DNA of 64,000 bases from Mytilus trossulus (lineage: Eukaryota), in NCBI RefSeq assembly GCF_036588685.1, contig NC_086382.1, positions 23,994,001 through 24,058,000 of the forward strand, read 5' to 3'. The notes beneath the pieces are model-generated. The model worked only from the letters and a program-made list of their open reading frames with translations, made no database searches and was not told the DNA's origin. Shown here in pieces: positions 1-64,000 of the stretch; positions within the stretch are counted from its first letter, which is position 1, and every line of letters starts with the position of its first letter. Made by a program: the position numbers and the translations under genes.

Positions 1-869
1 TATAGTCTCTGGGGTTCCCAGTGAAGATATTTTTTGTTCTCATTTAATAAAAAGATTTGAGGTACACAGTCTACAAAATGAAACTAAAGTTGAAAAGATG
101 ATGCTCGTTTTGTTGTTTACTCAAAATTTAATTACTAATTCGGAACTGCTTAAAAATGAAATAAGTCATAAGACAAATGGAAACAGTCGCTGCTTGAATA
201 CGCAGAATTGCCCTTCATACAATTTGACACATAGTCCCACAATGCCCCAATGATCTAAAGTATAATGAAAAAAAATATCATAAAATTCACTATAAAAGAA
301 ATAACATAACTAACTCTTTTAGCCATAGATTTGTATAAAAAATTATGTAAAAAAACACAGTACTAAAAATTTACATAGTATTACATACAAAATGACAGGA
401 ACTAAATTTATAGAAAACAGATTACGAGCGACCAAACGGGTCACTTTTTATAATCAGATTCATTTAGTTCATACAGTCTATTTTCTTTCAGAAATTAATT
501 ATGCATGACATAACATCTGAACTCCATGTTTGTTTTTAAATTTATACTTATAGGAAAGGGTAACGGTTTGATTTGACGGTAAGCCAGATATATATACACA
601 AGTTTCCGTCGAGGAGACAGCAGCTCAACTACGCAACTACAAAACAATCTTTATAAGAACTATGCCTTCAGCTACCGTTTGTTTTCTTCTTCAATTCTTT
701 TTAAAACCTAGCTCTTGTTATACTGAATTTGAATAACAACCCCCCTTTCCAAAATAAATAGATAAATAAATTAAATTAAATTAAAAAAAAATCAAAAAAT
801 CTTTCAATCGAAAACTTATCAAGTGAGGAAGAAGCTTCTGTCATCAGTACACAATTATTGCTTCGTTGC

Positions 870-1000
870 TAATTTCGGGGTTAGAACCCTACATGCCCTA
901 CACGTGGTAGCTTGGTTCGACTCCCAAACTATATTTGACAGTTTCCCAGCCGATGGTCAGTGGTTCTGTGCAGACTCTTCAGCTTTCTTCAACATAAAAA
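870..1000 (+). mobile_element. Possible degenerate tRNA-derived SINE
   Basis: B-box-like GGTTCGACTCCC at ~914 followed by a SINE-core-like segment; no cloverleaf. Confidence 0.35.
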
Positions 1001-3064
1001 AAAGCTAGTTTTTGTATTGTAAAAGTAAAAAAAAATATTTTTGTTAAAAAAGGCTATTTTTATTTGAAATTGAATTTGATAATAGGAATTTCCAGCACTG
1101 TATAGTGATGAGTCCGGATAGGACTGTTATATATGCCCCTGTACATAACTCCTCATTTTTGTAACATTGTAATACCTAAATGAATCGAATGGTCGCCCGT
1201 AATCGGTTGTCTAGAAATATAGATCCTGTCATTTTTTATGTTTGTAAACTTTTAGTACTGTGTTTTTTACATATACAAATTAAATGTAAGTGCTAAAAGT
1301 TTAGTTATGTTACTTCTTTTATAGTGAAACAACAGGAAAGACAATGTTGCGAGCAAATATAAAATCATGAACGAGGTGGACAATATCGGTGAGATCGTCA
1401 CTACATCGTGCACTGGACATACCTCGACTTTTATGCCATCTAAAAATTGGGAAGTGGTATTTTTTAGCCATTATGTACTTTGAAATGATAGACATTAAGC
1501 TAATTTATGAAAACTCTAAATCGGTCTTTGATTATTCAACAGAAATATCTAACATTTGATTATGATGTTATATCTAAATATTGTAGGGCTATAATTTTTG
1601 GCTTCAGACTTAAGTTTTAGGTTGAATTTTGTATTCATTTGAATCATTACCATCTTCTGTTTGATTGATTGTCATTTAGAATAACAATAAGATAGTTGAT
1701 TGTTGCTTTATGTCCAGTGGCAAATATTTCCTGACACTATTAGGGAATAATGGTTTGAAGTCTTTAAGTTTTGGTAGGTCTTTCGTAAAGATGTTTTACC
1801 CCTTTGCAATATAACAAAAACACTTAATATATATTAATGAATTACATGTTGTTGTCGCTTTGACACATTCCCCATTTCCTTTCTCAATGTTATGATAAAT
1901 CGCAAAACTCTTCATGCTCAAGATTGATCTCGAGCATATATTTCAATGGTCAAAGATGATATCCCGAAGTCACGTGAATAATTTCCCTTGAAATAAGGAG
2001 TCAGGCGACCAACACTGACAGGACTGTCTACTTGTTTTTAAATAGATTAGACAGTTGGTTTCCTCATTTGAATTGTTTTACACTATAAGTCCTGTCATTT
2101 TCGGGCCTCTTTTAGCTTGCAGTTCGAGTGAACCAAGGTTCAATGTTGAATACTGTACTTTGACCTACAATGGTTTGCAAATTGTGATTAAGATGGAGGG
2201 ATGTCTCATTTTCTGCCAAACACAATATTTTTATATCTTTTAAAATAAACAGATGCTCCTATGGAGATGCGCCATTAGCGCGTGATACGCCCGTCACTTT
2301 CTCAAAAAATAAAGCTCAATAACTTCTCAATGTGAAGAAGGAAATTCATTAACAACTAAATGCGGGTTATTTTAAAAGATATACACAACTCACCAAAGTT
2401 TCATGATAACTGCTCAAGCACTAGAAAAAAATCCCCCATTTTTATGAATAAAATCACATAATTCCGAAACGTTAAATCTAAAGTTTATCAAAAAAACAAT
2501 CAAAACGGAGCTCATAGATATAAACAATGCACCAATTTTTTTTTGGCAAATTGTTGAAAGTGTTTTAGATTCAGTGTCCGAACACTGAAAAATCACTCTT
2601 TTTAATACAAAAAACAATAACAAAAAAACTCGGAAACTTTAAATCTTCAATTTATAAAAAAAAAAAAAAAAAAACACGAAAGGGAGCTCATGTATACTTA
2701 GATTTAAACAATTCTTCACAGTTTTATGCGAATTGGTTAAAGTGTTTAGAATAATTGTTCGACAAGTTGACGACGCACGGACGGACGGTATATTAGAAGA
2801 CGTGCACAAAGTTGACAGCAACTGTTACATGCGCTTTTAAAAGTAGTTAATACAACTGTGTTTCAAATATATATGTTCAATAGGGATTTTTTTTATGATA
2901 AAAAGATGAGTTCTTGCCATGGAAATCCACATTGGTAGTGAGGTTATTGAAATGAAATATATAAAGGAGGAAAGGAACATACAGAAAACGGCAAAAATAT
3001 GTGAAACTTGTAACTATTCATACACAACATCGATGGCAAACTGTACAACTGCGTGAAAGCATCT

Positions 3065-3430
3065 ATCGAAGACGGACGCAGGACGACGACGGATGCCAAG
3101 TGATGAGAAAGGCTCACTCGACCTTTCGGGCCAGGTGAGCTAGAAATCAAGCGTCGTCCGTCGTCGTCCTGCGTCCGAGGTCGTTAACTTTTACAAAAAT
3201 CTTCTCCTCTGAAACTATTGGGCAAAATTTCACCAAAAATGGCCACTATCACCATTGGGGTATCTAGTTTAAAAATGTGCCCGGTGACCCGGCCAGCCAA
3301 CCAAGATGGCCGTCATGGCTAAAAAAAGAACATAGGGGTAAAATGTAGATTTTGGCTTATATCTCTGAAACCAAAGCATTTATAGCAAATAAGACAAGGG
3401 TAAAATGTTTATAAAGTGAAGATCTATCTG
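3065..3430. repeat. HINE/satellite-core-like repeat fragments
   Basis: gacg microsatellite, caggtgagct end motif, cttctcctctgaaact and caagatggccg cores. Confidence 0.5.
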
Positions 3431-5199
3431 CTCCAGCTATTTCAAGTCTAAAGTTCTATCCTTATTCAATATACCCTCATTTTCGAGTGGTATTTAAAAG
3501 TTTCACCCAAACCTCACTATCGACATCCTATATTGTACGACCTACCTATTGTATTCAAAATTTATTTGTTGTAGTCATTAACAGGCATGAAATATTTACT
3601 ACTTGACGTAAAGCAAATAACAATCAATCAACTTAATTGATTTCTCTGTACTAGTACTTAACCCACACAGACAAGATCTTGTAAAATGCTATAATTTACA
3701 ATTTCCATTTATATTATTATGTATTTGTTTTTTTGTTGTTATTTTAGGGGGGGTCTCTTCAATTTACACATACATGTACCTAAGCCTTCGTGCTCAGGGA
3801 TCTGAACACCTCATTTTGTTCGGAGTTCTTTTAATATCAATATTAACTTATCATTGGACTTTTATTATAAGTAACAATCTTTGATCTTAGAAAAAATGCC
3901 TTCCATGAAATGAGGGCTTCTGTTATTAAAATATCTTATGTAAATTACTGTGTCTTAGTTGTTTAACTATTTTTAACATTCAAGAAACCAATACTATAAA
4001 TTAAATGGAAATCTGAAAAAGTTAATAAGAAATTATTCGAACCAATTTTTTGGAAATATTCAGCTTATTTTTTAAAATTTTCCAAAACTAAACAATAAAC
4101 TACACGAACCAGACCAAAAAGTACCGGTGATCGCAGGTGCTTCGGAAGGGTACGTAGATCTTGCTCCACATGTGGCACCCGATGTGTTGCTTTTTATAAC
4201 ACATCCGGTAAATAATCTAATTCGGTAGGTCAAATTCATGAAAGGAAAAGGGATTGTAGTTACGACGTAAGGAACATATAAGATAGCATTTGTGAAACGG
4301 TTAATAGTTTTCCATAACGGTCAACCAACCAAAAAAGTTTTCTAGAGTTTTCTGATATACATCTTCCATGTCTATACACTTTGAGGAACTTTAGTCTTCC
4401 ATTCACTTTTACTGAAATATTATTGACAAAATTTACAAAGACAAATGTCTGTCTATGTTTAGTATTTTATACAACTTTAATCTGGAATAAATGGTTATTT
4501 CAGCATAATTGTCTACCTTTGCGAGTTTGAGAATTGAAGCAAACAAAATACAGGTCAGTTTTATCCAAAGGAAAAGGGTCAATTTTTCATTTACAACTTT
4601 TATGAAATATTAACTAGCCAAATATTCCATCATTACTTGCTTACTGTTTTATATATTTTTGTAGTCATACGAGGTCAAGTGAAATATTTCATATCATTAT
4701 TATGTTAACCTTTATCATATTCACTGTTTTTTTTTCTTTCAACTTTACTTTCAATGAATTTTTTTTAAATCTCCTATCCTATGTTCTGTATTCCTCATGA
4801 CCATTAACCTTATTTTTTCCCTGGTCTTTTGATATTATTTATTATGCAATGCTTCTTATTGACTTTTATATTCATCTGTTTGTTCCTCCATGTATCTATC
4901 TATCCGTTCTTTACATATGATGTTAGTTGCGGTTTTTGCGAACAAGTAAATAACATTTTCCAAAATTATGGTATCGAGCATAAATTTCGCATGTTTTGTG
5001 TAATCATAAAGTACGCATATTTTGTGTATGGATAAAGTACACATGTTTTGTGTTCTTTTATTCGTCTGTTTGTCTTTTTTTGTCCATGGTGTTGTCAGTT
5101 TATTTTCGATTTATGAGTTTGACTGTTCTTTTGGTATCTCTTGACTCCCTTTTATATGGAGGTCGACTTTTCCACAAATTGTCTGCATTTCTATTGTAA

Positions 5200-5785
5200 T
5201 TTACTGTGCGCATTTACTTGCCACCATCAACCTATTTATATACGAGTCGGAGTTTATTCAGACACTTGTTAAGAAACAAGAAGACCGAAGGAGCCAGAAC
5301 ATTCCATTTATTATTCCAATTTATTGATGATTATCTTTCCATTAGCAATCAAACTTTTCGTCGATTCCATTATAATATCCTTCACAACTAAAATTAAGGA
5401 AGCAACATACACGGATTCTTCCGTCCAATTTGTAGACTTAGATATCGAACTTGATATAAACAAAAATGAAGTAGTTATCTCAGAACCAGAATCAATGACA
5501 ATTGAGGCGATTTTAGTCTCTAAATTAAAATTTTCCTTCACTTTAGCAGCAATATACCAAGATCATCTTAATACTGGATAATAATTTCCCAGCTTATCCG
5601 GTATTCAGGAACTTGCAACAGCTTCTTGGACTTTATCAAACGTCACCAATGTCAATGCAAAAAAAGATGTTTGGGATAAATGTAAAAGAACGTCTCGTCT
5701 TTTAGAAAACAGTTCATCGGAAGATACCAAGACCTTGTTGATAAATGTTTCGTATCAACATCACATATTATACATGATGATTTTG
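5200..5785 (+). mobile_element. Degenerate Penelope-like reverse transcriptase fragment
   Basis: Frameshifted motifs FQFIDDYLSISN, SSVQFVDLDI, LSSNIP, ISQLIRYS, FIGRYQDLVDK. Confidence 0.75.
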
Positions 5786-6214
5786 GATCTAGATTTTAGG
5801 TACTGGCATGGTCTATCATATTAAATTACTCGGTATACTTCCTTTGTATAATTGTAACCTTTACTGTTTAGTCTTTTTTTGTAAAATACCTTTACGTTTT
5901 TCAGTATTCATACATGTTATCATTGTGTTGATGTGAAAAACCTGCCGTAAAAATAACAAAAAATGCCATGTCATTTCAAAATGTACCCGTTTTTTCAAAA
6001 CGTCACTCTACTCGTTCCTGCAGTAAAACACATGTTGGTACGAGATCTGACTTGTCCAATATGTGATTAGGTGTCTTTCTCAAAGATTTCGGTATTTTGA
6101 GAACATCGGATGTTAGAAAATACTTATCCATGTTATTCCTGATATTTCGTATATGAACACATGGACTCTTAAATGTATTGATCTTTTGATAGATGAAAAA
6201 CTCAGGATTGCTAA

Positions 6215-7443
6215 TTATTTTCTTTTATTATATAATCGAAATAGTCTTTGGATCCTGCCCTTTAAGTACTTCATCCTCAACAACAACTGTTTATCTTGTT
6301 TAACTCCTTTTTTTCTAACAGATTTTTGTGCATTAATAACAATTACAGAAAACATATTCATTAAAAGGAACACAAATACAAATATAAACACAAGTATAAA
6401 AACAGGACCTAATTCAGGATAAATTTCAATATATTGATTAAAATTAGCTATCCTGAAAGTCCATTCCATCAGAGTCAGAAAACTGTATCCGAATGATCTG
6501 TAACCTGCTAACGAGGAGCCAAACAACAAATAACCACAACATGCAAAAGCTATCAATGAAAAAATATACATAAAAGTGAAATACTTTAAGGGTTTGTTCG
6601 CATATTCCATTATCGAAAATAAATATTTCAATTTATGAGTCAGCCTTAAAAGTTGCAGGAATTTCATCGATGCAATTGCGGTTAGCACAGCCAAAATGTA
6701 GAATAAAATGCTGTCCCATAAGATTGCTAGACTAAAATTTATGTAGCTGTTGTTACCAGAGTCTCTGTACTGACGTAGTACGATTGTTGTTCTTCTATAT
6801 CTCACTATAAATATCACAGTTGCAGTATAACACAATATTAACATGAACATGGAAAGCTTGTTCCAAAATATTTTAAAGTATGTACAAAAACCAATCAATC
6901 TTATCTTTCTGATCTCAATGAAAGTAAAAAGAAAAGTCAAAACTAAAAATATCACCTCAAACACCAACCACGTAATTTCTTCTGTAGACGAGTAGTCAGA
7001 TAAAGGCAAAGTATATATCTGATGTGATTTCGTTAGAGTACCAGGACTGCTGTACTCAAAAGCTATCAAAACTGAACTATACATATAAACATTAGGATTA
7101 TATAAAACGAATTCTATGAAAAAAGCTCTTGTTCTTATGTCAATCCATGACTTAAGATTTAACTCTGCAATCTTTGAAATAGCTGAGGAATCTGCTTTCA
7201 TATCAACTAAATAGCCACCCCCACTATATACTGCTCGATCGCCTATGTATGGCACAGAATCTAAGGCCCAACCATTTTGGTAGGACCATTCATCTTTGGC
7301 GGAGACCCCTTTTGACTGAGTCAGCCAGGACCTATTGTAATGGTTGTCGTCATCTTCTATCGAGTTCAATGAAGACGAACATTCAATACCAAGATGGTCA
7401 AAACCAAATAGTTTCTTCAACTTTTTCGGAAACTTACAGCTAT
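6215..7443 (-). CDS. Polycystin terminal exon: TOP domain, channel helices, pore, short basic C-tail
   Basis: Acceptor ttttcag at 7444; 401-aa ORF with YSGGGY, WIDIRTRA, LFGSSL..YRSF, LGP, LMNMF; stop at 6215. Confidence 0.95.
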
Positions 7444-10400
7444 CTGAAAAAAAATGTGTTCATGAATAGATGTTATATCTAGAAAGAACAATACATACTG
7501 TAAAGCGGCTTATTTTCGGGGAAGGAACACAATCGCCAAATTAAATTCCGCCAATTTAAAAGTGTACATATTGCACAGATATTGATAACACGTTTGAAAC
7601 GGCCAAAATAACAACAGCCAAAATAGTTCGTACACTTTATCAGATGAAAATCGAGAAATTTGACACCCGCGAAAATAACCCACTAAACAGAACAACATTG
7701 AAAAAGAGGAAAAAAAAAAAAAGGAGACATTACAGGAAGTATTATCACACTATAGCATGTGTAGTTTTGCGTGAGGATGACTACATGTTTTCCGTACCTA
7801 CCATGATTTTCTTAAACAGTGAATGCACTTAATTGAGGAAGCAATCCGGGTTTTGTTCTCTTTAATTTAAACAAAATTGCAGAAAAATCAAATATTAATT
7901 AGCTTTTCTTGTTAATTAGGTCTTACTATAAACGGATATGAGGTTCTCTTTTTTTTTACTTATAAAACGTTACACTTTTGGTGGTACGTCTAGGACAGGA
8001 GGAGCTGTTATTATTTTAAACACAATTTTTTTGAAGGGCTCAGTGTGCATACGTATTTTATTTGGACATTTTAACCCTATATACATGATATACAACGGTT
8101 TTATTTCTAAATTTGCAAAGTTAATATTAAACATAGACATATTCATCGTGATGCTTTAGTTGCTTCTTAATTATTCATATTTATACTATATGTTCACCCC
8201 AAGAAGATGGCATTGTTTTTACTTCAAAAGTACAACATATATTTAGTTTACAAATAATTGTGAAAAAATAATTTTACCGATTCATACACACATAACTATG
8301 GGTACATTTTAAAACATGAGGGTACTTTTTACCAAATACCGTTTTGATCCCTAACATCACTGAAGATACATTTATTGTCAAAATCCGGATCTAATGTACT
8401 AAAAAACTATTGACACATTATGTTTGTGGCATAAGATCGTGGCCACAAGTAAATTGTTTTCTGTTTAGTATTAAATTTATATTAAGATCCATTTTGTTTC
8501 ATCTTGTGATCAATTTTATTTGACAATCGCCATTGGCAGTCAGCAGGGTTAAAGAATATCAGTTGTTCGACCTGTTAGTCAAATGCGTTTTGTTTAAATA
8601 TACTTTTTCACTTTTTTGGTCTTTTGGAAAATGTTCTTTGTGCTGTTTTTAGACCCTTCTACAACGAAATTTGTTTTACATGCACACGTAAATCATAGTT
8701 TTCAATTTAGACTCGTTTATATTTTTTCGTTTGGGCTTGTATCATATTTTCCCTCCGGATTTAATGATCCGTTCATCCTATATTGACTCTTAAAATTCAA
8801 GAGTTTATCTAAAAATGAGGGCACTTTCTATATGGCCTTCCAAATACCGGTTTGATCCCTAACATGGAACTTAGTTAACATGGTTACTGTGATATGATCT
8901 TTCTAATTTTAATGCCAAATTAGAGATCTTATCCAATTTTCATGGTCCACTGAACATAGAAACTGAAAGTGCAGATTGAGCATCCGTGTACTTTGTGCAC
9001 ATTCTTGTTTTATAAACTGTTAATCTGTAAAGATGACCATATCAATGATTATTCATGGCAGCACAGAAGTGCCGGTTACTGCGATGGTGATACCCTTTGG
9101 GAATTAAAAGATATGTTTCTTAAATGGAGAATAGAGTAAGAAACTTCTGCTATGCCAACATCACCCGCACTGTTACAAGACTTTGGAGTCTTAATAAACA
9201 TGAAAAAGCCAACAGGAAGTTTAAAACCGAGTAATGTAGAAAAGTAAGGTATTCTTCTAAATATGTATCAACTATATAGTCACTGATCTCAGCTAATTTT
9301 TTTTATATTACCTGTTTGGACCCGTAACTGTTTCAAACGAAATTATCACAGTGGTGTAAATAGTTATTAGAGAAATCAGGATTGTATTTTAATACGCCAG
9401 ACGCGCGTTGCGTCTACATAAGACTCACCAGTGACGCTCATATCAAAACAGTTAAAAAGCCAAACAAGTACAAAGTTGCTAAATTTGATTTATATATTTT
9501 CTACCTACACATGTTAGAGTTGAAATTTCATTTAAAACACTTCCTTAATTTAATATAACAAATAAAACATAGAAAATCATGCTGAGTTTCATAAAAGATC
9601 TCATGTCTTGAAAATTAAAATTAAAACGTTAAAGAAATTGAAATAATTCTACGCAAAACGTGTCTTCAATGGAGAATAACGTTAAAACTTCTGCTTAGCC
9701 TACATCATTCGCAATAAAATTACCTGTTGGGACCCTTATCTGTTTCAAACGAAATTTTCCTAACAGTAGAAAATCATTTTCTGGAATCTTCTTTGACGTG
9801 TCATATGGTATTGTTCTATTCAATGGTGGTATTACACTTTCCTTGATATAAGTCCAGATATCACCACGTGTCTTTATCTGAAAAGCCATAATTAGGTATG
9901 AAATATAAAACGATGTACAAATTTGATTTTAATGTCAGCTTTTATGATATAATCAGCATAAAGAACAACCGTTGTAGTTTAAAAACGTTTGCTTTCTTTA
10001 CCTACACATTTAAATTTATTACAGTTTTTGTTAATATTTCGACTTTTTTTGAATACAGGAAACCAATTTATTGAAATGAACAATTATATTTTTTTCAGTT
10101 TGCATTAACCTTGATACTTTTTTTTTCTTGTGGCTATACGACAATGTTGGCACATTCTGTTTGATATGTTGTTTCATGTGTACTATTGTGTGTCTGTTTG
10201 TCCTTTTAATTTTTAGCCATGGCGCTGTAAGTTTATTTTCGATTTATGAGTTCGACTGTCTCCTGGTATCTTTCTCTCTTTTATACAGCTTTAATTGCCC
10301 TTTATAGTATTTACACTATTCACTTTATACCTGCTTTACTCGATAGCGAATGACACATTTTAGTATTTTCTATTTATTAAAATCATGCGTAAATCATACA

Positions 10401-13400
10401 CCATGTATGAAGTTTATTTCGTCTAATATTTAAGAAGCCTTCTGGCAATCAAATTTTCTCTTTTTCTTTCTTCTTAGAAGAAACGCCCGGTGTGATACAA
10501 TGTTTTTAAAATTATCTATTCGAATCCTATATTTATAGTATGGACTTTTAATTCCAGAAATGTTTCATAATTCCTTTATGTACTTGATAAAATGAAGAAA
10601 GAAATAAAATTTACATTTTCGTTTGTTTTCAACTTCTTCGGCACTTGGAACAAAGCAAAATCATACATCTTGAGTTCAGCAACTCTTGCAGTACTGATTA
10701 TAGTTCCAAAGTTTATGTTCATGCCCATTATTATGTTGAAGGTTTTTTGTATTAAATTTCCATGGCACTCTCGGTTTTCTTACAGACACTATGCCCTTGG
10801 TGCCATACAGAAAAAAAAACACTTCTATCTGTTAACTCCTTATATAAAATGTATCTTGTCTCATTATACAGAACTAGTTCTACTGAAAAAGGGAATGTAC
10901 CTAGAAGATACAAACGCAATGTTTAAGGTCATAGCAATATTTTAGACGAAGAGGTTACCGTCACTATATTAGCCATTATTTGAGTGAGTGCTTACTTCTC
11001 ATATATCTCAATGAATTGGAGATTTTGCATACCTTGAAAGGTGATTTTTGCTTCCTAGTTTGATATTTTTAATCAATATCGGTACAGATTTACTACTTAG
11101 ACCCTGAATTTATGGTAATTGTCAATTTTTAATTCCTCAGAAATAACACCCCAATCCATCAAATGCATTAACATATGGAGGTTAATACGCTACTCTCATG
11201 CATTAACATATGGAGGTTAATACGTCACTCTCACGCATGCTTATACTAAAAAAAAAGGTATATGGATTTGAAGTGTTTGTCAATTGCAACTAAAAAAACA
11301 CTATTACGGTAATTATTACAAATTCATGAATCGATACATTTAATCTGTTTCCTTATCCTCTATTTCTGTTACTTACGGTATCTACTTTCTTGTTGATAAA
11401 TATGTTATTGATGACTTGAGACTGCTGGAAACATTTCTCCACGGGACGTTGGTTGTGTACAACAAATAACAGTATAAATGTAAAAAAGACGTAAATGATA
11501 ATGTCTAGACATTTTGTGTTGACTTTTCTCTTTTTGTCAAGTTCTTGTTTAGCCTTTTTAAGATCTTTTCTTGTAGCATGCTCTGGGATAAAAGTCCACT
11601 TTTTGGATCTTCTTGGCCAAAAGTTGTCACTTTCTGAAATAAAAAGATAGATTTATTAAAACATATCAAGTGAAGTGTATATTATGTATTGACATTCTAA
11701 ACGTACTTTAAAAAAATTGTGGTCAGGATTATGAAATTGTTTTTTTCGCTGGTAACACATGATTTATGACTTTAATATGCTGACGTCACTATTCAAATTA
11801 AGAACTACATATTAAGTTTATTGTCATATTTTATGTTTAAGATTACAAAATCCAACAAATTTTTAAGATAGTGGAGATGTTCTTTCAAACTGTTTTATTG
11901 ATTTTAGTCATCATCTACATCTTATTTATCCAGTAAATAAACATTATGCAAAATCATGAACCTGTAGTTAAGTGTTGTCGTTAGTTCATTTCCGTCATAT
12001 TTGTTTAAGGTAAATTCATTTGATGAAAATGAGGCCGATTCTTTCCATTGTTTTATATTTTTCAAGTTGAATTTTTTTCATATCACTATACAGGAAGGCC
12101 ATTCGTTCGTATAGCACTTAAATGTCACAACCTACTGTGTCAATGAAATATTAAAGGTGCCATAAAAAAAAACCAGATCTCCATATGGAAAAGTAAGGTC
12201 CTTTTTGTAATGTCGAGGCCACCTATTTAATAAGTCAGACCTTCGTTTGACAAGATAAATGTGTGTTTGTTCTCAATAGTATGAAATGTTTCTGATTTTT
12301 TTTTTCAAAAGCATAACATATACACGAGATGTCCCACGAACTAACTTAGTGAATAGCTTATTGGCTGACAGAACGAAAGCAAATATTAATAAGTTACATT
12401 TGTCTTCGGAATTTAGCATTGCTGACTTCAAAGAGATATTTAATCATCAATCTTACCTTCAAATTCGCGTACAATTAAGGCCGGTCTATAATAAGTTATG
12501 TTTCTTCTTTTCAATAGAAATGTAAACAACAGCGCAAAAAAGACAACACTGGTTGGTTCCATCACAAAGCAATCATCAACAAAAGCTGTCAGAAAGGACA
12601 CTAGCCAATTCAAACTTTCATAGTAGCCATATTGTAATCCGTACAACATAACAAAATATGATGAAATCAAAGACGTCATAATTGTTGTGGTCCATGCAAT
12701 GTATATACCCCACCTAGGAAACCTGCAAAAGATCTTTAATTAACACTATTGTTTTGTTTAAACAATTCAAAGATTACCTTAAACTACTGATATGGATAAA
12801 ACTATTTTTTTGTTTGAATTGGAGTGATTCTTTTAAAGGATTCATACCTTCCTTTAGACAAGATACTTGTTTCTATGTTGGCTATTAGTTTTTATGAAAC
12901 AAACCAACACCAACTCTTTCAATTTGTCTTAAAGTTTGGAATGGGAAATATTACCTTAGCTGTATTTGGCAAAATTTTTTGGAATTTTGGATCTACTGTC
13001 CCAGGTAAGGGTCAGGTTTGGGATCCCGCTAATATGTTTAACCCCGCCACATTATTCATGTATGTGCTTGTCCCAAGTCAGGAGCCTGTAATTCAGTGAT
13101 TGTCGTTTGTTTATGTGTTACATATTTGTTTTTCGTTCATTTTTTTATATTAATAAGGCCGTTAGTTTTCTCGTTTGAATTGTTTTACATTGTCTTATCG
13201 GAGCCTTTTACAGCTTACAATGCGGTATGGACTTTGCTCATTGTTGAAGAACGAACGGTGGCCTATTGTTGTTAATGTTTGAGTCAATTTAGTCTTTTGT
13301 GGATAGTTGTCTCAATGGCAATCATACCACATCTTCTTTTTTTTATATCTTCAACTTTGTAGTTGTTTGGCTTTATAAATATTTTTATCTGAGAGTCACT

Positions 13401-16400
13401 GACGGGTCTTATGTAAACGAAACGCGCGTCTAGCGTACAAAATCATAATCCTTGCACTTATTAGGATTACTATTAGTGTTAAGCGTAGAAAGTCAAATAT
13501 TTTTATACTAGTTACTATTGCAAGATGAAAGAGTCTTAGATTGTATAACATATCAAACGAACAAATAAATAAGTGAGTCAGCAATATAAATAAAAGATTA
13601 GTAAATACAATAATAATATGTTTATAAATATGGTAATGAGAATACGTCAGTAAACTTACATTGATCGTTTTACTGTCACAATTGGAACCTCTCTGTTATC
13701 TGATCCTTTTTTATCACATGGCTCTGGACTGGTTACATCAATTTCCATATATCCTTCTCTACGTAGTTGTCTTGATCTCGATACCAGAAACATTTTAATG
13801 ATGACAAAGTTTATAGGAAACATAATTAAGCTACTTTCAAGACCAATGATGAAATCTTTCAGTGAAAATTCAAATTTAAAACCTGCTACATCAGAACTTA
13901 TCGTGCTTTCAGAAGGAATTCCATGGAACATTAAGCATGCCAACATAGTACACAGCAATAAAGACAATGCGCATGATAATCTTTGAACTCTCGTAAAATC
14001 ACTCCAAGGTGGTTTTGAAATTATACTGATCCACAAATGCGCTCTACGTAAATCTGTAGCTGTTCGCAGTAAAAACTGTTGCTTCATACTATAATTTGAT
14101 TCGATTGTCAGACAAACTTTGGCAGTCCCACTCTCCATTCCTAGCCAACTATCGTGGTAAAATGTATAAACTTTCGTAGTTTGTAAGTCTTGTATTAGTA
14201 CTCTCGAAAGGAACCTAAAATATATGATTCGAAATGTCTTCATTTATTTTCTGTAAAACATTAATTAATTAAATAAGATACTCATTGTATTTTAAACTAT
14301 AAATGCTAGTTAAACTATAAAAAGATAACAAATACAAAAAGAAGTCATAATAAATCATTAAAAAAACACGTTACTTAAATCCTGTCCTTTGGTATCATGT
14401 GAATCGTTCCATAAGTTATGGACAACACAACGTATCTCTTCGTCTTTTCTTTCAAAAAAAACCCACAACATGTTGCTGGTTTCGAGTCAATTAGCAAGTT
14501 CATTTAAGAAGATAACCATGAATGCATCGAAGAAAGGATTACAAAAAGGAAATAAATCCGTATTTACAAAACAGGAATGATAAGGTTTTAAAAAAATATA
14601 TTAAAAAAACGTAATACAGATTAACAATTAATTTGATATGCAAAGTGTTTCAATTCAATGTCATAAACTTGGGCCGATATTGCTGTATTGGTAAAATTTG
14701 CCATTTTTCCACAGGGTTTGTTTACCTCTAAAAGTTTTATCTTACGACAGCCTAATTATTGGGTTTGCTGTATCAATAACCATATGTACAGAAAATCTCC
14801 TTTTATCTTCATCATATTTAGCAAAAATAAATGTACAAGAAACTTAGATATGAAATTTCGCAATATGACTTATTTTTTAAAAGATTTGTTAAACAGCTGA
14901 TATTTTTTCCGTTTGCTTCCTGCATAAATTTTCATAAATGATTTTTCAAAAAAAATATTGTTTCGACTAATTATATCCATTGTACAATGTTGTATCGTTG
15001 TACTTTTTGACCTTTGTCATTAAAAACTTTTGGATGCTGTCACTTGCAAAATATGTCCAAATTTTGCTGACACAGATAATGGCTATCCAATCACAATGTA
15101 CTAGCCAACGTTTAATATAGGAAGTAAAATTTAACTCTTGAAAGGGTCTTTTTTTCAGTATACAAAATTATCTAAACAAAAATATTTTTGGTTGTTTATT
15201 ATTCCCTTCAAAGCCTCTCACAGTTATTGTAGAGATGGCAATCTTGATTTTCACTTTCTTAATGCATACAATGTCTTACCTTTATAACGATCGACATGGA
15301 AGTGATATAAAACTTATTTCTATATAAAATGTTGTTATTAAGATGTATTTTATTGTGTGACAACATAATGACCAGTTTACTTTAAAAGCGGTCATTTGAA
15401 CTTTATGAAAAAAAAGTTTGAAAATGATTTATATAAAACAAGTGTATATGTACGCGAATTTGCTCCAATTAGTAAGAAAATACTTTCTAAAATCTCATTA
15501 ATACAATTTCTAACAGAATCTTAATATATTGAAATAAACGATGTCATGCAAACCATGATGGCGAGGAACCACTGTTATCATGCCATATAACCACATTCAC
15601 AACGTCTCCTATATCATAGGAAGAAGTAATAAGAAACCAGTCTTCAGCCCCGGTTGTAAATAAAACTTGCGACGATGAGCTTCTTGTCAAACAATGTCTT
15701 GCAGTATGTCCGTGTTTGCCTTTGATATAGCATGAAACATTTGCTGTAGTTCTAGCGTCATACCGCCACCCAGTGACAATGCACATAAGATATTTAAACG
15801 GTTCTGAAGGATCACTTGAACAAGGTGTCACTATACCATCCTACAGAAGATAAGGTATTAATCAAGTCAATTATTTCATTTAAATGTCATGATAAACTAT
15901 GTTGAACTTTACAATCGTCAGAGAGCTAAAACTGGCATCCAGCGTAAAAAATCATAACATTTAGAGCATTGTCTTGTATAACTCGATTTAACTTTATACA
16001 AGAGTACACATTTAAACTTTCAATCTTATTTTTAACTACTAAAAGAAAATATGAATAGGATGAATGTAGATATAATTTTGACCTTATTATTGAATATAGT
16101 TTTTATTACAACACATTATCAAAGGATCAGTTTGTGTTTTGTTTGTATTCTAAGTTTTAGATAAATTGATTACAAACACATTTCAAATAAAAAATAAATA
16201 AATTTAGATTGAAAATCCCGTAGGCACACTTCTGTATATATTTCTTTAATATTTATAAAAGTTACTTTTTTTTTTATTTCATATGCCTCCAGTGTTTATC
16301 ATGTTTATACATCCTTGGATCTAATACTCATTGTGTTTAGTGTTTCTTAATTAAAATGAACCAAGAAGATCATGTTGAATGTGTTAAATCAACTTATAAT

Positions 16401-19400
16401 CCTTAAATATTGTTTTATTTACCAAATGTCTATCCCGCCTGTCTTTTTGTCTTGCCAAGTACAGAGCAACAAAATACATAAACCAAACCAATATTACCAC
16501 GGAAACCACAACTGGGTTTTCAAAGAATGTCAGGAATAGTAAGGCATCTTTAATCGGATCTACGAGATTAGGTAAGACAAAATACCCTCCAGCAAAATCT
16601 GTCAGATGATCAACTTCACACTCCAATTTATTGCTAGATGAAACAGGCGAAACCTGAAAAAAGTTATTTCATTTGATTATATTAGTTTGGGTACCCCTAC
16701 AAAGCATTTTTTAGCGGCAGTATTTGTTTTTTAGTTGTCATCGTGTTCGATAGTTTTTCTGTCATTTTTATCTGTACATGTATCATTGATATTAAAAAAG
16801 AAACTGAGGAAGGAATTAAAATGAGACAGGTAATTTATCCTTATAAAGATAGAAGTATAAAGATTTGAGTAGTCATGTCTTCAGAAATTGAAAAAAAACA
16901 ACCTATGGTTTGATAGAAGCTGACGCAGTCATTTCATGATATGGTGGTACAACGCATAAAGCTACACAATGCGTCTAGGAAAATAGAGACTGGAAATAGG
17001 GAACGCGTCATGGAGACAAAAGAATAATAATAGAAAAAAGTCCCGAAATAGATCTTAAACTCCACGATAAAAAAATTCAACGTATATAAATACATTTTGT
17101 TATAAGATTGTAAACAGTAATATTTTGCGTTTAAATTTCTGAAAGAGAAAATTACTTTGTCATATCAGAACAGAAATTTTCGTATCTTTAAAAAAAAAAT
17201 CATCATTATTGCGTTAAATGCTGTTTTTAGCTTACATTATTGGACATAGTTTCTCTTTTCATTACTTTTTATATATCCAGGGAGAATAATATATATATAA
17301 ATGTTAGAATTAAACAATTTAAACATACATTGTAATGAATAACTTAATATAAATAAACATCGATATAAACTGATTCATTGATTTCAATTTTGTCTGCTTT
17401 CAAGTTTGAAAAAATATCGATTCTACACCGTAACATTTTGTGATTATAATGTTCTTTTTTCTCACAGGATACCTGTATAATTTGAATTTACCTATTCTTT
17501 TATAATTTGAACGATTTATTTTTCAAACTTCAATGTTATGTTACTAGAAATACCTTAAATCGACCTGTTGTCCAACTTCCGCTAGTGGGATTCCAGGATC
17601 TACAAGTAATGGCACTCGACAAAACATTGACAGTAATATTCTGTCTAACTTTCGCATTGGTTCTACTCTCCGGATTAACGATAAGACCTATACTCCAGTA
17701 GAGCATTTCCTCCGGAGGATCTTTTATGTAGGCTGTTTCTGAGTAGTCCAGTAGCACCCCATTTTCTGCTTCAAATGGGGTAACCTTTTCTTGAAAATTT
17801 ATTGCAATGTTTATTGACACATTATTTTGTGGAGCATCTGTAATTATCTTTACCATGTAATACATGTCTGCCGGCTGTGTCACTATAAGTCGTAGAAAGT
17901 AATCTTGTATGTGATTGTTGGTATTGAAAATAAATGTGTCGTATTTTTCGTCATCTACAAAATTTTACACAGAAATAGTTGCATGAAATTTCATAAATAA
18001 ATGTACAAGAAAATATATTTCATTTAAGTTATGTCTTTTTTAAGATTGATTTTGAGACTTTCAACCTACATATTTAAAATCATAATATTTCAGAAATAAA
18101 CATGATATAACAGTTAAAATCGTCAAACAAAGTTTATGAAAATTCGGAACAGAATACTGACATGCAACATTTCTGTCATTTATGTATGCAGCTATGCACA
18201 TATAGTTATCAAAGGTACTAGGGTTATAATTAAGTACGCAAGACGCGCGTTTCGCCTACTTAAGACTCATCAGGGACGCTCATATCAAAATATTTATAAA
18301 GCCAAACAGTATAAAGTTGAAGAGCATTGAGGATCCACAATTCCAAAAAGTTGTGCCAAATACTGCTAAGGTCATCTATGCAATGCTCCGGATAAAAATG
18401 CTTAAAAGTATGTCAGTTAAGATAAATAGAATGATACACTTTTTATAGTAGAAGAGGACTTAAAGAAAGAAATTTAAATACGGAATTTTTATATTTTGTC
18501 TGAAAAGTGTGTGGTAAATAAAGTATTATCGCAAATAAAACACCAACAAAAAATACCAAATATATTTATCTATCTCTAATTACAGTTCCTGATTTAGCGC
18601 ATGTCTTATCAATTAATAACTAACATGTGATGATTGTAACAAGATGCACGAAGTATCCAAAACAAAATCACAAAAAATAAATATCTAATGGACAGAAATA
18701 AAAGCAACAAAAGTTATATGGTTAGATGTATAATATCTCAACCAATTTTTTTTCTTTTTTATATTTTCCAAATTACAGGTGATGTTTATTAATCTTCAAC
18801 ATTCAGCCTATGTTATTAAATACATATTACATGTTAAAATGAAGATATTGTATGACCTAATCAATTTTCAATATATGAAAATTTTCCTAGACTCTGACGA
18901 CGTTTAACAGGCATGTGTTATCATGGTAATTCGACATAAGTCTACATGTATTTAAATCAAATTCAATAATGAAACCCATGTTTAAGATATTCAAAATATT
19001 AACAAAAATATCGAACTCTAATAATATTAAAAAAAATCGATAAACTTGACAAAATCAAAGGCTCTATTATATCTTCAAAAGAACAAATGGAAGAAGATTA
19101 ATAAAACAGAACTATCTGTTTCTTTATTTCCTTCTTTACCTATGTGTTTACATATCATACTTACTCCCACAATTTCCAATTGGTATTTCAACAATAATAG
19201 GTTTACGTAAATTCGTCACATTGATCGTATGCTGATTGGAGTCCTTCAGAACTAAAGATACCATTGGTGAATTTATATACGCAGAAGAACTGTCCCAAGA
19301 TCTTGGATTCTGGTCTGAGAATAGCATCTGTAATCAAAACATATGCCATGCGTTATTAAGAACAGTCATTCCCAATGTCTGTCAGACATATGACAATGCC

Positions 19401-22400
19401 CTGTAATAAATAGTTTGATCCAGTTAAATGTCATCAACTACTGGACCAAAATACCAGTGAGTATGTAATAATTTTGTACTTGTTGAAATAGTCAATCGAA
19501 ATAGACTGCTTAGGCATTGACTTAACCAGTAATATTTGTAAATTTACTGAAGCAAAAACTTTTTTATAGCTCTGTTAAAGAAGTAGCAGGTAGATGACTG
19601 TATAAGCCGTATTTGGTACACCTTTTTTTTAAATTTTGGTTCTTTAATGCTATTCACCTTTGCACTTGTTTGGCTTTATAAATATTTTGATATGAACGTC
19701 ACTGATGAGTCTTATGTAGACGAAACGCGCGTCTGGCGTACTAAATTATAATCATGGTACCTTTGACAACTATTATGTAAAAATCGTTGTTTAATTATCC
19801 ATGTTATTCATGGATACATGAGCTTCTATTAATACACATTTGAGTTATAACAATGAAGTAACCAAACACCATATGTTTAATACCCAAAAGATGAAATAAC
19901 AAAAAGATTAATTTGTTTTTATTGGAGAATAGTTTAAATCTTCATATACTAGACTATTTTCAAACTGAAGTTTTTAAATGCAAATTTAATAATAAGAATT
20001 TTCAATACGTTACACGGTGGGTATGGTTGTCCTGCGAGAGAACGTACTGTGCTGGTGATATGGTCCTGACGGGTGCTGGTGATCAATGAAAAAATGTAAA
20101 CAAAGACGAAAATGATGATTTTTGACGTTTTCACTCATAAAAAATGGAAGATAATTGTTGTCAATAGGATCTATTACTCCTATTTTAGCTCTTGTGCATC
20201 TATTTGGCTGTTTAATATGTGTTTTCAAATGATTGAACTTGTATAACATAATTACACAAAAGGGCAACATCTTTCGTCCAATATCAGAGAACAATATATA
20301 GTATCTAAAATAAGAATAGTTTTATTAAGATATTAAATGCCCCTTACATTGATGTTTCAACAATGATCAAAGCCTATGCCGCATAGACATGTTTGTCAGC
20401 GCTCCGCATACCCCTCCCCACTTCAACCCAACCAACCCTCCTCATTTCCTCCTTCATTGTTACAGTGCTGTACCAACACAACATATTATCACATTAAATA
20501 ATAACACAAAGACACACATTATTGAACAACGAATGCTCGCAGGTACTGAAAGCTATTTCAAAGCCGCATTTTCAACTAATAGATAAACCATGTTCTCATA
20601 TACAAAAATCTCAATCGCGTCGATTAAAAAAGTCTCAAAACTTAAGTTCACATTTTAATGTTTGATGAAGCAGAACTTTAAAAGTGTGCATTGAATCTTG
20701 TGCTCACAACAGTTATTGTCATAATTATGTTTACATAAGACTTATAAAGGAATTAAGAAGGTACCAAGAAATGTTTTACAGTTCAATTTAATTATCATGA
20801 ATGGAAGGTGAATGGAAACTGTGAGGGTCAAAATCTTAAATTGCTTATAAATGTTGCTGGACCCAGTTTCGTAATCTGATCTGCATGTTCTGAAATGTGC
20901 ATGGAAGATAGACATTTTGATTTTTTTTACTCGGAAAGATTTGCCCTAATTGCTTGAACTTTTGCAATATTAAAGCCGATTTCGATGAGTGTGAAAACAA
21001 AGGGAATATCTTTGGTTATATTGCTTGATGAACAGAAAAGTCATTGTTAGGTTATGTAAACAACCCGACCTTAAGAGTATTCTAGTCCGACAAATGACAC
21101 ATCTTTCTGTCTGTAGGACCAGGCTACTTCGAAAGGAGGATACGGTTTGGCTAACAAGCAAGTTAACCAAAGATATTATGTTTGCTTACATACTCAATGG
21201 AATCGGCTGTAACTAAAAACTCGAATACATTTTAACAGACAGTGGTCATGTTTGTTGATGAATATTGTTTTTCCTAGATTCTCTTGAAAAATCATGTGGT
21301 AACATTTGGTCAAGTAATTTCAGAAAAGATCGTTTTGTAATTGCGGACACCAAAACAATACATGAACCTCACACGACCCCTCGACACAGGTGAGCTTATA
21401 TGATCTTATAGCGATTCAGGTTGATAACAATTTGAAATTAAGAATTCAAAAATTATGTCTCTATATTATTCATTGTCTGTGCTGTGCTGTTTTGATACTT
21501 TTGCAGTTTGCAGATTTCGTAATTGACAGGCCACAGAAGGGGTCATAAACCATACACGAAAAGATAAAATATTGATCTAAGTACTTAATTTGCATCTCTG
21601 AACCCCCACCCCGGTTTGTTTTTTAGGAGGGTGTCTAAAAATGGTCGATTACAGACAGGTGAGTAAGCATTTTACTTTCCAGGCGTGTTTACGTTGATTG
21701 TTACTGTCATGAAAACGGATAGATGGAAACAAAAATGTTTGATATATTTGGCTTTAGATTCAGTTTTTTTAAATATAAATTAAGGCTACATTTTAATATG
21801 ATAATACTAAGAATTCACAATATAAAAAAATGCAGAAAAAAATGGATGAAGTGAAATATCTTAGTAAGGAGTCATTACTACAGAGATGGTGTGTTTGACA
21901 CACAAAACATAAAAGCTTTGTGATATTACCAATATAAAAATAAAAGTGTATTTTAGTTAGGTATTTTTTCCATTTACTCATTTTCAATTATAATTAAGGC
22001 ACATTTGATTTTTGTTCATAAAAATATTTAAATATAGTAAAGTAGGACACATTGTTCACTTCCTCCCCCGTAATTCTTTATTTATTTTGGAATTTTTAAA
22101 TGAAAAAGTTAAGAAATCTTAGTTTTGTTAGTGTTCTCTAGGTTATCTCGTCTTCATTCTCTGACATATTCTAGTCTGCCCTTTCATAAAATAGTGATTT
22201 TTTTAGTGTTCTATCGAACTTTCGAAAAAATAACTGATAACCGTTCAGACAAAAAAGTTATGTTGAAAAAATATTACAGATACAGCAAGTGATTCTTAAT
22301 AGCTATAAGATTCATTTATCTTTTAAAATACAACTTTTTAATCTTAGGGGAAACCATTCCAAGCTTAAAACTTTCACTGTAACCTCGCTCTTTCTTATCC

Positions 22401-25400
22401 CCATCCCCCCCACACACACACAAAAAAACAAAAAAAAAACCGCAATAATATTGTCATTCTTATAGTCAGCCAGGGGCGTAGCTACCCGGAGGCACGACAG
22501 CACGTGCATCCACGTCGTTTTCACAACAACAACAAAAAAAAAAAACAGAAGAGAGATATGAGTTGGTTAATCGGAATCGGACAGCGTGATGTATGTATTA
22601 ACTAAGACTATTATGATTATGATATTTGTTTAACGTTCGGAGACTGTTGGAGTCTTTCCATCTATCCCGGATATTAATTTGACAACATAGTAACAAGTTT
22701 TCGAGTCATGCAGAAAAAGATCGTGGCTCCCTATACGCTAACACACAATTGCGTGCACATGGATTCGGCAAGCAAGAAAGAAATGGCAAAATAAAAATTT
22801 ATAAATTGAATGTTAAAGGAAACAACTATGTTGTCACTCTTTTTATCGATGAAATAACATTAAATAACGTTTCAAAATAATCTTTATTTTGGATGTTATG
22901 ACAAAATCGGAAGTAACTTGTATCTTTTACAAGATTTGAATTTGTAATACTAGTACTCAGTCTAAAACATGTAGTTTTGAGGCACATTTTACAGTGTACA
23001 GTTCATCAGTTTGCAATGAGATGTACCAATTGGCATTACAATTATCAGATCCCTTCGATATCGTTAAAAATATGCCGAGGCGATGTGGGCCACAGACTAC
23101 CAGAACAAATTACCCTGCAACTACGTCAAAGCAGTATTGGAAAGTCTCATTATTTTTTTTTGCGTTCATAGACCATATGATAAGGGAACTGGAGAGTGGA
23201 GTCGCGCCAAGTATTATCAGAAAGTCGCTTCTTTGCGCTGTATCTGCTTCATCGTGTTGTAGGAAAAATCACAAACGAACACATCTCAATATTGTCTGAG
23301 ACATATGAAACTGACTTGGTATGTATTTTTGGCTAGTTCGATAGGGAGGTCGCTCGATGTGCGACAAATGTACGATCAACAATGAACAACGACAGTTACA
23401 TAGAAATACTGCATATTCATCGGGACTTCAGTGTGAATATTGACAAAGTAATAGAAAAGTTTGTTTCTGCCCAGACCCGTAGAGCAGATATTGGACAGTT
23501 TTGAATAGATTCTGTATCGCAAATATGTGTTGTTTATGTATAACTCTATTCAGAAGATTTATATAATTAATAGTTTTTCATTCATGAATTTTAATTTACA
23601 TATAGCGCCTCTTTTAACCGTCCTATGACCCCAAAACCGAAAAAAAAGTTCTGCCGCGATAATAGGGTCTCAAAACTAGTTGCTTTCACGTCATTTCTTT
23701 CTAGCTACGCCCCTGTCAGCACTCAATTGTTCACAAAAAAATTAGTTTTAAGCTACTAAAGACATCCCAGTCAGCAGACTAACAGTGGGCCAACGTTGGC
23801 AAATGGTCGGCCCGTTGGTCGACCGTTGGTGTTGGCTTTACAACATTGGCCCAACGTTGGCAAATTGTCGGTCCGTTGGTCGCAAGTTTATGTTGGTTGC
23901 ACAACATTGGCTCAACGTTGGCAAATTGTCGGTCCGTTGGTCGCAATTTTATGTTGGCTGCACAACATTGGCCCAACGTTGGCAAATTTTCGGTACATTG
24001 GTCGCACGTTGGTGTCGGCTGCACAACATTGGCCCAACGTTGGTCTGTTGTTGTAAATTCATATTATTATCTCATGTTGGTTATAAATAATCGGGCATAT
24101 GTTGGCATTATGTTAGTAGCAACATAGGGCCGATATGAATTTTTTTTAATGGAATTGATTATATAATATTTTACGCTTTATTTCTCTTGGGAGGCAGATA
24201 ATTTCGATTGCAGCAGGCTTTATGAAAAGTTAATGTTATACTGAAAGTGTTTATCAACTGAAATTACATTTACAACTCTATGTTGGGCCAATGCTGGCCC
24301 AACGTTGCATGATCATATATCATACTCTATATATAAGTCAGGCAAAATTGATACTGGAATATCATTACTGTAATAAAAAAAAATGTATATCGTAAACATA
24401 GATTGCCTGGTTAAAAAATAAAATTTATTCCAATCATTATTTATTATAACTTTATTCATTAAACTTTGTGAAACATAATAATAGAAATTATATGCAGAGT
24501 GATATTTGATACAGCCAGTCTGTTAATCAAGCCCATTCTGATAAGGTTGACCATGTGTTCGACAAATTTCAAAGATAGTTGGTATGGTAATTAAGTTTAT
24601 AGGAAATCTGAATGTAATGGGATGGTCACTTTTGTGATTATTTCCTGTTGTGTATTTGTAAAAAAGCAGTGATACGAAGAAAACAAAAAGAGAAAATCAT
24701 GTCATCTGGGATTCAAAGAGAAAGATAGTAACATGTAAGTTATAACTTTAAAAAATCTGATAAATATACGATTTAGAATGATAAATACAATATGATTTTT
24801 TAATCTGAGGGATGTTGTTAAAAATCAAAACATATATTAATTTCTATCATTTTATAATGCTGATCTTGAAGTTTATACGTTTCGGGCGAAATATTTTCTA
24901 GATTTTAAATCATTTCAATCCTATTAATTATCATGAGATATTTGCCACTGAACATAAGTATCTTCAAACAAATGGTAAATTATATCAATCTTTAACCACA
25001 ACATGTATGATCATTACTGAAGTTAATGGAATAAAATTGTCTTAAGATGTACCTTATTCCGTAATGTTTCAAAAATGTGGTATAATGATTGCTACTTCAT
25101 TAAAATATAAATGAATTTGTTAGTTTTATTGTATTTCTAAATCGCATGCAAACAGATACGATATATTTGTGAAACCTGATCATATACACACTTAAATGTA
25201 TAACAGTGTTTTTATATATCAAATATATAACTGTTCATTAATACACATCTGAATTATTCTTTATATATCATGTATATTACGAATATACAAAGTATGATAC
25301 CGAATTCTGAAATAATAGTAAATAAGGGTTTGTTATACCCACAAATCCGTCTAATACTAATAAATTTCTGACCATTAGAAAAATAACCAATATAAAAAAA

Positions 25401-28400
25401 TGGTTATTTAAGATTTATTTGTATTAAATAGTATTTAAACTATTTAGAATATACATTAATTTATATTACATATCTAGAAGGGAGACTACGCACGCATGCA
25501 TTAGACAAATACGCAATTCAAGTTTACTTCTAACTTTATTACAGATTCGGTTAGAAAAAAAACATAGCTGCAAAGAGTCTTCGGATAAGGAGATGGATGA
25601 TGCAGCTAAAGATTGGCGGCGCTTAAGCCTTGACAGAGAAGGTAGCAAGAAACAGAGAAGGGAAAAACGAATAACATATATAAATAATAATGACACTGTT
25701 GAAGTTTAAATTGAGGAGGACACTACTCGTGGTGACGACCAATGATATCAAATTTAAAATAAATAAAGTTTCATCTTCTGAATTATTTAATTTTCATTCT
25801 GGATCTGGAAACAATACAGCTAAAATTACATCTCCGAAAAAACTATTTGTATGATCGCCTAACCATAAGCCATACGCCATTTGTTCTGTTAAAGAAATAA
25901 ATGAAATTAATATGAAAAAAAAAGATGTGGTATGATTGCTAATGAGACAACTCTTTACAAAACATCAAATGACACAGAGTTTATCTGGTCGATCCATCAA
26001 ACATTGTCAAAGAAATATCTTGGCGTCACACAATAAAAAAAATTAAAGAGGCAAAGTTCATGAAAAAACAAGGACAGTAACAACATGGGTAATACAAAAA
26101 TACAGAATTGCTACCTTAAACTTTGGCAGTTTGGAACACAATAAAAAAAGATCAAAGTTCTGCAGAGTATCAACGTATTGCCAACATAAAAATGAGAAAT
26201 ACCTACCTTGGACCAACATAGTGCCAACATAAGAGAAGATATTTATACGTTGGTCCAACGTTGTGCCAACATGGATTTCCTTTTTCATACAATGGGCCAA
26301 CGTTGGCTCTATGTATTGCATATAACAGTACAACGTTGGGCCAACATGAAGCCATCATGTTGGGCCAACGTAGGCCCACTTTGCACTTATACGTTGGGCC
26401 AACGTTAAAATACAACGATGGGCCAATGCAATGATATACGTTGTGCCAATGTTGGGCCAACATACTCATGTTGTCTGGGATATGATTCAAACGCTCAGAA
26501 AGTCCTTTGTTCTATATTTTTGCTCTCCATTTTTATGCAAAACCTTTTATATTTTTATGTAATGGGTTATTGTTGAAGGTATTACGATGACATATGGTTA
26601 TTAACACATACTTCCTTTGGTTTCTCATGGAAATGTGTCCATTGACAACAAACATACCACATCATCTACTTTATATAAGTATTGTATAAATTACAACGTA
26701 TTTTGGTTATCTTGCAAAATAATCGTACTCCCGAAAATTGTTAACATATTTTCTTTATCTTAAAAGGGGGCAAGAAGGGTTCCATTAACAGGCGGCCAAT
26801 GAATAAGAAAACAGTTAATTTAAAAAAAAGGAAAAAAAATAGGGGTATTTTTTCTTGCATAATAACAGTAAACGGATTCACAACAATGTCAATTTCAAGA
26901 AAGCAGGCAAGAGTTAATTAGTCATTACAGTACAGCATCAATGATCTTGAATATATGCCACTTTTAACTAAAATATAAAGGCACAGAACCAGGACATAGG
27001 AGCACAGAACCAGGACCGTTATTCTTATCACCAGCACCGCGTCAGGACAATTCCATTTAAAGAACTTGCACGACTTTTGCAATATAATATTGTTGTAATA
27101 TACTTTGCATGGTACTTATGACGCATCAGCGAAAAATTAAGCAACAAAACAGTCGTTTTATTGCCGTTCTGATACAATGTAAACAAACCCACCAGCACAG
27201 AATCAGGACCCACCAGCACCCGTCAGGACCGAATCACCAGCACAGTACGTTCTCTCGCAGGACAACCATACCCACCGTGCGTTATATGAAATTTAAACCA
27301 ATTACTAATTGGTTTTAATTTATTTCTGATGGAGACTTTAATCAAACCAGTTTTACAATTTCCACAGGCTATTTTCGAACTGATGTTTTTAAATGCAAAA
27401 GGAAACAGAAAGCATTTTTTTAAATACATACCTGAAATTTAAATCCATTGGTACTACTATCTTCAAGTTGATCTTGTAATTCTGATGGAAGTTTAAACAT
27501 ACTAGTAACAGTTTTGTTGCATATTTTTCTTGAAGTACCTATATCTGTTGAAGCGTTCGCTGATGTATTTAGTTTTGAAAGTCCAACTACTAAATTCATA
27601 GTATTTGATGTGAACTCCTTTTTGTTTGGTTCATCCTCGTTTAGAGCTTTAAGTGCAGATTCAGCTATGACATCAACAGTGTGAAGAATCTTCTCTGTTC
27701 TCTCAATCTGATATATAGATATAAAAATATGTGGTATGAGTGCAAATGAGACAATTCTCCATCTAAGTAACAATTTATAAATGTTAACCTTTATATTAGG
27801 TCAAGGTAGGGTCTTCAACACGGCGCCTAGGCTCACTTTGAACAGCAAGCTATAAAGGACCCCAAAAAATACTAGTGTACAATCATTTAAACTGGTAAAC
27901 CAACGGTCTAATCTATAAAAGTATATGAAAACCCTTATTTTGTGCGTACAATTTGGAATTTGTTTGAACGAGTCTAAATATGATGCCTTTAATTAGATAA
28001 GTAAACAATAAGCTATTAAAAAAAGTCTGTTTCATTTAGTTTTGTTTCTTTCTAAAAATACTAAAAGTCATTTCCACAATTTAGTCCAGCAGATAGGTGA
28101 ATAAGTGTTAAAAGCATAAAATTTAGTAGGAACATTCTATCTATATCTTTTAAAATAGTGGTGTTAATGTATTTATAATTTAAATTTGAAAACCTTTTTT
28201 TCTCTTTCAACTTTTTGTTCTGGTGTTTGTTCTTTAGGTTCTGATTCTTCTATTGAATGCTCGGTGTTATATTTGACAATAATATTTTCCTCAGCAATAT
28301 CAGGTTCTTGTACATGATTCAAATCCATAAGATTAGAACTGGATTCAAAAATTGATCTGAAAACAAGAATATATCCATAGTACACTGATGCCCCATCTGC

Positions 28401-31400
28401 ACTATCATGCTTTATGTACAGTGGACTGTGAAAATGAGATAAAAACTGTTATTTTAAAACAAAATTAGAAAGATCATAACACAAGGAGCATGTATACTAA
28501 GCTTCAAGCTGATTTCACTTCTAGTTCATCGAAAGCTACCTCGACCAAAATTTTAAACCTGAAACAGGAAGGACGAACGAACAGATGAATGGTCGCACAT
28601 ACCAGAAAACATATGAATGGGACATAAAAAAAGATACATATTCGTTTCATGAAAAGTCACGGCATGAATAATATAATTAAAATTCTGTACGATCAAAAAT
28701 TTGAATGATAGCCTTGGTAATACATTTGACTAGTAATGGTAAAAAATGAGTTATTATAATAGTAATTTGTGCATACGATACAACATGTACAAACTCCTTT
28801 TAGAAAAGACAAATACTAAATTAAACCCATTGTGTTCGATTGTTTAAATGTTTGAGTTTTTGTTTATGTTAAACTTATAACAACAACCATATTTTTCAAC
28901 GTGTTTTGTTAGATTTCATCGTTGTTCAGATGTCTGATCTAAAATTTACACATGCCGGAGCATGTTAAGTAACTTTGCAACAAAAACAATTTAATCCTTA
29001 AGTTTGGCATGTGCAGGTTGTGAAATTTTGAACAAAACAGAACGCCTGAAGGAGATATTGAATGAATTATGAGTTTAGAATCCAGTCAACACACCCGGTT
29101 TCGCGAACTTTTTATTTATTTTTATTTTTTTCTATTTTTAATTTATTTGTTTTTCTTATGGCCATTGACATAAATGATAAGATGCGACAAACGGCACGTC
29201 CCTGAAGCTTAAATTCAAAATGAACTATTAAGATAAATATAGGATAACATGGTTAATGGTTAATATCTTCAATTAGAATAACGGAACTCTTTTGTTGTAA
29301 TCAATTTCAACTCATTTTCAGTTATCAATGTGTTCTTACTCTGATTCATACATTTTGAACCACTAAACTTTTGAAATAATTTTTCGAACTATCATGACAG
29401 TACATACATATTTGAGTTTTATACAAAAAAAATAGTATACCGCTCAGCTGTACATGAGATGATGTTTATTTGGTCAATTTGTTTAAAGTTAAGCTGTGAT
29501 ACTTATTAAAGATAGAGATATACCATTTTTGCATATTTTGCAAGACTTTTGATATCATAATCTTTAAAAGAATCGAGAATTTTTGTTATTTTTAATTGAA
29601 AAATATTGTATAAATGAATTATTCCTTTTAACTAATAAGTATTTATGATGTAAACTTACATGACCAAATTGTTTACTTTGTCCGTTTCGTTTTTCATGTT
29701 TTTATTGACATCAGTATGAGATATCTGGTCAGATATTTTGTCTATAACGGTAATCAATGCATCCTGTAAGAACAATTACATAATCAAATACTTGTCATAA
29801 TGAAATTATAATGATGCTGGATTTTATTGCTGGGTTTGCAAAAAAATAAATACATGTTTTACCATTTGCACTTAGGGAAGACATCAAAAGTTCAATTAGG
29901 ATAAAAAGCTTAATTCACATAGTTTTTTCTGGAATTTTTTATGTTTAAGAGATGAATATGTTTTTTTGTGATATCACGTGCATGGTTCTCCCTTCTGTCT
30001 CACTTTTTGATATGTTTATATTGCAGCTAGTACAAATCCAAAAAAAAAGGTTGATAGTGTTATTTTCCTTATTATTCTATAAATATTTCATGTTTTATCT
30101 ATTTTCTGTTAACTGGAATTATTGATGGTTTACCTGTACATTATCTGATAAGGCATCAGTTTCCTTAGAAATTTCGTTAGAAGCTTTTAAGATGGATTCC
30201 ATGTTACCTTCACTCGTTGTCGGTAAATCAGCTAAAACTGTAACCATTTCCTCAATAACCTATGATGGATTTTATGAAAAATATTAAGAGTATATAAAAT
30301 ATTTTCAGTAAAAAAAAAGAACATTATCAGTTTAGCAACTTAATATCAATATTTCTAAAAGATAAAGTGTCGTTTCATATTTAATATAAAAAAAAAAGAA
30401 AATTAAGAGGATGTATATTGTTAAAACGAGTTAAAAAGATTGTAAACTAAGACGTTCGATTTATTTTTGTTTGTTTCATCTTCCTATCAAGTTAACATAC
30501 AATTTTTTACTGCCCTATAAGCATTTCCTCAATGAAAGTCACATTTTGAAACATTCATTATTCCAATAGATATTTTTACTTCATGAAGAGGTTGGACTTG
30601 TTAAAGATAATGTAAGATGCAAATGATCACAATGAAGATAAAACAAGTGAAACTGCGAGCTACTGCTCACTGATGATACTCCCGCCGCTTGCGGATAATA
30701 TCGATAGAGTAAAAATATGCAAGTGTTCGGTAAACAGGAAGTTGTCAAGTGATGAATTTGAAAACGCATCTCTCGGTATAGCGGACTTATATCAAGCCTG
30801 AAATCAAATTTTAGAAATCCTTTTAGTATAGTTCCTGCGAAAAAGGTGTAATATGATACAAGTATATCCACGTAAGATTACAATCTGATAAACAAAAATT
30901 ACTGATGAATTGATTAGTCAAAAACCTTATTCTCTGCATTGGGTATTAATAAATAGACACATCTTACATGAACTTTATCTTTTGTCTCTGTGTGCATGTA
31001 ATGCATTAAATCCATCGTTGCTTCTACAATATCTCCATAATCCTCAGTATTGTTAACAAACTCTTCAACCTTGAAATGAGCTTCAATGATAAAATGTACG
31101 TTGTTTGCATTTAGCTACCAGTTTATATCAACTATGTCAATTCAAACAATTGATGATGTTATAGGGACTTCACTTATGACTGCGGCTCATAATATAACTG
31201 TATTTTAAATAATTATTTGTTTAGTTTATTCGTGTGATGTATCTGTGGATTTTCAAATTAATTGTTTTTTCAAGGTAGACAGTTTCAAAAATATCTTGAT
31301 TGCACAAAAATGTACTGGAAAGCCTATCATGTTTCTTGTTTTCAAGACTCATCCTTAAATCGTTATCATATCAAAACAATACTCTACTATCATTCCAAAA

Positions 31401-34400
31401 TTTCAAAACACTATTATCTTCCACCACATACAGATTGATTTATTAAGAGTAAGATGTCACACATTTTTTTGAATAAAGGTAATTGTTTAACAGTTAATGA
31501 AAGTTCGCTACTCAGTTTCAAAATACTAAGCTGTTCATAACACTAGTATATATGTATTGATATGGAATTAATAAAGGAACCAATTGAGCCGAAAAATTAT
31601 AGGTTAATGCGCTTGTTTTCAACATATTAGCCATTGAAATTTTGGCGGGAAAATCATCTCTCTTGATTTTTCAAAACTTAATCATTGACAAAATTTAGTT
31701 CTAAAAAAAAACTATTAAAAATACAAAGATTATATGAGACTTTTACAGAAGTCATGTAAAAGATATATAAATAGAAAAATGGAGGTCAATGGGCAAACAT
31801 TTTTAAGGCATTCAATTGAATAAAACCAGAGGATTCAAAACCCCTGACAAAAATTCTGAAACATGACAAGCGAACATCTTTAAGGCAAGCAATAAGAACA
31901 TAGCATGAATATTCGGGTATATCCAATAAGGTTCATTTATTTGGCCTTTTTAACTTTTTGGATTCGAGCGTCACTGATGAGTCTTTTGTAGAAGAAACGC
32001 GCGTCTGTCGTATATACCAAATTTAGTCCTGGTATCTATGATGAGTTTATTTTTCTTCACATCTAAGTTTATATAGAAAAAGACTAAGTTTTAAAAACAT
32101 ACCGTCATTACAAGTATTATCATCTGCATTGTAACGTTGCATTGCTGGCAATTTGCAATAGCAGACACTGTGTGAACAAAGCAAGGGAGGATAACAACTC
32201 GTATTTCTAGCGTCGATGGAGCAAGGGTCTTGGTATCTTCCAACTGTAATGAAAGGTTTGAAATATCTTTATTTTTTAAAGTGCATATTTTTTATACACG
32301 ATTTACGACTGTTTTTTTTTAATATTTATATATAATGGTAAATAGTGAGTAGCATTAGGAACGACCCACATATCATGTCACTGAAGTAATTTGCTCAAAA
32401 TCGCCTTGGTTTAATAACATGATGGTGTAGTTTATCTACTGCATCACTAGTTTGTCAACACTTATATTTTGCTGGACGGCTATATATTACCGAGGGTATT
32501 ATCAGCTCAATTTTTGTTTTTTAGTACTTTTCAGAATAAAACTTCTTAAGAATAAAAAGGTGTCATTGGACTTCCACTGTTAAACAAATTTTAGTCTAAA
32601 AAAGTTATTTTTATGGTATTATCATCTGAAAAAGAGTAAACAATAATCCATTAAGTCATGTTCAGTCTTTCTGTCAATCTTAGATCAATAGTTGGCGGGT
32701 ATTTTAGTACTATTCAGACCATTCCTTTGAAGTCAAGTCAGTTAGGTTCATTAATTTTTCATGTTATTCGGTAGAGTATTATTCCTAACAGGTTAACATC
32801 AACTACATGTACTAAATAGTCTGAACAATAAAATGTAAAAACATCCTTGATTAAGTACTAAAAGTTTCTTACATGTGATATTGTCCAACAGAAAGTCTCA
32901 TGAAAATAATTCTTATTCTCGTTTCTCAAAGGTTGTTAGAAATTATGCTCCAATTTTGTCCATAAATTTAAAACCAATGAAACATGTATGTCAATCTTGT
33001 TCATAAATTGAAAATCAGTGGAATATCTATGTCAATCTTGCATGTGTTGTTCGTGATTTGAAAATCTGTGGATTATTTCTATTCTATCAATCTTGTTAAT
33101 GAATTGAAAATAAGTGAACACTGTTTCTGTCAATCTTGTTTTTTGAATTGAATATAAGTTTATAGAATGTTTATGGTCATCATTTTCATCAATCAAAATC
33201 ATTAATGTACCTACTTGTTTTACAAGTATTATTACTTGGGTCATGATACATCGTTGCTTGCTCTTCACATTCACAAACTCCAAAAACACAAATCAAATTG
33301 TTGTAACATGTTGAATCCCCAGGAACAGAGATGCATGCTTCTTTGTAATTGTTTCCTATAAAACATATACTTTTATTATTACACCATTACTATAACAAAC
33401 AATGCATTGAACAAAGATCATATGTGACATACCTTTCAGCGTACGGGACATGAGATTAAATTTATTCCAGTTGTTTGATTATTGGTTATAGATTTGATTC
33501 CCCTAATTTATAGTTCATAGCAAAATATAAAAACTAATGTTCTTTCCGGATCAGAAATAAATTCTGCTTGTCGGAAGCGCTTTTCTGATTTAAGCCTCAA
33601 CTGGGAAGCTTAAATCCAATCATTACAAATCCAACGATGTATGAATATCTAAAAACGTGAAAACGATTAAAAATTTCTTATCTTTGTGCATAATCATGTC
33701 TTTTTTTTATATAACTATTTTTCTACTATGCATCATTGTCATTAATTAAAGTAAACACACATAGGAATGATATATCAGATATGGGGTGTGAGTTAATGAG
33801 CCAACAACCCAGCGAGAATGATCATGATGATAACTGAAAGATGATAAAATCGAAATCGTCGATTTGCTATATATACTTGTGAATACATACTTCAAACCAA
33901 TCAAAACACTGTTCTACATTGTCGTGCCTTTCGGAACTGATTGTCACTGTTGCGTTCTACTGATGAGTACTGAACAATTGATACATGACTCTAGATCAAC
34001 AGCTCTTTTTTTGGTCTTCCACTTACCTCATATTAACAACGATACGGTATTGGTTATACCTTTTTTTCCTTAATTTTGTGTTTTTGTTAACTAGGTATAC
34101 TTAAAATAAAACTCGGTGTAGTACAGTCACTCAACAGTTGATTCAGTTAGATATCGACAGCTTGAAAGACTTCTGATTAATAACCAATTTGACCAACTCG
34201 TGTTATTTCTTAAAATATATCTTTCGGTGTCTCTTCCTTAGTTTTGATATGGTAAATTGTTCCTCTTGGTTGCACTTTTGTAATTTTTTTTAAAGATAAG
34301 TGATCTTTACCATTGCTAATTGCATACACGTTATTATTAAAAACGAGAGAAACAATGTATTGTGCCTTTTCATTATATACACACAATAAGTCAAATAAAT

Positions 34401-35400
34401 TACAATACGTATTTAAAGGTATAAAAACAAGACGAAATTTTTTTTCTTTCACAACGTAACACCCTAAAATTGCTTACTTGCTTTACAACTGTTATCTAAT
34501 GGGTCGTGATACTGCTCACCAGGACTTTCACAATCACATCTCCCGGAAGCACAAACCAAATTGTTGTAACAGCTCAATGGTGTTGAGCATGTTTCATTGT
34601 ATCTTTTTCCTATCAATTAACAGTTTACATGATTAAAGCATATTCCATCTAGAACAGAATTCTTCAGTCTGAAAAAATTTCGAATATAATAATACTTTTA
34701 ATTATTTTGTTCATATGAAGTTGGTTGCGATATGTTAGCCCTAAAATTGAGATTAAAAATCTCATTCAAGGGAATTCCGAAAAGATTCAAAAGTAAAACT
34801 GTTATTGAAAAGAAATGTTATATGTCTTCAAATCAAATCAGTAAGTAAATCAGCTTGTTTTGCAGCATTCACAATGAGTATAAATATTTTTATATGCATA
34901 TTATAATTTTCATTTGTGACCTAGATGTTACCTCTTTCATGTTTTAAGACTTCTTCATGTTCTTGGTATTGTTCTGGTTGCCAGTTTTTTTATTTTTCCG
35001 TGCACCAAACTGTTTTCTCTAGACTTTTTTTCACTTTTGCGTTGAAAGATCTTAAGATACTTAGTAATTCTGTTTTTTTCTCATAATCATGTTCTGCCGA
35101 TGTCTTTTAACTTCAAATTAAGCCGATACATTATTATTTACGTATTATCGAACGTTTTTTATGTTTTTGAAACTGACAGGCTTTTTAAAATTTGTTTCTG
35201 ACGCCCTTATCCGTTTATATTTATTTGCTGCTTATATGATTTGATTTGTATTTTGATTAAATACATACTTGCTTTACAACTGTCATCCAATGGGTCATGA
35301 TACTGCATTCCCGGATTTTCACAATCGCATCTACCGGAAACACATAACATATTATTGTAACAGAGTAGTTGTGGGGTGCATGTCTCTGTGTACCTACTTC
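6215..35400 (-). CDS. Polycystin-1-like (PKD1L2/PKD1L3-type) gene, 17 coding exons: 3 EB-like repeats, GAIN/GPS, TM1, PLAT, polycystin channel; 5' end unresolved
   Basis: Join of 35269-35400, 34478-34609, 32103-32243, 30968-31080, 30134-30259, 29660-29763, 28194-28356, 27432-27707, 19165-19327, 17554-17954, 16423-16653, 15554-15840, 13660-14214, 12457-12722, 11377-11633, 9724-9877, 6215-7443 (4730 nt). All junctions are GT-AG and phase-consistent with no stops. Hallmark motifs: HLTDF, WHDNSG..PSW, FTRVQRLSC, YSGGGY, WIDIRTRAFFIEF. Confidence 0.93.
9724..9877 (-). CDS. Polycystin exon (start of TOP domain)
   Basis: IKTRGDIWTYIKESVIPPL...LLGKFRLKQIRV; phase 0-1. Confidence 0.9.
11163..11233. 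repeat. 35-bp tandem duplication
   Basis: atgcattaacatatggaggttaatacg present twice. Confidence 0.85.
11377..11633 (-). CDS. Polycystin exon (first channel-domain helix)
   Basis: Not in ORF track; SDNFWPRRSKKW...CLDIIIYVFFTFILLFVVHNQRP; phase 1-0; cag/gtaagt. Confidence 0.88.
12457..12722 (-). CDS. Polycystin exon (TM4-5)
   Basis: FPRWGIYIAW...YFVMLYGLQYG...WLVSFLTAFVDDCFVMEP; phase 2-1. Confidence 0.92.
13660..14214 (-). CDS. Polycystin exon (PLAT end, TM2-3)
   Basis: WFLSRVLIQD...HLWISIISKPPWSDFTRVQRLSCALSLL; phase 2-2. Confidence 0.94.
15554..15840 (-). CDS. Polycystin exon (PLAT/LH2 domain)
   Basis: YLMCIVTGWRYDARTTANV...IWHDNSGSSPSW; phase 0-2. Confidence 0.94.
16423..16653 (-). CDS. 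Polycystin exon (GPS cleavage site HL|T and TM1)
   Basis: LECEVDHLTDFAGGYFVLPN...NPVVVSVVILVWFMYF...ARQKDRRD; HL|T codons at 16600-16608. Confidence 0.94.
17554..17954 (-). CDS. Polycystin exon (GAIN beta subdomain, first half of GPS)
   Basis: Ends CRSWNPTSGSWTTGRFK; phase 1-0. Confidence 0.9.
18205..18380. repeat. Dispersed repeat family A (core gacgaaacgcgcgtctggcgta)
   Basis: Same orientation at ~9380-9480 and ~46803-46975; opposite orientation at ~13350-13455, ~19590-19772 and ~31945-32050. Confidence 0.85.
19165..19327 (-). CDS. Polycystin exon (GAIN)
   Basis: Not in ORF track; QNPRSWDSSSAYINSPMVSLVLKD...INVTNLRKPIIVEIP, a typical PKD1L GAIN motif; phase 0-1. Confidence 0.9.
22471..23715 (+). 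mobile_element. Internally deleted hAT transposon (Tip100/P52rIPK-like transposase remnant)
   Basis: 14-bp TIR CAGGGGCGTAGCTA; flanking direct repeat TCAGC; remnants MPRRCGPQTTRTNYP..QYWKVSL..FIDHMIRELE and RSTM...ILHIHRDFSVNIDKVIEKF..TRR. Confidence 0.85.
23786..24043. repeat. 61-bp subterminal tandem repeat, ~4 copies
   Basis: acaacattgg recurs at 23840, 23901, 23962 and 24023. Confidence 0.9.
25545..25709 (+). pseudogene. DUF4806-like C-terminal exon remnant (EnSpm accessory ORF)
   Basis: After acceptor ctaactttattacag: SSDKEMDDAAKDWRRLSLDREGSKKQRREK, resembling the E..I..WLR.A.DR.GGRK.R motif (recognised by eye). Confidence 0.55.
27432..27707 (-). CDS. Polycystin exon (GAIN region)
   Basis: IERTEKILHTVDVIAESALKAL...MFKLPSEL; phase 0-0. 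Confidence 0.85.
28194..28356 (-). CDS. Polycystin exon (acidic linker)
   Basis: SIFESSSNLMDL...EQKVEREKK; phase 2-0; weak donor gttttc. Confidence 0.78.
29660..29763 (-). CDS. Polycystin exon (helical ectodomain)
   Basis: DALITVIDKISDQIS...KVNNLV; phase 0-2. Confidence 0.8.
30134..30259 (-). CDS. Polycystin exon (helical ectodomain)
   Basis: VIEEMVTVLADLPTTSEGNMESILKASNEISKETDALSDNVQ; phase 0-0. Confidence 0.82.
30968..31080 (-). CDS. Polycystin exon linking EB repeats to helical region
   Basis: HFKVEEFVNNTEDYGDIVEATMDLMHY; donor gtaaga; AAG acceptor chosen for phase-1 compatibility, 5' edge uncertain. Confidence 0.7.
32103..32243 (-). CDS. EB-like repeat exon (block B, third)
   Basis: GRYQDPCSIDARNTSCYPPLLCSHSVCYCKLPAMQRYNADDNTCND; phase 1-1. 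Confidence 0.87.
32985..33160. repeat. Degenerate ~45-bp minisatellite, 4 units
   Basis: tcaatcttg...ttgaaaat recurring. Confidence 0.65.
34478..34609 (-). CDS. EB-like repeat exon (block B, second)
   Basis: KRYNETCSTPLSCYNNLVCASGRCDCESPGEQYHDPLDNSCKA; phase 1-1. Confidence 0.87.
35269..35400 (-). CDS. EB-like repeat exon (block B, first)
   Basis: SRYTETCTPQLLCYNNMLCVSGRCDCENPGMQYHDPLDDSCKA; phase 1-1; no start codon. Confidence 0.87.
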
Positions 35401-36544
35401 CTGTAAATAAACAAGGAGCACAATTAATATATGATCACATTCCTTAAGGAAAAATATTTTTCTGGTCGAAAGAAAGTTGTAACTTGACAAAGAGTCTTAC
35501 ATTATTTTGTACTTAATACAATTTTGACTTTTGTCTTTCGCGTTAAGAATAACATACGGACTTGGCAGGAATCAAATAACAAGTATATGGATTCCAATTG
35601 TAGATTCAAACTTTTTTATATCTTATCATGCTAACTAAAAGAAATTTATTCACATATGAACAATATGCATCGATAAGATCAATATGTAATCACAATATAC
35701 TGTAGAAAGGTTAGGATGTTTGTCTTTTCTGGTTTTCCATTGATTAAAAAAATATATGATTGCTATCGTACAGGCTATGAATGTCTTCAAACATATAAGA
35801 TTAAGCTTTTTACAGTGAGTAAGATAAGATAAATAAAAGTCATAACTGTATTGATAAGCTAGATGCTTCCGCTTTCTGTCGGAACATAAAAATGAGAAGA
35901 TGTAGTATGATTGCCAAGGTGGTCACCTTTCAATAGAGATAAAGTAAAAAATAAAACACTATAGGACACCATACTGTTTTCAGCAATAAGTGAAACATAT
36001 TCCACATATTTAGCTATAAACAACCGTATGATATTGTTTATATGTCTTTTAAAATTGGCTTTCTTTCACTAATTATTTTTCACTACAGGCGTTGTATTTT
36101 TCTTTTGCAATATGCAGATGACATGTACGGTTATGGCATCGAACAGTAGACATGCATTTGAAAATTACACGTTTCAACTGCATCACTGATCTCGGAATGA
36201 GGTCAAAAACAAAATCAGTTTATATTTCTTTTTTTGAATTCAGTGAGTGTCAGTAGTTACTATTTTAACCATAATTGTTAAGACAATAAATGTATATTAA
36301 AAGTTGGAAAGAATTCCGGATATTGGTTGTTCATACTTTTGTGTTCATAGAAGAGACAAAAGCGTATAACTGTTGTTTGAAACTTGTTAATCTATTAAGA
36401 ATAAACACATTTTTTATATGGAATCGAATAAACTCAAATTGGTGCAAGACCTGGTGCTTCAATAGGTTAAGAGTCCTCTTAAATAGTTGCATTAGCTGCC
36501 ATGCAATTTAGCTATCATGTTACTAAACGGAATAGGACATTATA

Positions 36545-36687
36545 TAAATAACACATAGCTGAGAGGATGATAGAGCAGATTGGTAGCCCGAGAAAAAACA
36601 TTTTCAACCGCGACGAAGCCAAGGTTGACAATGCTTTTTCGAGGGTTATCAATCTGATCTATCACTCTCTCAGCTATGTGTTATTTA
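36545..36687. repeat. ~143-bp hairpin, likely from a non-autonomous DNA element
   Basis: Perfect 21-bp stem taaataacacatagctgagag / ctctcagctatgtgttattta, extending imperfectly toward the loop. Confidence 0.85.
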
Positions 36688-39600
36688 ATTTAATATTCTG
36701 AATGTTCTATCAGTATTGTCTTTAACAGATGCATTTTATATGCAGTCACGTACTGTCAACAACCTTACGGGTATTAGAAAAATCAACGAAAGGGAAGTAA
36801 AAAAACAATAATAATGCATTGACTTGACATATCAACTAAACAAGGACTCGGCCCGAACGGGAAACAAGCTCGGCTATCTAGAAAACAAATTATTTCCCAT
36901 TGTTGTTATTGTGTTGTTGTTATTTATTTGATTTCAATTTTGAGGGAAATTCCTATTTTAAAAGGCCTCATATCTGGCGGAGAAATATACATCACAATGA
37001 ATATGATGAAATGTACATCACCTGTTATTAAAATCAATCGATGGTGAACGAATGCGTTTGAGTATGAAATAAAATATCAACAATAAGCATAACACATAAT
37101 GATTTATAGGTTTGAAAGAAAAATATTAACAAGTGAAATATGTGTTCCCAACAACTGTATATTTGACTCTTTGTCCTTTAATTTACTTATTTATGTTTGG
37201 CTAGCCGAGAGGGTAACATTACAAAAAAATCACCCGCTCAGCCATGTGATAGAGTAAATTAACATCCTCATATTAAACATGTTTATAGTTATTTAAGACA
37301 CAGGCATATTTTTTTCGTTTACCAGTTCATAAAGGTGTAGAGGACCTTAATTCTTTGTGTCAATTTCTAAATTATACTCTTCAATTCAATAGAATTTGTC
37401 CCACCACTAACTCATGTCCGATGCCAAAAACTAGTACATATTTAACATAAAATATTTCCAATGAATGAACAAAACTTTGGAAACATGCAGATTTTTAGGT
37501 AATTTGGATGGCAAATAAATGCTGAATCGCTGTTGATTATTGTAGAACACTTTTTATGGTGATTACTTTGAATCATAATAAAAGTGAACGGAGTTTATAA
37601 AAAAAAAGGTACGTTTGCCTTTTTTTTACACCAAAAGTACCTGTTTTGGTACACTTGAAACTCTAGCAACCAATTCCCTTGCATATGCACATTGAAATCT
37701 GTTGATTGTTCCAGTACAAGCCATCATGCGATGATACTTTGAAATACAAAGGTTGTCACGATTTTTTTAAAACTAAGCTGTGCCTGTTTTCAATATACTA
37801 CTTTAGGATAGAGAGCATTCAAGCCAAATATTAGTTGTGTATTTTCTTATGAGCACAGCCCTGTAAATACAGTCCATTTAACATAGAACCTGTCAAGTGG
37901 TTTGAGTGGATTTCACAAAAAGAACTTACGACATAGATTGGTCGTTAGTCATGAACAATTCAGTAACAGCAAATATGAAAAAAAGATATTATTACGTTTA
38001 AAAAAAAAACAATTCAGTATACTTACGATCAATCTTAATCATTAGTCGTTTAGTGACACTGACTCATGGTGCATACTTATATTCTGTAATTCGATATAAT
38101 GTCTGCAGCTGTTTATCAATGCAATTGTTTAAGTAGCAAATTAGTGCACTATTTCGACATATTAAATAGTATCTTGGGATGTGTGCCAAATAATTTTCTT
38201 TAGTTAAAAAATGTGTGATGATGACCTTATTGCATATACTATCGATTCCTTCGTGAAACTCCGCATAACGTTATAAGCACAACAATGTAGATGAAATCCA
38301 TGTTAGTATAACAGTCTGATAAATAAACTGGAATTTAAAAAAAAATGTGCATTCGTTTATTAATCCAACACTAACGATACTAATTATAGTAAACAAAGAT
38401 ATAAATAAACAAATTGAATATTAAAAACACACAGATTTATACGGTTTGTAATTCCTTAAGGTTTGTATTTTTACTTTTTTGTCATTTTCACCTTTCTTAT
38501 TACACTCATTTTGTTTCGATCTATGAGTTTGAATATCTCTGGTATCTTTCAAAGACATTTATTGCACATATATCTGTTGGGTACTGTTTGAGTGTTTTAG
38601 TCAAGAATTGTGTATTGGATCGTATACAACAATTTGACTGGCGTTTTGACAATTAGTCAAACGCCAGTCAGGTCTAAACGAAATAGCTTATTTACGACAT
38701 AATTAACAACCTCAAGACTGAGCTCACCTTTTTTAACCGTCATACGCCGAGCAGAGTTATTTTTTTTCCAACTCTAACAATAAGAATATTTAATCAATTT
38801 TCCTTCACCATGTGTTTTGTAGCATATATTTACAGTATTTTTTTACGTAAACCATGCCAGTTGTAAAAGAGGGACGAAAGATATCAGAGGAACAGCCAAC
38901 TCATAAATCGAAAATAAAATCACAACGCCTTTGCTAAAAAAAAAAGACAAACAGACAAAACAATAGTACACATGACACAACATAGAAACTAAAGAATAAA
39001 CAACACGAACCCCACCAAAAACTAGGGATGCTCTCAGGTGCTCCGTAAAGGTAAGCAGATCCTGCTCCACATGTGGCACCCGTCGTGTGTTTTATTTAAT
39101 ATTTGTGATTGTCAAACTTTAATTTCCATTATCCCTTACTATTTGTATGCTTTTTCAATAGCTTGGGTTCAAGGAATTACCAACAGCCCTGAAAAGCTCT
39201 ATATAAGTGAAATATTAGTCTTGTGAGGGCTTACTTGTCTTTCCCAAAAACAATATTTTCAAATATGGATATTGGTTTAAACTCAATTACTGACTGTTGT
39301 GTCGAAGAAAAGGTTGCGGATAAAGCTGCTCAACATAGGACTTTAAAGTCCTGTGTTAAGTATGTTGAAACATCAACCTTAATCGAAAAGAATTCAAAAC
39401 ATGCAATCTTTCTGAATAATTTACATCAATGTACATTCAATTATAACTTGTATTTCACAAAACTATTCTAAACACTAAATATATTTTTCGAGGAGCTCTG
39501 TCTGTTGTAGTGTTTGTAAGGGCGTGTTCGAATTTATTAAACCTGTTTCAATGTATGAACCGTGCTCGATCCAAAAGTTTGAACTATTCTAGACCAACAA

Positions 39601-41099
39601 TTGATTATTATCATTCAGTTAATCTCTTATTAAATAATATGATTTTGTGAGTCAGAAAATTTCACAATTATACAATACTTATTGTTTTTTATTTTCAATT
39701 TTATTCAAATTTTAATCAAGATTTACATTCATTACACGCATGCTGATGTTGAATACTACAATATACACAATTATGTTTAAAAAACAATAGAAAAAATACT
39801 ATACATGATAGTTCTACATAAATACAATAAATCTAAAACTCTTTTTTAATATTTGAAATTTTATAAACACAAATTAATGACTGTAAATACACATAATAAA
39901 ATGTTGAGAACCAGAAATAAAAACTATATTTATTTAAATCTTAATCTAAATGTTTTGGTCTAAAGATCCTACTTCTCAATTTTAGTCGGAAAACAAGAAC
40001 ACAGATTATAAATATAACGCGTTTTTTCTGTGTTTTATTAGGAACGCTCAAAGCAGAATATTTCAACATTTAGGGATAGATGAAACGGAAACAGAATCAA
40101 GTATTGATTTAAACATTGATCATATATTGTATGATAGCTAGATATGTGTTCCGGAACGTGAATTCAAAACAAGTCAGTCCATCTATTAAAAGCATTTTTA
40201 ATATATGAAAATAAAATTATAAAAAAATCCTTTTAGTCATCTTTACTTATTGTTTTTCAAGTTTAATAAAGTTCCATTAATTTTTGACAAAATAATTCCT
40301 AAAAATATTTAATGTGTTTAAAAACACATGCCGGAAAGACATACGAGTGGTAGATACGGAACTAATGATCATTTTAAAATCTACAGTACATGCTTAAAAC
40401 TCATACCATCTTATGAAAACAAACCTGCTTACATATCAGAGCAGTGAAAATGTGTCTTTCGTTTGTTAACAAATAATCATGTTAAGCTCACTTCAAACAG
40501 TATTTGTTAATGACAATAATGTATTCGAACGAGGTAATACAGCGGGAAGAAGTTCCAAGAAATTGTACAAAATGTTGTATGTTATATTTTTTTAATACAA
40601 TCTCCTATTGATAATTTCACAAAATTAACTGCATATTACAAGAAGATAACTATATTTGATGTTTTTATACAATTTTGATTGTTGCTGAAAAGTCTCCAAT
40701 GAGAAAATAATTTTGTTTTAACAACAACATATTGATAAGTAGGGTCTTTTACATATTATATTGGTCTCCGCAAAAGATAGTCAGATTCCTGACACAATAC
40801 CGGAAGCCGACTTCCTGGGCGAATAAACGTTGTAGGCACATTCAAAATAAAGTTAACGAACATGATTTACCTGGTATCCAGGTTAAGATAATAAGCGAAA
40901 ATAATAAACCCCAGCAAAATAAATTGAAGCAGTAAGGACCATACAAAAATACACATAAGCTGGCAGTCAGTTCAAATGTTTTCAAACATACAGCAGCTAG
41001 AGTCCACCACATTATATAGTTACAAGTTAAACAGTAAAATAAACAGTATATATAACTTTATGAAAATCTTCTACTTTGCAGACACAAAACAAAAACCTA

Positions 41100-41181
41100 T
41101 CAGCATGGTTCATCTGTAGTGTTTCCAACCATTCTATTATGGTCAGACTTTGCAGGCAAAACTTGTACTCGTCTTTTTCTT
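41100..41181 (-). CDS. Terminal exon: cytoplasmic tail
   Basis: ttcag|A, RKRRVQVLPAKSDHNRMVGNTTDEPC*; phase 2 matches the TM exon donor. Confidence 0.72.
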
Positions 41182-44100
41182 CTGAAATTGATAAATGAAA
41201 TAGTATAAAGAAGATTCAACGCAAACTGAATTAAATGTTGCATCTTTAAAATTCATATTTATCAAATTTTCTGCAATTTAACTGTCAGTTCCTGTGTGAA
41301 TAACAGAAAATTTGTACAATTTTTGATTTTTTTTAGCATTAATACATAGTTCTGATTTTATGACCAGTGTCATTTAACATTTTTCCTTCTTTGTTTTATT
41401 ACCTTTTCACTATTATTGATAAATGATTCCAAGAACTGTTCTCATCCTCTTTCAGAGTGTTGCAGTTCTTATATAAATGTACGTGTGCTTGTATGTAGTA
41501 AATTTAGACAAAGATTTTGCTTCAAAAAGATTAAACATGGGTTATACCAGTTTTTAATACAGACAATTTAATACGTTGCAGGGATTGTGGTATTTTTAAA
41601 TGTTGATTGTGATCCTTAATTAGGATTGTAAACTTTTTTGAAGCATCAACATTTTATAGAAATTTTCATTATCAAATCAAATAATGAACTCGTGCTAAAA
41701 CTATTTCATTACTCCAATTGCTTAATATAAGAAGTGATATGTGAATGACAATAAAACAAAATCAGCTGTTTACAAACTTATTCAGTGTGAAAATATTTCG
41801 TAAATTATCGCATAAGATTCAATTGGTTAAATACATGACCTAACTATTACCTTGGAAAAAAGACGACGAATAAACACACAGCAAATATAAACAGCAGTAG
41901 AAACGCAAGGGCACCAATAACAAACATCAAAATGTGGAAAGAGTCTTCTGTAAAATAAAATCTCAAATGATTATATCACCAATTTTGGCAAACGAATACA
42001 TTTGGTCATCACATAAACACTTAAAATGATATTATTGTGAAGATGTGCTATAAAAATAAATGATATGATATGGTTTTTTTTTTAAATTTATTTAAAAGAA
42101 AAAAAGCCGAAAAGTATAACAGTAAAGTTATACCGATCTCCGATTGCTGAATTAGCCCCTATAACCTTATATTCACTTGAGTGTATTTAAACTATAGAGA
42201 AATTTTTCTATCTTTCAGATCAAACTTTGGGGTTCATGTTGCTCAATATTTACTTCCCAGGTTTTGTGTACAATTCTTTTGACCGTTTTAGTTTTCTTTG
42301 CCAAGGTATTGTCAGGGTTTTTTTCACGCAGTAGTTCAATTATCCCTTTAGTATATTTCGTTATCTTCTATATATTTTTCCATTTAATTATTAACTGACA
42401 ACGCCATGGCTAAAAAGAATAAGACAAACAGACAAACGAAAGGAAAAAGCACTCAGAGAAAAGTAAAGATTGAGCAAAACGACCCCCCCACCTTTTTATA
42501 TGGTAATACGGCATATTAATAAAACCATGTAAGTACAAAATAAAACTTTAATGACACTGTAATGGCTGCCTTTACACTGAAATGATCTTGATGTGCAATG
42601 TATTTAGAAAAAAAGTGGCTCTTAAAAATAGCTCTTATTCTTTGAAAAATGAATTGAACTTACTAGAGTACTACAGATGTGAGTTTAATATTTACGACAA
42701 GTAAAAAATCTTTCTTTATAATAGTATGTCTGACATACTAAATTATAAACCTGGTACCTTTGAAAACAATTTTTTAGACAATATTTAACCTGATGATTGC
42801 TCTTGAGGTCTTGAAACAGCTGTGGTAATCTGTGCCTCTGGGATTTCCAATAAGCAATCGTTAGTGTCAGCCACACACTGCCCAGAACTGCATCTATGTA
42901 ATCCCTCGGGACATAGTTGTACAATCGTACCTTAGAAATAAACAAAATCGCATGTTTGCGATATTTTTTACTTCTTTCATGTGTTACTATTTATATTACA
43001 GATGTTTCATATTTCCGCTATTCTTCTTTTACTAACGAAAAAATCCGATAATAAATCGCATACGAAATAAAGTCCGATAACAGTACAATAGCATTTTTTT
43101 CATTTATCTTTCTGTCATAATTATCCTACCGTATCTAGATTGAATAACTTGTACATCCTTTACGTTCAATTCTAATTTCATTATGTTTCTTACAATGGGA
43201 AGGTGGAGAGGCTCAGGTGCTTTATTGATAAAGGGTATTCTTGATGGAAAAATACTAAAAGTAGGCCTATGGCTTATTATAATCATCCGAATAGAGGTAA
43301 TGTGTAGATTCTATAACTTAACCATTGAGCTAATTTTTTGAAAAGTATTTTTTAAGTATTACAATTTTAGATTGGCAATATTATGCAAATGTCTAGTCTA
43401 GTATATAACCTAAGACCTTCAAAGTTTTGCCTTTAAACAATCTTGTGGAAAGAACAATATATGACAGGCTTACATGATTGCATCATAGAAACATGAAGTA
43501 AGCTTTAAATAATTAGCCCTGCTTATTCCCATTTAACCACATTGTACTACTAAAATACCACCTCCTTGTTCTATGTATATCCAATAAGTCTGTTGTACCA
43601 TTCGAAATATATTTTTTCAATAGTTAAATATTTTTTGTCATGATTCGATACACTTACAATTTAATATTATGCCTTTGGAATTAGTCAAACTGTTTTGATG
43701 AAATTGTTTACAAATAGAGAAGTACATTTGTGTAGAAAATCTACTTCCTTCATATCATGATAACGAGTAATGTCTTCAAACATAACAAAAAAAAATATAG
43801 CGCAGTTAGTTTTGTTATATTACGTGTAATATACTTATATCTATATGATCTCTAACGAATGCTCACATTGCTTTAAAAAAAATGGTACTAATAAAAAAAA
43901 AAAAAAGGGTGTTGACTGGGAGAGAGAAAATGTTTTTATAAATTAGCAAAATCATTCATCTTGTAACTTAAAAACCAGCATCGCGTGACGAAAATATAGA
44001 AAATAACACTTTTGAAAGTACCTACATGAATAATCTTTTCTAAATAGCCAATAGTGTAAGGAGAAAGAGAAGGATTTTCAACCTAAAATTGAGTCAAATA

Positions 44101-47100
44101 ACTATATGTAAAAAAAAAACTATATTTAGTTTTCAATAGAAATAAAAAAAAAAGCATAGACATACAAAAATGTAATATAAGAGATTCCCATTCAACAGAT
44201 AATGAATGGGCGATTCTTTTAACACTAAGGTCGTCCACCAAATTCAGTTTTGGCATATTAACATTATTGACAATCTTCTTTTAATACCTATATGATAAAT
44301 CTAAACATAAGGTGCATGATTTGATAAATCTAAGCATCAGATGAAAACACATGTTTTAATTACTTTTGGTCACACTAAAAATCATTCAACTTTGTTACCG
44401 TGTGTAGACTTAAAAAATAAATAGAGACTACCTACCTCTTTACACTAAACCCACTAATGTCTACTCGAGTTACATTGAAAACAAGAACTTATTACTCATT
44501 TTAAATTTCCAGTCACAAAAATTTCATTCTCTTAAGTAATAAACTCTCTGCTCAATTGTATACGCAAGCAAGTGATGTGTTACGCTCGTGCATAATCATA
44601 CTTCTTACACAAACACTAATCCAAAACAGAAAGTTGAGGATCTACAAATTCCACACTTAAGGCGGTATGGGTGTCTTTCGCCATCTTGGATTGTAAAAAC
44701 AGAGAATCTAAGGTCCATATTTTCTATCAAGTTAGCAAAATTTGATGCAGGAATGCAATATTTAATGTGAATTTTCATTTAAAAGAACCAATTTATAAGA
44801 ATGTGACTTAGAAATATTAAATTTTTACAAGTGTAGATTATTTTTGGTTGTTTTTTGAATATTTTCAAATTGGCATTTTAAGGGGAGGTAACTCTAAAAC
44901 TGTGCATTTTCTGAAGGACTCTACATGAAATTTTCCTATTTTGTCTTTTAGCCGGAAAAAACATACGGTGACCCTATCTTTTCTTTTGATATTCTAAAAG
45001 CATTGTCTGAAAGCTATCTTTTTCTAATTTATTATACAATTCTATCATTTTGTTTATTTTCTATTCACAAAATGGTGCTTTTTCCTGTATAATCCATACA
45101 AAATTTGTCATTTTGTCACAACCTGTAGCTTGAGAAAATGCGCGGTGACCTATCATTTTTATAACATTTTTGAACATGTATCAATAGATACTACATTTTG
45201 ACAAAGTATGAACAAATTCTATCATTTTTATTTTAGACACCTATACCACCTTAAGTCAAACAGTCCCCTTCAATCAACTTACCAATACGATGCGTGTAAA
45301 TTTGATTTCTATCATGATATATTTATAGTTATTAAATCGTTTTTTGGCAGAAAAGTCGACTGATCTGTTATTGTAGCCAATTAATGATTGTGAAATGTTT
45401 CCCAACTGTAGAATTGACTTACAAATGATATATGCAACGTGTTAATACAACAGAGCTGGCTTCTCTATTTTATTTTATGCAATTCCAATAGGTCTTTTTT
45501 TTCATAAGGTATTTCATTTATTACCAGGGGGATTTCTAAGATGTTAATGTCGATAAACTATTGTTGGCTTTAATCAATACTTACTACAAAAAGGAATATC
45601 ACACATCTCTAACCGCATACTAGGGTCCATGGTATAACACCAGGGTGAAGGTTGGTCATCTTCAAAGTCTGGATGACGACAATAGTTGTGCGCATATCCA
45701 GGTGGTGGATTGAACCTATAATGCACATGAGGATCATTTGAATCCCACCTCTGACAGGGCCTGTTGTTGATAGTTATATTGACAGCTCCTCGATATTCCA
45801 TTCCTTGTGACGTCATTTTACAATCATCTTCTGCAAAAAAAAATTAATTTAGATTAAATGACAAGGTGGTAAAATTTACTAATATACTTTTCCTGATTAT
45901 GAATTGCTGAATGAAATTTCTACCAATCGTATGTTAATAGACCCGACGCCTTAATCGGAAATATAGTAAATTCAAAAGAATGTTTTGGTAGTATAAATAA
46001 TTTCTGAGACTACACTGATCTGGTTACCGGACAGTTTGCTTTTAAACTTTAAGTTTCATAAATATTTCATTTCCTTTGGACAAAAAACGACAGAACTTTT
46101 GAAAATGCTTAATTTCGAAATGCAATTAAAATCATAAAACGTTCATCTATCTTAATCTAATTAATATAAAAAGGAATCTAGAATTTTGCTAATAAATGAA
46201 TAGTTTCATACATGAAAATAGACACTTACGTATACTACAAGTATTATCATTTTCGTTGTAGTATTGGGTTGTTTCACAATCACATATACCAGCATTACAG
46301 ATGAGAGGAGTGATACAACTTCTAACTGATGTCGAACACAGGTCCTTGTGGGTTCCAACTGTAAGGAAAGTAATCAAGTATTATATTGTGATGTCTATTT
46401 TTCACTTATCTATATATTTCAATATTTTGTTCGAACAGATTATCAAATTTGAACCATCGTCAAAATATTAATATTACACCATCAATTCTCTTAATTAAAA
46501 TGAACAAAATAAAATTATATATTGATTTACAGCTTTCAAATTCACATTTCAACTTCGACGAGTGAATAGATTGAGCAACTCAAACTCTTCTAATTGTCAA
46601 GCGATTTGTATTTATACATAATGTACAAATAACACCTTGAATCGAAAATCAGTACTATCTTTCTTTGTCACCATCTGATGAAATTTTACTTTTTTTAAAG
46701 ATAAATTTGATAACCTTAACTCACAATGTAATGCTCGCTGGTAACTTTACCTTACTCATTTTGAAGTCTCCGATAATGCCTGCTCAAGTATAAAATTAGT
46801 AACAAAGGTACCAGGATTATAATTTAGTACGCCAGACGCGCGTTTCGTCTACATAAGACTCATTAGTGACGCCTATATCAAAATATTGATCAACCCAAAC
46901 AAGTACGAAGTTGAAGAGCATTGAGAATCCAAAATTTCAAAAAGTTGTGCCAAATACGGCTAAGGTAATCTATTACTGGTAATATAATTCGAGTTACGAA
47001 ATTAACGGGATTACAAAGCAGTTGTTTATAGGCGAAATAAATATCATAAAAGTCATACAGAAAATTAATGTATCAACAAATATATGTTCGATGTTAACAA

Positions 47101-50100
47101 GATTAAGTAAAAATATATTTCGTTTTTATAGACTAAAAATTATAAGTTTTCATACCGGCTTCCTCAACCATTTCAAAAAAAGTGACAGCTTCGAATTAGC
47201 ACAACAGTGGCATTAAAAACATATAAGTCAAATTGCATCATATGCATATTTCTGAAATAAATAGTGATCTTCAGCTAGAAATGTCATTTCAGATGATTAA
47301 GGAATTTTGTCATACTTTATTCTATCAATTTTGATAATAAACACCTACGTGGTTTACAGGTACTAAAATCTTCGTTGTAGTAATGCGTTGTTGCACATCC
47401 ACATAAACCAGAAACACAAATAAAGGGAGAGTAACAACTGTTTACTGATGTCGAACAAGTTTCATTGTATCTTCCAACTGAAAAGAAAAAAAGCAATCGT
47501 GAGTTATATGTGTTATAATGCATTTAGCTTTCGAGAATTTACAAATGTTTTTAATTAGATTAAAAAAAAATCACCATAACAAATATTGACAATCCAACAA
47601 AAAAATCACAAACCAGATTCGTTATAAGCCAAACAATAACATATGAACAACAAAACACAAGCATTAGTTCACTTTCAGATTTAATTGATAAAACTCCTTG
47701 TCCTTAATTGATAACACCTTCTACAGATTTTTTTCATAATGAACATTATTCCGACAGGAATGGATAATTGTCACTAATTTTTTTTTCAGCTAAACAATGA
47801 ATATATTCTTTCAACTTTAAAACATATACTTACGTGCGTTGCAGGTATTGTGCTCTTCATTGTAGAAAAGATTGGTTTCACATTCACATACACCAGAATT
47901 GCAAATAAGGGGAGAGTTACAACTGCTAACTGCTGTCGAACAAGAATCTTTGTATCTTCCAACTGTAAAATAAAACCAATCATAATTTAGTTGTTGAATT
48001 TTGCATTTACCATGTTCAGTTTTAGAGAAGTTTAATTCTTTGTCAATTAGATTAGAAAACATCCACTATTGCCATAACTTATAGAATCGCAAAAGTTCAC
48101 ATTAATTTTACAACAGCAAAAAAACAACATCATCAGTAATTTGTTATTTTTTAAATAAGAATATTGTTCGATAATAACAATCACCTACGTGTGTTACAGG
48201 TATTAGAATCTGCGTTGTAGTAATGCGTTGTATCACATTCACATAAACCAGAAGCACAAACAAATGGAGAGTAACAACTGCTAACTGCTGTCGAACAATG
48301 CTCTCTGTATCTTCCAACTGAAAGAGAAAGCAAGCATAATGGAATTGTGTGATTTGACATTAATGTTTGTACAGTTAACAAAAAGTACAATCACAAACAT
48401 ACTGAACTCAGAGGAAAATCAATTTGGAAAGTCCATAATCACATGGCAAAGTCAAAAAACAAAACCCATCAAAAACGAATGGACAAGAACTGTAATATTC
48501 CTGACTTGGTACAGGCATTTTCAAATGTAGAAAATGGTGGATAAATCCTGGTTCTATAGCGCTAACCCTCTCACTTTAATAACAGTCTCATCAAATTCCG
48601 TTATATTTACATGATGCGTTAAATAAACAGTCACAATTAATAAAATATTTCGTTCGAAGTAAGATTAGATGGCTTTCGCAATTTTACGAATTGATAATAT
48701 GAAATCAATCACTCTTTCAAAATGAATTGAAGGACCAAGATTATCCTAATATTGATTTAAGCCTTGTGTCACTTCATATCGTGTAGAAAAAAAGCATGTC
48801 ATGCCTGACTTGTATGTAAGATCTAATGAGTTGTTTTACTACCATAATACATAAAAGATATTTAAGCTATGTGCCAGTAGTGATTTTTTTTGTTTTTTGG
48901 CTTTTAAGATTAACAGATATAGGTTGTTCTTTAAAGATTCAAACTAAAAGAAACACGGTTTGCATTGCTGTTTTCTTAAAATGTAAATAGAAACATACGT
49001 CGAGATTAAAAACCCGACTTTGCAAATATCGACTTAACAAGTATACAGTCACGTAATCCTAGAAAGTAGCCGTTACACATTTTAAAAACAGGTATATCTT
49101 ACTACGTAGTAGTTTCGATTGGTTGACCAAATAGAAAGTCTATTTGTTAAAAGGAAAAGTGTGATAAAATTTGTGTAGGGGTATATGCATTATACCTTGA
49201 CTCCTGTAGTTGGATCCTACAACACTTATTTAACTTATCTCATTAATACATTTTAATATAAACGAAGCCTTAATAATTCAAAACATGTTAATTAAACAAG
49301 AATGTGTCCATAGTACACGGATGCCCCACTCGCACTATCATTTTCTATGATTACTGGACCGTGAAATTGGAATAAATTCTCTAATTTGGCATTAAAATAA
49401 AAATGATCTTATCAAAGGGAACATGTATACTAAGTTTCAAGTTGATTGGAATTCAACTTCATCAAAAACTACCTTGACCAAAAACTTTAACCTGAAGTGT
49501 AACAGACGGACAAACGAACAGACGGACGGACGAACGGACGAACAGACCAGAAAACATAATGCCCCACCTACGATATCTTAAAGTAGGATTAATAAAACTA
49601 GATAGCTCAGAAGCAAGAGTCTGTATTATCAATTGATCAACACATTCTCGGTCGCTCTAAATATGACAAATAACAGTAATATTATAGTTCATAAATTATA
49701 TTATTTTTTCTTTTTTTCCTGTAAGATTTTAAGCGTTTTCAATAAGTTCTATAATGTCTGAAAATTTAAGTTTGGGGACAGAAAATAGAGATTACAATAT
49801 GGGCATTGATTAAATATTAACAGAACACGGCTGTGCAACAAACATTTCCAATCTAAGTATTTTTCAGTTAAGCTGTTTCCTTTTTTTTTTCTAAGAGGTA
49901 GATATTAAAATCATATAAAGCCTGAATCTGTTCTCTGATTTTTTTTGTCGGGTTTTTGTCTCTTTGACTCATTCCAAATTTGCATTCTCAATTTTAGGTA
50001 AAATATGAAATACAACTTGAAACTGAGTTCAAAATGAAAGAGGAAAAATCAAATAATCCTTTTTTTTATTGAAACCCTTATTTTGTTAACATTATCAGCC

Positions 50101-53100
50101 AATGTTTGTTATTCTTTAACTAGTGAGGGCCTTGATGAATGTTTACTGCAGAATAAATTTTATCCCTTGAAATATTTTTTTTTTTAACAGAAGTGTTATA
50201 ATCTCGAGAGGAATGGAGAATTTGTTTAAAATTCATTTCTCTAGAAACATAATGAATTATGTGGTTCATTCTTTAAAAGGCAGATATTCTTATATTCCTA
50301 GAGAGCAGAGATTATGCCTTAAATGTAAAACATTAGAAAATGGAAAACATTCTATATTAGATTGTAAATTAAATATGGAACTAAGAAACAACTTTTTTAA
50401 CCGTTTGGATTTTAATTTTTCTGTTAAAAGTTTATCTAATGAAAAAAAGTTGAATTTTATAATCAATTCGTCAACATCATCACAAGTTAATAAATTTGGG
50501 TCCTAAAACAAAAGGTCACTAGAACTGAGGACAGGGGACACTGAAATATTAACTGTATATGAATGAGTGTGTATATATATATGAGAATTATAATTAAACT
50601 GTTATAGTTTTTTTTACTAATTTTGTATGTCACAAACTTAATGTTTTAAAAAAAGTTTATATGCTAATAAATATTTGAAATTCTTTAAACTAAAAAAACT
50701 ACCTACGTGGTTCGCAGGTATTATAATCGGCGTTGTAGTACTGCGTTGTTTCACATTCACATAAACCAGAAGCACAAGTTAGGGGCGAATAACAACTGCT
50801 TACTGATGTGGAACAAGGTTCTTTGTATCTTCCAACTGTAAAAAAAAGAAATCATGAAATAATTGTTTGGGAATGGTGAGCAAAAAGTAAAGATGGACGG
50901 GTTGTGGTACTTACCATACTTCAATTCATTCTGACAAATAGGAATTAGGGCTTTACTAGTACCTGTATATTTACCTGCTGATCGAAAAGGAAGCTTTATA
51001 GATTTATAGATAACTTAATTATTCAGGCCTGAATAGAAGAAAACGGACTACCTACATGTACGTATATGTTATATAGACATATTTCAGGAGAAGAATTATT
51101 ATACATTAAATGACCGTGATGATATATTTAAATATAAATTAATATTTGCATAAATTTAAGTTTGAAAACGCTGTTTCTAAAAAGAAGGCGGACCGATAAT
51201 GGCATGTATCTGTCGTTTAGCACACAAACTATAAAGTAATAACTTGGTCTTGATTAAAGTATACAAATTATTTTATGTTCTATTTTGACAAGACAACAAT
51301 AGTGTTATATTTCAAAATTAGTTTAGTCTGATAATTTTGCTGTAGAATTTTACACTCTTTGTATCTAAGCACTTAATAATAAATGACAGGACCTCTGATA
51401 ACGCTTTAAATTGGAGACTTTTTTTATAAATATTATACATCAGCGATATTCATACGTAGTATCAGCACTAGCTTGCAACAAGAGGTTTAAATTTCAGTTT
51501 TATAATAAACATCTATCTGTATTAATATCATATTAATTAATAAACACTTACATGTGTTACAGGTATTAGTATCTGTTTGGTAGAAGTGATTTGTTTCACA
51601 TCCACATAAACCAGAGGCACAAATAAGGGGAGAGTAACAACTGCTTACTGCTGCCGAACATGGTTCATTGTATCTTCCAACTTTAAAAAAAAAACAGTAC
51701 ATGTAAGATGTTTTAATTAGTTTTTGACAATTAAGATCTAGGTCAATTTTAAAACGAATACTTATAAAATGAAAAGGGGGCTATCCGTATTATGATATCA
51801 TTCAATTACAATTAAGTTTGAAAGATATAGAGCGGTATCAACAAACATTCATTCAATGTTGACAAGATATAATAAAAAGATCCTTAATACTTATCAAAGG
51901 TACCAGGATTATAATATTGATCTTTTTATTAGTTTAAACATATTTATTTATAGTGGATTGGGAAACAAGTTTTGCAACTTATATTAATCCCTCTCCATCT
52001 TTTTATTGCAGTGTATTATACTTTTAGCCTTCAAAATAAATAACAGAAGTTCATAAAATTCTTTGATTTGAAGCATTTGAATGAAACAAAATATATGAGA
52101 GACAGCCATAAATCCTATACATGCTATAGCAGCTATCATCAGGTGGCAATATGTATAAAAAAAAAAGGTATAAGAATTTGACTTTCTTATGTTATAGCTG
52201 TTACTTAATTTTTACTACAGCTGACCAAGATATAAGATGCATTGCAGACCAATTAGGTCTAACATGACATATGAATAACAACTCACATGATCATATAAAT
52301 AAACCTGACTGGCTGATTAAACCATACACATTGCATATTTTTTTCAATAAAATTGACATATTCTTGAAAGCTTTGCTTTATTTGAAAAATACAGAATTTT
52401 GTCATATTTCACACTTTCAACAATGATAATTAACACCTACATGTATTGCAGGTATTATGATCTGCCTTGTAGTAATTATTTGTTTCACATTCACATAAAC
52501 CAGAGGCACAAATAAGGGGAGAGTAACAGCTGCTTACTGCTGTCGAACAAGTTTCTTTGTATCTTCCATCTGAAAAAAATGTTGCATTCAGTTTTGGATA
52601 ATAATGTTTTTTTAATAACATATCACTATTTTTTTCTATAATCAAAATTGTCAATTCCTTAATAATTAAATACTGCATATATATAAAATAAAATCTATAT
52701 GAACCTTGCTTTTCTATTAAAAACAAAACTGACTTGGTAATACATTTTTATAGCATATTCGGGTTTTTTTACGCAATCTACATCATATTTGCCAGAGACA
52801 AGTGTGTAAAGTGATCAAGTTTATATATCTGAATAACAACTTACAGACCTTTAGTAATTATCCTGATAGGTTAAAAAAACAGATCTTTCTATATATTTTT
52901 TTTAAACATAAATACCTTAATTTTTTAAATACAATGTATAATTTTCGCTTGTTTAAATATCTTTGTATCGTCCTCAATTTTTTCTTGAAGGTAATAATGA
53001 ACACTTACATATGTTGCAGGTATTACTATCTGACTTATAGTAATGATGTAGTTCACACTCACACAAACCAGATTCGCAAGTCAGGGGAAGGTAACAGCTG

Positions 53101-56100
53101 CTTACTGCTGTCGAACAAGGTTCTTTGTATCTCCCAACTGTAAGTAAAAAAGTCATGATTTACAATGATGGTGAGTTATGTGTTAAGTTTTGCCTAGTTT
53201 ATAAACCCAGTCAATTAGATAATATAACATTTATTCAGCATTTTCCAAAAAGAATGTTACACTTACAAAATGGATAAAAATACAACTCTCAGAAACTAAG
53301 TATTAATTTCAACCTTTTCTTGATCGGTACTTTTGATGAAAATCATTAGAATTACAGTTTTATTGAAATTTGGCTCTAATGCACTCTTATTTAGTATGTT
53401 AATTTAAATGCGTGCATGATAGTTCCTTATGTTTTGTGCAGGCTGTGATATAGTTCTCATTTGTAATATATGACTATATAAATGGAATGTTGCCTAAAAA
53501 TGGAAGCTCAATTGTCGTACAAAACACATTAAATATCAGATGGACAAGAACTGTCATATTCTTGACTTGGTACAGGCATTTCAAATGTAGAAAATGGTAG
53601 ATTAAACCTGGTTATATAACACTTATATATATAGATCCTACAATAGTTCTATCATAAAATACTAAACTTAATTAAGTTTAACATTTTCATCATGTACAGA
53701 TAAAACCCTAATATATCAAAATAAATTGATCAACATATGTCTTGTTTCTACAAAGAATCAGACATGAACATGATTTTTTTAATTATTTATCTCAAAATGT
53801 ATTAGCTTTTATAAATGTATCATCAATTATATTTTTGACATTAAGGTGGTACCTAACACTACAGGGAGATAACTCTGTAAAGTCTTCTTAACGTTTTAAT
53901 TACGTTGTGTTGTGAAAGGAATATTAAGCTTCTCAATGATCAAAATTGGTGTTTGTCAAATTGCTATGTAACCAGTGTAATTTTTCTGACAAAACGGTTG
54001 GTTAAAAAAAATTATAAATTTTTATATTTTTGTTTAAGTGTCAAAGTAAATACTTTGACAAAATTTTATGAAAATTAAACGAGCCAAATTAATTTAAGTG
54101 AAAGTGTTGGGTACCACCTTAAAATATTTGAATAAGACAGATAACAGTAATGATACATATCAATTTACCAAAGTTTGTTTACCTTAGGATTTAGACTTCA
54201 AATGAGAATGTTCGATAGATTTCCCTTTTTTGCTAAAAATTAAATTAAAACATAATTTTTTTTCTTTCAACTATAATTAAAAACACCTACATGCATTGCA
54301 GGTATTGTCATCTGCCCTGAAGTAATGATTTGTTGCACAGTCACATAAACCAGAGGCACAACTAAGAGGAGAGTAACAACTAGTTACTGCTGCCGAACAA
54401 GGTTCTTTGTATCTTCCAACTGCAAAAGAAAAATCATGATTTCACTGTCCGATATCTCATTTAGTTTAAGATAATACACAATATTTTTCAAATAGATAAG
54501 AACATTTAAGTTTTACAGAAAATTATATTTTTTAATAACAGATTACATGCATGAAGGAACACACAGTTACTTGATATTCTCTTGAACCTTGCATTGCTAA
54601 AATTTTGTTGTAAAAGCATTTTATAATGGTCTAAATGAACATGAAGGTTTTACAACTTTTAATTGCGCATCCTGTTTTTACCATACAATATGCATGAAAG
54701 TCTTGTGTGCTTTGTGCATACAGTTCTTACACATTCGCACCTATATTTTCCAAATGTTTCAAAGTGTAGACTTAACACAATTGATTGGACGTGGTGTCAT
54801 ACTAAGAAGTATTCTACTCATATATAATATGACAATATGGAAAAAGGTGTTAATCAGTTCAAAAATGCGCGGATACACTACACATATCTATAAGCGGACC
54901 AAATAGAAATCTTGTTAGTCGTACGGAGAAGTGTGCAAAAAATATACAGTCAGGGGCATAACTAAAAATGATAAAGGGCTGCACTTCAGCGCATGATACG
55001 CCCGTTGCTCTTTTAACTTGTCTTTTATGCTTTAAATGAATTTATATGATCAACTAGAAATAGTGTGAGCCCTGTCAAATACCTCCCCCCCAATAATAAA
55101 TAAAACAGCGGGACGGACGGACGGACAACGGTATACCATAACATGTCCCATCGATGGGCGTATAATTATACTCCCTTGTAAAGTTTACTTAACAGAACTA
55201 AAATCAAACCGAATAGTAGGGAATAGTTTAACAGATTTGATCTTTTGATTAATAATAAATGTGTTGAAAGACATACGGTTGCCCATATTTGCTTATACGC
55301 ATTTCATTTAAACTTTAGTTGATAGCAATTACATTGGCAATCATACCACATCTCCCTATTTTACTATTTATCATACTGCGTTCTCTCTCAACTTTAATAG
55401 TAAACACCTACATTCGTTGCAGGTGTTTTGATCTTCCTTGTAATAAATATCTGTTCCACAACCACATAAACCAGAAGGACAAACAAGAGGAGAGTAACAA
55501 CTGTCTACTGCTGTCGCACAAGATTCTTCGTATCTTCCACCTGTAAGAAAAAGGCGATATTGATTAAATTGCTTGATGTTGCCTTTATTCTTTGATTATT
55601 TACACTCTTGTTCAAAGACATTTTAATAATTGCACAAGTTAAACATCCCTCGATAAATCGTTCATACAAAATGGGTAAATAATTTTTAATTCAACAAGAT
55701 GAAATGATTAATGTACTCCAGGCAAACTATGTCAAATATGAGAATATTACTAACAAAAGACTTGTTCAAATTACTTTTTTTGAAAGGTTGATAAAACGAT
55801 TCCGCCAAAATAATTATAAAGCAGAATGTATATCAATTTAGAAGGTATGTAGATCCTGTACAATATTCTTTTTTTTTTGACTAGATAGTAAATACATTTG
55901 TATTTGTGAAAATCTATTATTTCCAAACTTATTATCAACACCTACGTGTGTTGCAGGTATTTAGATCTGCGTTGTAGTATTCTGTTGAATCACAATCACA
56001 TAAACCAGAGGCACAGATAAGAGGAGAGTAACAACTGGTTACTGCTGTCGAACATGTTTCTTTGTATCTTCCAACTGTAAAAATAAATCATGATCTTATT

Positions 56101-58161
56101 GTTTAATATTGCATTTAGTCTTCTTATATATAAAATCTTGTCAAAGTTGATAAACTCTAAATAATTCATTCTCACCACATGAATAGAAAAACCAGTAGTA
56201 ACTTGATTTAAACTTGATTTTTGTTATAAGATTTTAAAAGAAACTACAGTTTTTAGTATGGATATTCTTTTACGAATCATAAGAAACACGGACATTTAAT
56301 TTTTTTGTGGATATAACCATAAACATGATAGATGATTTTAAAGCATGCAATTGCAAACGTTGCCGTACTTATCATTGTCTAATGCTTTAACAGTTCTGAA
56401 AAGCAAATCTGTAGACCAAATTCGAAGCTCATGTGATTAACAAATAATTTTGACAATATTAATTGTAAGCGAACAGACAAAACGATGAAGGCAGTATAGC
56501 TACACTACCGAATAGTATTAGTATACACCTAACTATACAAACATAAAGAGTCGTAAACATTAGCATTAGACACCTACGTGCGGGACAAGTATTATAATCT
56601 GCGTTGTAGTACTGCGTTGTTTCACAGTCACATACACCAGAAGCACAAACAAAGGGTGTGTAACAACTGGTTACTGCTGTGGAACATGGTTCTGAGTATC
56701 TTCCAACTGTAAGAGAAGCAATCATGATTTTAAATTTTTAAAATTGAATTCAGTTATGGATAATTATCTATTACCTTTATCAACATTTAACCCGTCAATA
56801 TACAATGAAGTTTGATCTTGCAAGCAGCGACAAAGTTTGATCCATTATCTTTAAATTTTTAAAAATAGAAAACGAAATTTGTAAGCTAAATGTTTTTTTC
56901 TGAAATTTTAAAAGAAAAAAAAAACAGATAACCTGAAGTTGCACTCGCTGTCGTACTAAGCACAGGGTTAAATATTCAATGCATTCTATACCAACGATGT
57001 TAACTATGACATGATAAGACTAATGACACAGACTTTGCCTAATATACATCATTAGTCAATAATAGTTTTCCCTTTGTTAAAAAGTTTAATAATAATGTAG
57101 CTTTAATACAAAGATGCCAAATCCGTACTATCATTTTCTATGTTTAGTTGACCGTAAAAACCCTTATTTGGTATTAAAATTAGAAAGATCACCTCATTGG
57201 GAACAGGTGTACTAAATTGATTGGATTGATTTCAACTTCATCAAAAACTACCTCCACCAAAAAATGTTACCAAAAACTTTAACCTGAAGCGGGACAGACG
57301 GACTGACAAACGAATGAATGGAAGAAAGATAGGACGGAGAAACGGACGGACGGGCAGGTGCACAGACCAGAGAACATAATGCCCATATATGGACCATTAA
57401 AATGAATTGAGAGTTTATAAAAATAATTTTCTTTCACTTTCACAAACAAGAATTTGTAACGCTTCATCCTTTTACTATTCGTAATGAATACCTACACGTG
57501 TTACAGGAATTATCATCTGTATTGTAGTAATGATTTGTTTCACATCCACATAAACTAGAAGCACAAATGAGGGGAGAGTAACAACTTGTTACTGCTGACG
57601 TACAAGGTTCTGTGTATCTTCCAACTGTAATGAAAAGCAATCATAATTTAAATACTAAATATTGCCTTTTTCTCTAAATAAGTAAAAAAAATTGCAGTCC
57701 TTTATACTAAACAATTTTGATTGTTGCAAGTTGATAATTCTTCATATCTTTTATACAAAATGAGTAAACGAGATGTATACAAAAAAAATCAACTTCAACA
57801 CAACAGAAATATCAAATGTGTGTTATCTAAATTATTTAACTATGACATATGACTAACACCACACAATCTTGAATTAACTAACACGAATAATTTATCAAAA
57901 TATTTATTAGTGATATAATTAGCATAATTCAGAAGAAAGTTGAGAATTTGACCAATAATTACATTTTGGTATTATGAAAATGTTTGTCTATCTAAAATCT
58001 GTTAGGTAAACATAAATTAAATAAACACCTACATGGGTTACAAGTATTATCATCTGTATTGAAGTAATGATTTGTTTCACATCCACATAAACTAGAAGCA
58101 CAAATAAAGGGAGAGTAACAACTGTTTACTGCTGTCGAACAAGGTTCTCTGTATCTTCCAA
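41100..58161 (-). CDS. Single-pass Cys-rich membrane protein (14 EB-like repeats, kringle, LDLa-like/stalk, TM, short tail); separate gene or short isoform of the polycystin locus
   Basis: 18 phase-consistent exons, 2372 nt, ending in TGA at 41100-41102; first exon not identified. Confidence 0.82.
41851..41947 (-). CDS. Transmembrane exon
   Basis: DSFHILMFVIGALAFLLLFIFAVCLFVVFFPR; acceptor ttttattttacag, donor gtaata; phase 1-2. Confidence 0.8.
42790..42930 (-). CDS. Truncated LDLa-like Cys motif plus S/T/Q stalk exon
   Basis: TIVQLCPEGLHRCSSGQCVADTNDCLLEIPEAQITTAVSRPQEQSS; phase 1-1. Confidence 0.75.
44661..45250. mobile_element. Kolobok-like MITE
   Basis: TTAA on both flanks; imperfect 16-bp TIR GGYGGTATRGGTGTCT. 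Confidence 0.8.
45585..45830 (-). CDS. Kringle domain exon
   Basis: C..GMEYRG..PCQRW..NYCRHPD..PWCYT..EMCDIPFC; six Cys; phase 1-1. Confidence 0.95.
46230..46358 (-). CDS. EB-like repeat exon 14
   Basis: 129 nt, phase 1-1; GTHKDLCSTSVRSCITPLICNAGICDCETTQYYNENDNTCSI. Confidence 0.88.
47349..47477 (-). CDS. EB-like repeat exon 13
   Basis: 129 nt; GRYNETCSTSVNSCYSPFICVSGLCGCATTHYYNEDFSTCKP. Confidence 0.88.
47834..47962 (-). CDS. EB-like repeat exon 12
   Basis: 129 nt; GRYKDSCSTAVSSCNSPLICNSGVCECETNLFYNEEHNTCNA. Confidence 0.88.
48189..48317 (-). CDS. EB-like repeat exon 11
   Basis: 129 nt; GRYREHCSTAVSSCYSPFVCASGLCECDTTHYYNADSNTCNT. Confidence 0.88.
49295..49570. repeat. Helentron-associated (HINE-like) repeat with GGAC microsatellite
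   Basis: Starts aacaag; related copies at ~28385-28630 and ~57110-57395, partial inverted copy at ~8900-9008. Confidence 0.65.
50250..50675 (+). mobile_element. 3' remnant of a non-LTR retrotransposon (CR1/L2-like ORF2 C-terminus)
   Basis: GRYSYIPREQRLCLKCKTLENGKHSILDC..LR, a CCHC-type tail motif; AATAAA near 50667. Confidence 0.7.
50707..50835 (-). CDS. EB-like repeat exon 10
   Basis: 129 nt, not in ORF track; GRYKEPCSTSVSSCYSPLTCASGLCECETTQYYNADYNTCEP. Confidence 0.88.
51552..51680 (-). CDS. EB-like repeat exon 9
   Basis: 129 nt, AAG acceptor; GRYNEPCSAAVSSCYSPLICASGLCGCETNHFYQTDTNTCNT. Confidence 0.85.
52441..52569 (-). CDS. EB-like repeat exon 8
   Basis: 129 nt; GRYKETCSTAVSSCYSPLICASGLCECETNNYYKADHNTCNT. 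Confidence 0.88.
53009..53137 (-). CDS. EB-like repeat exon 7
   Basis: 129 nt; GRYKEPCSTAVSSCYLPLTCESGLCECELHHYYKSDSNTCNI. Confidence 0.88.
53845..54118. mobile_element. Kolobok-like MITE
   Basis: TTAA on both flanks; TIR GGTGGTACCYAACACT. Confidence 0.85.
54291..54419 (-). CDS. EB-like repeat exon 6
   Basis: 129 nt; GRYKEPCSAAVTSCYSPLSCASGLCDCATNHYFRADDNTCNA. Confidence 0.88.
55412..55540 (-). CDS. EB-like repeat exon 5
   Basis: 129 nt; GRYEESCATAVDSCYSPLVCPSGLCGCGTDIYYKEDQNTCNE. Confidence 0.88.
55946..56074 (-). CDS. EB-like repeat exon 4
   Basis: 129 nt; GRYKETCSTAVTSCYSPLICASGLCDCDSTEYYNADLNTCNT. Confidence 0.88.
56578..56706 (-). CDS. EB-like repeat exon 3
   Basis: 129 nt; GRYSEPCSTAVTSCYTPFVCASGVCDCETTQYYNADYNTCPA. 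Confidence 0.88.
57496..57624 (-). CDS. EB-like repeat exon 2
   Basis: 129 nt; GRYTEPCTSAVTSCYSPLICASSLCGCETNHYYNTDDNSCNT. Confidence 0.88.
58033..58161 (-). CDS. EB-like repeat exon 1
   Basis: 129 nt; GRYREPCSTAVNSCYSPFICASSLCGCETNHYFNTDDNTCNP. Confidence 0.88.
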
Positions 58162-60544
58162 CTGTAAGAAAAAGAAAACAAATCATTTACACAGATATAG
58201 GAAGATGTGGTGTGAGTGCCAATGAGACAACTCTCCATCCAAGTAACATGCTTTAGTTAGTTGATGTTCCTTTAGGTTTTAATTATTTTAATTAGTTTTT
58301 ACAATAGAATTCAAGATATTAAAACATTTTAAAGATTGCACAAGTTTGTTAACACTCAATAAATCATACATACAACATGAGAAATCTTATATAAAAATAA
58401 AGATATTGATTTGGAAGAATTGCCATTTAGACAACTGTTTTCCAAAGTTGATGTGAGCAATTATTTTACGGCCTTAAACTCACTAGTAACCCTAATTTAG
58501 CTTGAACGGACAAAAACGTGTTAACGCTATTTAAATGAGATTAATTGTTATTTGATAAAGATTGACAAAAATTAAAAAATATTTTTAATTCATTTCAATT
58601 CATTTCAATTTATTTTTAAGCCAGTCAAATAGATTTCTTTGCGGTGAATCAATTGAAATCAAGTTACTGGTAATGTACGTCAAACTATTAGGCCACGCCC
58701 CCGTTAAACTATTTCAAACAAGCATCAATTCGTTTTAAACATCGTTGAGACCCGAGCTTTGTACAGGTAAATCACTCAAGCAAGACAAAATTTATTTATT
58801 TATCGTTTTTTTTTCATCAAATTTTATCGAATTCAGTCTAAGTAAAGTCGCATGCTTCACAATTGTTAACAAATGAATGAACAATAATAGATGTGACATT
58901 TAAGAAATTTAAATAAAAACATTAAAATATTGATGCACGGTTTAAGAAATGAGAATCTGTTGAAAATAAAATAGTAAACTTGCAAACTTTCAATCCATTA
59001 ATTGTTCTCATCGAGGTCCGCGTTCATGTTTCAATGCGATACGTAACATGAAAGTCCAATATTTTACAAATGTATAGACTCTACGATGTCCGAGTTCTGT
59101 CCGAAATAAATAATTGATAGCACTTATAAGACATAATGTTGGAATATTTGTCTTTTGTTGAAGTCGACACGTCTCCCTTTAGATGGCTATTGGTTATTTC
59201 CGTAGTTCGGTTGCTGTCTCATTGGCGTATATCTTACATCTCCTTTTTTTCGTGCATCACTTATTTGTCATGTGCACTGATGACTGAAAAAAATCTGATC
59301 ATATACCTCGATAGCACTGCCTGTCACGTTTCTTTTGCATCAAATAGAGCGGTTTGATTTGGATTTGAATGGGTTTTACTAAACGTCTAGTGGCAAATAT
59401 TTCACCCATAATACAGCCATTATGTCAGTGGCACATCTGACGAAAATTCAAACCACAGATTACAAATTGCGGGTTTTTTTTTCTGAAGTTTATTAACGAA
59501 TGATATGCTGCCTTATACTCTAATATCAGTTACCCATTCGTGAACGTAATGGACGTATGATGAATGAAGTTCCATGTTTTATTTTTTATATAAAATTTAA
59601 AAGGTTAAACCGGGTTGAATTATTACATTTACAAAAAAAACATCATTTTATTTTTTAAATAAATTCAACAACAATATAAGTATATTTTAAAAATTTAATT
59701 GACAGTTTATATTGACCATTATATACATATAAAGACCGATGTAGATAACTCCATTGATCTTTTTTATCGTTATATTTTTAGCACGAAATAAATACAGGAG
59801 TTAATCATATCATAGAAAAAATATCAAACAACGTTAGTTAAAACACGATTGATAAAATCTAATGGTTTATATTTCAGTTTCGAATCAGATTTTTTTAGGC
59901 ACAAGTGTTACTACTCATTTTGATAAACAGTGAGACGCTTACTTGCAATTCGGAATTGACGAAATAAAGTAGCGAAATGACCGTACTTATAGATTATACT
60001 TTTGTTTTCCATCTTAATTGTATTGTCATTTTAGGGACCGTTATAGCTTGCTGTTCAAAGAGGACCAAAGCTCCGTGTTGAGGCCGTACTTTTGACCTCT
60101 AATTAAATTATACCATGTGACTTGACGGAGAGTTGTTTCATTGGCACACATACCACATCTTCTTATTTATATCAAACGGGAGCAGTTTATTACATTTTCA
60201 TTTGGATAAAAAAAAATATAAAAATTCAGTGAATCAAATGAACTTGTAGCATATTGTTACATTCAAAAGTATTTAATTTTGATTGATAGTATACATTATT
60301 TTTATTGCATTGGTCCACAAATTATGCCCAGTGTCAAATATTACACATCGATGACCACTTAGATTAGTTACTTTAATTAAACTCATTTCCTTGGCTGGTA
60401 GTACACGCTTGTATTTTGTCCTTTAAAGTTAGTCTGTCGGTTTAATCATGGAAGTAATATTAAATATAAATGAATCACAGTTTAAGGAGAATTCTTTGTC
60501 ATTTGCAAATAGATAAAAAAAAAAAAAAAAGTATGAAAATTTGC

Positions 60545-60642
60545 TTACGACTGAATTCAGGCCAAGAGAAATATGTTTTGTTTTATTTCAGATTACGATT
60601 GAATTCAGGCCGAGAGAAATATGTTTTGTTTTATTTCAGATT
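60545..60642. repeat. 48-bp tandem duplication
   Basis: ttacgaytgaattcaggccragagaaatatgttttgttttatttcaga present twice. Confidence 0.9.
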
Positions 60643-61298
60643 ATTTAGTACATATACAAAAATATTCTTAATCTTTTACAATTTACCAATAAAATTTGAA
60701 AGTGCTTTTTTTGCACATGGTAGATGAAACCTGTATGATCTAATTTTTTCAGAGGTCTGTGAAATATTGAAAATAGTACGTTCCGGAAAACACAATTCGC
60801 TATATAAAATGCTTGTAAAATTCCGTTACATGTGGTACGCTCATATTTAAATACCTTCCTATAAGAAAGTGAAAAAAACAGTTTTTGAAATTCACCTAAA
60901 AAAGATTAAACGAATAGTTTAACTTATTTTTCAAATATCGAATACACAAATAATCTCTAATTTATCAACGCTTGAAATTTGTTTTTACTGACAGGTGTCT
61001 GCTGGTATTCGATTGGACATCAGTATCAATGTAGGCGTAACAGCCTATCATATTTATCCAATCAGCTGTCTTGTATGCGATGACATACGGTCCACTTAGT
61101 TTAGTTTTCCTTGTAATGAATTATAAATTGATTGCAATAAAAATTATTCAATACACTATAAAGCAAACAATGTCTAGCCCAAAAATGACTTACACGACGC
61201 TATACTATACATATTATACTTAATAATTATTTACAAATTAAGACAGCGTAAAAAATGAAATAATAACATTAATAATAATTACTATTTAACGGTAGAGC

Positions 61299-61968
61299 TC
61301 TGGGGTGGTGTTCTCGAAAGTCTCCTAATATTCGTCCTAAGTCATAGATAAGACCAATTGTAGGACGGACTTAAGATCAACTTTGGACACTCTTAAGTTG
61401 TGTCTCGAAGCTATCTCAGACGAATCTTATGTTAGGACGTCCTAAACATATCCTAAATCGAAATACAGATATTTGTTGATAAAACATTTTTAAATGACGA
61501 AAATATTGAATACAATTATTTACGAATTTTATAATAACATGTACAGAATAAATTGCATAATTACCAATGTAATTATATAAAAAAAAGATTGTTATTTAAA
61601 CTGGAAAACAATTTGTTTTGAAAAGAGAATTAAATTTTTAGTATAATCGTATCGTGAAACACGAAGTTCAAAGTTTAAAATCATTCACCTTTTCTTTATA
61701 TACGAGTTAATAACCGATGGTGCGTTTCATTTCATGTTAATTTTCACGTAAAATAATGAACAAAAAGCGAAATCAAAACTTTATTACACTAGGATGAAGA
61801 TAGGATGCTCTTAAGACACCTTGTTGGGTGTCCTAAAGTTAGGACGAAAAATGAGATATATCATAAATTAAGAGAGCTTCGAGAACACGACTTAGGACAA
61901 AGACTTGTCATAAGATAGACTAAGGACACGTCCTAACCCTAAGATAGCTTCGAGAACACCACCCCAGA
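61299..61968. mobile_element. MITE, PIF/Harbinger-like
   Basis: 20-bp perfect inverted ends TCTGGGGTGGTGTTCTCGAA; many internal TTAGGAC/GTCCTAA motifs; TSD unclear. Confidence 0.7.
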
Positions 61969-63064
61969 TTTAACGGGTTCTATTATGCTATTAGTTTGAT
62001 AGTCCCAGCAATTTAAAAAAAAATGATCATAAAAAAAACGGTTGTGCTATTGTGGGCAAGGGACTTGCCGGTACGTCTAAAACCCACCCAGGCCGCTTTG
62101 GTGCACTAAGCCCTAAGACATTTATGGAACACTACAGCGAACTTTCTAGACAAATTTGAAATTGTCAGATAAAAATAGCCAACGCTTATATTGAAAAATA
62201 AACAAGTCATGAACAGAATTATTACTATACATTGTACGGACATTTTGACTAATTCACTATCTTTGATACAGCGAAAGCAAAATCATCGAGCGTAGCAACG
62301 ATAAAAAAAAATAATAATGCTAAAATTATGTATTTTCAAATCAAAGGACAAAGCGTACGCAATGTCACCCGGAATCCGAATCTGACTGACTAGTATATTA
62401 CTACAAAATTAAACCAAAAAAAAAGGAACAACGTATGTTAGAATCACGAAAAAATTGGATTTAGATTAGATTTGTGATCATTGGAATTTATTAAGACTTT
62501 TTAAAATATCTATTTCTATGAACTTTTTTTTAGATCGAAATTAATAAAGTTCATATATAAGTATGTGGTACAGCTCACACCGATAAATATATTACGGCAA
62601 CCAAACGACAAAACATTACAGGTAATGTCAAGACCGCATGTTTAGTCTTCAACAAGAAACATGTGTCTACACGAAATGCCAAGCTCTAAATCGTCATGAA
62701 CTTGTAGATACAATATTAAAAAAACAACAATACTAAAGTCTAAATAATATAAATATTCATTATTCACACATATTCTAGATTTTCTAAATCGTTTGAGACA
62801 CGTATGCAAAGTCCATGTATTTTACGTTCACATAATGTTTTGACGGTTTTCCTTTTCTATTTATAACGTCCTACAAACATTGCTCAGACTAGACAGCATG
62901 AAAGACTAAAACACTTTTATAAGTCAGCGTATAGGTTTATTCCTTGAATGCCAACATCCTTTGATCTACCGACAATTTACCTATAAATAATGTTGGCTTT
63001 CGAGGAATAGGTGCAAAAAGTTATCACAACACGAGATCATGCTTATCAAAAATGGACATTTAGA

Positions 63065-63380
63065 GGTATAGGGGGAGGGTTGAGATCTCACAAACAAAAC
63101 CCCGCCGCATTTTTGCGCCTGTCCCAGGTCAGGAGCCTCTGGCCTTTCTTAGTCATGTATTATTTTAATTTTAGTTTCTTGTGAACAATTTGGAAATTAG
63201 TATGGCGTTCATTATCACTGAACTAGTATATATTTGTTTAGGAGCCAGCTGAAGGACGCCTCCGGGTGCGGGAATTTCTCGCTACATTGAAGACCTGTTG
63301 GTGACCTTTTGCTGTTGTTTTTTTATTTGGTCGGGTTGTTGTCTCTTTGACACATTCCCTATTTCCATTCTCAATTTTAT
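63065..63380. repeat. Dispersed repeat family (gtcccargtcaggagcct core)
   Basis: Related copy at ~13000-13340; inverted related copies at ~48360-48650 and ~53540-53620. Confidence 0.65.
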
Positions 63381-64000
63381 TTAATTCGAATTGAAATCGA
63401 ATCGAATGCGAATTCGGAATGCGAATCGAATTCGCTAATCGCGTACACACACTCTTCTTTTTTAATTCGAATTAAATGTCCGTGTGAACGAGGCATAATT
63501 AAACAGATAGTTAAAATCTAATTCATGTTTGTTACGTTGTTGAATTTTTTTTCTGATGATACTACTTGAACGAATATGGATTCTCTTAAAATGAAACTTT
63601 GAAAAGTGTTGCATCACTTGTGCATATTGTGAGAAATTCCGGTTTAGACAAATGTGAAGCCTCTTTGGACTTTGAAGGTTTTTTTTTCAATATTTCTATA
63701 GTTGTTTGTGCTGTAACATCCTACCATATTACTTGATTAAATTTCTTGAAACTTTGTATCACGTGTTAGAATACTATTGATGTATTATGTTCAGTTTGTT
63801 CAGGATATTTTTCTTGGTAATAATACTACACACTTTTTTGCAAGTGATTCATGAAATGATACTGGTAAGGGGTTTATCGTGTTCGCAAATCATCGGTGTT
63901 CTTATAAAACAAAGTAATGTAGTTTGATTGGAATTGAGACAAATTTCCACAAGAGACCAAATGACACAGAAATTCACAAGTATAGGCCACCGTACAGTCT

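What the first reader, a model, noticed from the sequence alone, without database searches (positions are those of the whole stretch)
6215..58161. One ectodomain, two possible anchors: candidate switch between a single-pass receptor and an 11-TM polycystin
Seen: block A ends in its own TM exon (41851-41947) and stop exon (41100-41181). Block B starts at 35400 with a phase-1 internal EB exon, and I found no convincing signal-peptide or start exon in 35401-41099. The stalk exon 42790-42930 ends in phase 1 and joins in frame either to the TM exon (G+AA) or to 35400 (G+GA). Both blocks use the same EB family: exon 32103 has the same cag|TTGGAAGATAC start and GATGATAATACTTGTAA end as exon 58033. 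Inference: alternative terminal-exon choice could give a ~790-aa anchored receptor or decoy, or a ~2300-aa EB17-kringle-GAIN-PLAT-channel polycystin, reminiscent of the IgM C-terminal switch. The alternative is two tandem genes sharing a repeat family, which would still be a linked receptor/channel pair.
Basis: partly seen in the sequence, partly recalled or inferred. Interest (0 to 1): 0.85.

Follow-up and report, generated by a model that had tools for sequence, protein, structure and literature searches.

The report
Polycystin gene with alternative membrane anchors
Assembled RNA shows that one kringle exon in this invertebrate locus is spliced either to a small cassette ending in its own membrane helix and poly(A) site, or past that cassette into a full polycystin-1-like 11-helix channel receptor, so one large ectodomain gets two different anchors.

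Summary
The scan had not noted this on other DNA.

**Exon structure (minus strand).**
- Fourteen 129-nt six-cysteine exons, all phase 1-1, are followed by a kringle exon (45830-45585).
- A cassette follows: stalk exon (42930-42790), TM exon (41947-41851), and a terminal exon (41181 to about 40037) with a stop codon and AATAAA.
- After a 4.6-kb spacer made largely of repeats come four more Cys modules (from 35400), a GPS motif, PLAT, the polycystin/TOP domain and a PKD channel.

**RNA evidence.**
- In run X3, two contigs join the last 30 nt of the kringle exon (45585) directly to 35400, in frame.
- In all four runs, contigs join the terminal exon to upstream letters. Their lengths fit TM + stalk + 29 nt of kringle, so the assembly forks exactly at the kringle donor.
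- No first exon for block B was seen in the spacer.

**Paralogues.**
- Paralogues on contig C7 carry kringle, EB and polycystin exons without the cassette.
- A partial duplicate 165 kb away carries EB5-kringle-stalk-TM-tail without a channel part.

**Reading.** It resembles a calcitonin/CGRP-type alternative last exon rather than the IgM switch.

**Caveats.**
- The evidence is contigs, not raw reads.
- The gene's 5' end lies outside the window, so a shared promoter is unproven.
- "EB" falls below Pfam's cutoff.

The parts
46230..58161 (-). Array of 14 six-cysteine EB-like exons, each 129 nt and phase 1-1: 58161-58033, 57624-57496, 56706-56578, 56074-55946, 55540-55412, 54419-54291, 53137-53009, 52569-52441, 51680-51552, 50835-50707, 48317-48189, 47962-47834, 47477-47349, 46358-46230
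   Evidence: Exon scan and borders. Alignment A1 has 6 invariant Cys. Pfam EB is matched only weakly. Run X2 contig 16 carries 1069 letters upstream of the terminal exon, enough for the kringle plus about 4.5 of these exons (inferred from length).
45585..45830 (-). Kringle exon, 246 nt, phase 1-1, with consensus donor TGTA|GTAAGT. This is the branch point of the two mRNA forms.
   Evidence: PF00051 at E 3e-20; sequence. The X3 loose end at 35400 matches 45585-45614. TM-form contigs of X1 and X3 end 29 nt into this exon.
42790..42930 (-). Stalk exon with 4 Cys, specific to the short form, behind a weak AAG acceptor
   Evidence: Sequence. Genome-wide it is found only here and in the A-only paralogue. 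dN/dS against the paralogue is 0.44.
41851..41947 (-). TM exon, specific to the short form, encoding a single hydrophobic helix
   Evidence: Sequence. 81% amino-acid identity in the paralogue; dN/dS 0.31.
40037..41181 (-). Terminal exon of the short form: the basic stop-transfer tail RRKRR...DEPC, stop at 41102-41100, then about 1.06 kb of 3'UTR
   Evidence: Contigs of X1, X2, X3 and X5 lie on 40037-41183 and run on upstream (table 8).
40034..40039 (-). AATAAA poly(A) signal of the short form, followed by a U/GU-rich stretch
   Evidence: Sequence. X1 and X2 contigs end at 40037.
35401..40033 (-). Spacer skipped by the long form; no unique exon found. Repeats lie at 35883-36020, about 36530-37280 and 38846-39095.
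   Evidence: Contig depth is zero outside the repeats. Repeat copy numbers. The candidate signal-peptide ATG at 35972 lies inside a repeat and has no joint to 35400.
32103..35400 (-). Four EB-like exons of the long form: 35400-35269, 34609-34478, 33355-33215, 32243-32103. The acceptor at 35400 is the distal partner of the kringle donor.
   Evidence: Exon scan. Contigs of X1, X3 and X5 end sharply at 35400. Counterparts exist in the C7 paralogues.
17554..31080 (-). Ectodomain exons between the EB modules and the GPS motif: 31080-30968, 30259-30134, 29763-29660, 27762-27432, 19327-19165, 17954-17554. The intron 27431-19328 holds a transposon.
   Evidence: A frame-consistent chain with canonical splice sites, collinear with the C7 paralogues. 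No Pfam REJ hit.
16423..16653 (-). Exon with the GPS motif CEVDHLTDF followed by the first helix of the 11-TM part
   Evidence: Translation; hydrophobicity; 68% identity to the C7 paralogue.
15554..15840 (-). PLAT/LH2 exon
   Evidence: PF01477 at E 1e-14.
9724..14214 (-). Exons 14214-13660, 12713-12457, 11633-11377 and 9877-9724: helices 2-6 and the start of the polycystin (TOP) domain
   Evidence: Hydrophobic segments; Polycystin_dom at E 0.003; conserved in the C7 paralogues.
6215..7443 (-). Last exon of the long form: polycystin domain, PKD channel helices, stop at 6217-6215
   Evidence: PF20519 at 8.5e-24 and PF08016 at 1e-31; exon chain.

Best explanation
This is one transcription unit with an alternative-last-exon choice at the kringle donor (45585).

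**Proximal choice.** The donor is spliced to the weak AAG acceptor of the stalk exon. The TM exon and a terminal exon follow, with polyadenylation near 40037. The product is a type-I single-pass membrane protein: at least 14 EB-like modules, a kringle, a Cys stalk, one helix and a 27-aa basic tail.

**Distal choice.** The three cassette exons and their poly(A) site are skipped, and the donor is spliced in frame to the strong CAG acceptor at 35400. The product carries the same N-terminal ectodomain followed by 4 more EB-like modules, a GPS-containing region, PLAT and an 11-helix polycystin-1-like channel part.

**What is shown.** Both sets of exons are present in RNA-like contigs. The 45585->35400 junction is seen directly. 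The reading frames, splice sites, poly(A) signal and domains are read from the sequence.

**What is inferred.**
- The kringle->stalk->TM->tail chain, from contig lengths.
- That both forms start at the same promoter.
- That the choice is regulated.
- That the short form acts as a tethered competitor or partner of the long form. It has a free-standing relative, the A-only paralogue.
For: **Distal junction.**
- X3 contigs 17 and 18 lie on 35301-35400 and continue with 61 and 29 letters.
- Their consensus matches the last 30 nt of the kringle exon with 1 mismatch. The paralogue's kringle end differs at 4 positions.
- X5 contig 25 has 277 letters beyond 35400, which equals 246 nt of kringle plus 31.

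**Proximal chain.**
- X1 contig 8 and X3 contig 24 each have 265 letters beyond 41183.
- That equals 95 nt of TM, 141 nt of stalk and 29 nt of kringle.
- Both downstream exons start with G. A k=31 assembly graph that forks at the kringle donor would therefore break at exactly this point.
- X2 has no cover on exon 35400, and its TM-form contig runs on for 1069 letters without a break.

**Relative depth.** Contig depths on exon 35400 are 17-29 in X1, 6.5+10.9 in X3 and 4.4 in X5. On the short terminal exon they are 16, 7-8 and 3-5. The long junction is therefore not a rare by-product, although the tool warns that depth is a poor measure.

**No separate start for block B.** No joint into 35400 from the spacer was listed. 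The spacer's contig cover is on repeats. Exon 35400 is an internal phase-1 exon with no ATG or signal peptide.

**Paralogues.**
- The C7 paralogues, 52% identical in the channel exon, have a phase-1-1 kringle exon 7 kb upstream of collinear EB and polycystin exons, with no cassette.
- The C10:23.35 Mb paralogue has A-type EB exons upstream.
- The short-form exons are conserved in the partial duplicate, with dN/dS 0.39 and p 0.02.

**Long reading frame.** A frame-consistent exon chain runs to the stop at 6215.
Against: - The runs are labelled 'RNA?' (a guess) and are assembled contigs, not reads. Transcript starts, full-length linkage and abundance cannot be read from them.
- The proximal chain is inferred from lengths; its letters were not shown.
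- The direct junction letters come from one run (two contigs).
- The 5' end and promoter lie outside the window, so a shared start is unproven.
- X2 holds words from the 3' part of block B but shows no cover on exon 35400. This could mean a second, internal start for B.
- The cassette is absent from all other B paralogues, and the A-type unit exists alone 165 kb away. This also fits an A-type gene that landed upstream of, or inside, a polycystin gene.
Confidence: 0.7

Rival explanations
1. Two tandem genes. A is a single-pass EB-kringle receptor and B is a polycystin-1-like gene with its own promoter and start exon, not yet found. The 45585->35400 junction is a read-through (conjoined-gene) transcript that skips A's last exons, with no separate biological role.
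For: - The A-type unit exists alone as a partial duplicate with intact frames and no B exons within 45 kb.
- The stalk/TM cassette is found nowhere else, including next to the other seven B paralogues.
- X2 has the A form and B 3' words without cover on exon 35400.
Against: - No B-specific exon or joint was seen in 35401-40036 in four runs, and cover there is on repeats.
- B's first known exon is internal-type, phase 1, without a start codon.
- Depth on exon 35400 is equal to or above that of A's terminal exon in X1, X3 and X5.
- Both X3 contigs at 35400 lead to the kringle exon.
- The C7 paralogues keep a kringle exon in front of the same EB exons.
Confidence: 0.2
2. The long polycystin form is the only functional product. 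The stalk-TM-tail cassette is a recently acquired cryptic terminal exon set that yields a non-functional truncated transcript.
For: - The cassette is lineage-specific.
- Its first acceptor is a weak AAG.
- The stalk and TM exons are only slightly more conserved than their introns in DNA.
Against: - The cassette encodes a textbook type-I anchor: a hydrophobic helix followed by RRKRR.
- It is expressed in all four runs and in both coded organisms.
- Its frames are intact in both copies, with dN/dS 0.39 (p 0.02); the paralogue's kringle has dN/dS 0.06.
- The tail keeps its basic start (RRKRR here, RKKR in the paralogue) and its DEPC end despite a 15-nt deletion.
Confidence: 0.07
3. Assembly artefact: the kringle->35400 contigs are chimeras made by the assembler from similar repeat exons.
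For: The locus is full of similar EB-like exons, and the contigs are short.
Against: - The kringle end and exon 35400 are not repeats of each other. EB-B1 is 52-61% identical to the A-type exons, and the kringle exon is unrelated to them.
- The join falls exactly on a GT donor and an AG acceptor and keeps the frame.
- Two contigs show the join directly, and the same break position recurs in two runs.
Confidence: 0.03

Closest known systems
Polycystin-1-like proteins (PKD1, PKD1L1-3, PKDREJ, sea urchin REJ3): 11-TM receptors with GPS, PLAT and a TRPP-like channel part
   Same: The long form has a GPS motif directly before helix 1, PLAT in the first cytoplasmic loop, about 11 hydrophobic segments, and the polycystin (TOP) domain and PKD_channel in the last six helices.
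   Different: - The ectodomain is built from at least 18 EB-like six-Cys modules and a kringle.
- No Pfam REJ hit was found.
- A full-text search for polycystin + kringle + PLAT gave no paper on such an architecture.
- The gene has an internal cassette that ends the protein with its own helix.
Skipped-terminal-exon (alternative last exon) switches such as calcitonin/CGRP (my own knowledge, not tested with tools)
   Same: One donor has two acceptors. The proximal one is weak and leads to an exon set with its own poly(A) site. The distal one is strong and is used when the proximal set is skipped.
   Different: Here the proximal set is three exons, and both products are membrane proteins that share a large ectodomain. 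Regulation is unknown.
Single-TM isoforms of adhesion GPCRs (Drosophila Cirl 1TM, GPR126): bioRxiv 10.1101/2023.01.11.521585
   Same: A GAIN/GPS-family receptor gene also produces an isoform whose ectodomain is held by a single helix. In that paper the 1TM form binds and tunes the 7TM form (abstract).
   Different: According to the abstract, Cirl 1TM arises by intron retention. Here a dedicated stalk+TM+tail cassette upstream of the GPS region is used, so the short form lacks the GPS region altogether.
IgM membrane/secreted switch
   Same: The C-terminal fate of a shared ectodomain is decided by competition between splicing and a proximal poly(A) site.
   Different: IgM uses a composite exon with an internal donor and switches between secreted and anchored forms. 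Here whole exons are skipped and both forms are anchored.

Membership tests
Polycystin-1-like (11-TM PKD1 family) | PLAT/LH2 domain after the first helix | tested here: met
   PF01477 at E 1e-14 and 55.7 bits (cutoff 23) on exon 15840-15554, the next exon after the GPS/TM1 exon.
Polycystin-1-like (11-TM PKD1 family) | C-terminal six helices of TRPP type with a polycystin/TOP domain | tested here: met
   PF08016 at 1e-31 and PF20519 at 8.5e-24 on the last exon. PF20519 at 0.003 on exon 9877-9724.
Polycystin-1-like (11-TM PKD1 family) | GPS motif / GAIN domain directly before helix 1 | tested here: inconclusive
The motif C-E-V-D-H-L-T-D-F lies about 25 residues before the first helix. There was no Pfam GPS or REJ hit on single exons at E<=0.1.
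Polycystin-1-like (11-TM PKD1 family) | About 11 transmembrane helices | tested here: met
   A hydrophobicity scan of the exon chain gives 11 segments. This is a crude method.
Kringle domain (PF00051) | Full-length match above the Pfam cutoff | tested here: met
   E 3.2e-20 and 72.7 bits (cutoff 34.3), profile positions 2-79 of 79.
EB module (PF01683) | Match above the Pfam gathering score | tested here: not met
   Three of 18 modules match at E<=1, the best at 0.011 and 15.9 bits against a cutoff of 24.3. A profile search of PDB sequences found nothing. They are best called EB-like six-Cys modules.
Alternative last exon switch (skipped terminal exon type) | One donor joined to two alternative acceptors in RNA | tested here: met
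   The distal join 45585->35400 is read directly.
Alternative last exon switch (skipped terminal exon type) | The proximal exon set has its own poly(A) site that is used | tested here: met
   AATAAA lies at 40039-40034, and X1 and X2 contigs end at 40037.
Alternative last exon switch (skipped terminal exon type) | Both forms start at the same promoter | not testable with these tools
   The 5' end lies outside the window. Contigs cannot show starts.
Adhesion-GPCR-type 1TM isoform (Cirl 1TM) | Made by intron retention | tested here: not met
   The short form uses separate stalk, TM and tail exons upstream of the GPS region. The comparison is with the abstract read.

The most novel reading that the evidence does not exclude
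This is a regulated isoform switch in a polycystin-1-like gene. The same EB/kringle ectodomain is placed either on a passive single helix or on a GPS-bearing 11-TM channel receptor. The tethered short form tunes or competes with the long form, as Cirl 1TM does for Cirl 7TM. The short isoform has since been copied out as a free-standing gene by partial duplication, so one of the two isoforms became a gene of its own.
Probability: 0.35. Interest if true: 0.75.

Novelty: new variant of a known kind. Interest (0 to 1): 0.6.

Why it matters
**Open question it bears on.** Polycystin-1-family and adhesion-GPCR proteins share the GAIN/GPS design. It is debated how much of their biology is carried by the ectodomain alone and how much by the membrane-spanning part.

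**What this locus offers.**
- It is a natural gene that makes both versions from one donor site, with a dedicated anchor for the ectodomain-only form.
- It gives a clean system to test ectodomain-only function in a polycystin. Deleting only the cassette, or only the distal exons, would separate the two.
- It documents a kringle- and EB-like-rich ectodomain that a full-text paper search did not turn up for this family.
- With its partial duplicate, it shows a possible route from alternative isoform to independent gene.

**Practical consequence.** Automatic annotation is likely to split or mis-fuse this locus.

Tried and rejected
- **Kringle exon against 1.84 billion protein representatives.** The best 150 hits were all multi-kringle proteins ranked by summed score. 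The four hits whose length or kringle position most resembled the locus (P0139, P0121, P0088, P0091) were read and are unrelated.
- **The search for homologous proteins with the kringle exon.** It returned only P0151, an 80-aa frame that reads on into the intron (…CSKY), so it comes from a genomic contig. It gives no junction information.
- **Closed or exhausted tools.** The 66%-identity B paralogues and the region upstream of the window could therefore be placed by coordinates only.
- **Candidate signal-peptide exon for block B (ATG 35972, MVSYSVLFFTLSLLK, GT at 35926 or 35885).** Rejected for three reasons:
  - It lies in a dispersed repeat at 35883-36020 with at least 40 copies.
  - The X5 contigs there continue into letters not found in the window and agree only 0.72 with each other.
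  - No joint to 35400 was listed.
- **Contig cover at 36430-37430.** It lies on a very abundant repeat with 1939 candidate copies, so it is not a B exon.
- **Stalk/TM/tail homologues in the C7 paralogues.** None was found even at E 50.
- **Start exon for block A.** None was convincing within window 58162-64000 or the next 20 kb. ATG 62243 (MSVQCIVIILFMT) has a poor donor.
- **Earlier gene-conversion reading.** My earlier reading of gene conversion at the paralogue's kringle was wrong. Within the exon bounds dN/dS is 0.06.
- **Joined protein model.** All searches were exon by exon.


Full report
**Setting**

The window is G000:C10:23994001-24058000 of a 1.3-Gb, AT-rich assembly. It looks to me like a bivalve mollusc, but that is an impression and was not tested. 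The window has no N runs. Everything described here lies on the minus strand.

**Check of the observation**

Stop-to-stop frames and an exon scan found fourteen 129-nt exons between 58161 and 46230.
- Each sits behind a pyrimidine tract and an AG, and in front of GTAGGT or GTAAGT.
- Each enters and leaves in phase 1.
- Each encodes about 42 residues with six invariant cysteines (alignment A1).

The exons that follow were read from the sequence:
- **Kringle exon 45830-45585:** 246 nt, phase 1-1, donor TGTA|GTAAGT; PF00051 at E 3e-20.
- **Stalk exon 42930-42790:** four Cys, behind the acceptor tttatttctAAG.
- **TM exon 41947-41851:** encodes EDSFHILMFVIGALAFLLLFIFAVCLFVVFFP.
- **Terminal exon from 41181:** encodes RRKRRVQVLPAKSDHNRMVGNTTDEPC followed by a stop.

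A helix followed by RRKRR is the usual signature of a type-I anchor.

Block B starts at 35400 behind ttgtttatttaCAG with an internal phase-1 exon. Three more Cys-module exons follow.

Further downstream, Pfam confirms PLAT, Polycystin_dom and PKD_channel. The frame at 16668-16387 carries CEVDHLTDF directly before a hydrophobic helix.

A frame-consistent chain of exons with canonical sites runs from 35400 to the stop at 6217-6215. It encodes about 1580 residues with about 11 hydrophobic segments.

Two corrections are needed:
- The modules are only EB-like. Three of 18 touch PF01683 at E<=1 and none reaches the cutoff.
- The array does not begin in the window (see "The 5' end is open" below).

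**RNA evidence**

The look-up of sequencing runs, given B's 3' part, returned runs of two coded organisms whose kind is not on record ("RNA?"). I laid X1 and X2 (organism A) and X3 and X5 (organism B) on window 35230-41229. All four are Logan contigs.

They behave like RNA:
- Depth is zero over unique spacer and intron sequence.
- Pieces stop exactly at 35400 and at 41181/41183.
- X5 differs least from the window.

*Short form.*
- Contigs cover 40037-41183 in all four runs and continue upstream: by 265 letters in X1 and X3, 126 in X5 and 1069 in X2.
- The two intron letters before 41181 are AG, like the end of the TM exon. So 265 equals 95 (rest of TM) + 141 (stalk) + 29 (kringle).
- The letters themselves were not printed, so this chain is inferred from lengths.
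- The X1 and X2 contigs end at 40037, inside the AATAAA at 40039-40034. A U/GU-rich stretch follows.

*Long form.*
- Pieces of X1, X3 and X5 end sharply at 35400.
- In X3 the two contigs continue with 61 and 29 letters. Their 30-letter consensus matches window 45585-45614, the last 30 nt of the kringle exon, with one mismatch. By my own reading of the sequence, it has four mismatches to the paralogue's kringle.
- The join is GT-AG exact and in frame: A+GA gives Arg.
- X5 contig 25 has 277 letters beyond 35400, which equals 246 (kringle) + 31.

*The fork in the assembly.*
- Both downstream exons begin with G. The first k=31 word that tells the two paths apart therefore holds 29 kringle letters.
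- The TM-form contigs of X1 and X3 stop exactly there, and the short X3 contig starts exactly there.
- So the assembly graph forks at the kringle donor in X1 and X3.
- In X2, which has no cover on exon 35400, the TM-form contig does not break.

*Depth.* Depths on exon 35400 are equal to or above those on the short terminal exon in X1, X3 and X5. The tool warns that depth is a poor measure.

**Is there a separate start for block B?**

- No joint from the spacer into 35400 was listed.
- My scan found one signal-peptide-like frame (ATG 35972). It sits in a dispersed repeat at 35883-36020 with at least 40 copies. The X5 contigs on it lead to letters absent from the window.
- The other covered stretches are repeats too: 36530-37280 has 1939 candidate copies, and 38846-39095 has depth in the thousands.
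- One loose end remains. X2 holds 15% of the sampled words of 6001-16000 yet shows nothing on exon 35400. This may reflect low cover or an internal start.

**Paralogues**

The channel exon has seven relatives in the genome: five at 66% identity and two at 52%.

*C7 loci (52%).* I fetched and compared the two loci.
- Each has an EGF-like exon and then a phase-1-1 kringle exon.
- Seven kb later comes an EB exon like 35400, then one like 32243, then every B exon in the same order.
- Nothing resembling the stalk, TM or tail lies in between.

*C10:23.35 Mb (66%).* This paralogue has A-type EB exons upstream on its strand.

Cys modules in front of a polycystin body recur in these paralogues, with a kringle in the C7 pair. 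That argues against block A being a foreign gene that merely sits upstream.

*The cassette.* Genome-wide, the stalk exon occurs only here and at C10:24206491.

*The partial duplicate at C10:24.19-24.21 Mb*:
- Homology runs from the intron after exon 51680-51552 to window 37445.
- It holds five EB exons, a kringle, stalk, TM and tail.
- No B exon lies within 45 kb downstream, and no start exon was found within 13.6 kb upstream.
- Its frames are intact. The TM acceptor is shifted by 3 nt. The tail has a 15-nt deletion but keeps the basic RKKR start and the DEPC end.
- Against the window, dS is 0.17-0.31. dN/dS is 0.06 for the kringle and 0.39 for stalk+TM (Fisher p 0.02).
- This indicates constraint on the short-form exons in at least one copy.

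**The 5' end is open**

- No convincing start exon lies in 58162-64000 or in the next 20 kb.
- Twenty more A-type exons lie at C10:24070923-24099345 on the same strand, followed by a multi-kringle cluster.
- Whether these belong to the same gene could not be tested.
- The figures of 790 and about 2270 residues are therefore minimum sizes.

**Mechanism**

The best reading is an alternative-last-exon choice at a single consensus donor.
- The proximal route uses a weak acceptor (AAG) followed by a poly(A) site.
- The distal route uses a strong acceptor (CAG) 10 kb away.
- This layout resembles skipped terminal exons such as calcitonin/CGRP (my knowledge) more than the IgM composite exon.
- The short product is a tethered ectodomain without the GPS region. 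The long product puts the same ectodomain, minus the stalk, on a GPS/PLAT/11-TM body.
- The function of the short form is inferred only. It could be a decoy, an adhesion molecule or a partner of the long form. The nearest tested precedent is the Cirl 1TM isoform, which binds Cirl 7TM and is needed together with it (bioRxiv 10.1101/2023.01.11.521585).

**Rivals**

- A read-through chimera of two genes remains possible (0.2).
- A non-functional cassette (0.07) and an assembly artefact (0.03) are unlikely, for the reasons given in their entries.

**Literature**

- Full-text searches for polycystin + kringle + PLAT found no paper on such an architecture.
- A search for polycystin-1 with alternative polyadenylation and truncated isoforms returned no papers.
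- These are absences in an open-access library and do not prove novelty.

**Limits and rules**

- The joined protein model was never searched or folded; all searches went exon by exon.

**Verdict**

I rate it a new variant of a known kind, with interest 0.6.

Noticed in passing
G000:C10:24070923-24099345 and 24102874-24133893 (upstream of the window, minus strand): Twenty more A-type EB-like exons, then a cluster of many kringle exons with three EB-like exons among them. This may be one giant gene continuous with block A, or separate genes. An 18.7-kb gap separates window 58161 from the next EB exon.
   Followed up: partly
window 38846-39095 and 4075-4320: A repeat with an open frame (…GATCGA.S.Y..APE…FW.GSC…). 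Its contig depth is in the thousands in all four runs, so it is a very highly transcribed dispersed element.
   Followed up: no
window 19328-27431: The intron between exons 27762-27432 and 19327-19165 is 8.1 kb. It holds the element another reader noted at 20008-27284, including frames with tandem 'GPT..QRWANV'-type repeats at 26511-26061 and 24063-23782.
   Followed up: no
G000:C10:24193600-24214100 (loci L014-L016): A partial duplicate of EB5-kringle-stalk-TM-tail, with intact frames and a strongly constrained kringle (dN/dS 0.06). No start exon was found within 13.6 kb upstream. How it is transcribed is unknown.
   Followed up: partly
G000:C7:26123552-26160121 and C7:16394372-16436770 (loci L025-L029, L032-L037): Two near-identical polycystin-1-like paralogues with the order EGF-like exon, kringle exon, EB, EB, GPS, PLAT, channel. 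This looks like a recent large duplication on contig C7.
   Followed up: partly
window 35230-41229, run X2: X2 carries words from block B's 3' part but shows no cover of exon 35400-35269, and its TM-form contig is unbroken. This may reflect tissue-specific use of the short form, or an internal start for B.
   Followed up: no

What the first reader, a model, noticed from the sequence alone, without database searches (positions are those of the whole stretch)
20008..27284. 7.3-kb element with Transib/RAG-like ends inside the GAIN-region intron
Seen: near-perfect 69-bp TIRs start with CACGGTG, one mismatch from the RSS heptamer CACAGTG, and are flanked by an exact 5-bp TSD CGTTA. GTCCTG..GTGCTG motifs repeat in the TIRs and recur at 26980-27047. 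A 31-bp direct repeat (19954-19984 vs 27369-27399, 29/31 identical) lies outside the two ends and would be only 143 bp apart in the empty site. Excision would shrink the 8104-bp intron to ~830 bp. Established: CAC termini with 5-bp TSDs characterise Transib and RAG-like transposons. Inference: a fairly recent non-autonomous insertion, implying an autonomous partner elsewhere in the genome. No transposase is visible inside.
Basis: partly seen in the sequence, partly recalled or inferred. Interest (0 to 1): 0.72.

Follow-up and report, generated by a model that had tools for sequence, protein, structure and literature searches.

The report
Gene-less mussel transposon, RAG link unsupported
This is one copy of a roughly 430-copy jumping DNA element that carries no enzyme gene, sits in an intron of a polycystin-like gene and is absent from that spot in other sequenced DNA; its ends only loosely resemble the antibody-recombination signal, and the enzyme that moves it was not found and is likely not RAG-like.

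Summary
Observation confirmed: 69-bp TIRs (67/69), 5-bp TSD CGTTA. The element belongs to a non-autonomous family with 859 ends in this genome; 47 of 56 paired copies have an exact 5-bp TSD. Two of six laid runs carry the empty site with one CGTTA and both 31-bp repeats, so that repeat predates the insertion. The 7.3 kb is a deleted 4.4-kb copy plus two nested transposons (1.2 and 2.7 kb). The Transib/RAG label is not established: targets are AT-rich (23% GC, flanks 33%), the TIR lacks the Transib nonamer and the RAGL AAA block, no RAG1 core was found, and unrelated 9.5-25-kb elements with a RAG1-N-terminal-like domain also make 5-bp TSDs here. No partner was proven. Best candidate (about 40%): a clan of about 1,400-aa YqaJ-containing, weakly P-like transposases; Transib about 30%. 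The scan reported a CACGGTG-ended gene-less element (e1-9943308) and the P-like clan (e1-9089250, e1-9079674) before on other DNA of this genome. Ordinary as an insertion; modest interest.

The parts
20008..20012 (.). Left copy of the 5-bp target site duplication CGTTA
   Evidence: single copy in the empty site
20013..20081 (+). Left 69-bp TIR, starts CACGGTG, holds GTCCTG and GTGCTGGTG motifs
20082..22470 (+). Non-coding body of the 4.4-kb subfamily, left part; this copy has lost about 350 bp after base 148 (including the inner left motif cluster) and about 1.1 kb at about 21443
   Evidence: blastn against 40 copies; copy L076; motif map
20083..20110 (+). Subterminal motif also found upstream of a YqaJ/P-like transposase ORF (L277)
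22471..23715 (.). Nested element 1, 1245 bp, 14-bp TIR CAGGGGCGTAGCTA, 5-bp TSD TCAGC (hAT5-like by ends only; label inferred)
   Evidence: absent from the other copies
23716..23765 (+). 50 bp of the host element left between the two nested insertions
   Evidence: contiguous in L076
23766..26479 (.). Nested element 2, 2714 bp, CCCAG..CTGGG ends, 2-bp TSD AT, 61-bp subterminal tandem repeats (EnSpm-like by ends only; label recalled)
   Evidence: absent from the other copies
26480..27210 (+). Non-coding body, right part, with inner motif cluster at 26980-27047 and 27187-27210
27211..27279 (-). Right 69-bp TIR
27280..27284 (.). Right copy of the TSD CGTTA
19954..19984 (+). 31-bp direct repeat, copy 1; host intron sequence older than the insertion
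   Evidence: present with copy 2 in empty-site contigs
27369..27399 (+). 31-bp direct repeat, copy 2
19328..27431 (-). Predicted 8104-bp intron of a PKD1-like gene (832 bp without the element); lies upstream of the PLAT and channel exons
   Evidence: Pfam PLAT 15547-15840, PKD_channel 6218-7459, Kringle 45577-45843; GAIN itself not detected by Pfam on single exons

Best explanation
The element is one copy of a high-copy, gene-less DNA transposon with 69-bp inverted ends and a 5-bp target duplication, missing from this site in two other data sets, and it was likely cut and pasted here by a transposase encoded elsewhere that is likely not RAG-like. Shown: ends, TSD length, copy number, empty site, two later nested insertions, no coding capacity. 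Inferred from DDE-transposase biology: the enzyme binds the repeated GTCCTG/GTGCTGGTG motifs at both ends, excises the element and joins it to an AT-rich target with a 5-bp stagger that the host repairs into the TSD. My committed guess for the enzyme is the clan of about 1,300-1,500-aa transposases with an inserted YqaJ exonuclease domain and weak P-element similarity. About 0.97 for the element, about 0.4 for that partner.
For: Element: 753 exact 26-bp ends, control 0; 859 ends with a relaxed pattern, 429 forward and 430 reverse; 40 of 40 first-fetched copies paired, 35 with exact 5-bp TSD; 47 of 56 overall; older copies at about 75-93% identity also show 5-bp TSDs; empty site in X8 and X1; subfamily majority sequences have no ORF over 125 aa. 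Partner: a 27-bp left-subterminal motif recurs about 300 bp inside a putative CACGG end upstream of clan ORF P0156 (score 38; reached by 0 of 300 shuffles and 0 of 600 genomic windows; the exact 16-mer occurs once in 941,405 bases of non-family loci, there); a clan fragment lies 5,977 bp inside a family end on C6; L279 has a putative CACAGT end with repeated subterminal motifs; the clan has open frames of 1,331-1,494 aa in this genome.
Against: No autonomous copy with these TIRs was seen. The TIRs of L277 and of this family do not align beyond chance (169 of 300 shuffles reach the score), and the motif match was found post hoc. The C6 co-location has a chance probability of 0.2-0.3, could not be fetched, and may lie beyond the element's other end. 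None of the clan's long open frames lies near a listed end (about 581 of roughly 900 ends listed). A profile of 29 clan proteins finds no remnant in 66 family sequences (best E 0.49). Three clan upstream regions (L279-L281) share nothing with the family. The clan's TSD was not measured here, its P-likeness is below Pfam cut-off (E 0.003-0.026) and there was no PDB sequence hit.
Confidence: 0.45

Rival explanations
1. The family is a non-autonomous Transib, moved by a roughly 500-700-aa Transib transposase that is rare, diverged or lost from this assembly.
For: CAC termini and a strict 5-bp TSD are the classic Transib hallmarks (PMC1131882, passages). Pfam can miss Transib: the Nozomi transposase gave no InterPro hit (10.64898/2026.08.26.747230, passages), so searches do not exclude it. 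The same preprint reports that TSD and TIR traits vary within Transib. I recall that the HzTransib end starts with the same eight bases; not verified.
Against: TSD GC 22.6% against 33.1% in flanks (47 sites), opposite to the GC-rich preference. TIR positions 31-39 read CGTACTGTG, not an A-rich nonamer. Only one Transib ORF was found in a mollusc-wide survey (PMC10294476, passages). 5-bp TSDs are not unique to Transib in this genome.
Confidence: 0.3
2. The partner is a sister lineage of the Chapa-domain (RAG1 N-terminus-like) transposases that are recently active in this genome and make 5-bp TSDs.
For: 26 PF12560 matches; multi-copy families of 990-1,142 aa at 95-99.8% DNA identity; exact 5-bp, mostly AT-rich TSD in 5 of 6 delimited copies.
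Against: All delimited families start CAGTC, not CACGG. The family TIR is absent from 20 loci, 10 regions extended to 29.8 kb and 10 more divergent loci; 0 of 68 listed hits lie within 30 kb of a listed end; no remnant in the copies.
Confidence: 0.12
3. The family derives from a RAG-like (RAG1L-RAG2L) transposon, as known from oysters and other mussels.
For: 5-bp TSD and CAC start; RAGL elements, also non-autonomous ones, occur in bivalves (PMC7204232, passages).
Against: The protostome RAGL end consensus CACTWMCAAACKTYKBB with AAA at 8-10 (PMC7204232) is not matched: positions 8-10 are GGT. PF12940 finds no RAG1 core (best E 7.33), although its control rang nowhere. RAG2L was not searched.
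Confidence: 0.04
4. The two ends belong to independent insertions or the TSD is chance.
For: None; the interior is a mosaic of repeats.
Against: Both halves are colinear with single 4.4-kb copies and the empty site joins 20007 to 27280 exactly.
Confidence: 0.01

Closest known systems
Non-autonomous Transib elements (Kapitonov and Jurka 2005, PMC1131882; passages read)
   Same: CAC termini, strict 5-bp TSD, no coding capacity, many copies
   Different: AT-rich rather than GC-rich targets; no heptamer-23-nonamer layout; no Transib transposase linked; 2.9-4.4 kb mosaic body
Protostome RAGL transposons (Martin et al. 2020, PMC7204232; passages read)
   Same: Bivalve host, CAC start, 5-bp TSD
   Different: End does not fit CACTWMCAAA; no RAG1 core found in the genome
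Chapaev / CMC(T) group (PMC4079192, PMC12730594, PMC4411706; passages read)
   Same: CAC..GTG termini; the wider CMCT clade spans 2-5-bp TSDs
   Different: Chapaev TSDs are given as 3-4 bp; the Chapa-domain elements of this genome have CAGTC ends
P superfamily (P element, THAP9); features recalled, listings only seen
   Same: CA start, repeated subterminal binding motifs; candidate partner clan shows weak similarity to Pfam PF21787
   Different: P elements make about 8-bp TSDs (recalled); the candidate clan carries a YqaJ domain inside the protein and its link to this family is unproven

Membership tests
Non-autonomous TIR DNA transposon | Paired terminal inverted repeats | tested here: met
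   67/69 in the window; 40 of 40 fetched copies paired
Non-autonomous TIR DNA transposon | Fixed-length TSD made on insertion, single in the empty site | tested here: met
   47 of 56 exact 5 bp; empty site
Non-autonomous TIR DNA transposon | Dispersed copies without transposase | tested here: met
Transib | 5'-CAC termini | tested here: met
Transib | 5-bp TSD | tested here: met
Transib | GC-rich target preference | tested here: not met
   TSD GC 22.6%, flanks 33.1%, 47 sites; feature from PMC1131882
Transib | Heptamer, 23-bp spacer, A-rich nonamer in the TIR | tested here: not met
   positions 31-39 are CGTACTGTG, positions 20-28 CCTGCGAGA
Transib | Transib transposase between the same TIRs | not testable with these tools
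   no Transib seed or Pfam family available; PF12940 negative is not sensitive for Transib
RAGL transposon | End consensus CACTWMCAAA with AAA at 8-10 | tested here: not met
   end reads CACGGTGGGT; consensus from PMC7204232
RAGL transposon | RAG1L core in the genome | tested here: inconclusive
   no match at E 0.001, best E 7.33; control genomes also negative
RAGL transposon | Convergent RAG2L gene | not tested
   no search made
Chapaev | 3-4-bp TSD | tested here: not met
   exact 4-bp match in 1 of 56, 3-bp in 5 of 56; feature from PMC4079192
Chapaev | Chapa-domain transposase between the same TIRs | tested here: not met
P superfamily / YqaJ-containing P-like clan | Clan transposase between the same TIRs | tested here: inconclusive
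   one fragment 5,977 bp inside an end, chance 0.2-0.3; shared motif
P superfamily / YqaJ-containing P-like clan | About 8-bp TSD of canonical P elements (recalled) | tested here: not met
   0 of 56 copies match at 7 or 8 bp
P superfamily / YqaJ-containing P-like clan | P-type RNase H fold of the candidate enzyme | tested here: inconclusive
   PF21787 below cut-off; no PDB sequence hit; no structure model obtained

The most novel reading that the evidence does not exclude
The family is the gene-less partner of an unclassified lineage of about 1,400-aa P-like transposases with an inserted YqaJ exonuclease that has reached RSS-like CAC ends and 5-bp TSDs independently of Transib/RAG. With the CAGTC-ended Chapa-domain giants, bivalves would then hold at least two non-Transib lineages with 5-bp TSDs, and end-plus-TSD calls of RAG kinship in invertebrates would be unsafe.
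Probability: 0.35. Interest if true: 0.55.

Novelty: new member of a known kind. Interest (0 to 1): 0.27.

Why it matters
As an insertion it is ordinary: an intronic presence/absence polymorphism in a PKD1-like gene, usable as a population marker. The wider point is diagnostic. CAC ends with a 5-bp TSD are widely read as a Transib/RAG signature; here that signature comes with AT-rich targets and no detectable RAG core, in a genome where another clan also makes 5-bp TSDs. If the YqaJ/P-like clan proves to be the partner, it would be a testable case of convergent end and target geometry, with hundreds of natural insertions as read-out.

Tried and rejected
Partner searches that led nowhere: PF12940; PF12560 and Chapa-like proteins (ends checked in 34, 41, 53); DUF6589 PF20231 (10 loci checked, 9 DUF6589 and 1 Chapa-type, none with this TIR; three delimited ones begin TAGTC); PF02992, PF21787, PF09588: nearest listed end 16 kb away; nine P-like or YqaJ loci fetched, none with the TIR. 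The 17.6-kb copy on C1 is a standard copy with nested inserts. Twenty copies of the older subtype, 13 variant-end loci and their extra internal segments are non-coding. 128 ORFs of transposase loci hit only nested inserts by tblastn. TIR pattern: 0 in viral contigs and genome contigs, one 3.2-kb metagenome contig holding a 3.1-kb copy. Runs X2, X3, X11 and X14 showed no listed piece across the site; that is no evidence either way. Two papers (N-RAG-TP, HzTransib structure) were not held, so those end sequences were not compared. Paper searches listed no description of this family or of a P-like YqaJ lineage; Repbase itself was not searchable and no supplements were read, so prior cataloguing cannot be excluded. 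Rejected: a role of the 31-bp repeat in insertion; independent ends.
Full report
Observation. The element runs 20013-27279 (7,267 bp). Its 69-bp TIRs agree at 67 bases, and of flank lengths 2-10 only 5 bp match, CGTTA. The GTCCTG and GTGCTG motifs, the inner cluster at 26980-27047 and the 31-bp direct repeat (29/31) are as described. A GT..AG intron of 8,104 bp (19328-27431, minus strand) joins two exons in frame; a second AG 18 bp further also keeps the frame. Pfam on 36 window ORFs finds PLAT, polycystin and PKD-channel exons downstream and a Kringle exon upstream, so the host is a PKD1-like gene; GAIN was not detected on single exons. A transposase of this genome is 98% identical to a protein named from Mytilus, so the organism is taken to be a Mytilus mussel.

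The family. An exact 26-bp end occurs 753 times in the 1.30-Gb genome, the reversed control 0 times; a relaxed 23-mer gives 859 ends, 429 forward and 430 reverse, about 430 elements. All 40 copies fetched first had both ends, 35 with an exact 5-bp TSD. Over 56 paired copies (including the window's and one metagenome contig) 47 are exact at 5 bp; matches at 2, 3, 4, 6, 7 and 8 bp number 4, 5, 1, 2, 0 and 0. Of the nine others, three have one mismatch, one has two left ends and one has inverted flanks. Lengths run from 0.4 to 17.6 kb with modes near 3.1 and 4.4 kb. Ends differ from the majority by a median 2.8%, closest pairs by 0.3-0.6%; the window's right end is 4.7% from the majority. An older subtype (55 ends; about 75-93% identity) also shows 5-bp TSDs. 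The family has therefore moved over a long period and recently.

Anatomy of this copy. It is a 4.4-kb-type copy with two deletions and 4.0 kb of later insertions: a 1,245-bp element with a 5-bp TSD and a 2,714-bp element with an AT TSD, both absent from copy L076. One deletion removes the inner left motif cluster seen in intact copies. No ORF exceeds 119 aa; majority sequences of the two subfamilies have none over 125 aa.

Empty site. Six runs were laid. A 430-bp contig of X8 joins 20007 to 27280, and a 382-bp contig of X1 runs from the first repeat copy through the left-flank letters into 27280 with one difference in 239 bases. Both hold one CGTTA and both 31-bp repeats, so the TSD was made by the insertion and the repeat is older host sequence. 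X1 may be the sample the window was assembled from. The other four runs had no listed piece across the site.

Is it Transib or RAG-like? CAC ends and 5-bp TSDs fit. Other defining traits do not. TSDs are 22.6% GC against 33.1% in flanks, whereas Transib and RAG prefer GC-rich targets (PMC1131882, passages). TIR positions 31-39 are not A-rich, and positions 8-10 are GGT, not the AAA of protostome RAGL ends (PMC7204232, passages). PF12940 finds no RAG1 core, but its control rang nowhere and a true Transib gave no InterPro hit in a recent preprint (10.64898/2026.08.26.747230, passages), so Transib stays open. A mollusc survey found one Transib ORF (PMC10294476, passages). The 5-bp TSD is not diagnostic here: PF12560 gave 26 matches, among them recently copied elements of 9.5 to 25 kb with single ORFs of 990-1,142 aa whose N-terminus resembles RAG1's (PDB 21wb, E 5e-5); they start CAGTC and have an exact 5-bp TSD in 5 of 6 delimited copies.

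Search for the partner. None of the Chapa-domain, DUF6589, Transposase_21, PF21787 or PF09588 hits lies within 16 kb of 399 listed ends or within 27 kb of 182 further ends; about a third of the ends were never listed, and each family search scored only its best candidates. Two earlier notes of this scan pointed to a P-like transposase with an exonuclease. I found that clan: P0156 and relatives of about 1,300-1,500 aa with YqaJ and sub-threshold PF21787 similarity, with open frames up to 1,494 aa in this genome. Three weak links tie it to the family. A 27-bp subterminal motif recurs about 300 bp inside a putative CACGG end upstream of P0156 (0 of 300 shuffles, 0 of 600 genomic windows; once in 941 kb). 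A clan fragment lies 5,977 bp inside an end on C6, with a chance probability of 0.2-0.3 for 81 clan loci (the clan was compared with all 182 new ends but only a hand-picked nearest subset of the 399 earlier ones). L279 has a putative CACAGT end. Against: the TIRs themselves do not align beyond chance, no coding remnant exists in 66 family sequences, L279-L281 share nothing with the family, and the clan's TSD and fold were not determined.

Mechanism. Shown: a mobile, gene-less TIR element that duplicates 5 bp of AT-rich target. Inferred: a DDE transposase made elsewhere binds the repeated motifs at both ends, excises the element and inserts it with a 5-bp stagger. Partner odds: YqaJ/P-like clan about 0.4, Transib about 0.3, Chapa-domain sister about 0.12, RAGL about 0.04, the rest other or lost. 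No effect on the host gene is shown; the intron grows from 832 to 8,104 bp.

Verdict. Real and correctly described, ordinary as an insertion, and not shown to be Transib or RAG-like. New member of a known kind; interest 0.27. Papers were seen as passages (PMC7204232, PMC4411706, PMC4079192, PMC12730594, PMC1131882, PMC3014272, PMC8355894, PMC10294476, PMC1852546 and the Nozomi preprint) or as listings; no supplement was read, and Repbase entries, which may already hold this family, could not be searched.

Noticed in passing
G000 C1:28.20-28.23 Mb (L141, L160, L161), C5:82.17-82.19 Mb (L147), C5:51.22-51.23 Mb (L154), C8:68.25-68.27 Mb (L136): Recently copied 9.5-25-kb transposons with one 990-1,142-aa ORF carrying a RAG1-N-terminal-like (Chapa) domain, CAGTC termini and 5-bp TSDs (5 of 6 exact). 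Nearest atlas clusters are mollusc DUF6589 proteins (score 0.89), whose elements here start TAGTC with about 10-bp duplications. The published Chapaev TSD is 3-4 bp, so this may be a distinct lineage worth its own study.
   Followed up: partly
L119 (G000 C9:7,301,607-7,304,623): A family copy flanked by a 345-bp inverted duplication at 99.8% identity instead of a TSD; fits an aberrant transposition or repair event, or an assembly artefact.
   Followed up: partly
L064 (G000 C11:55.57 Mb): A 3.7-kb copy with two left ends and no TSD.
   Followed up: no
G000 C5:73-84.5 Mb (L198-L211): Old copies of the family (79-83% identity) with an identical flank, multiplied by large segmental duplications together with a 66-bp satellite.
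   Followed up: partly
L277, L279-L281; G000 C10:11.58 Mb, C4:8.62 Mb, C6:82.80 Mb, C6:50.63 Mb, C11:11.61 Mb: A clan of about 1,300-1,500-aa YqaJ-containing, weakly P-like ORFs at about 81 loci; ends and TSDs not delimited.
   Followed up: partly
window 22471-23715 and 23766-26479: Two nested non-autonomous elements, 50 bp apart, of other multi-copy families (depth); not classified by a transposase.
   Followed up: partly
window 19954-19984 and 27369-27457: The direct repeat looks like the remnant of a short duplication at the exon-intron border; run X14 shows a similar repeat 160 bp apart.
   Followed up: partly
window 6218-45843, minus strand: PKD1-like gene with a Kringle exon far upstream on the same strand; whether the Kringle exon belongs to the same transcript was not tested.
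   Followed up: no
L100:4975-5967 and L116:1454-2447: Two copies share the same 1.1-kb insert with a 330-aa frame that looks by eye like the end of a non-LTR retroelement: a subfamily that moved after gaining the insert.
   Followed up: no
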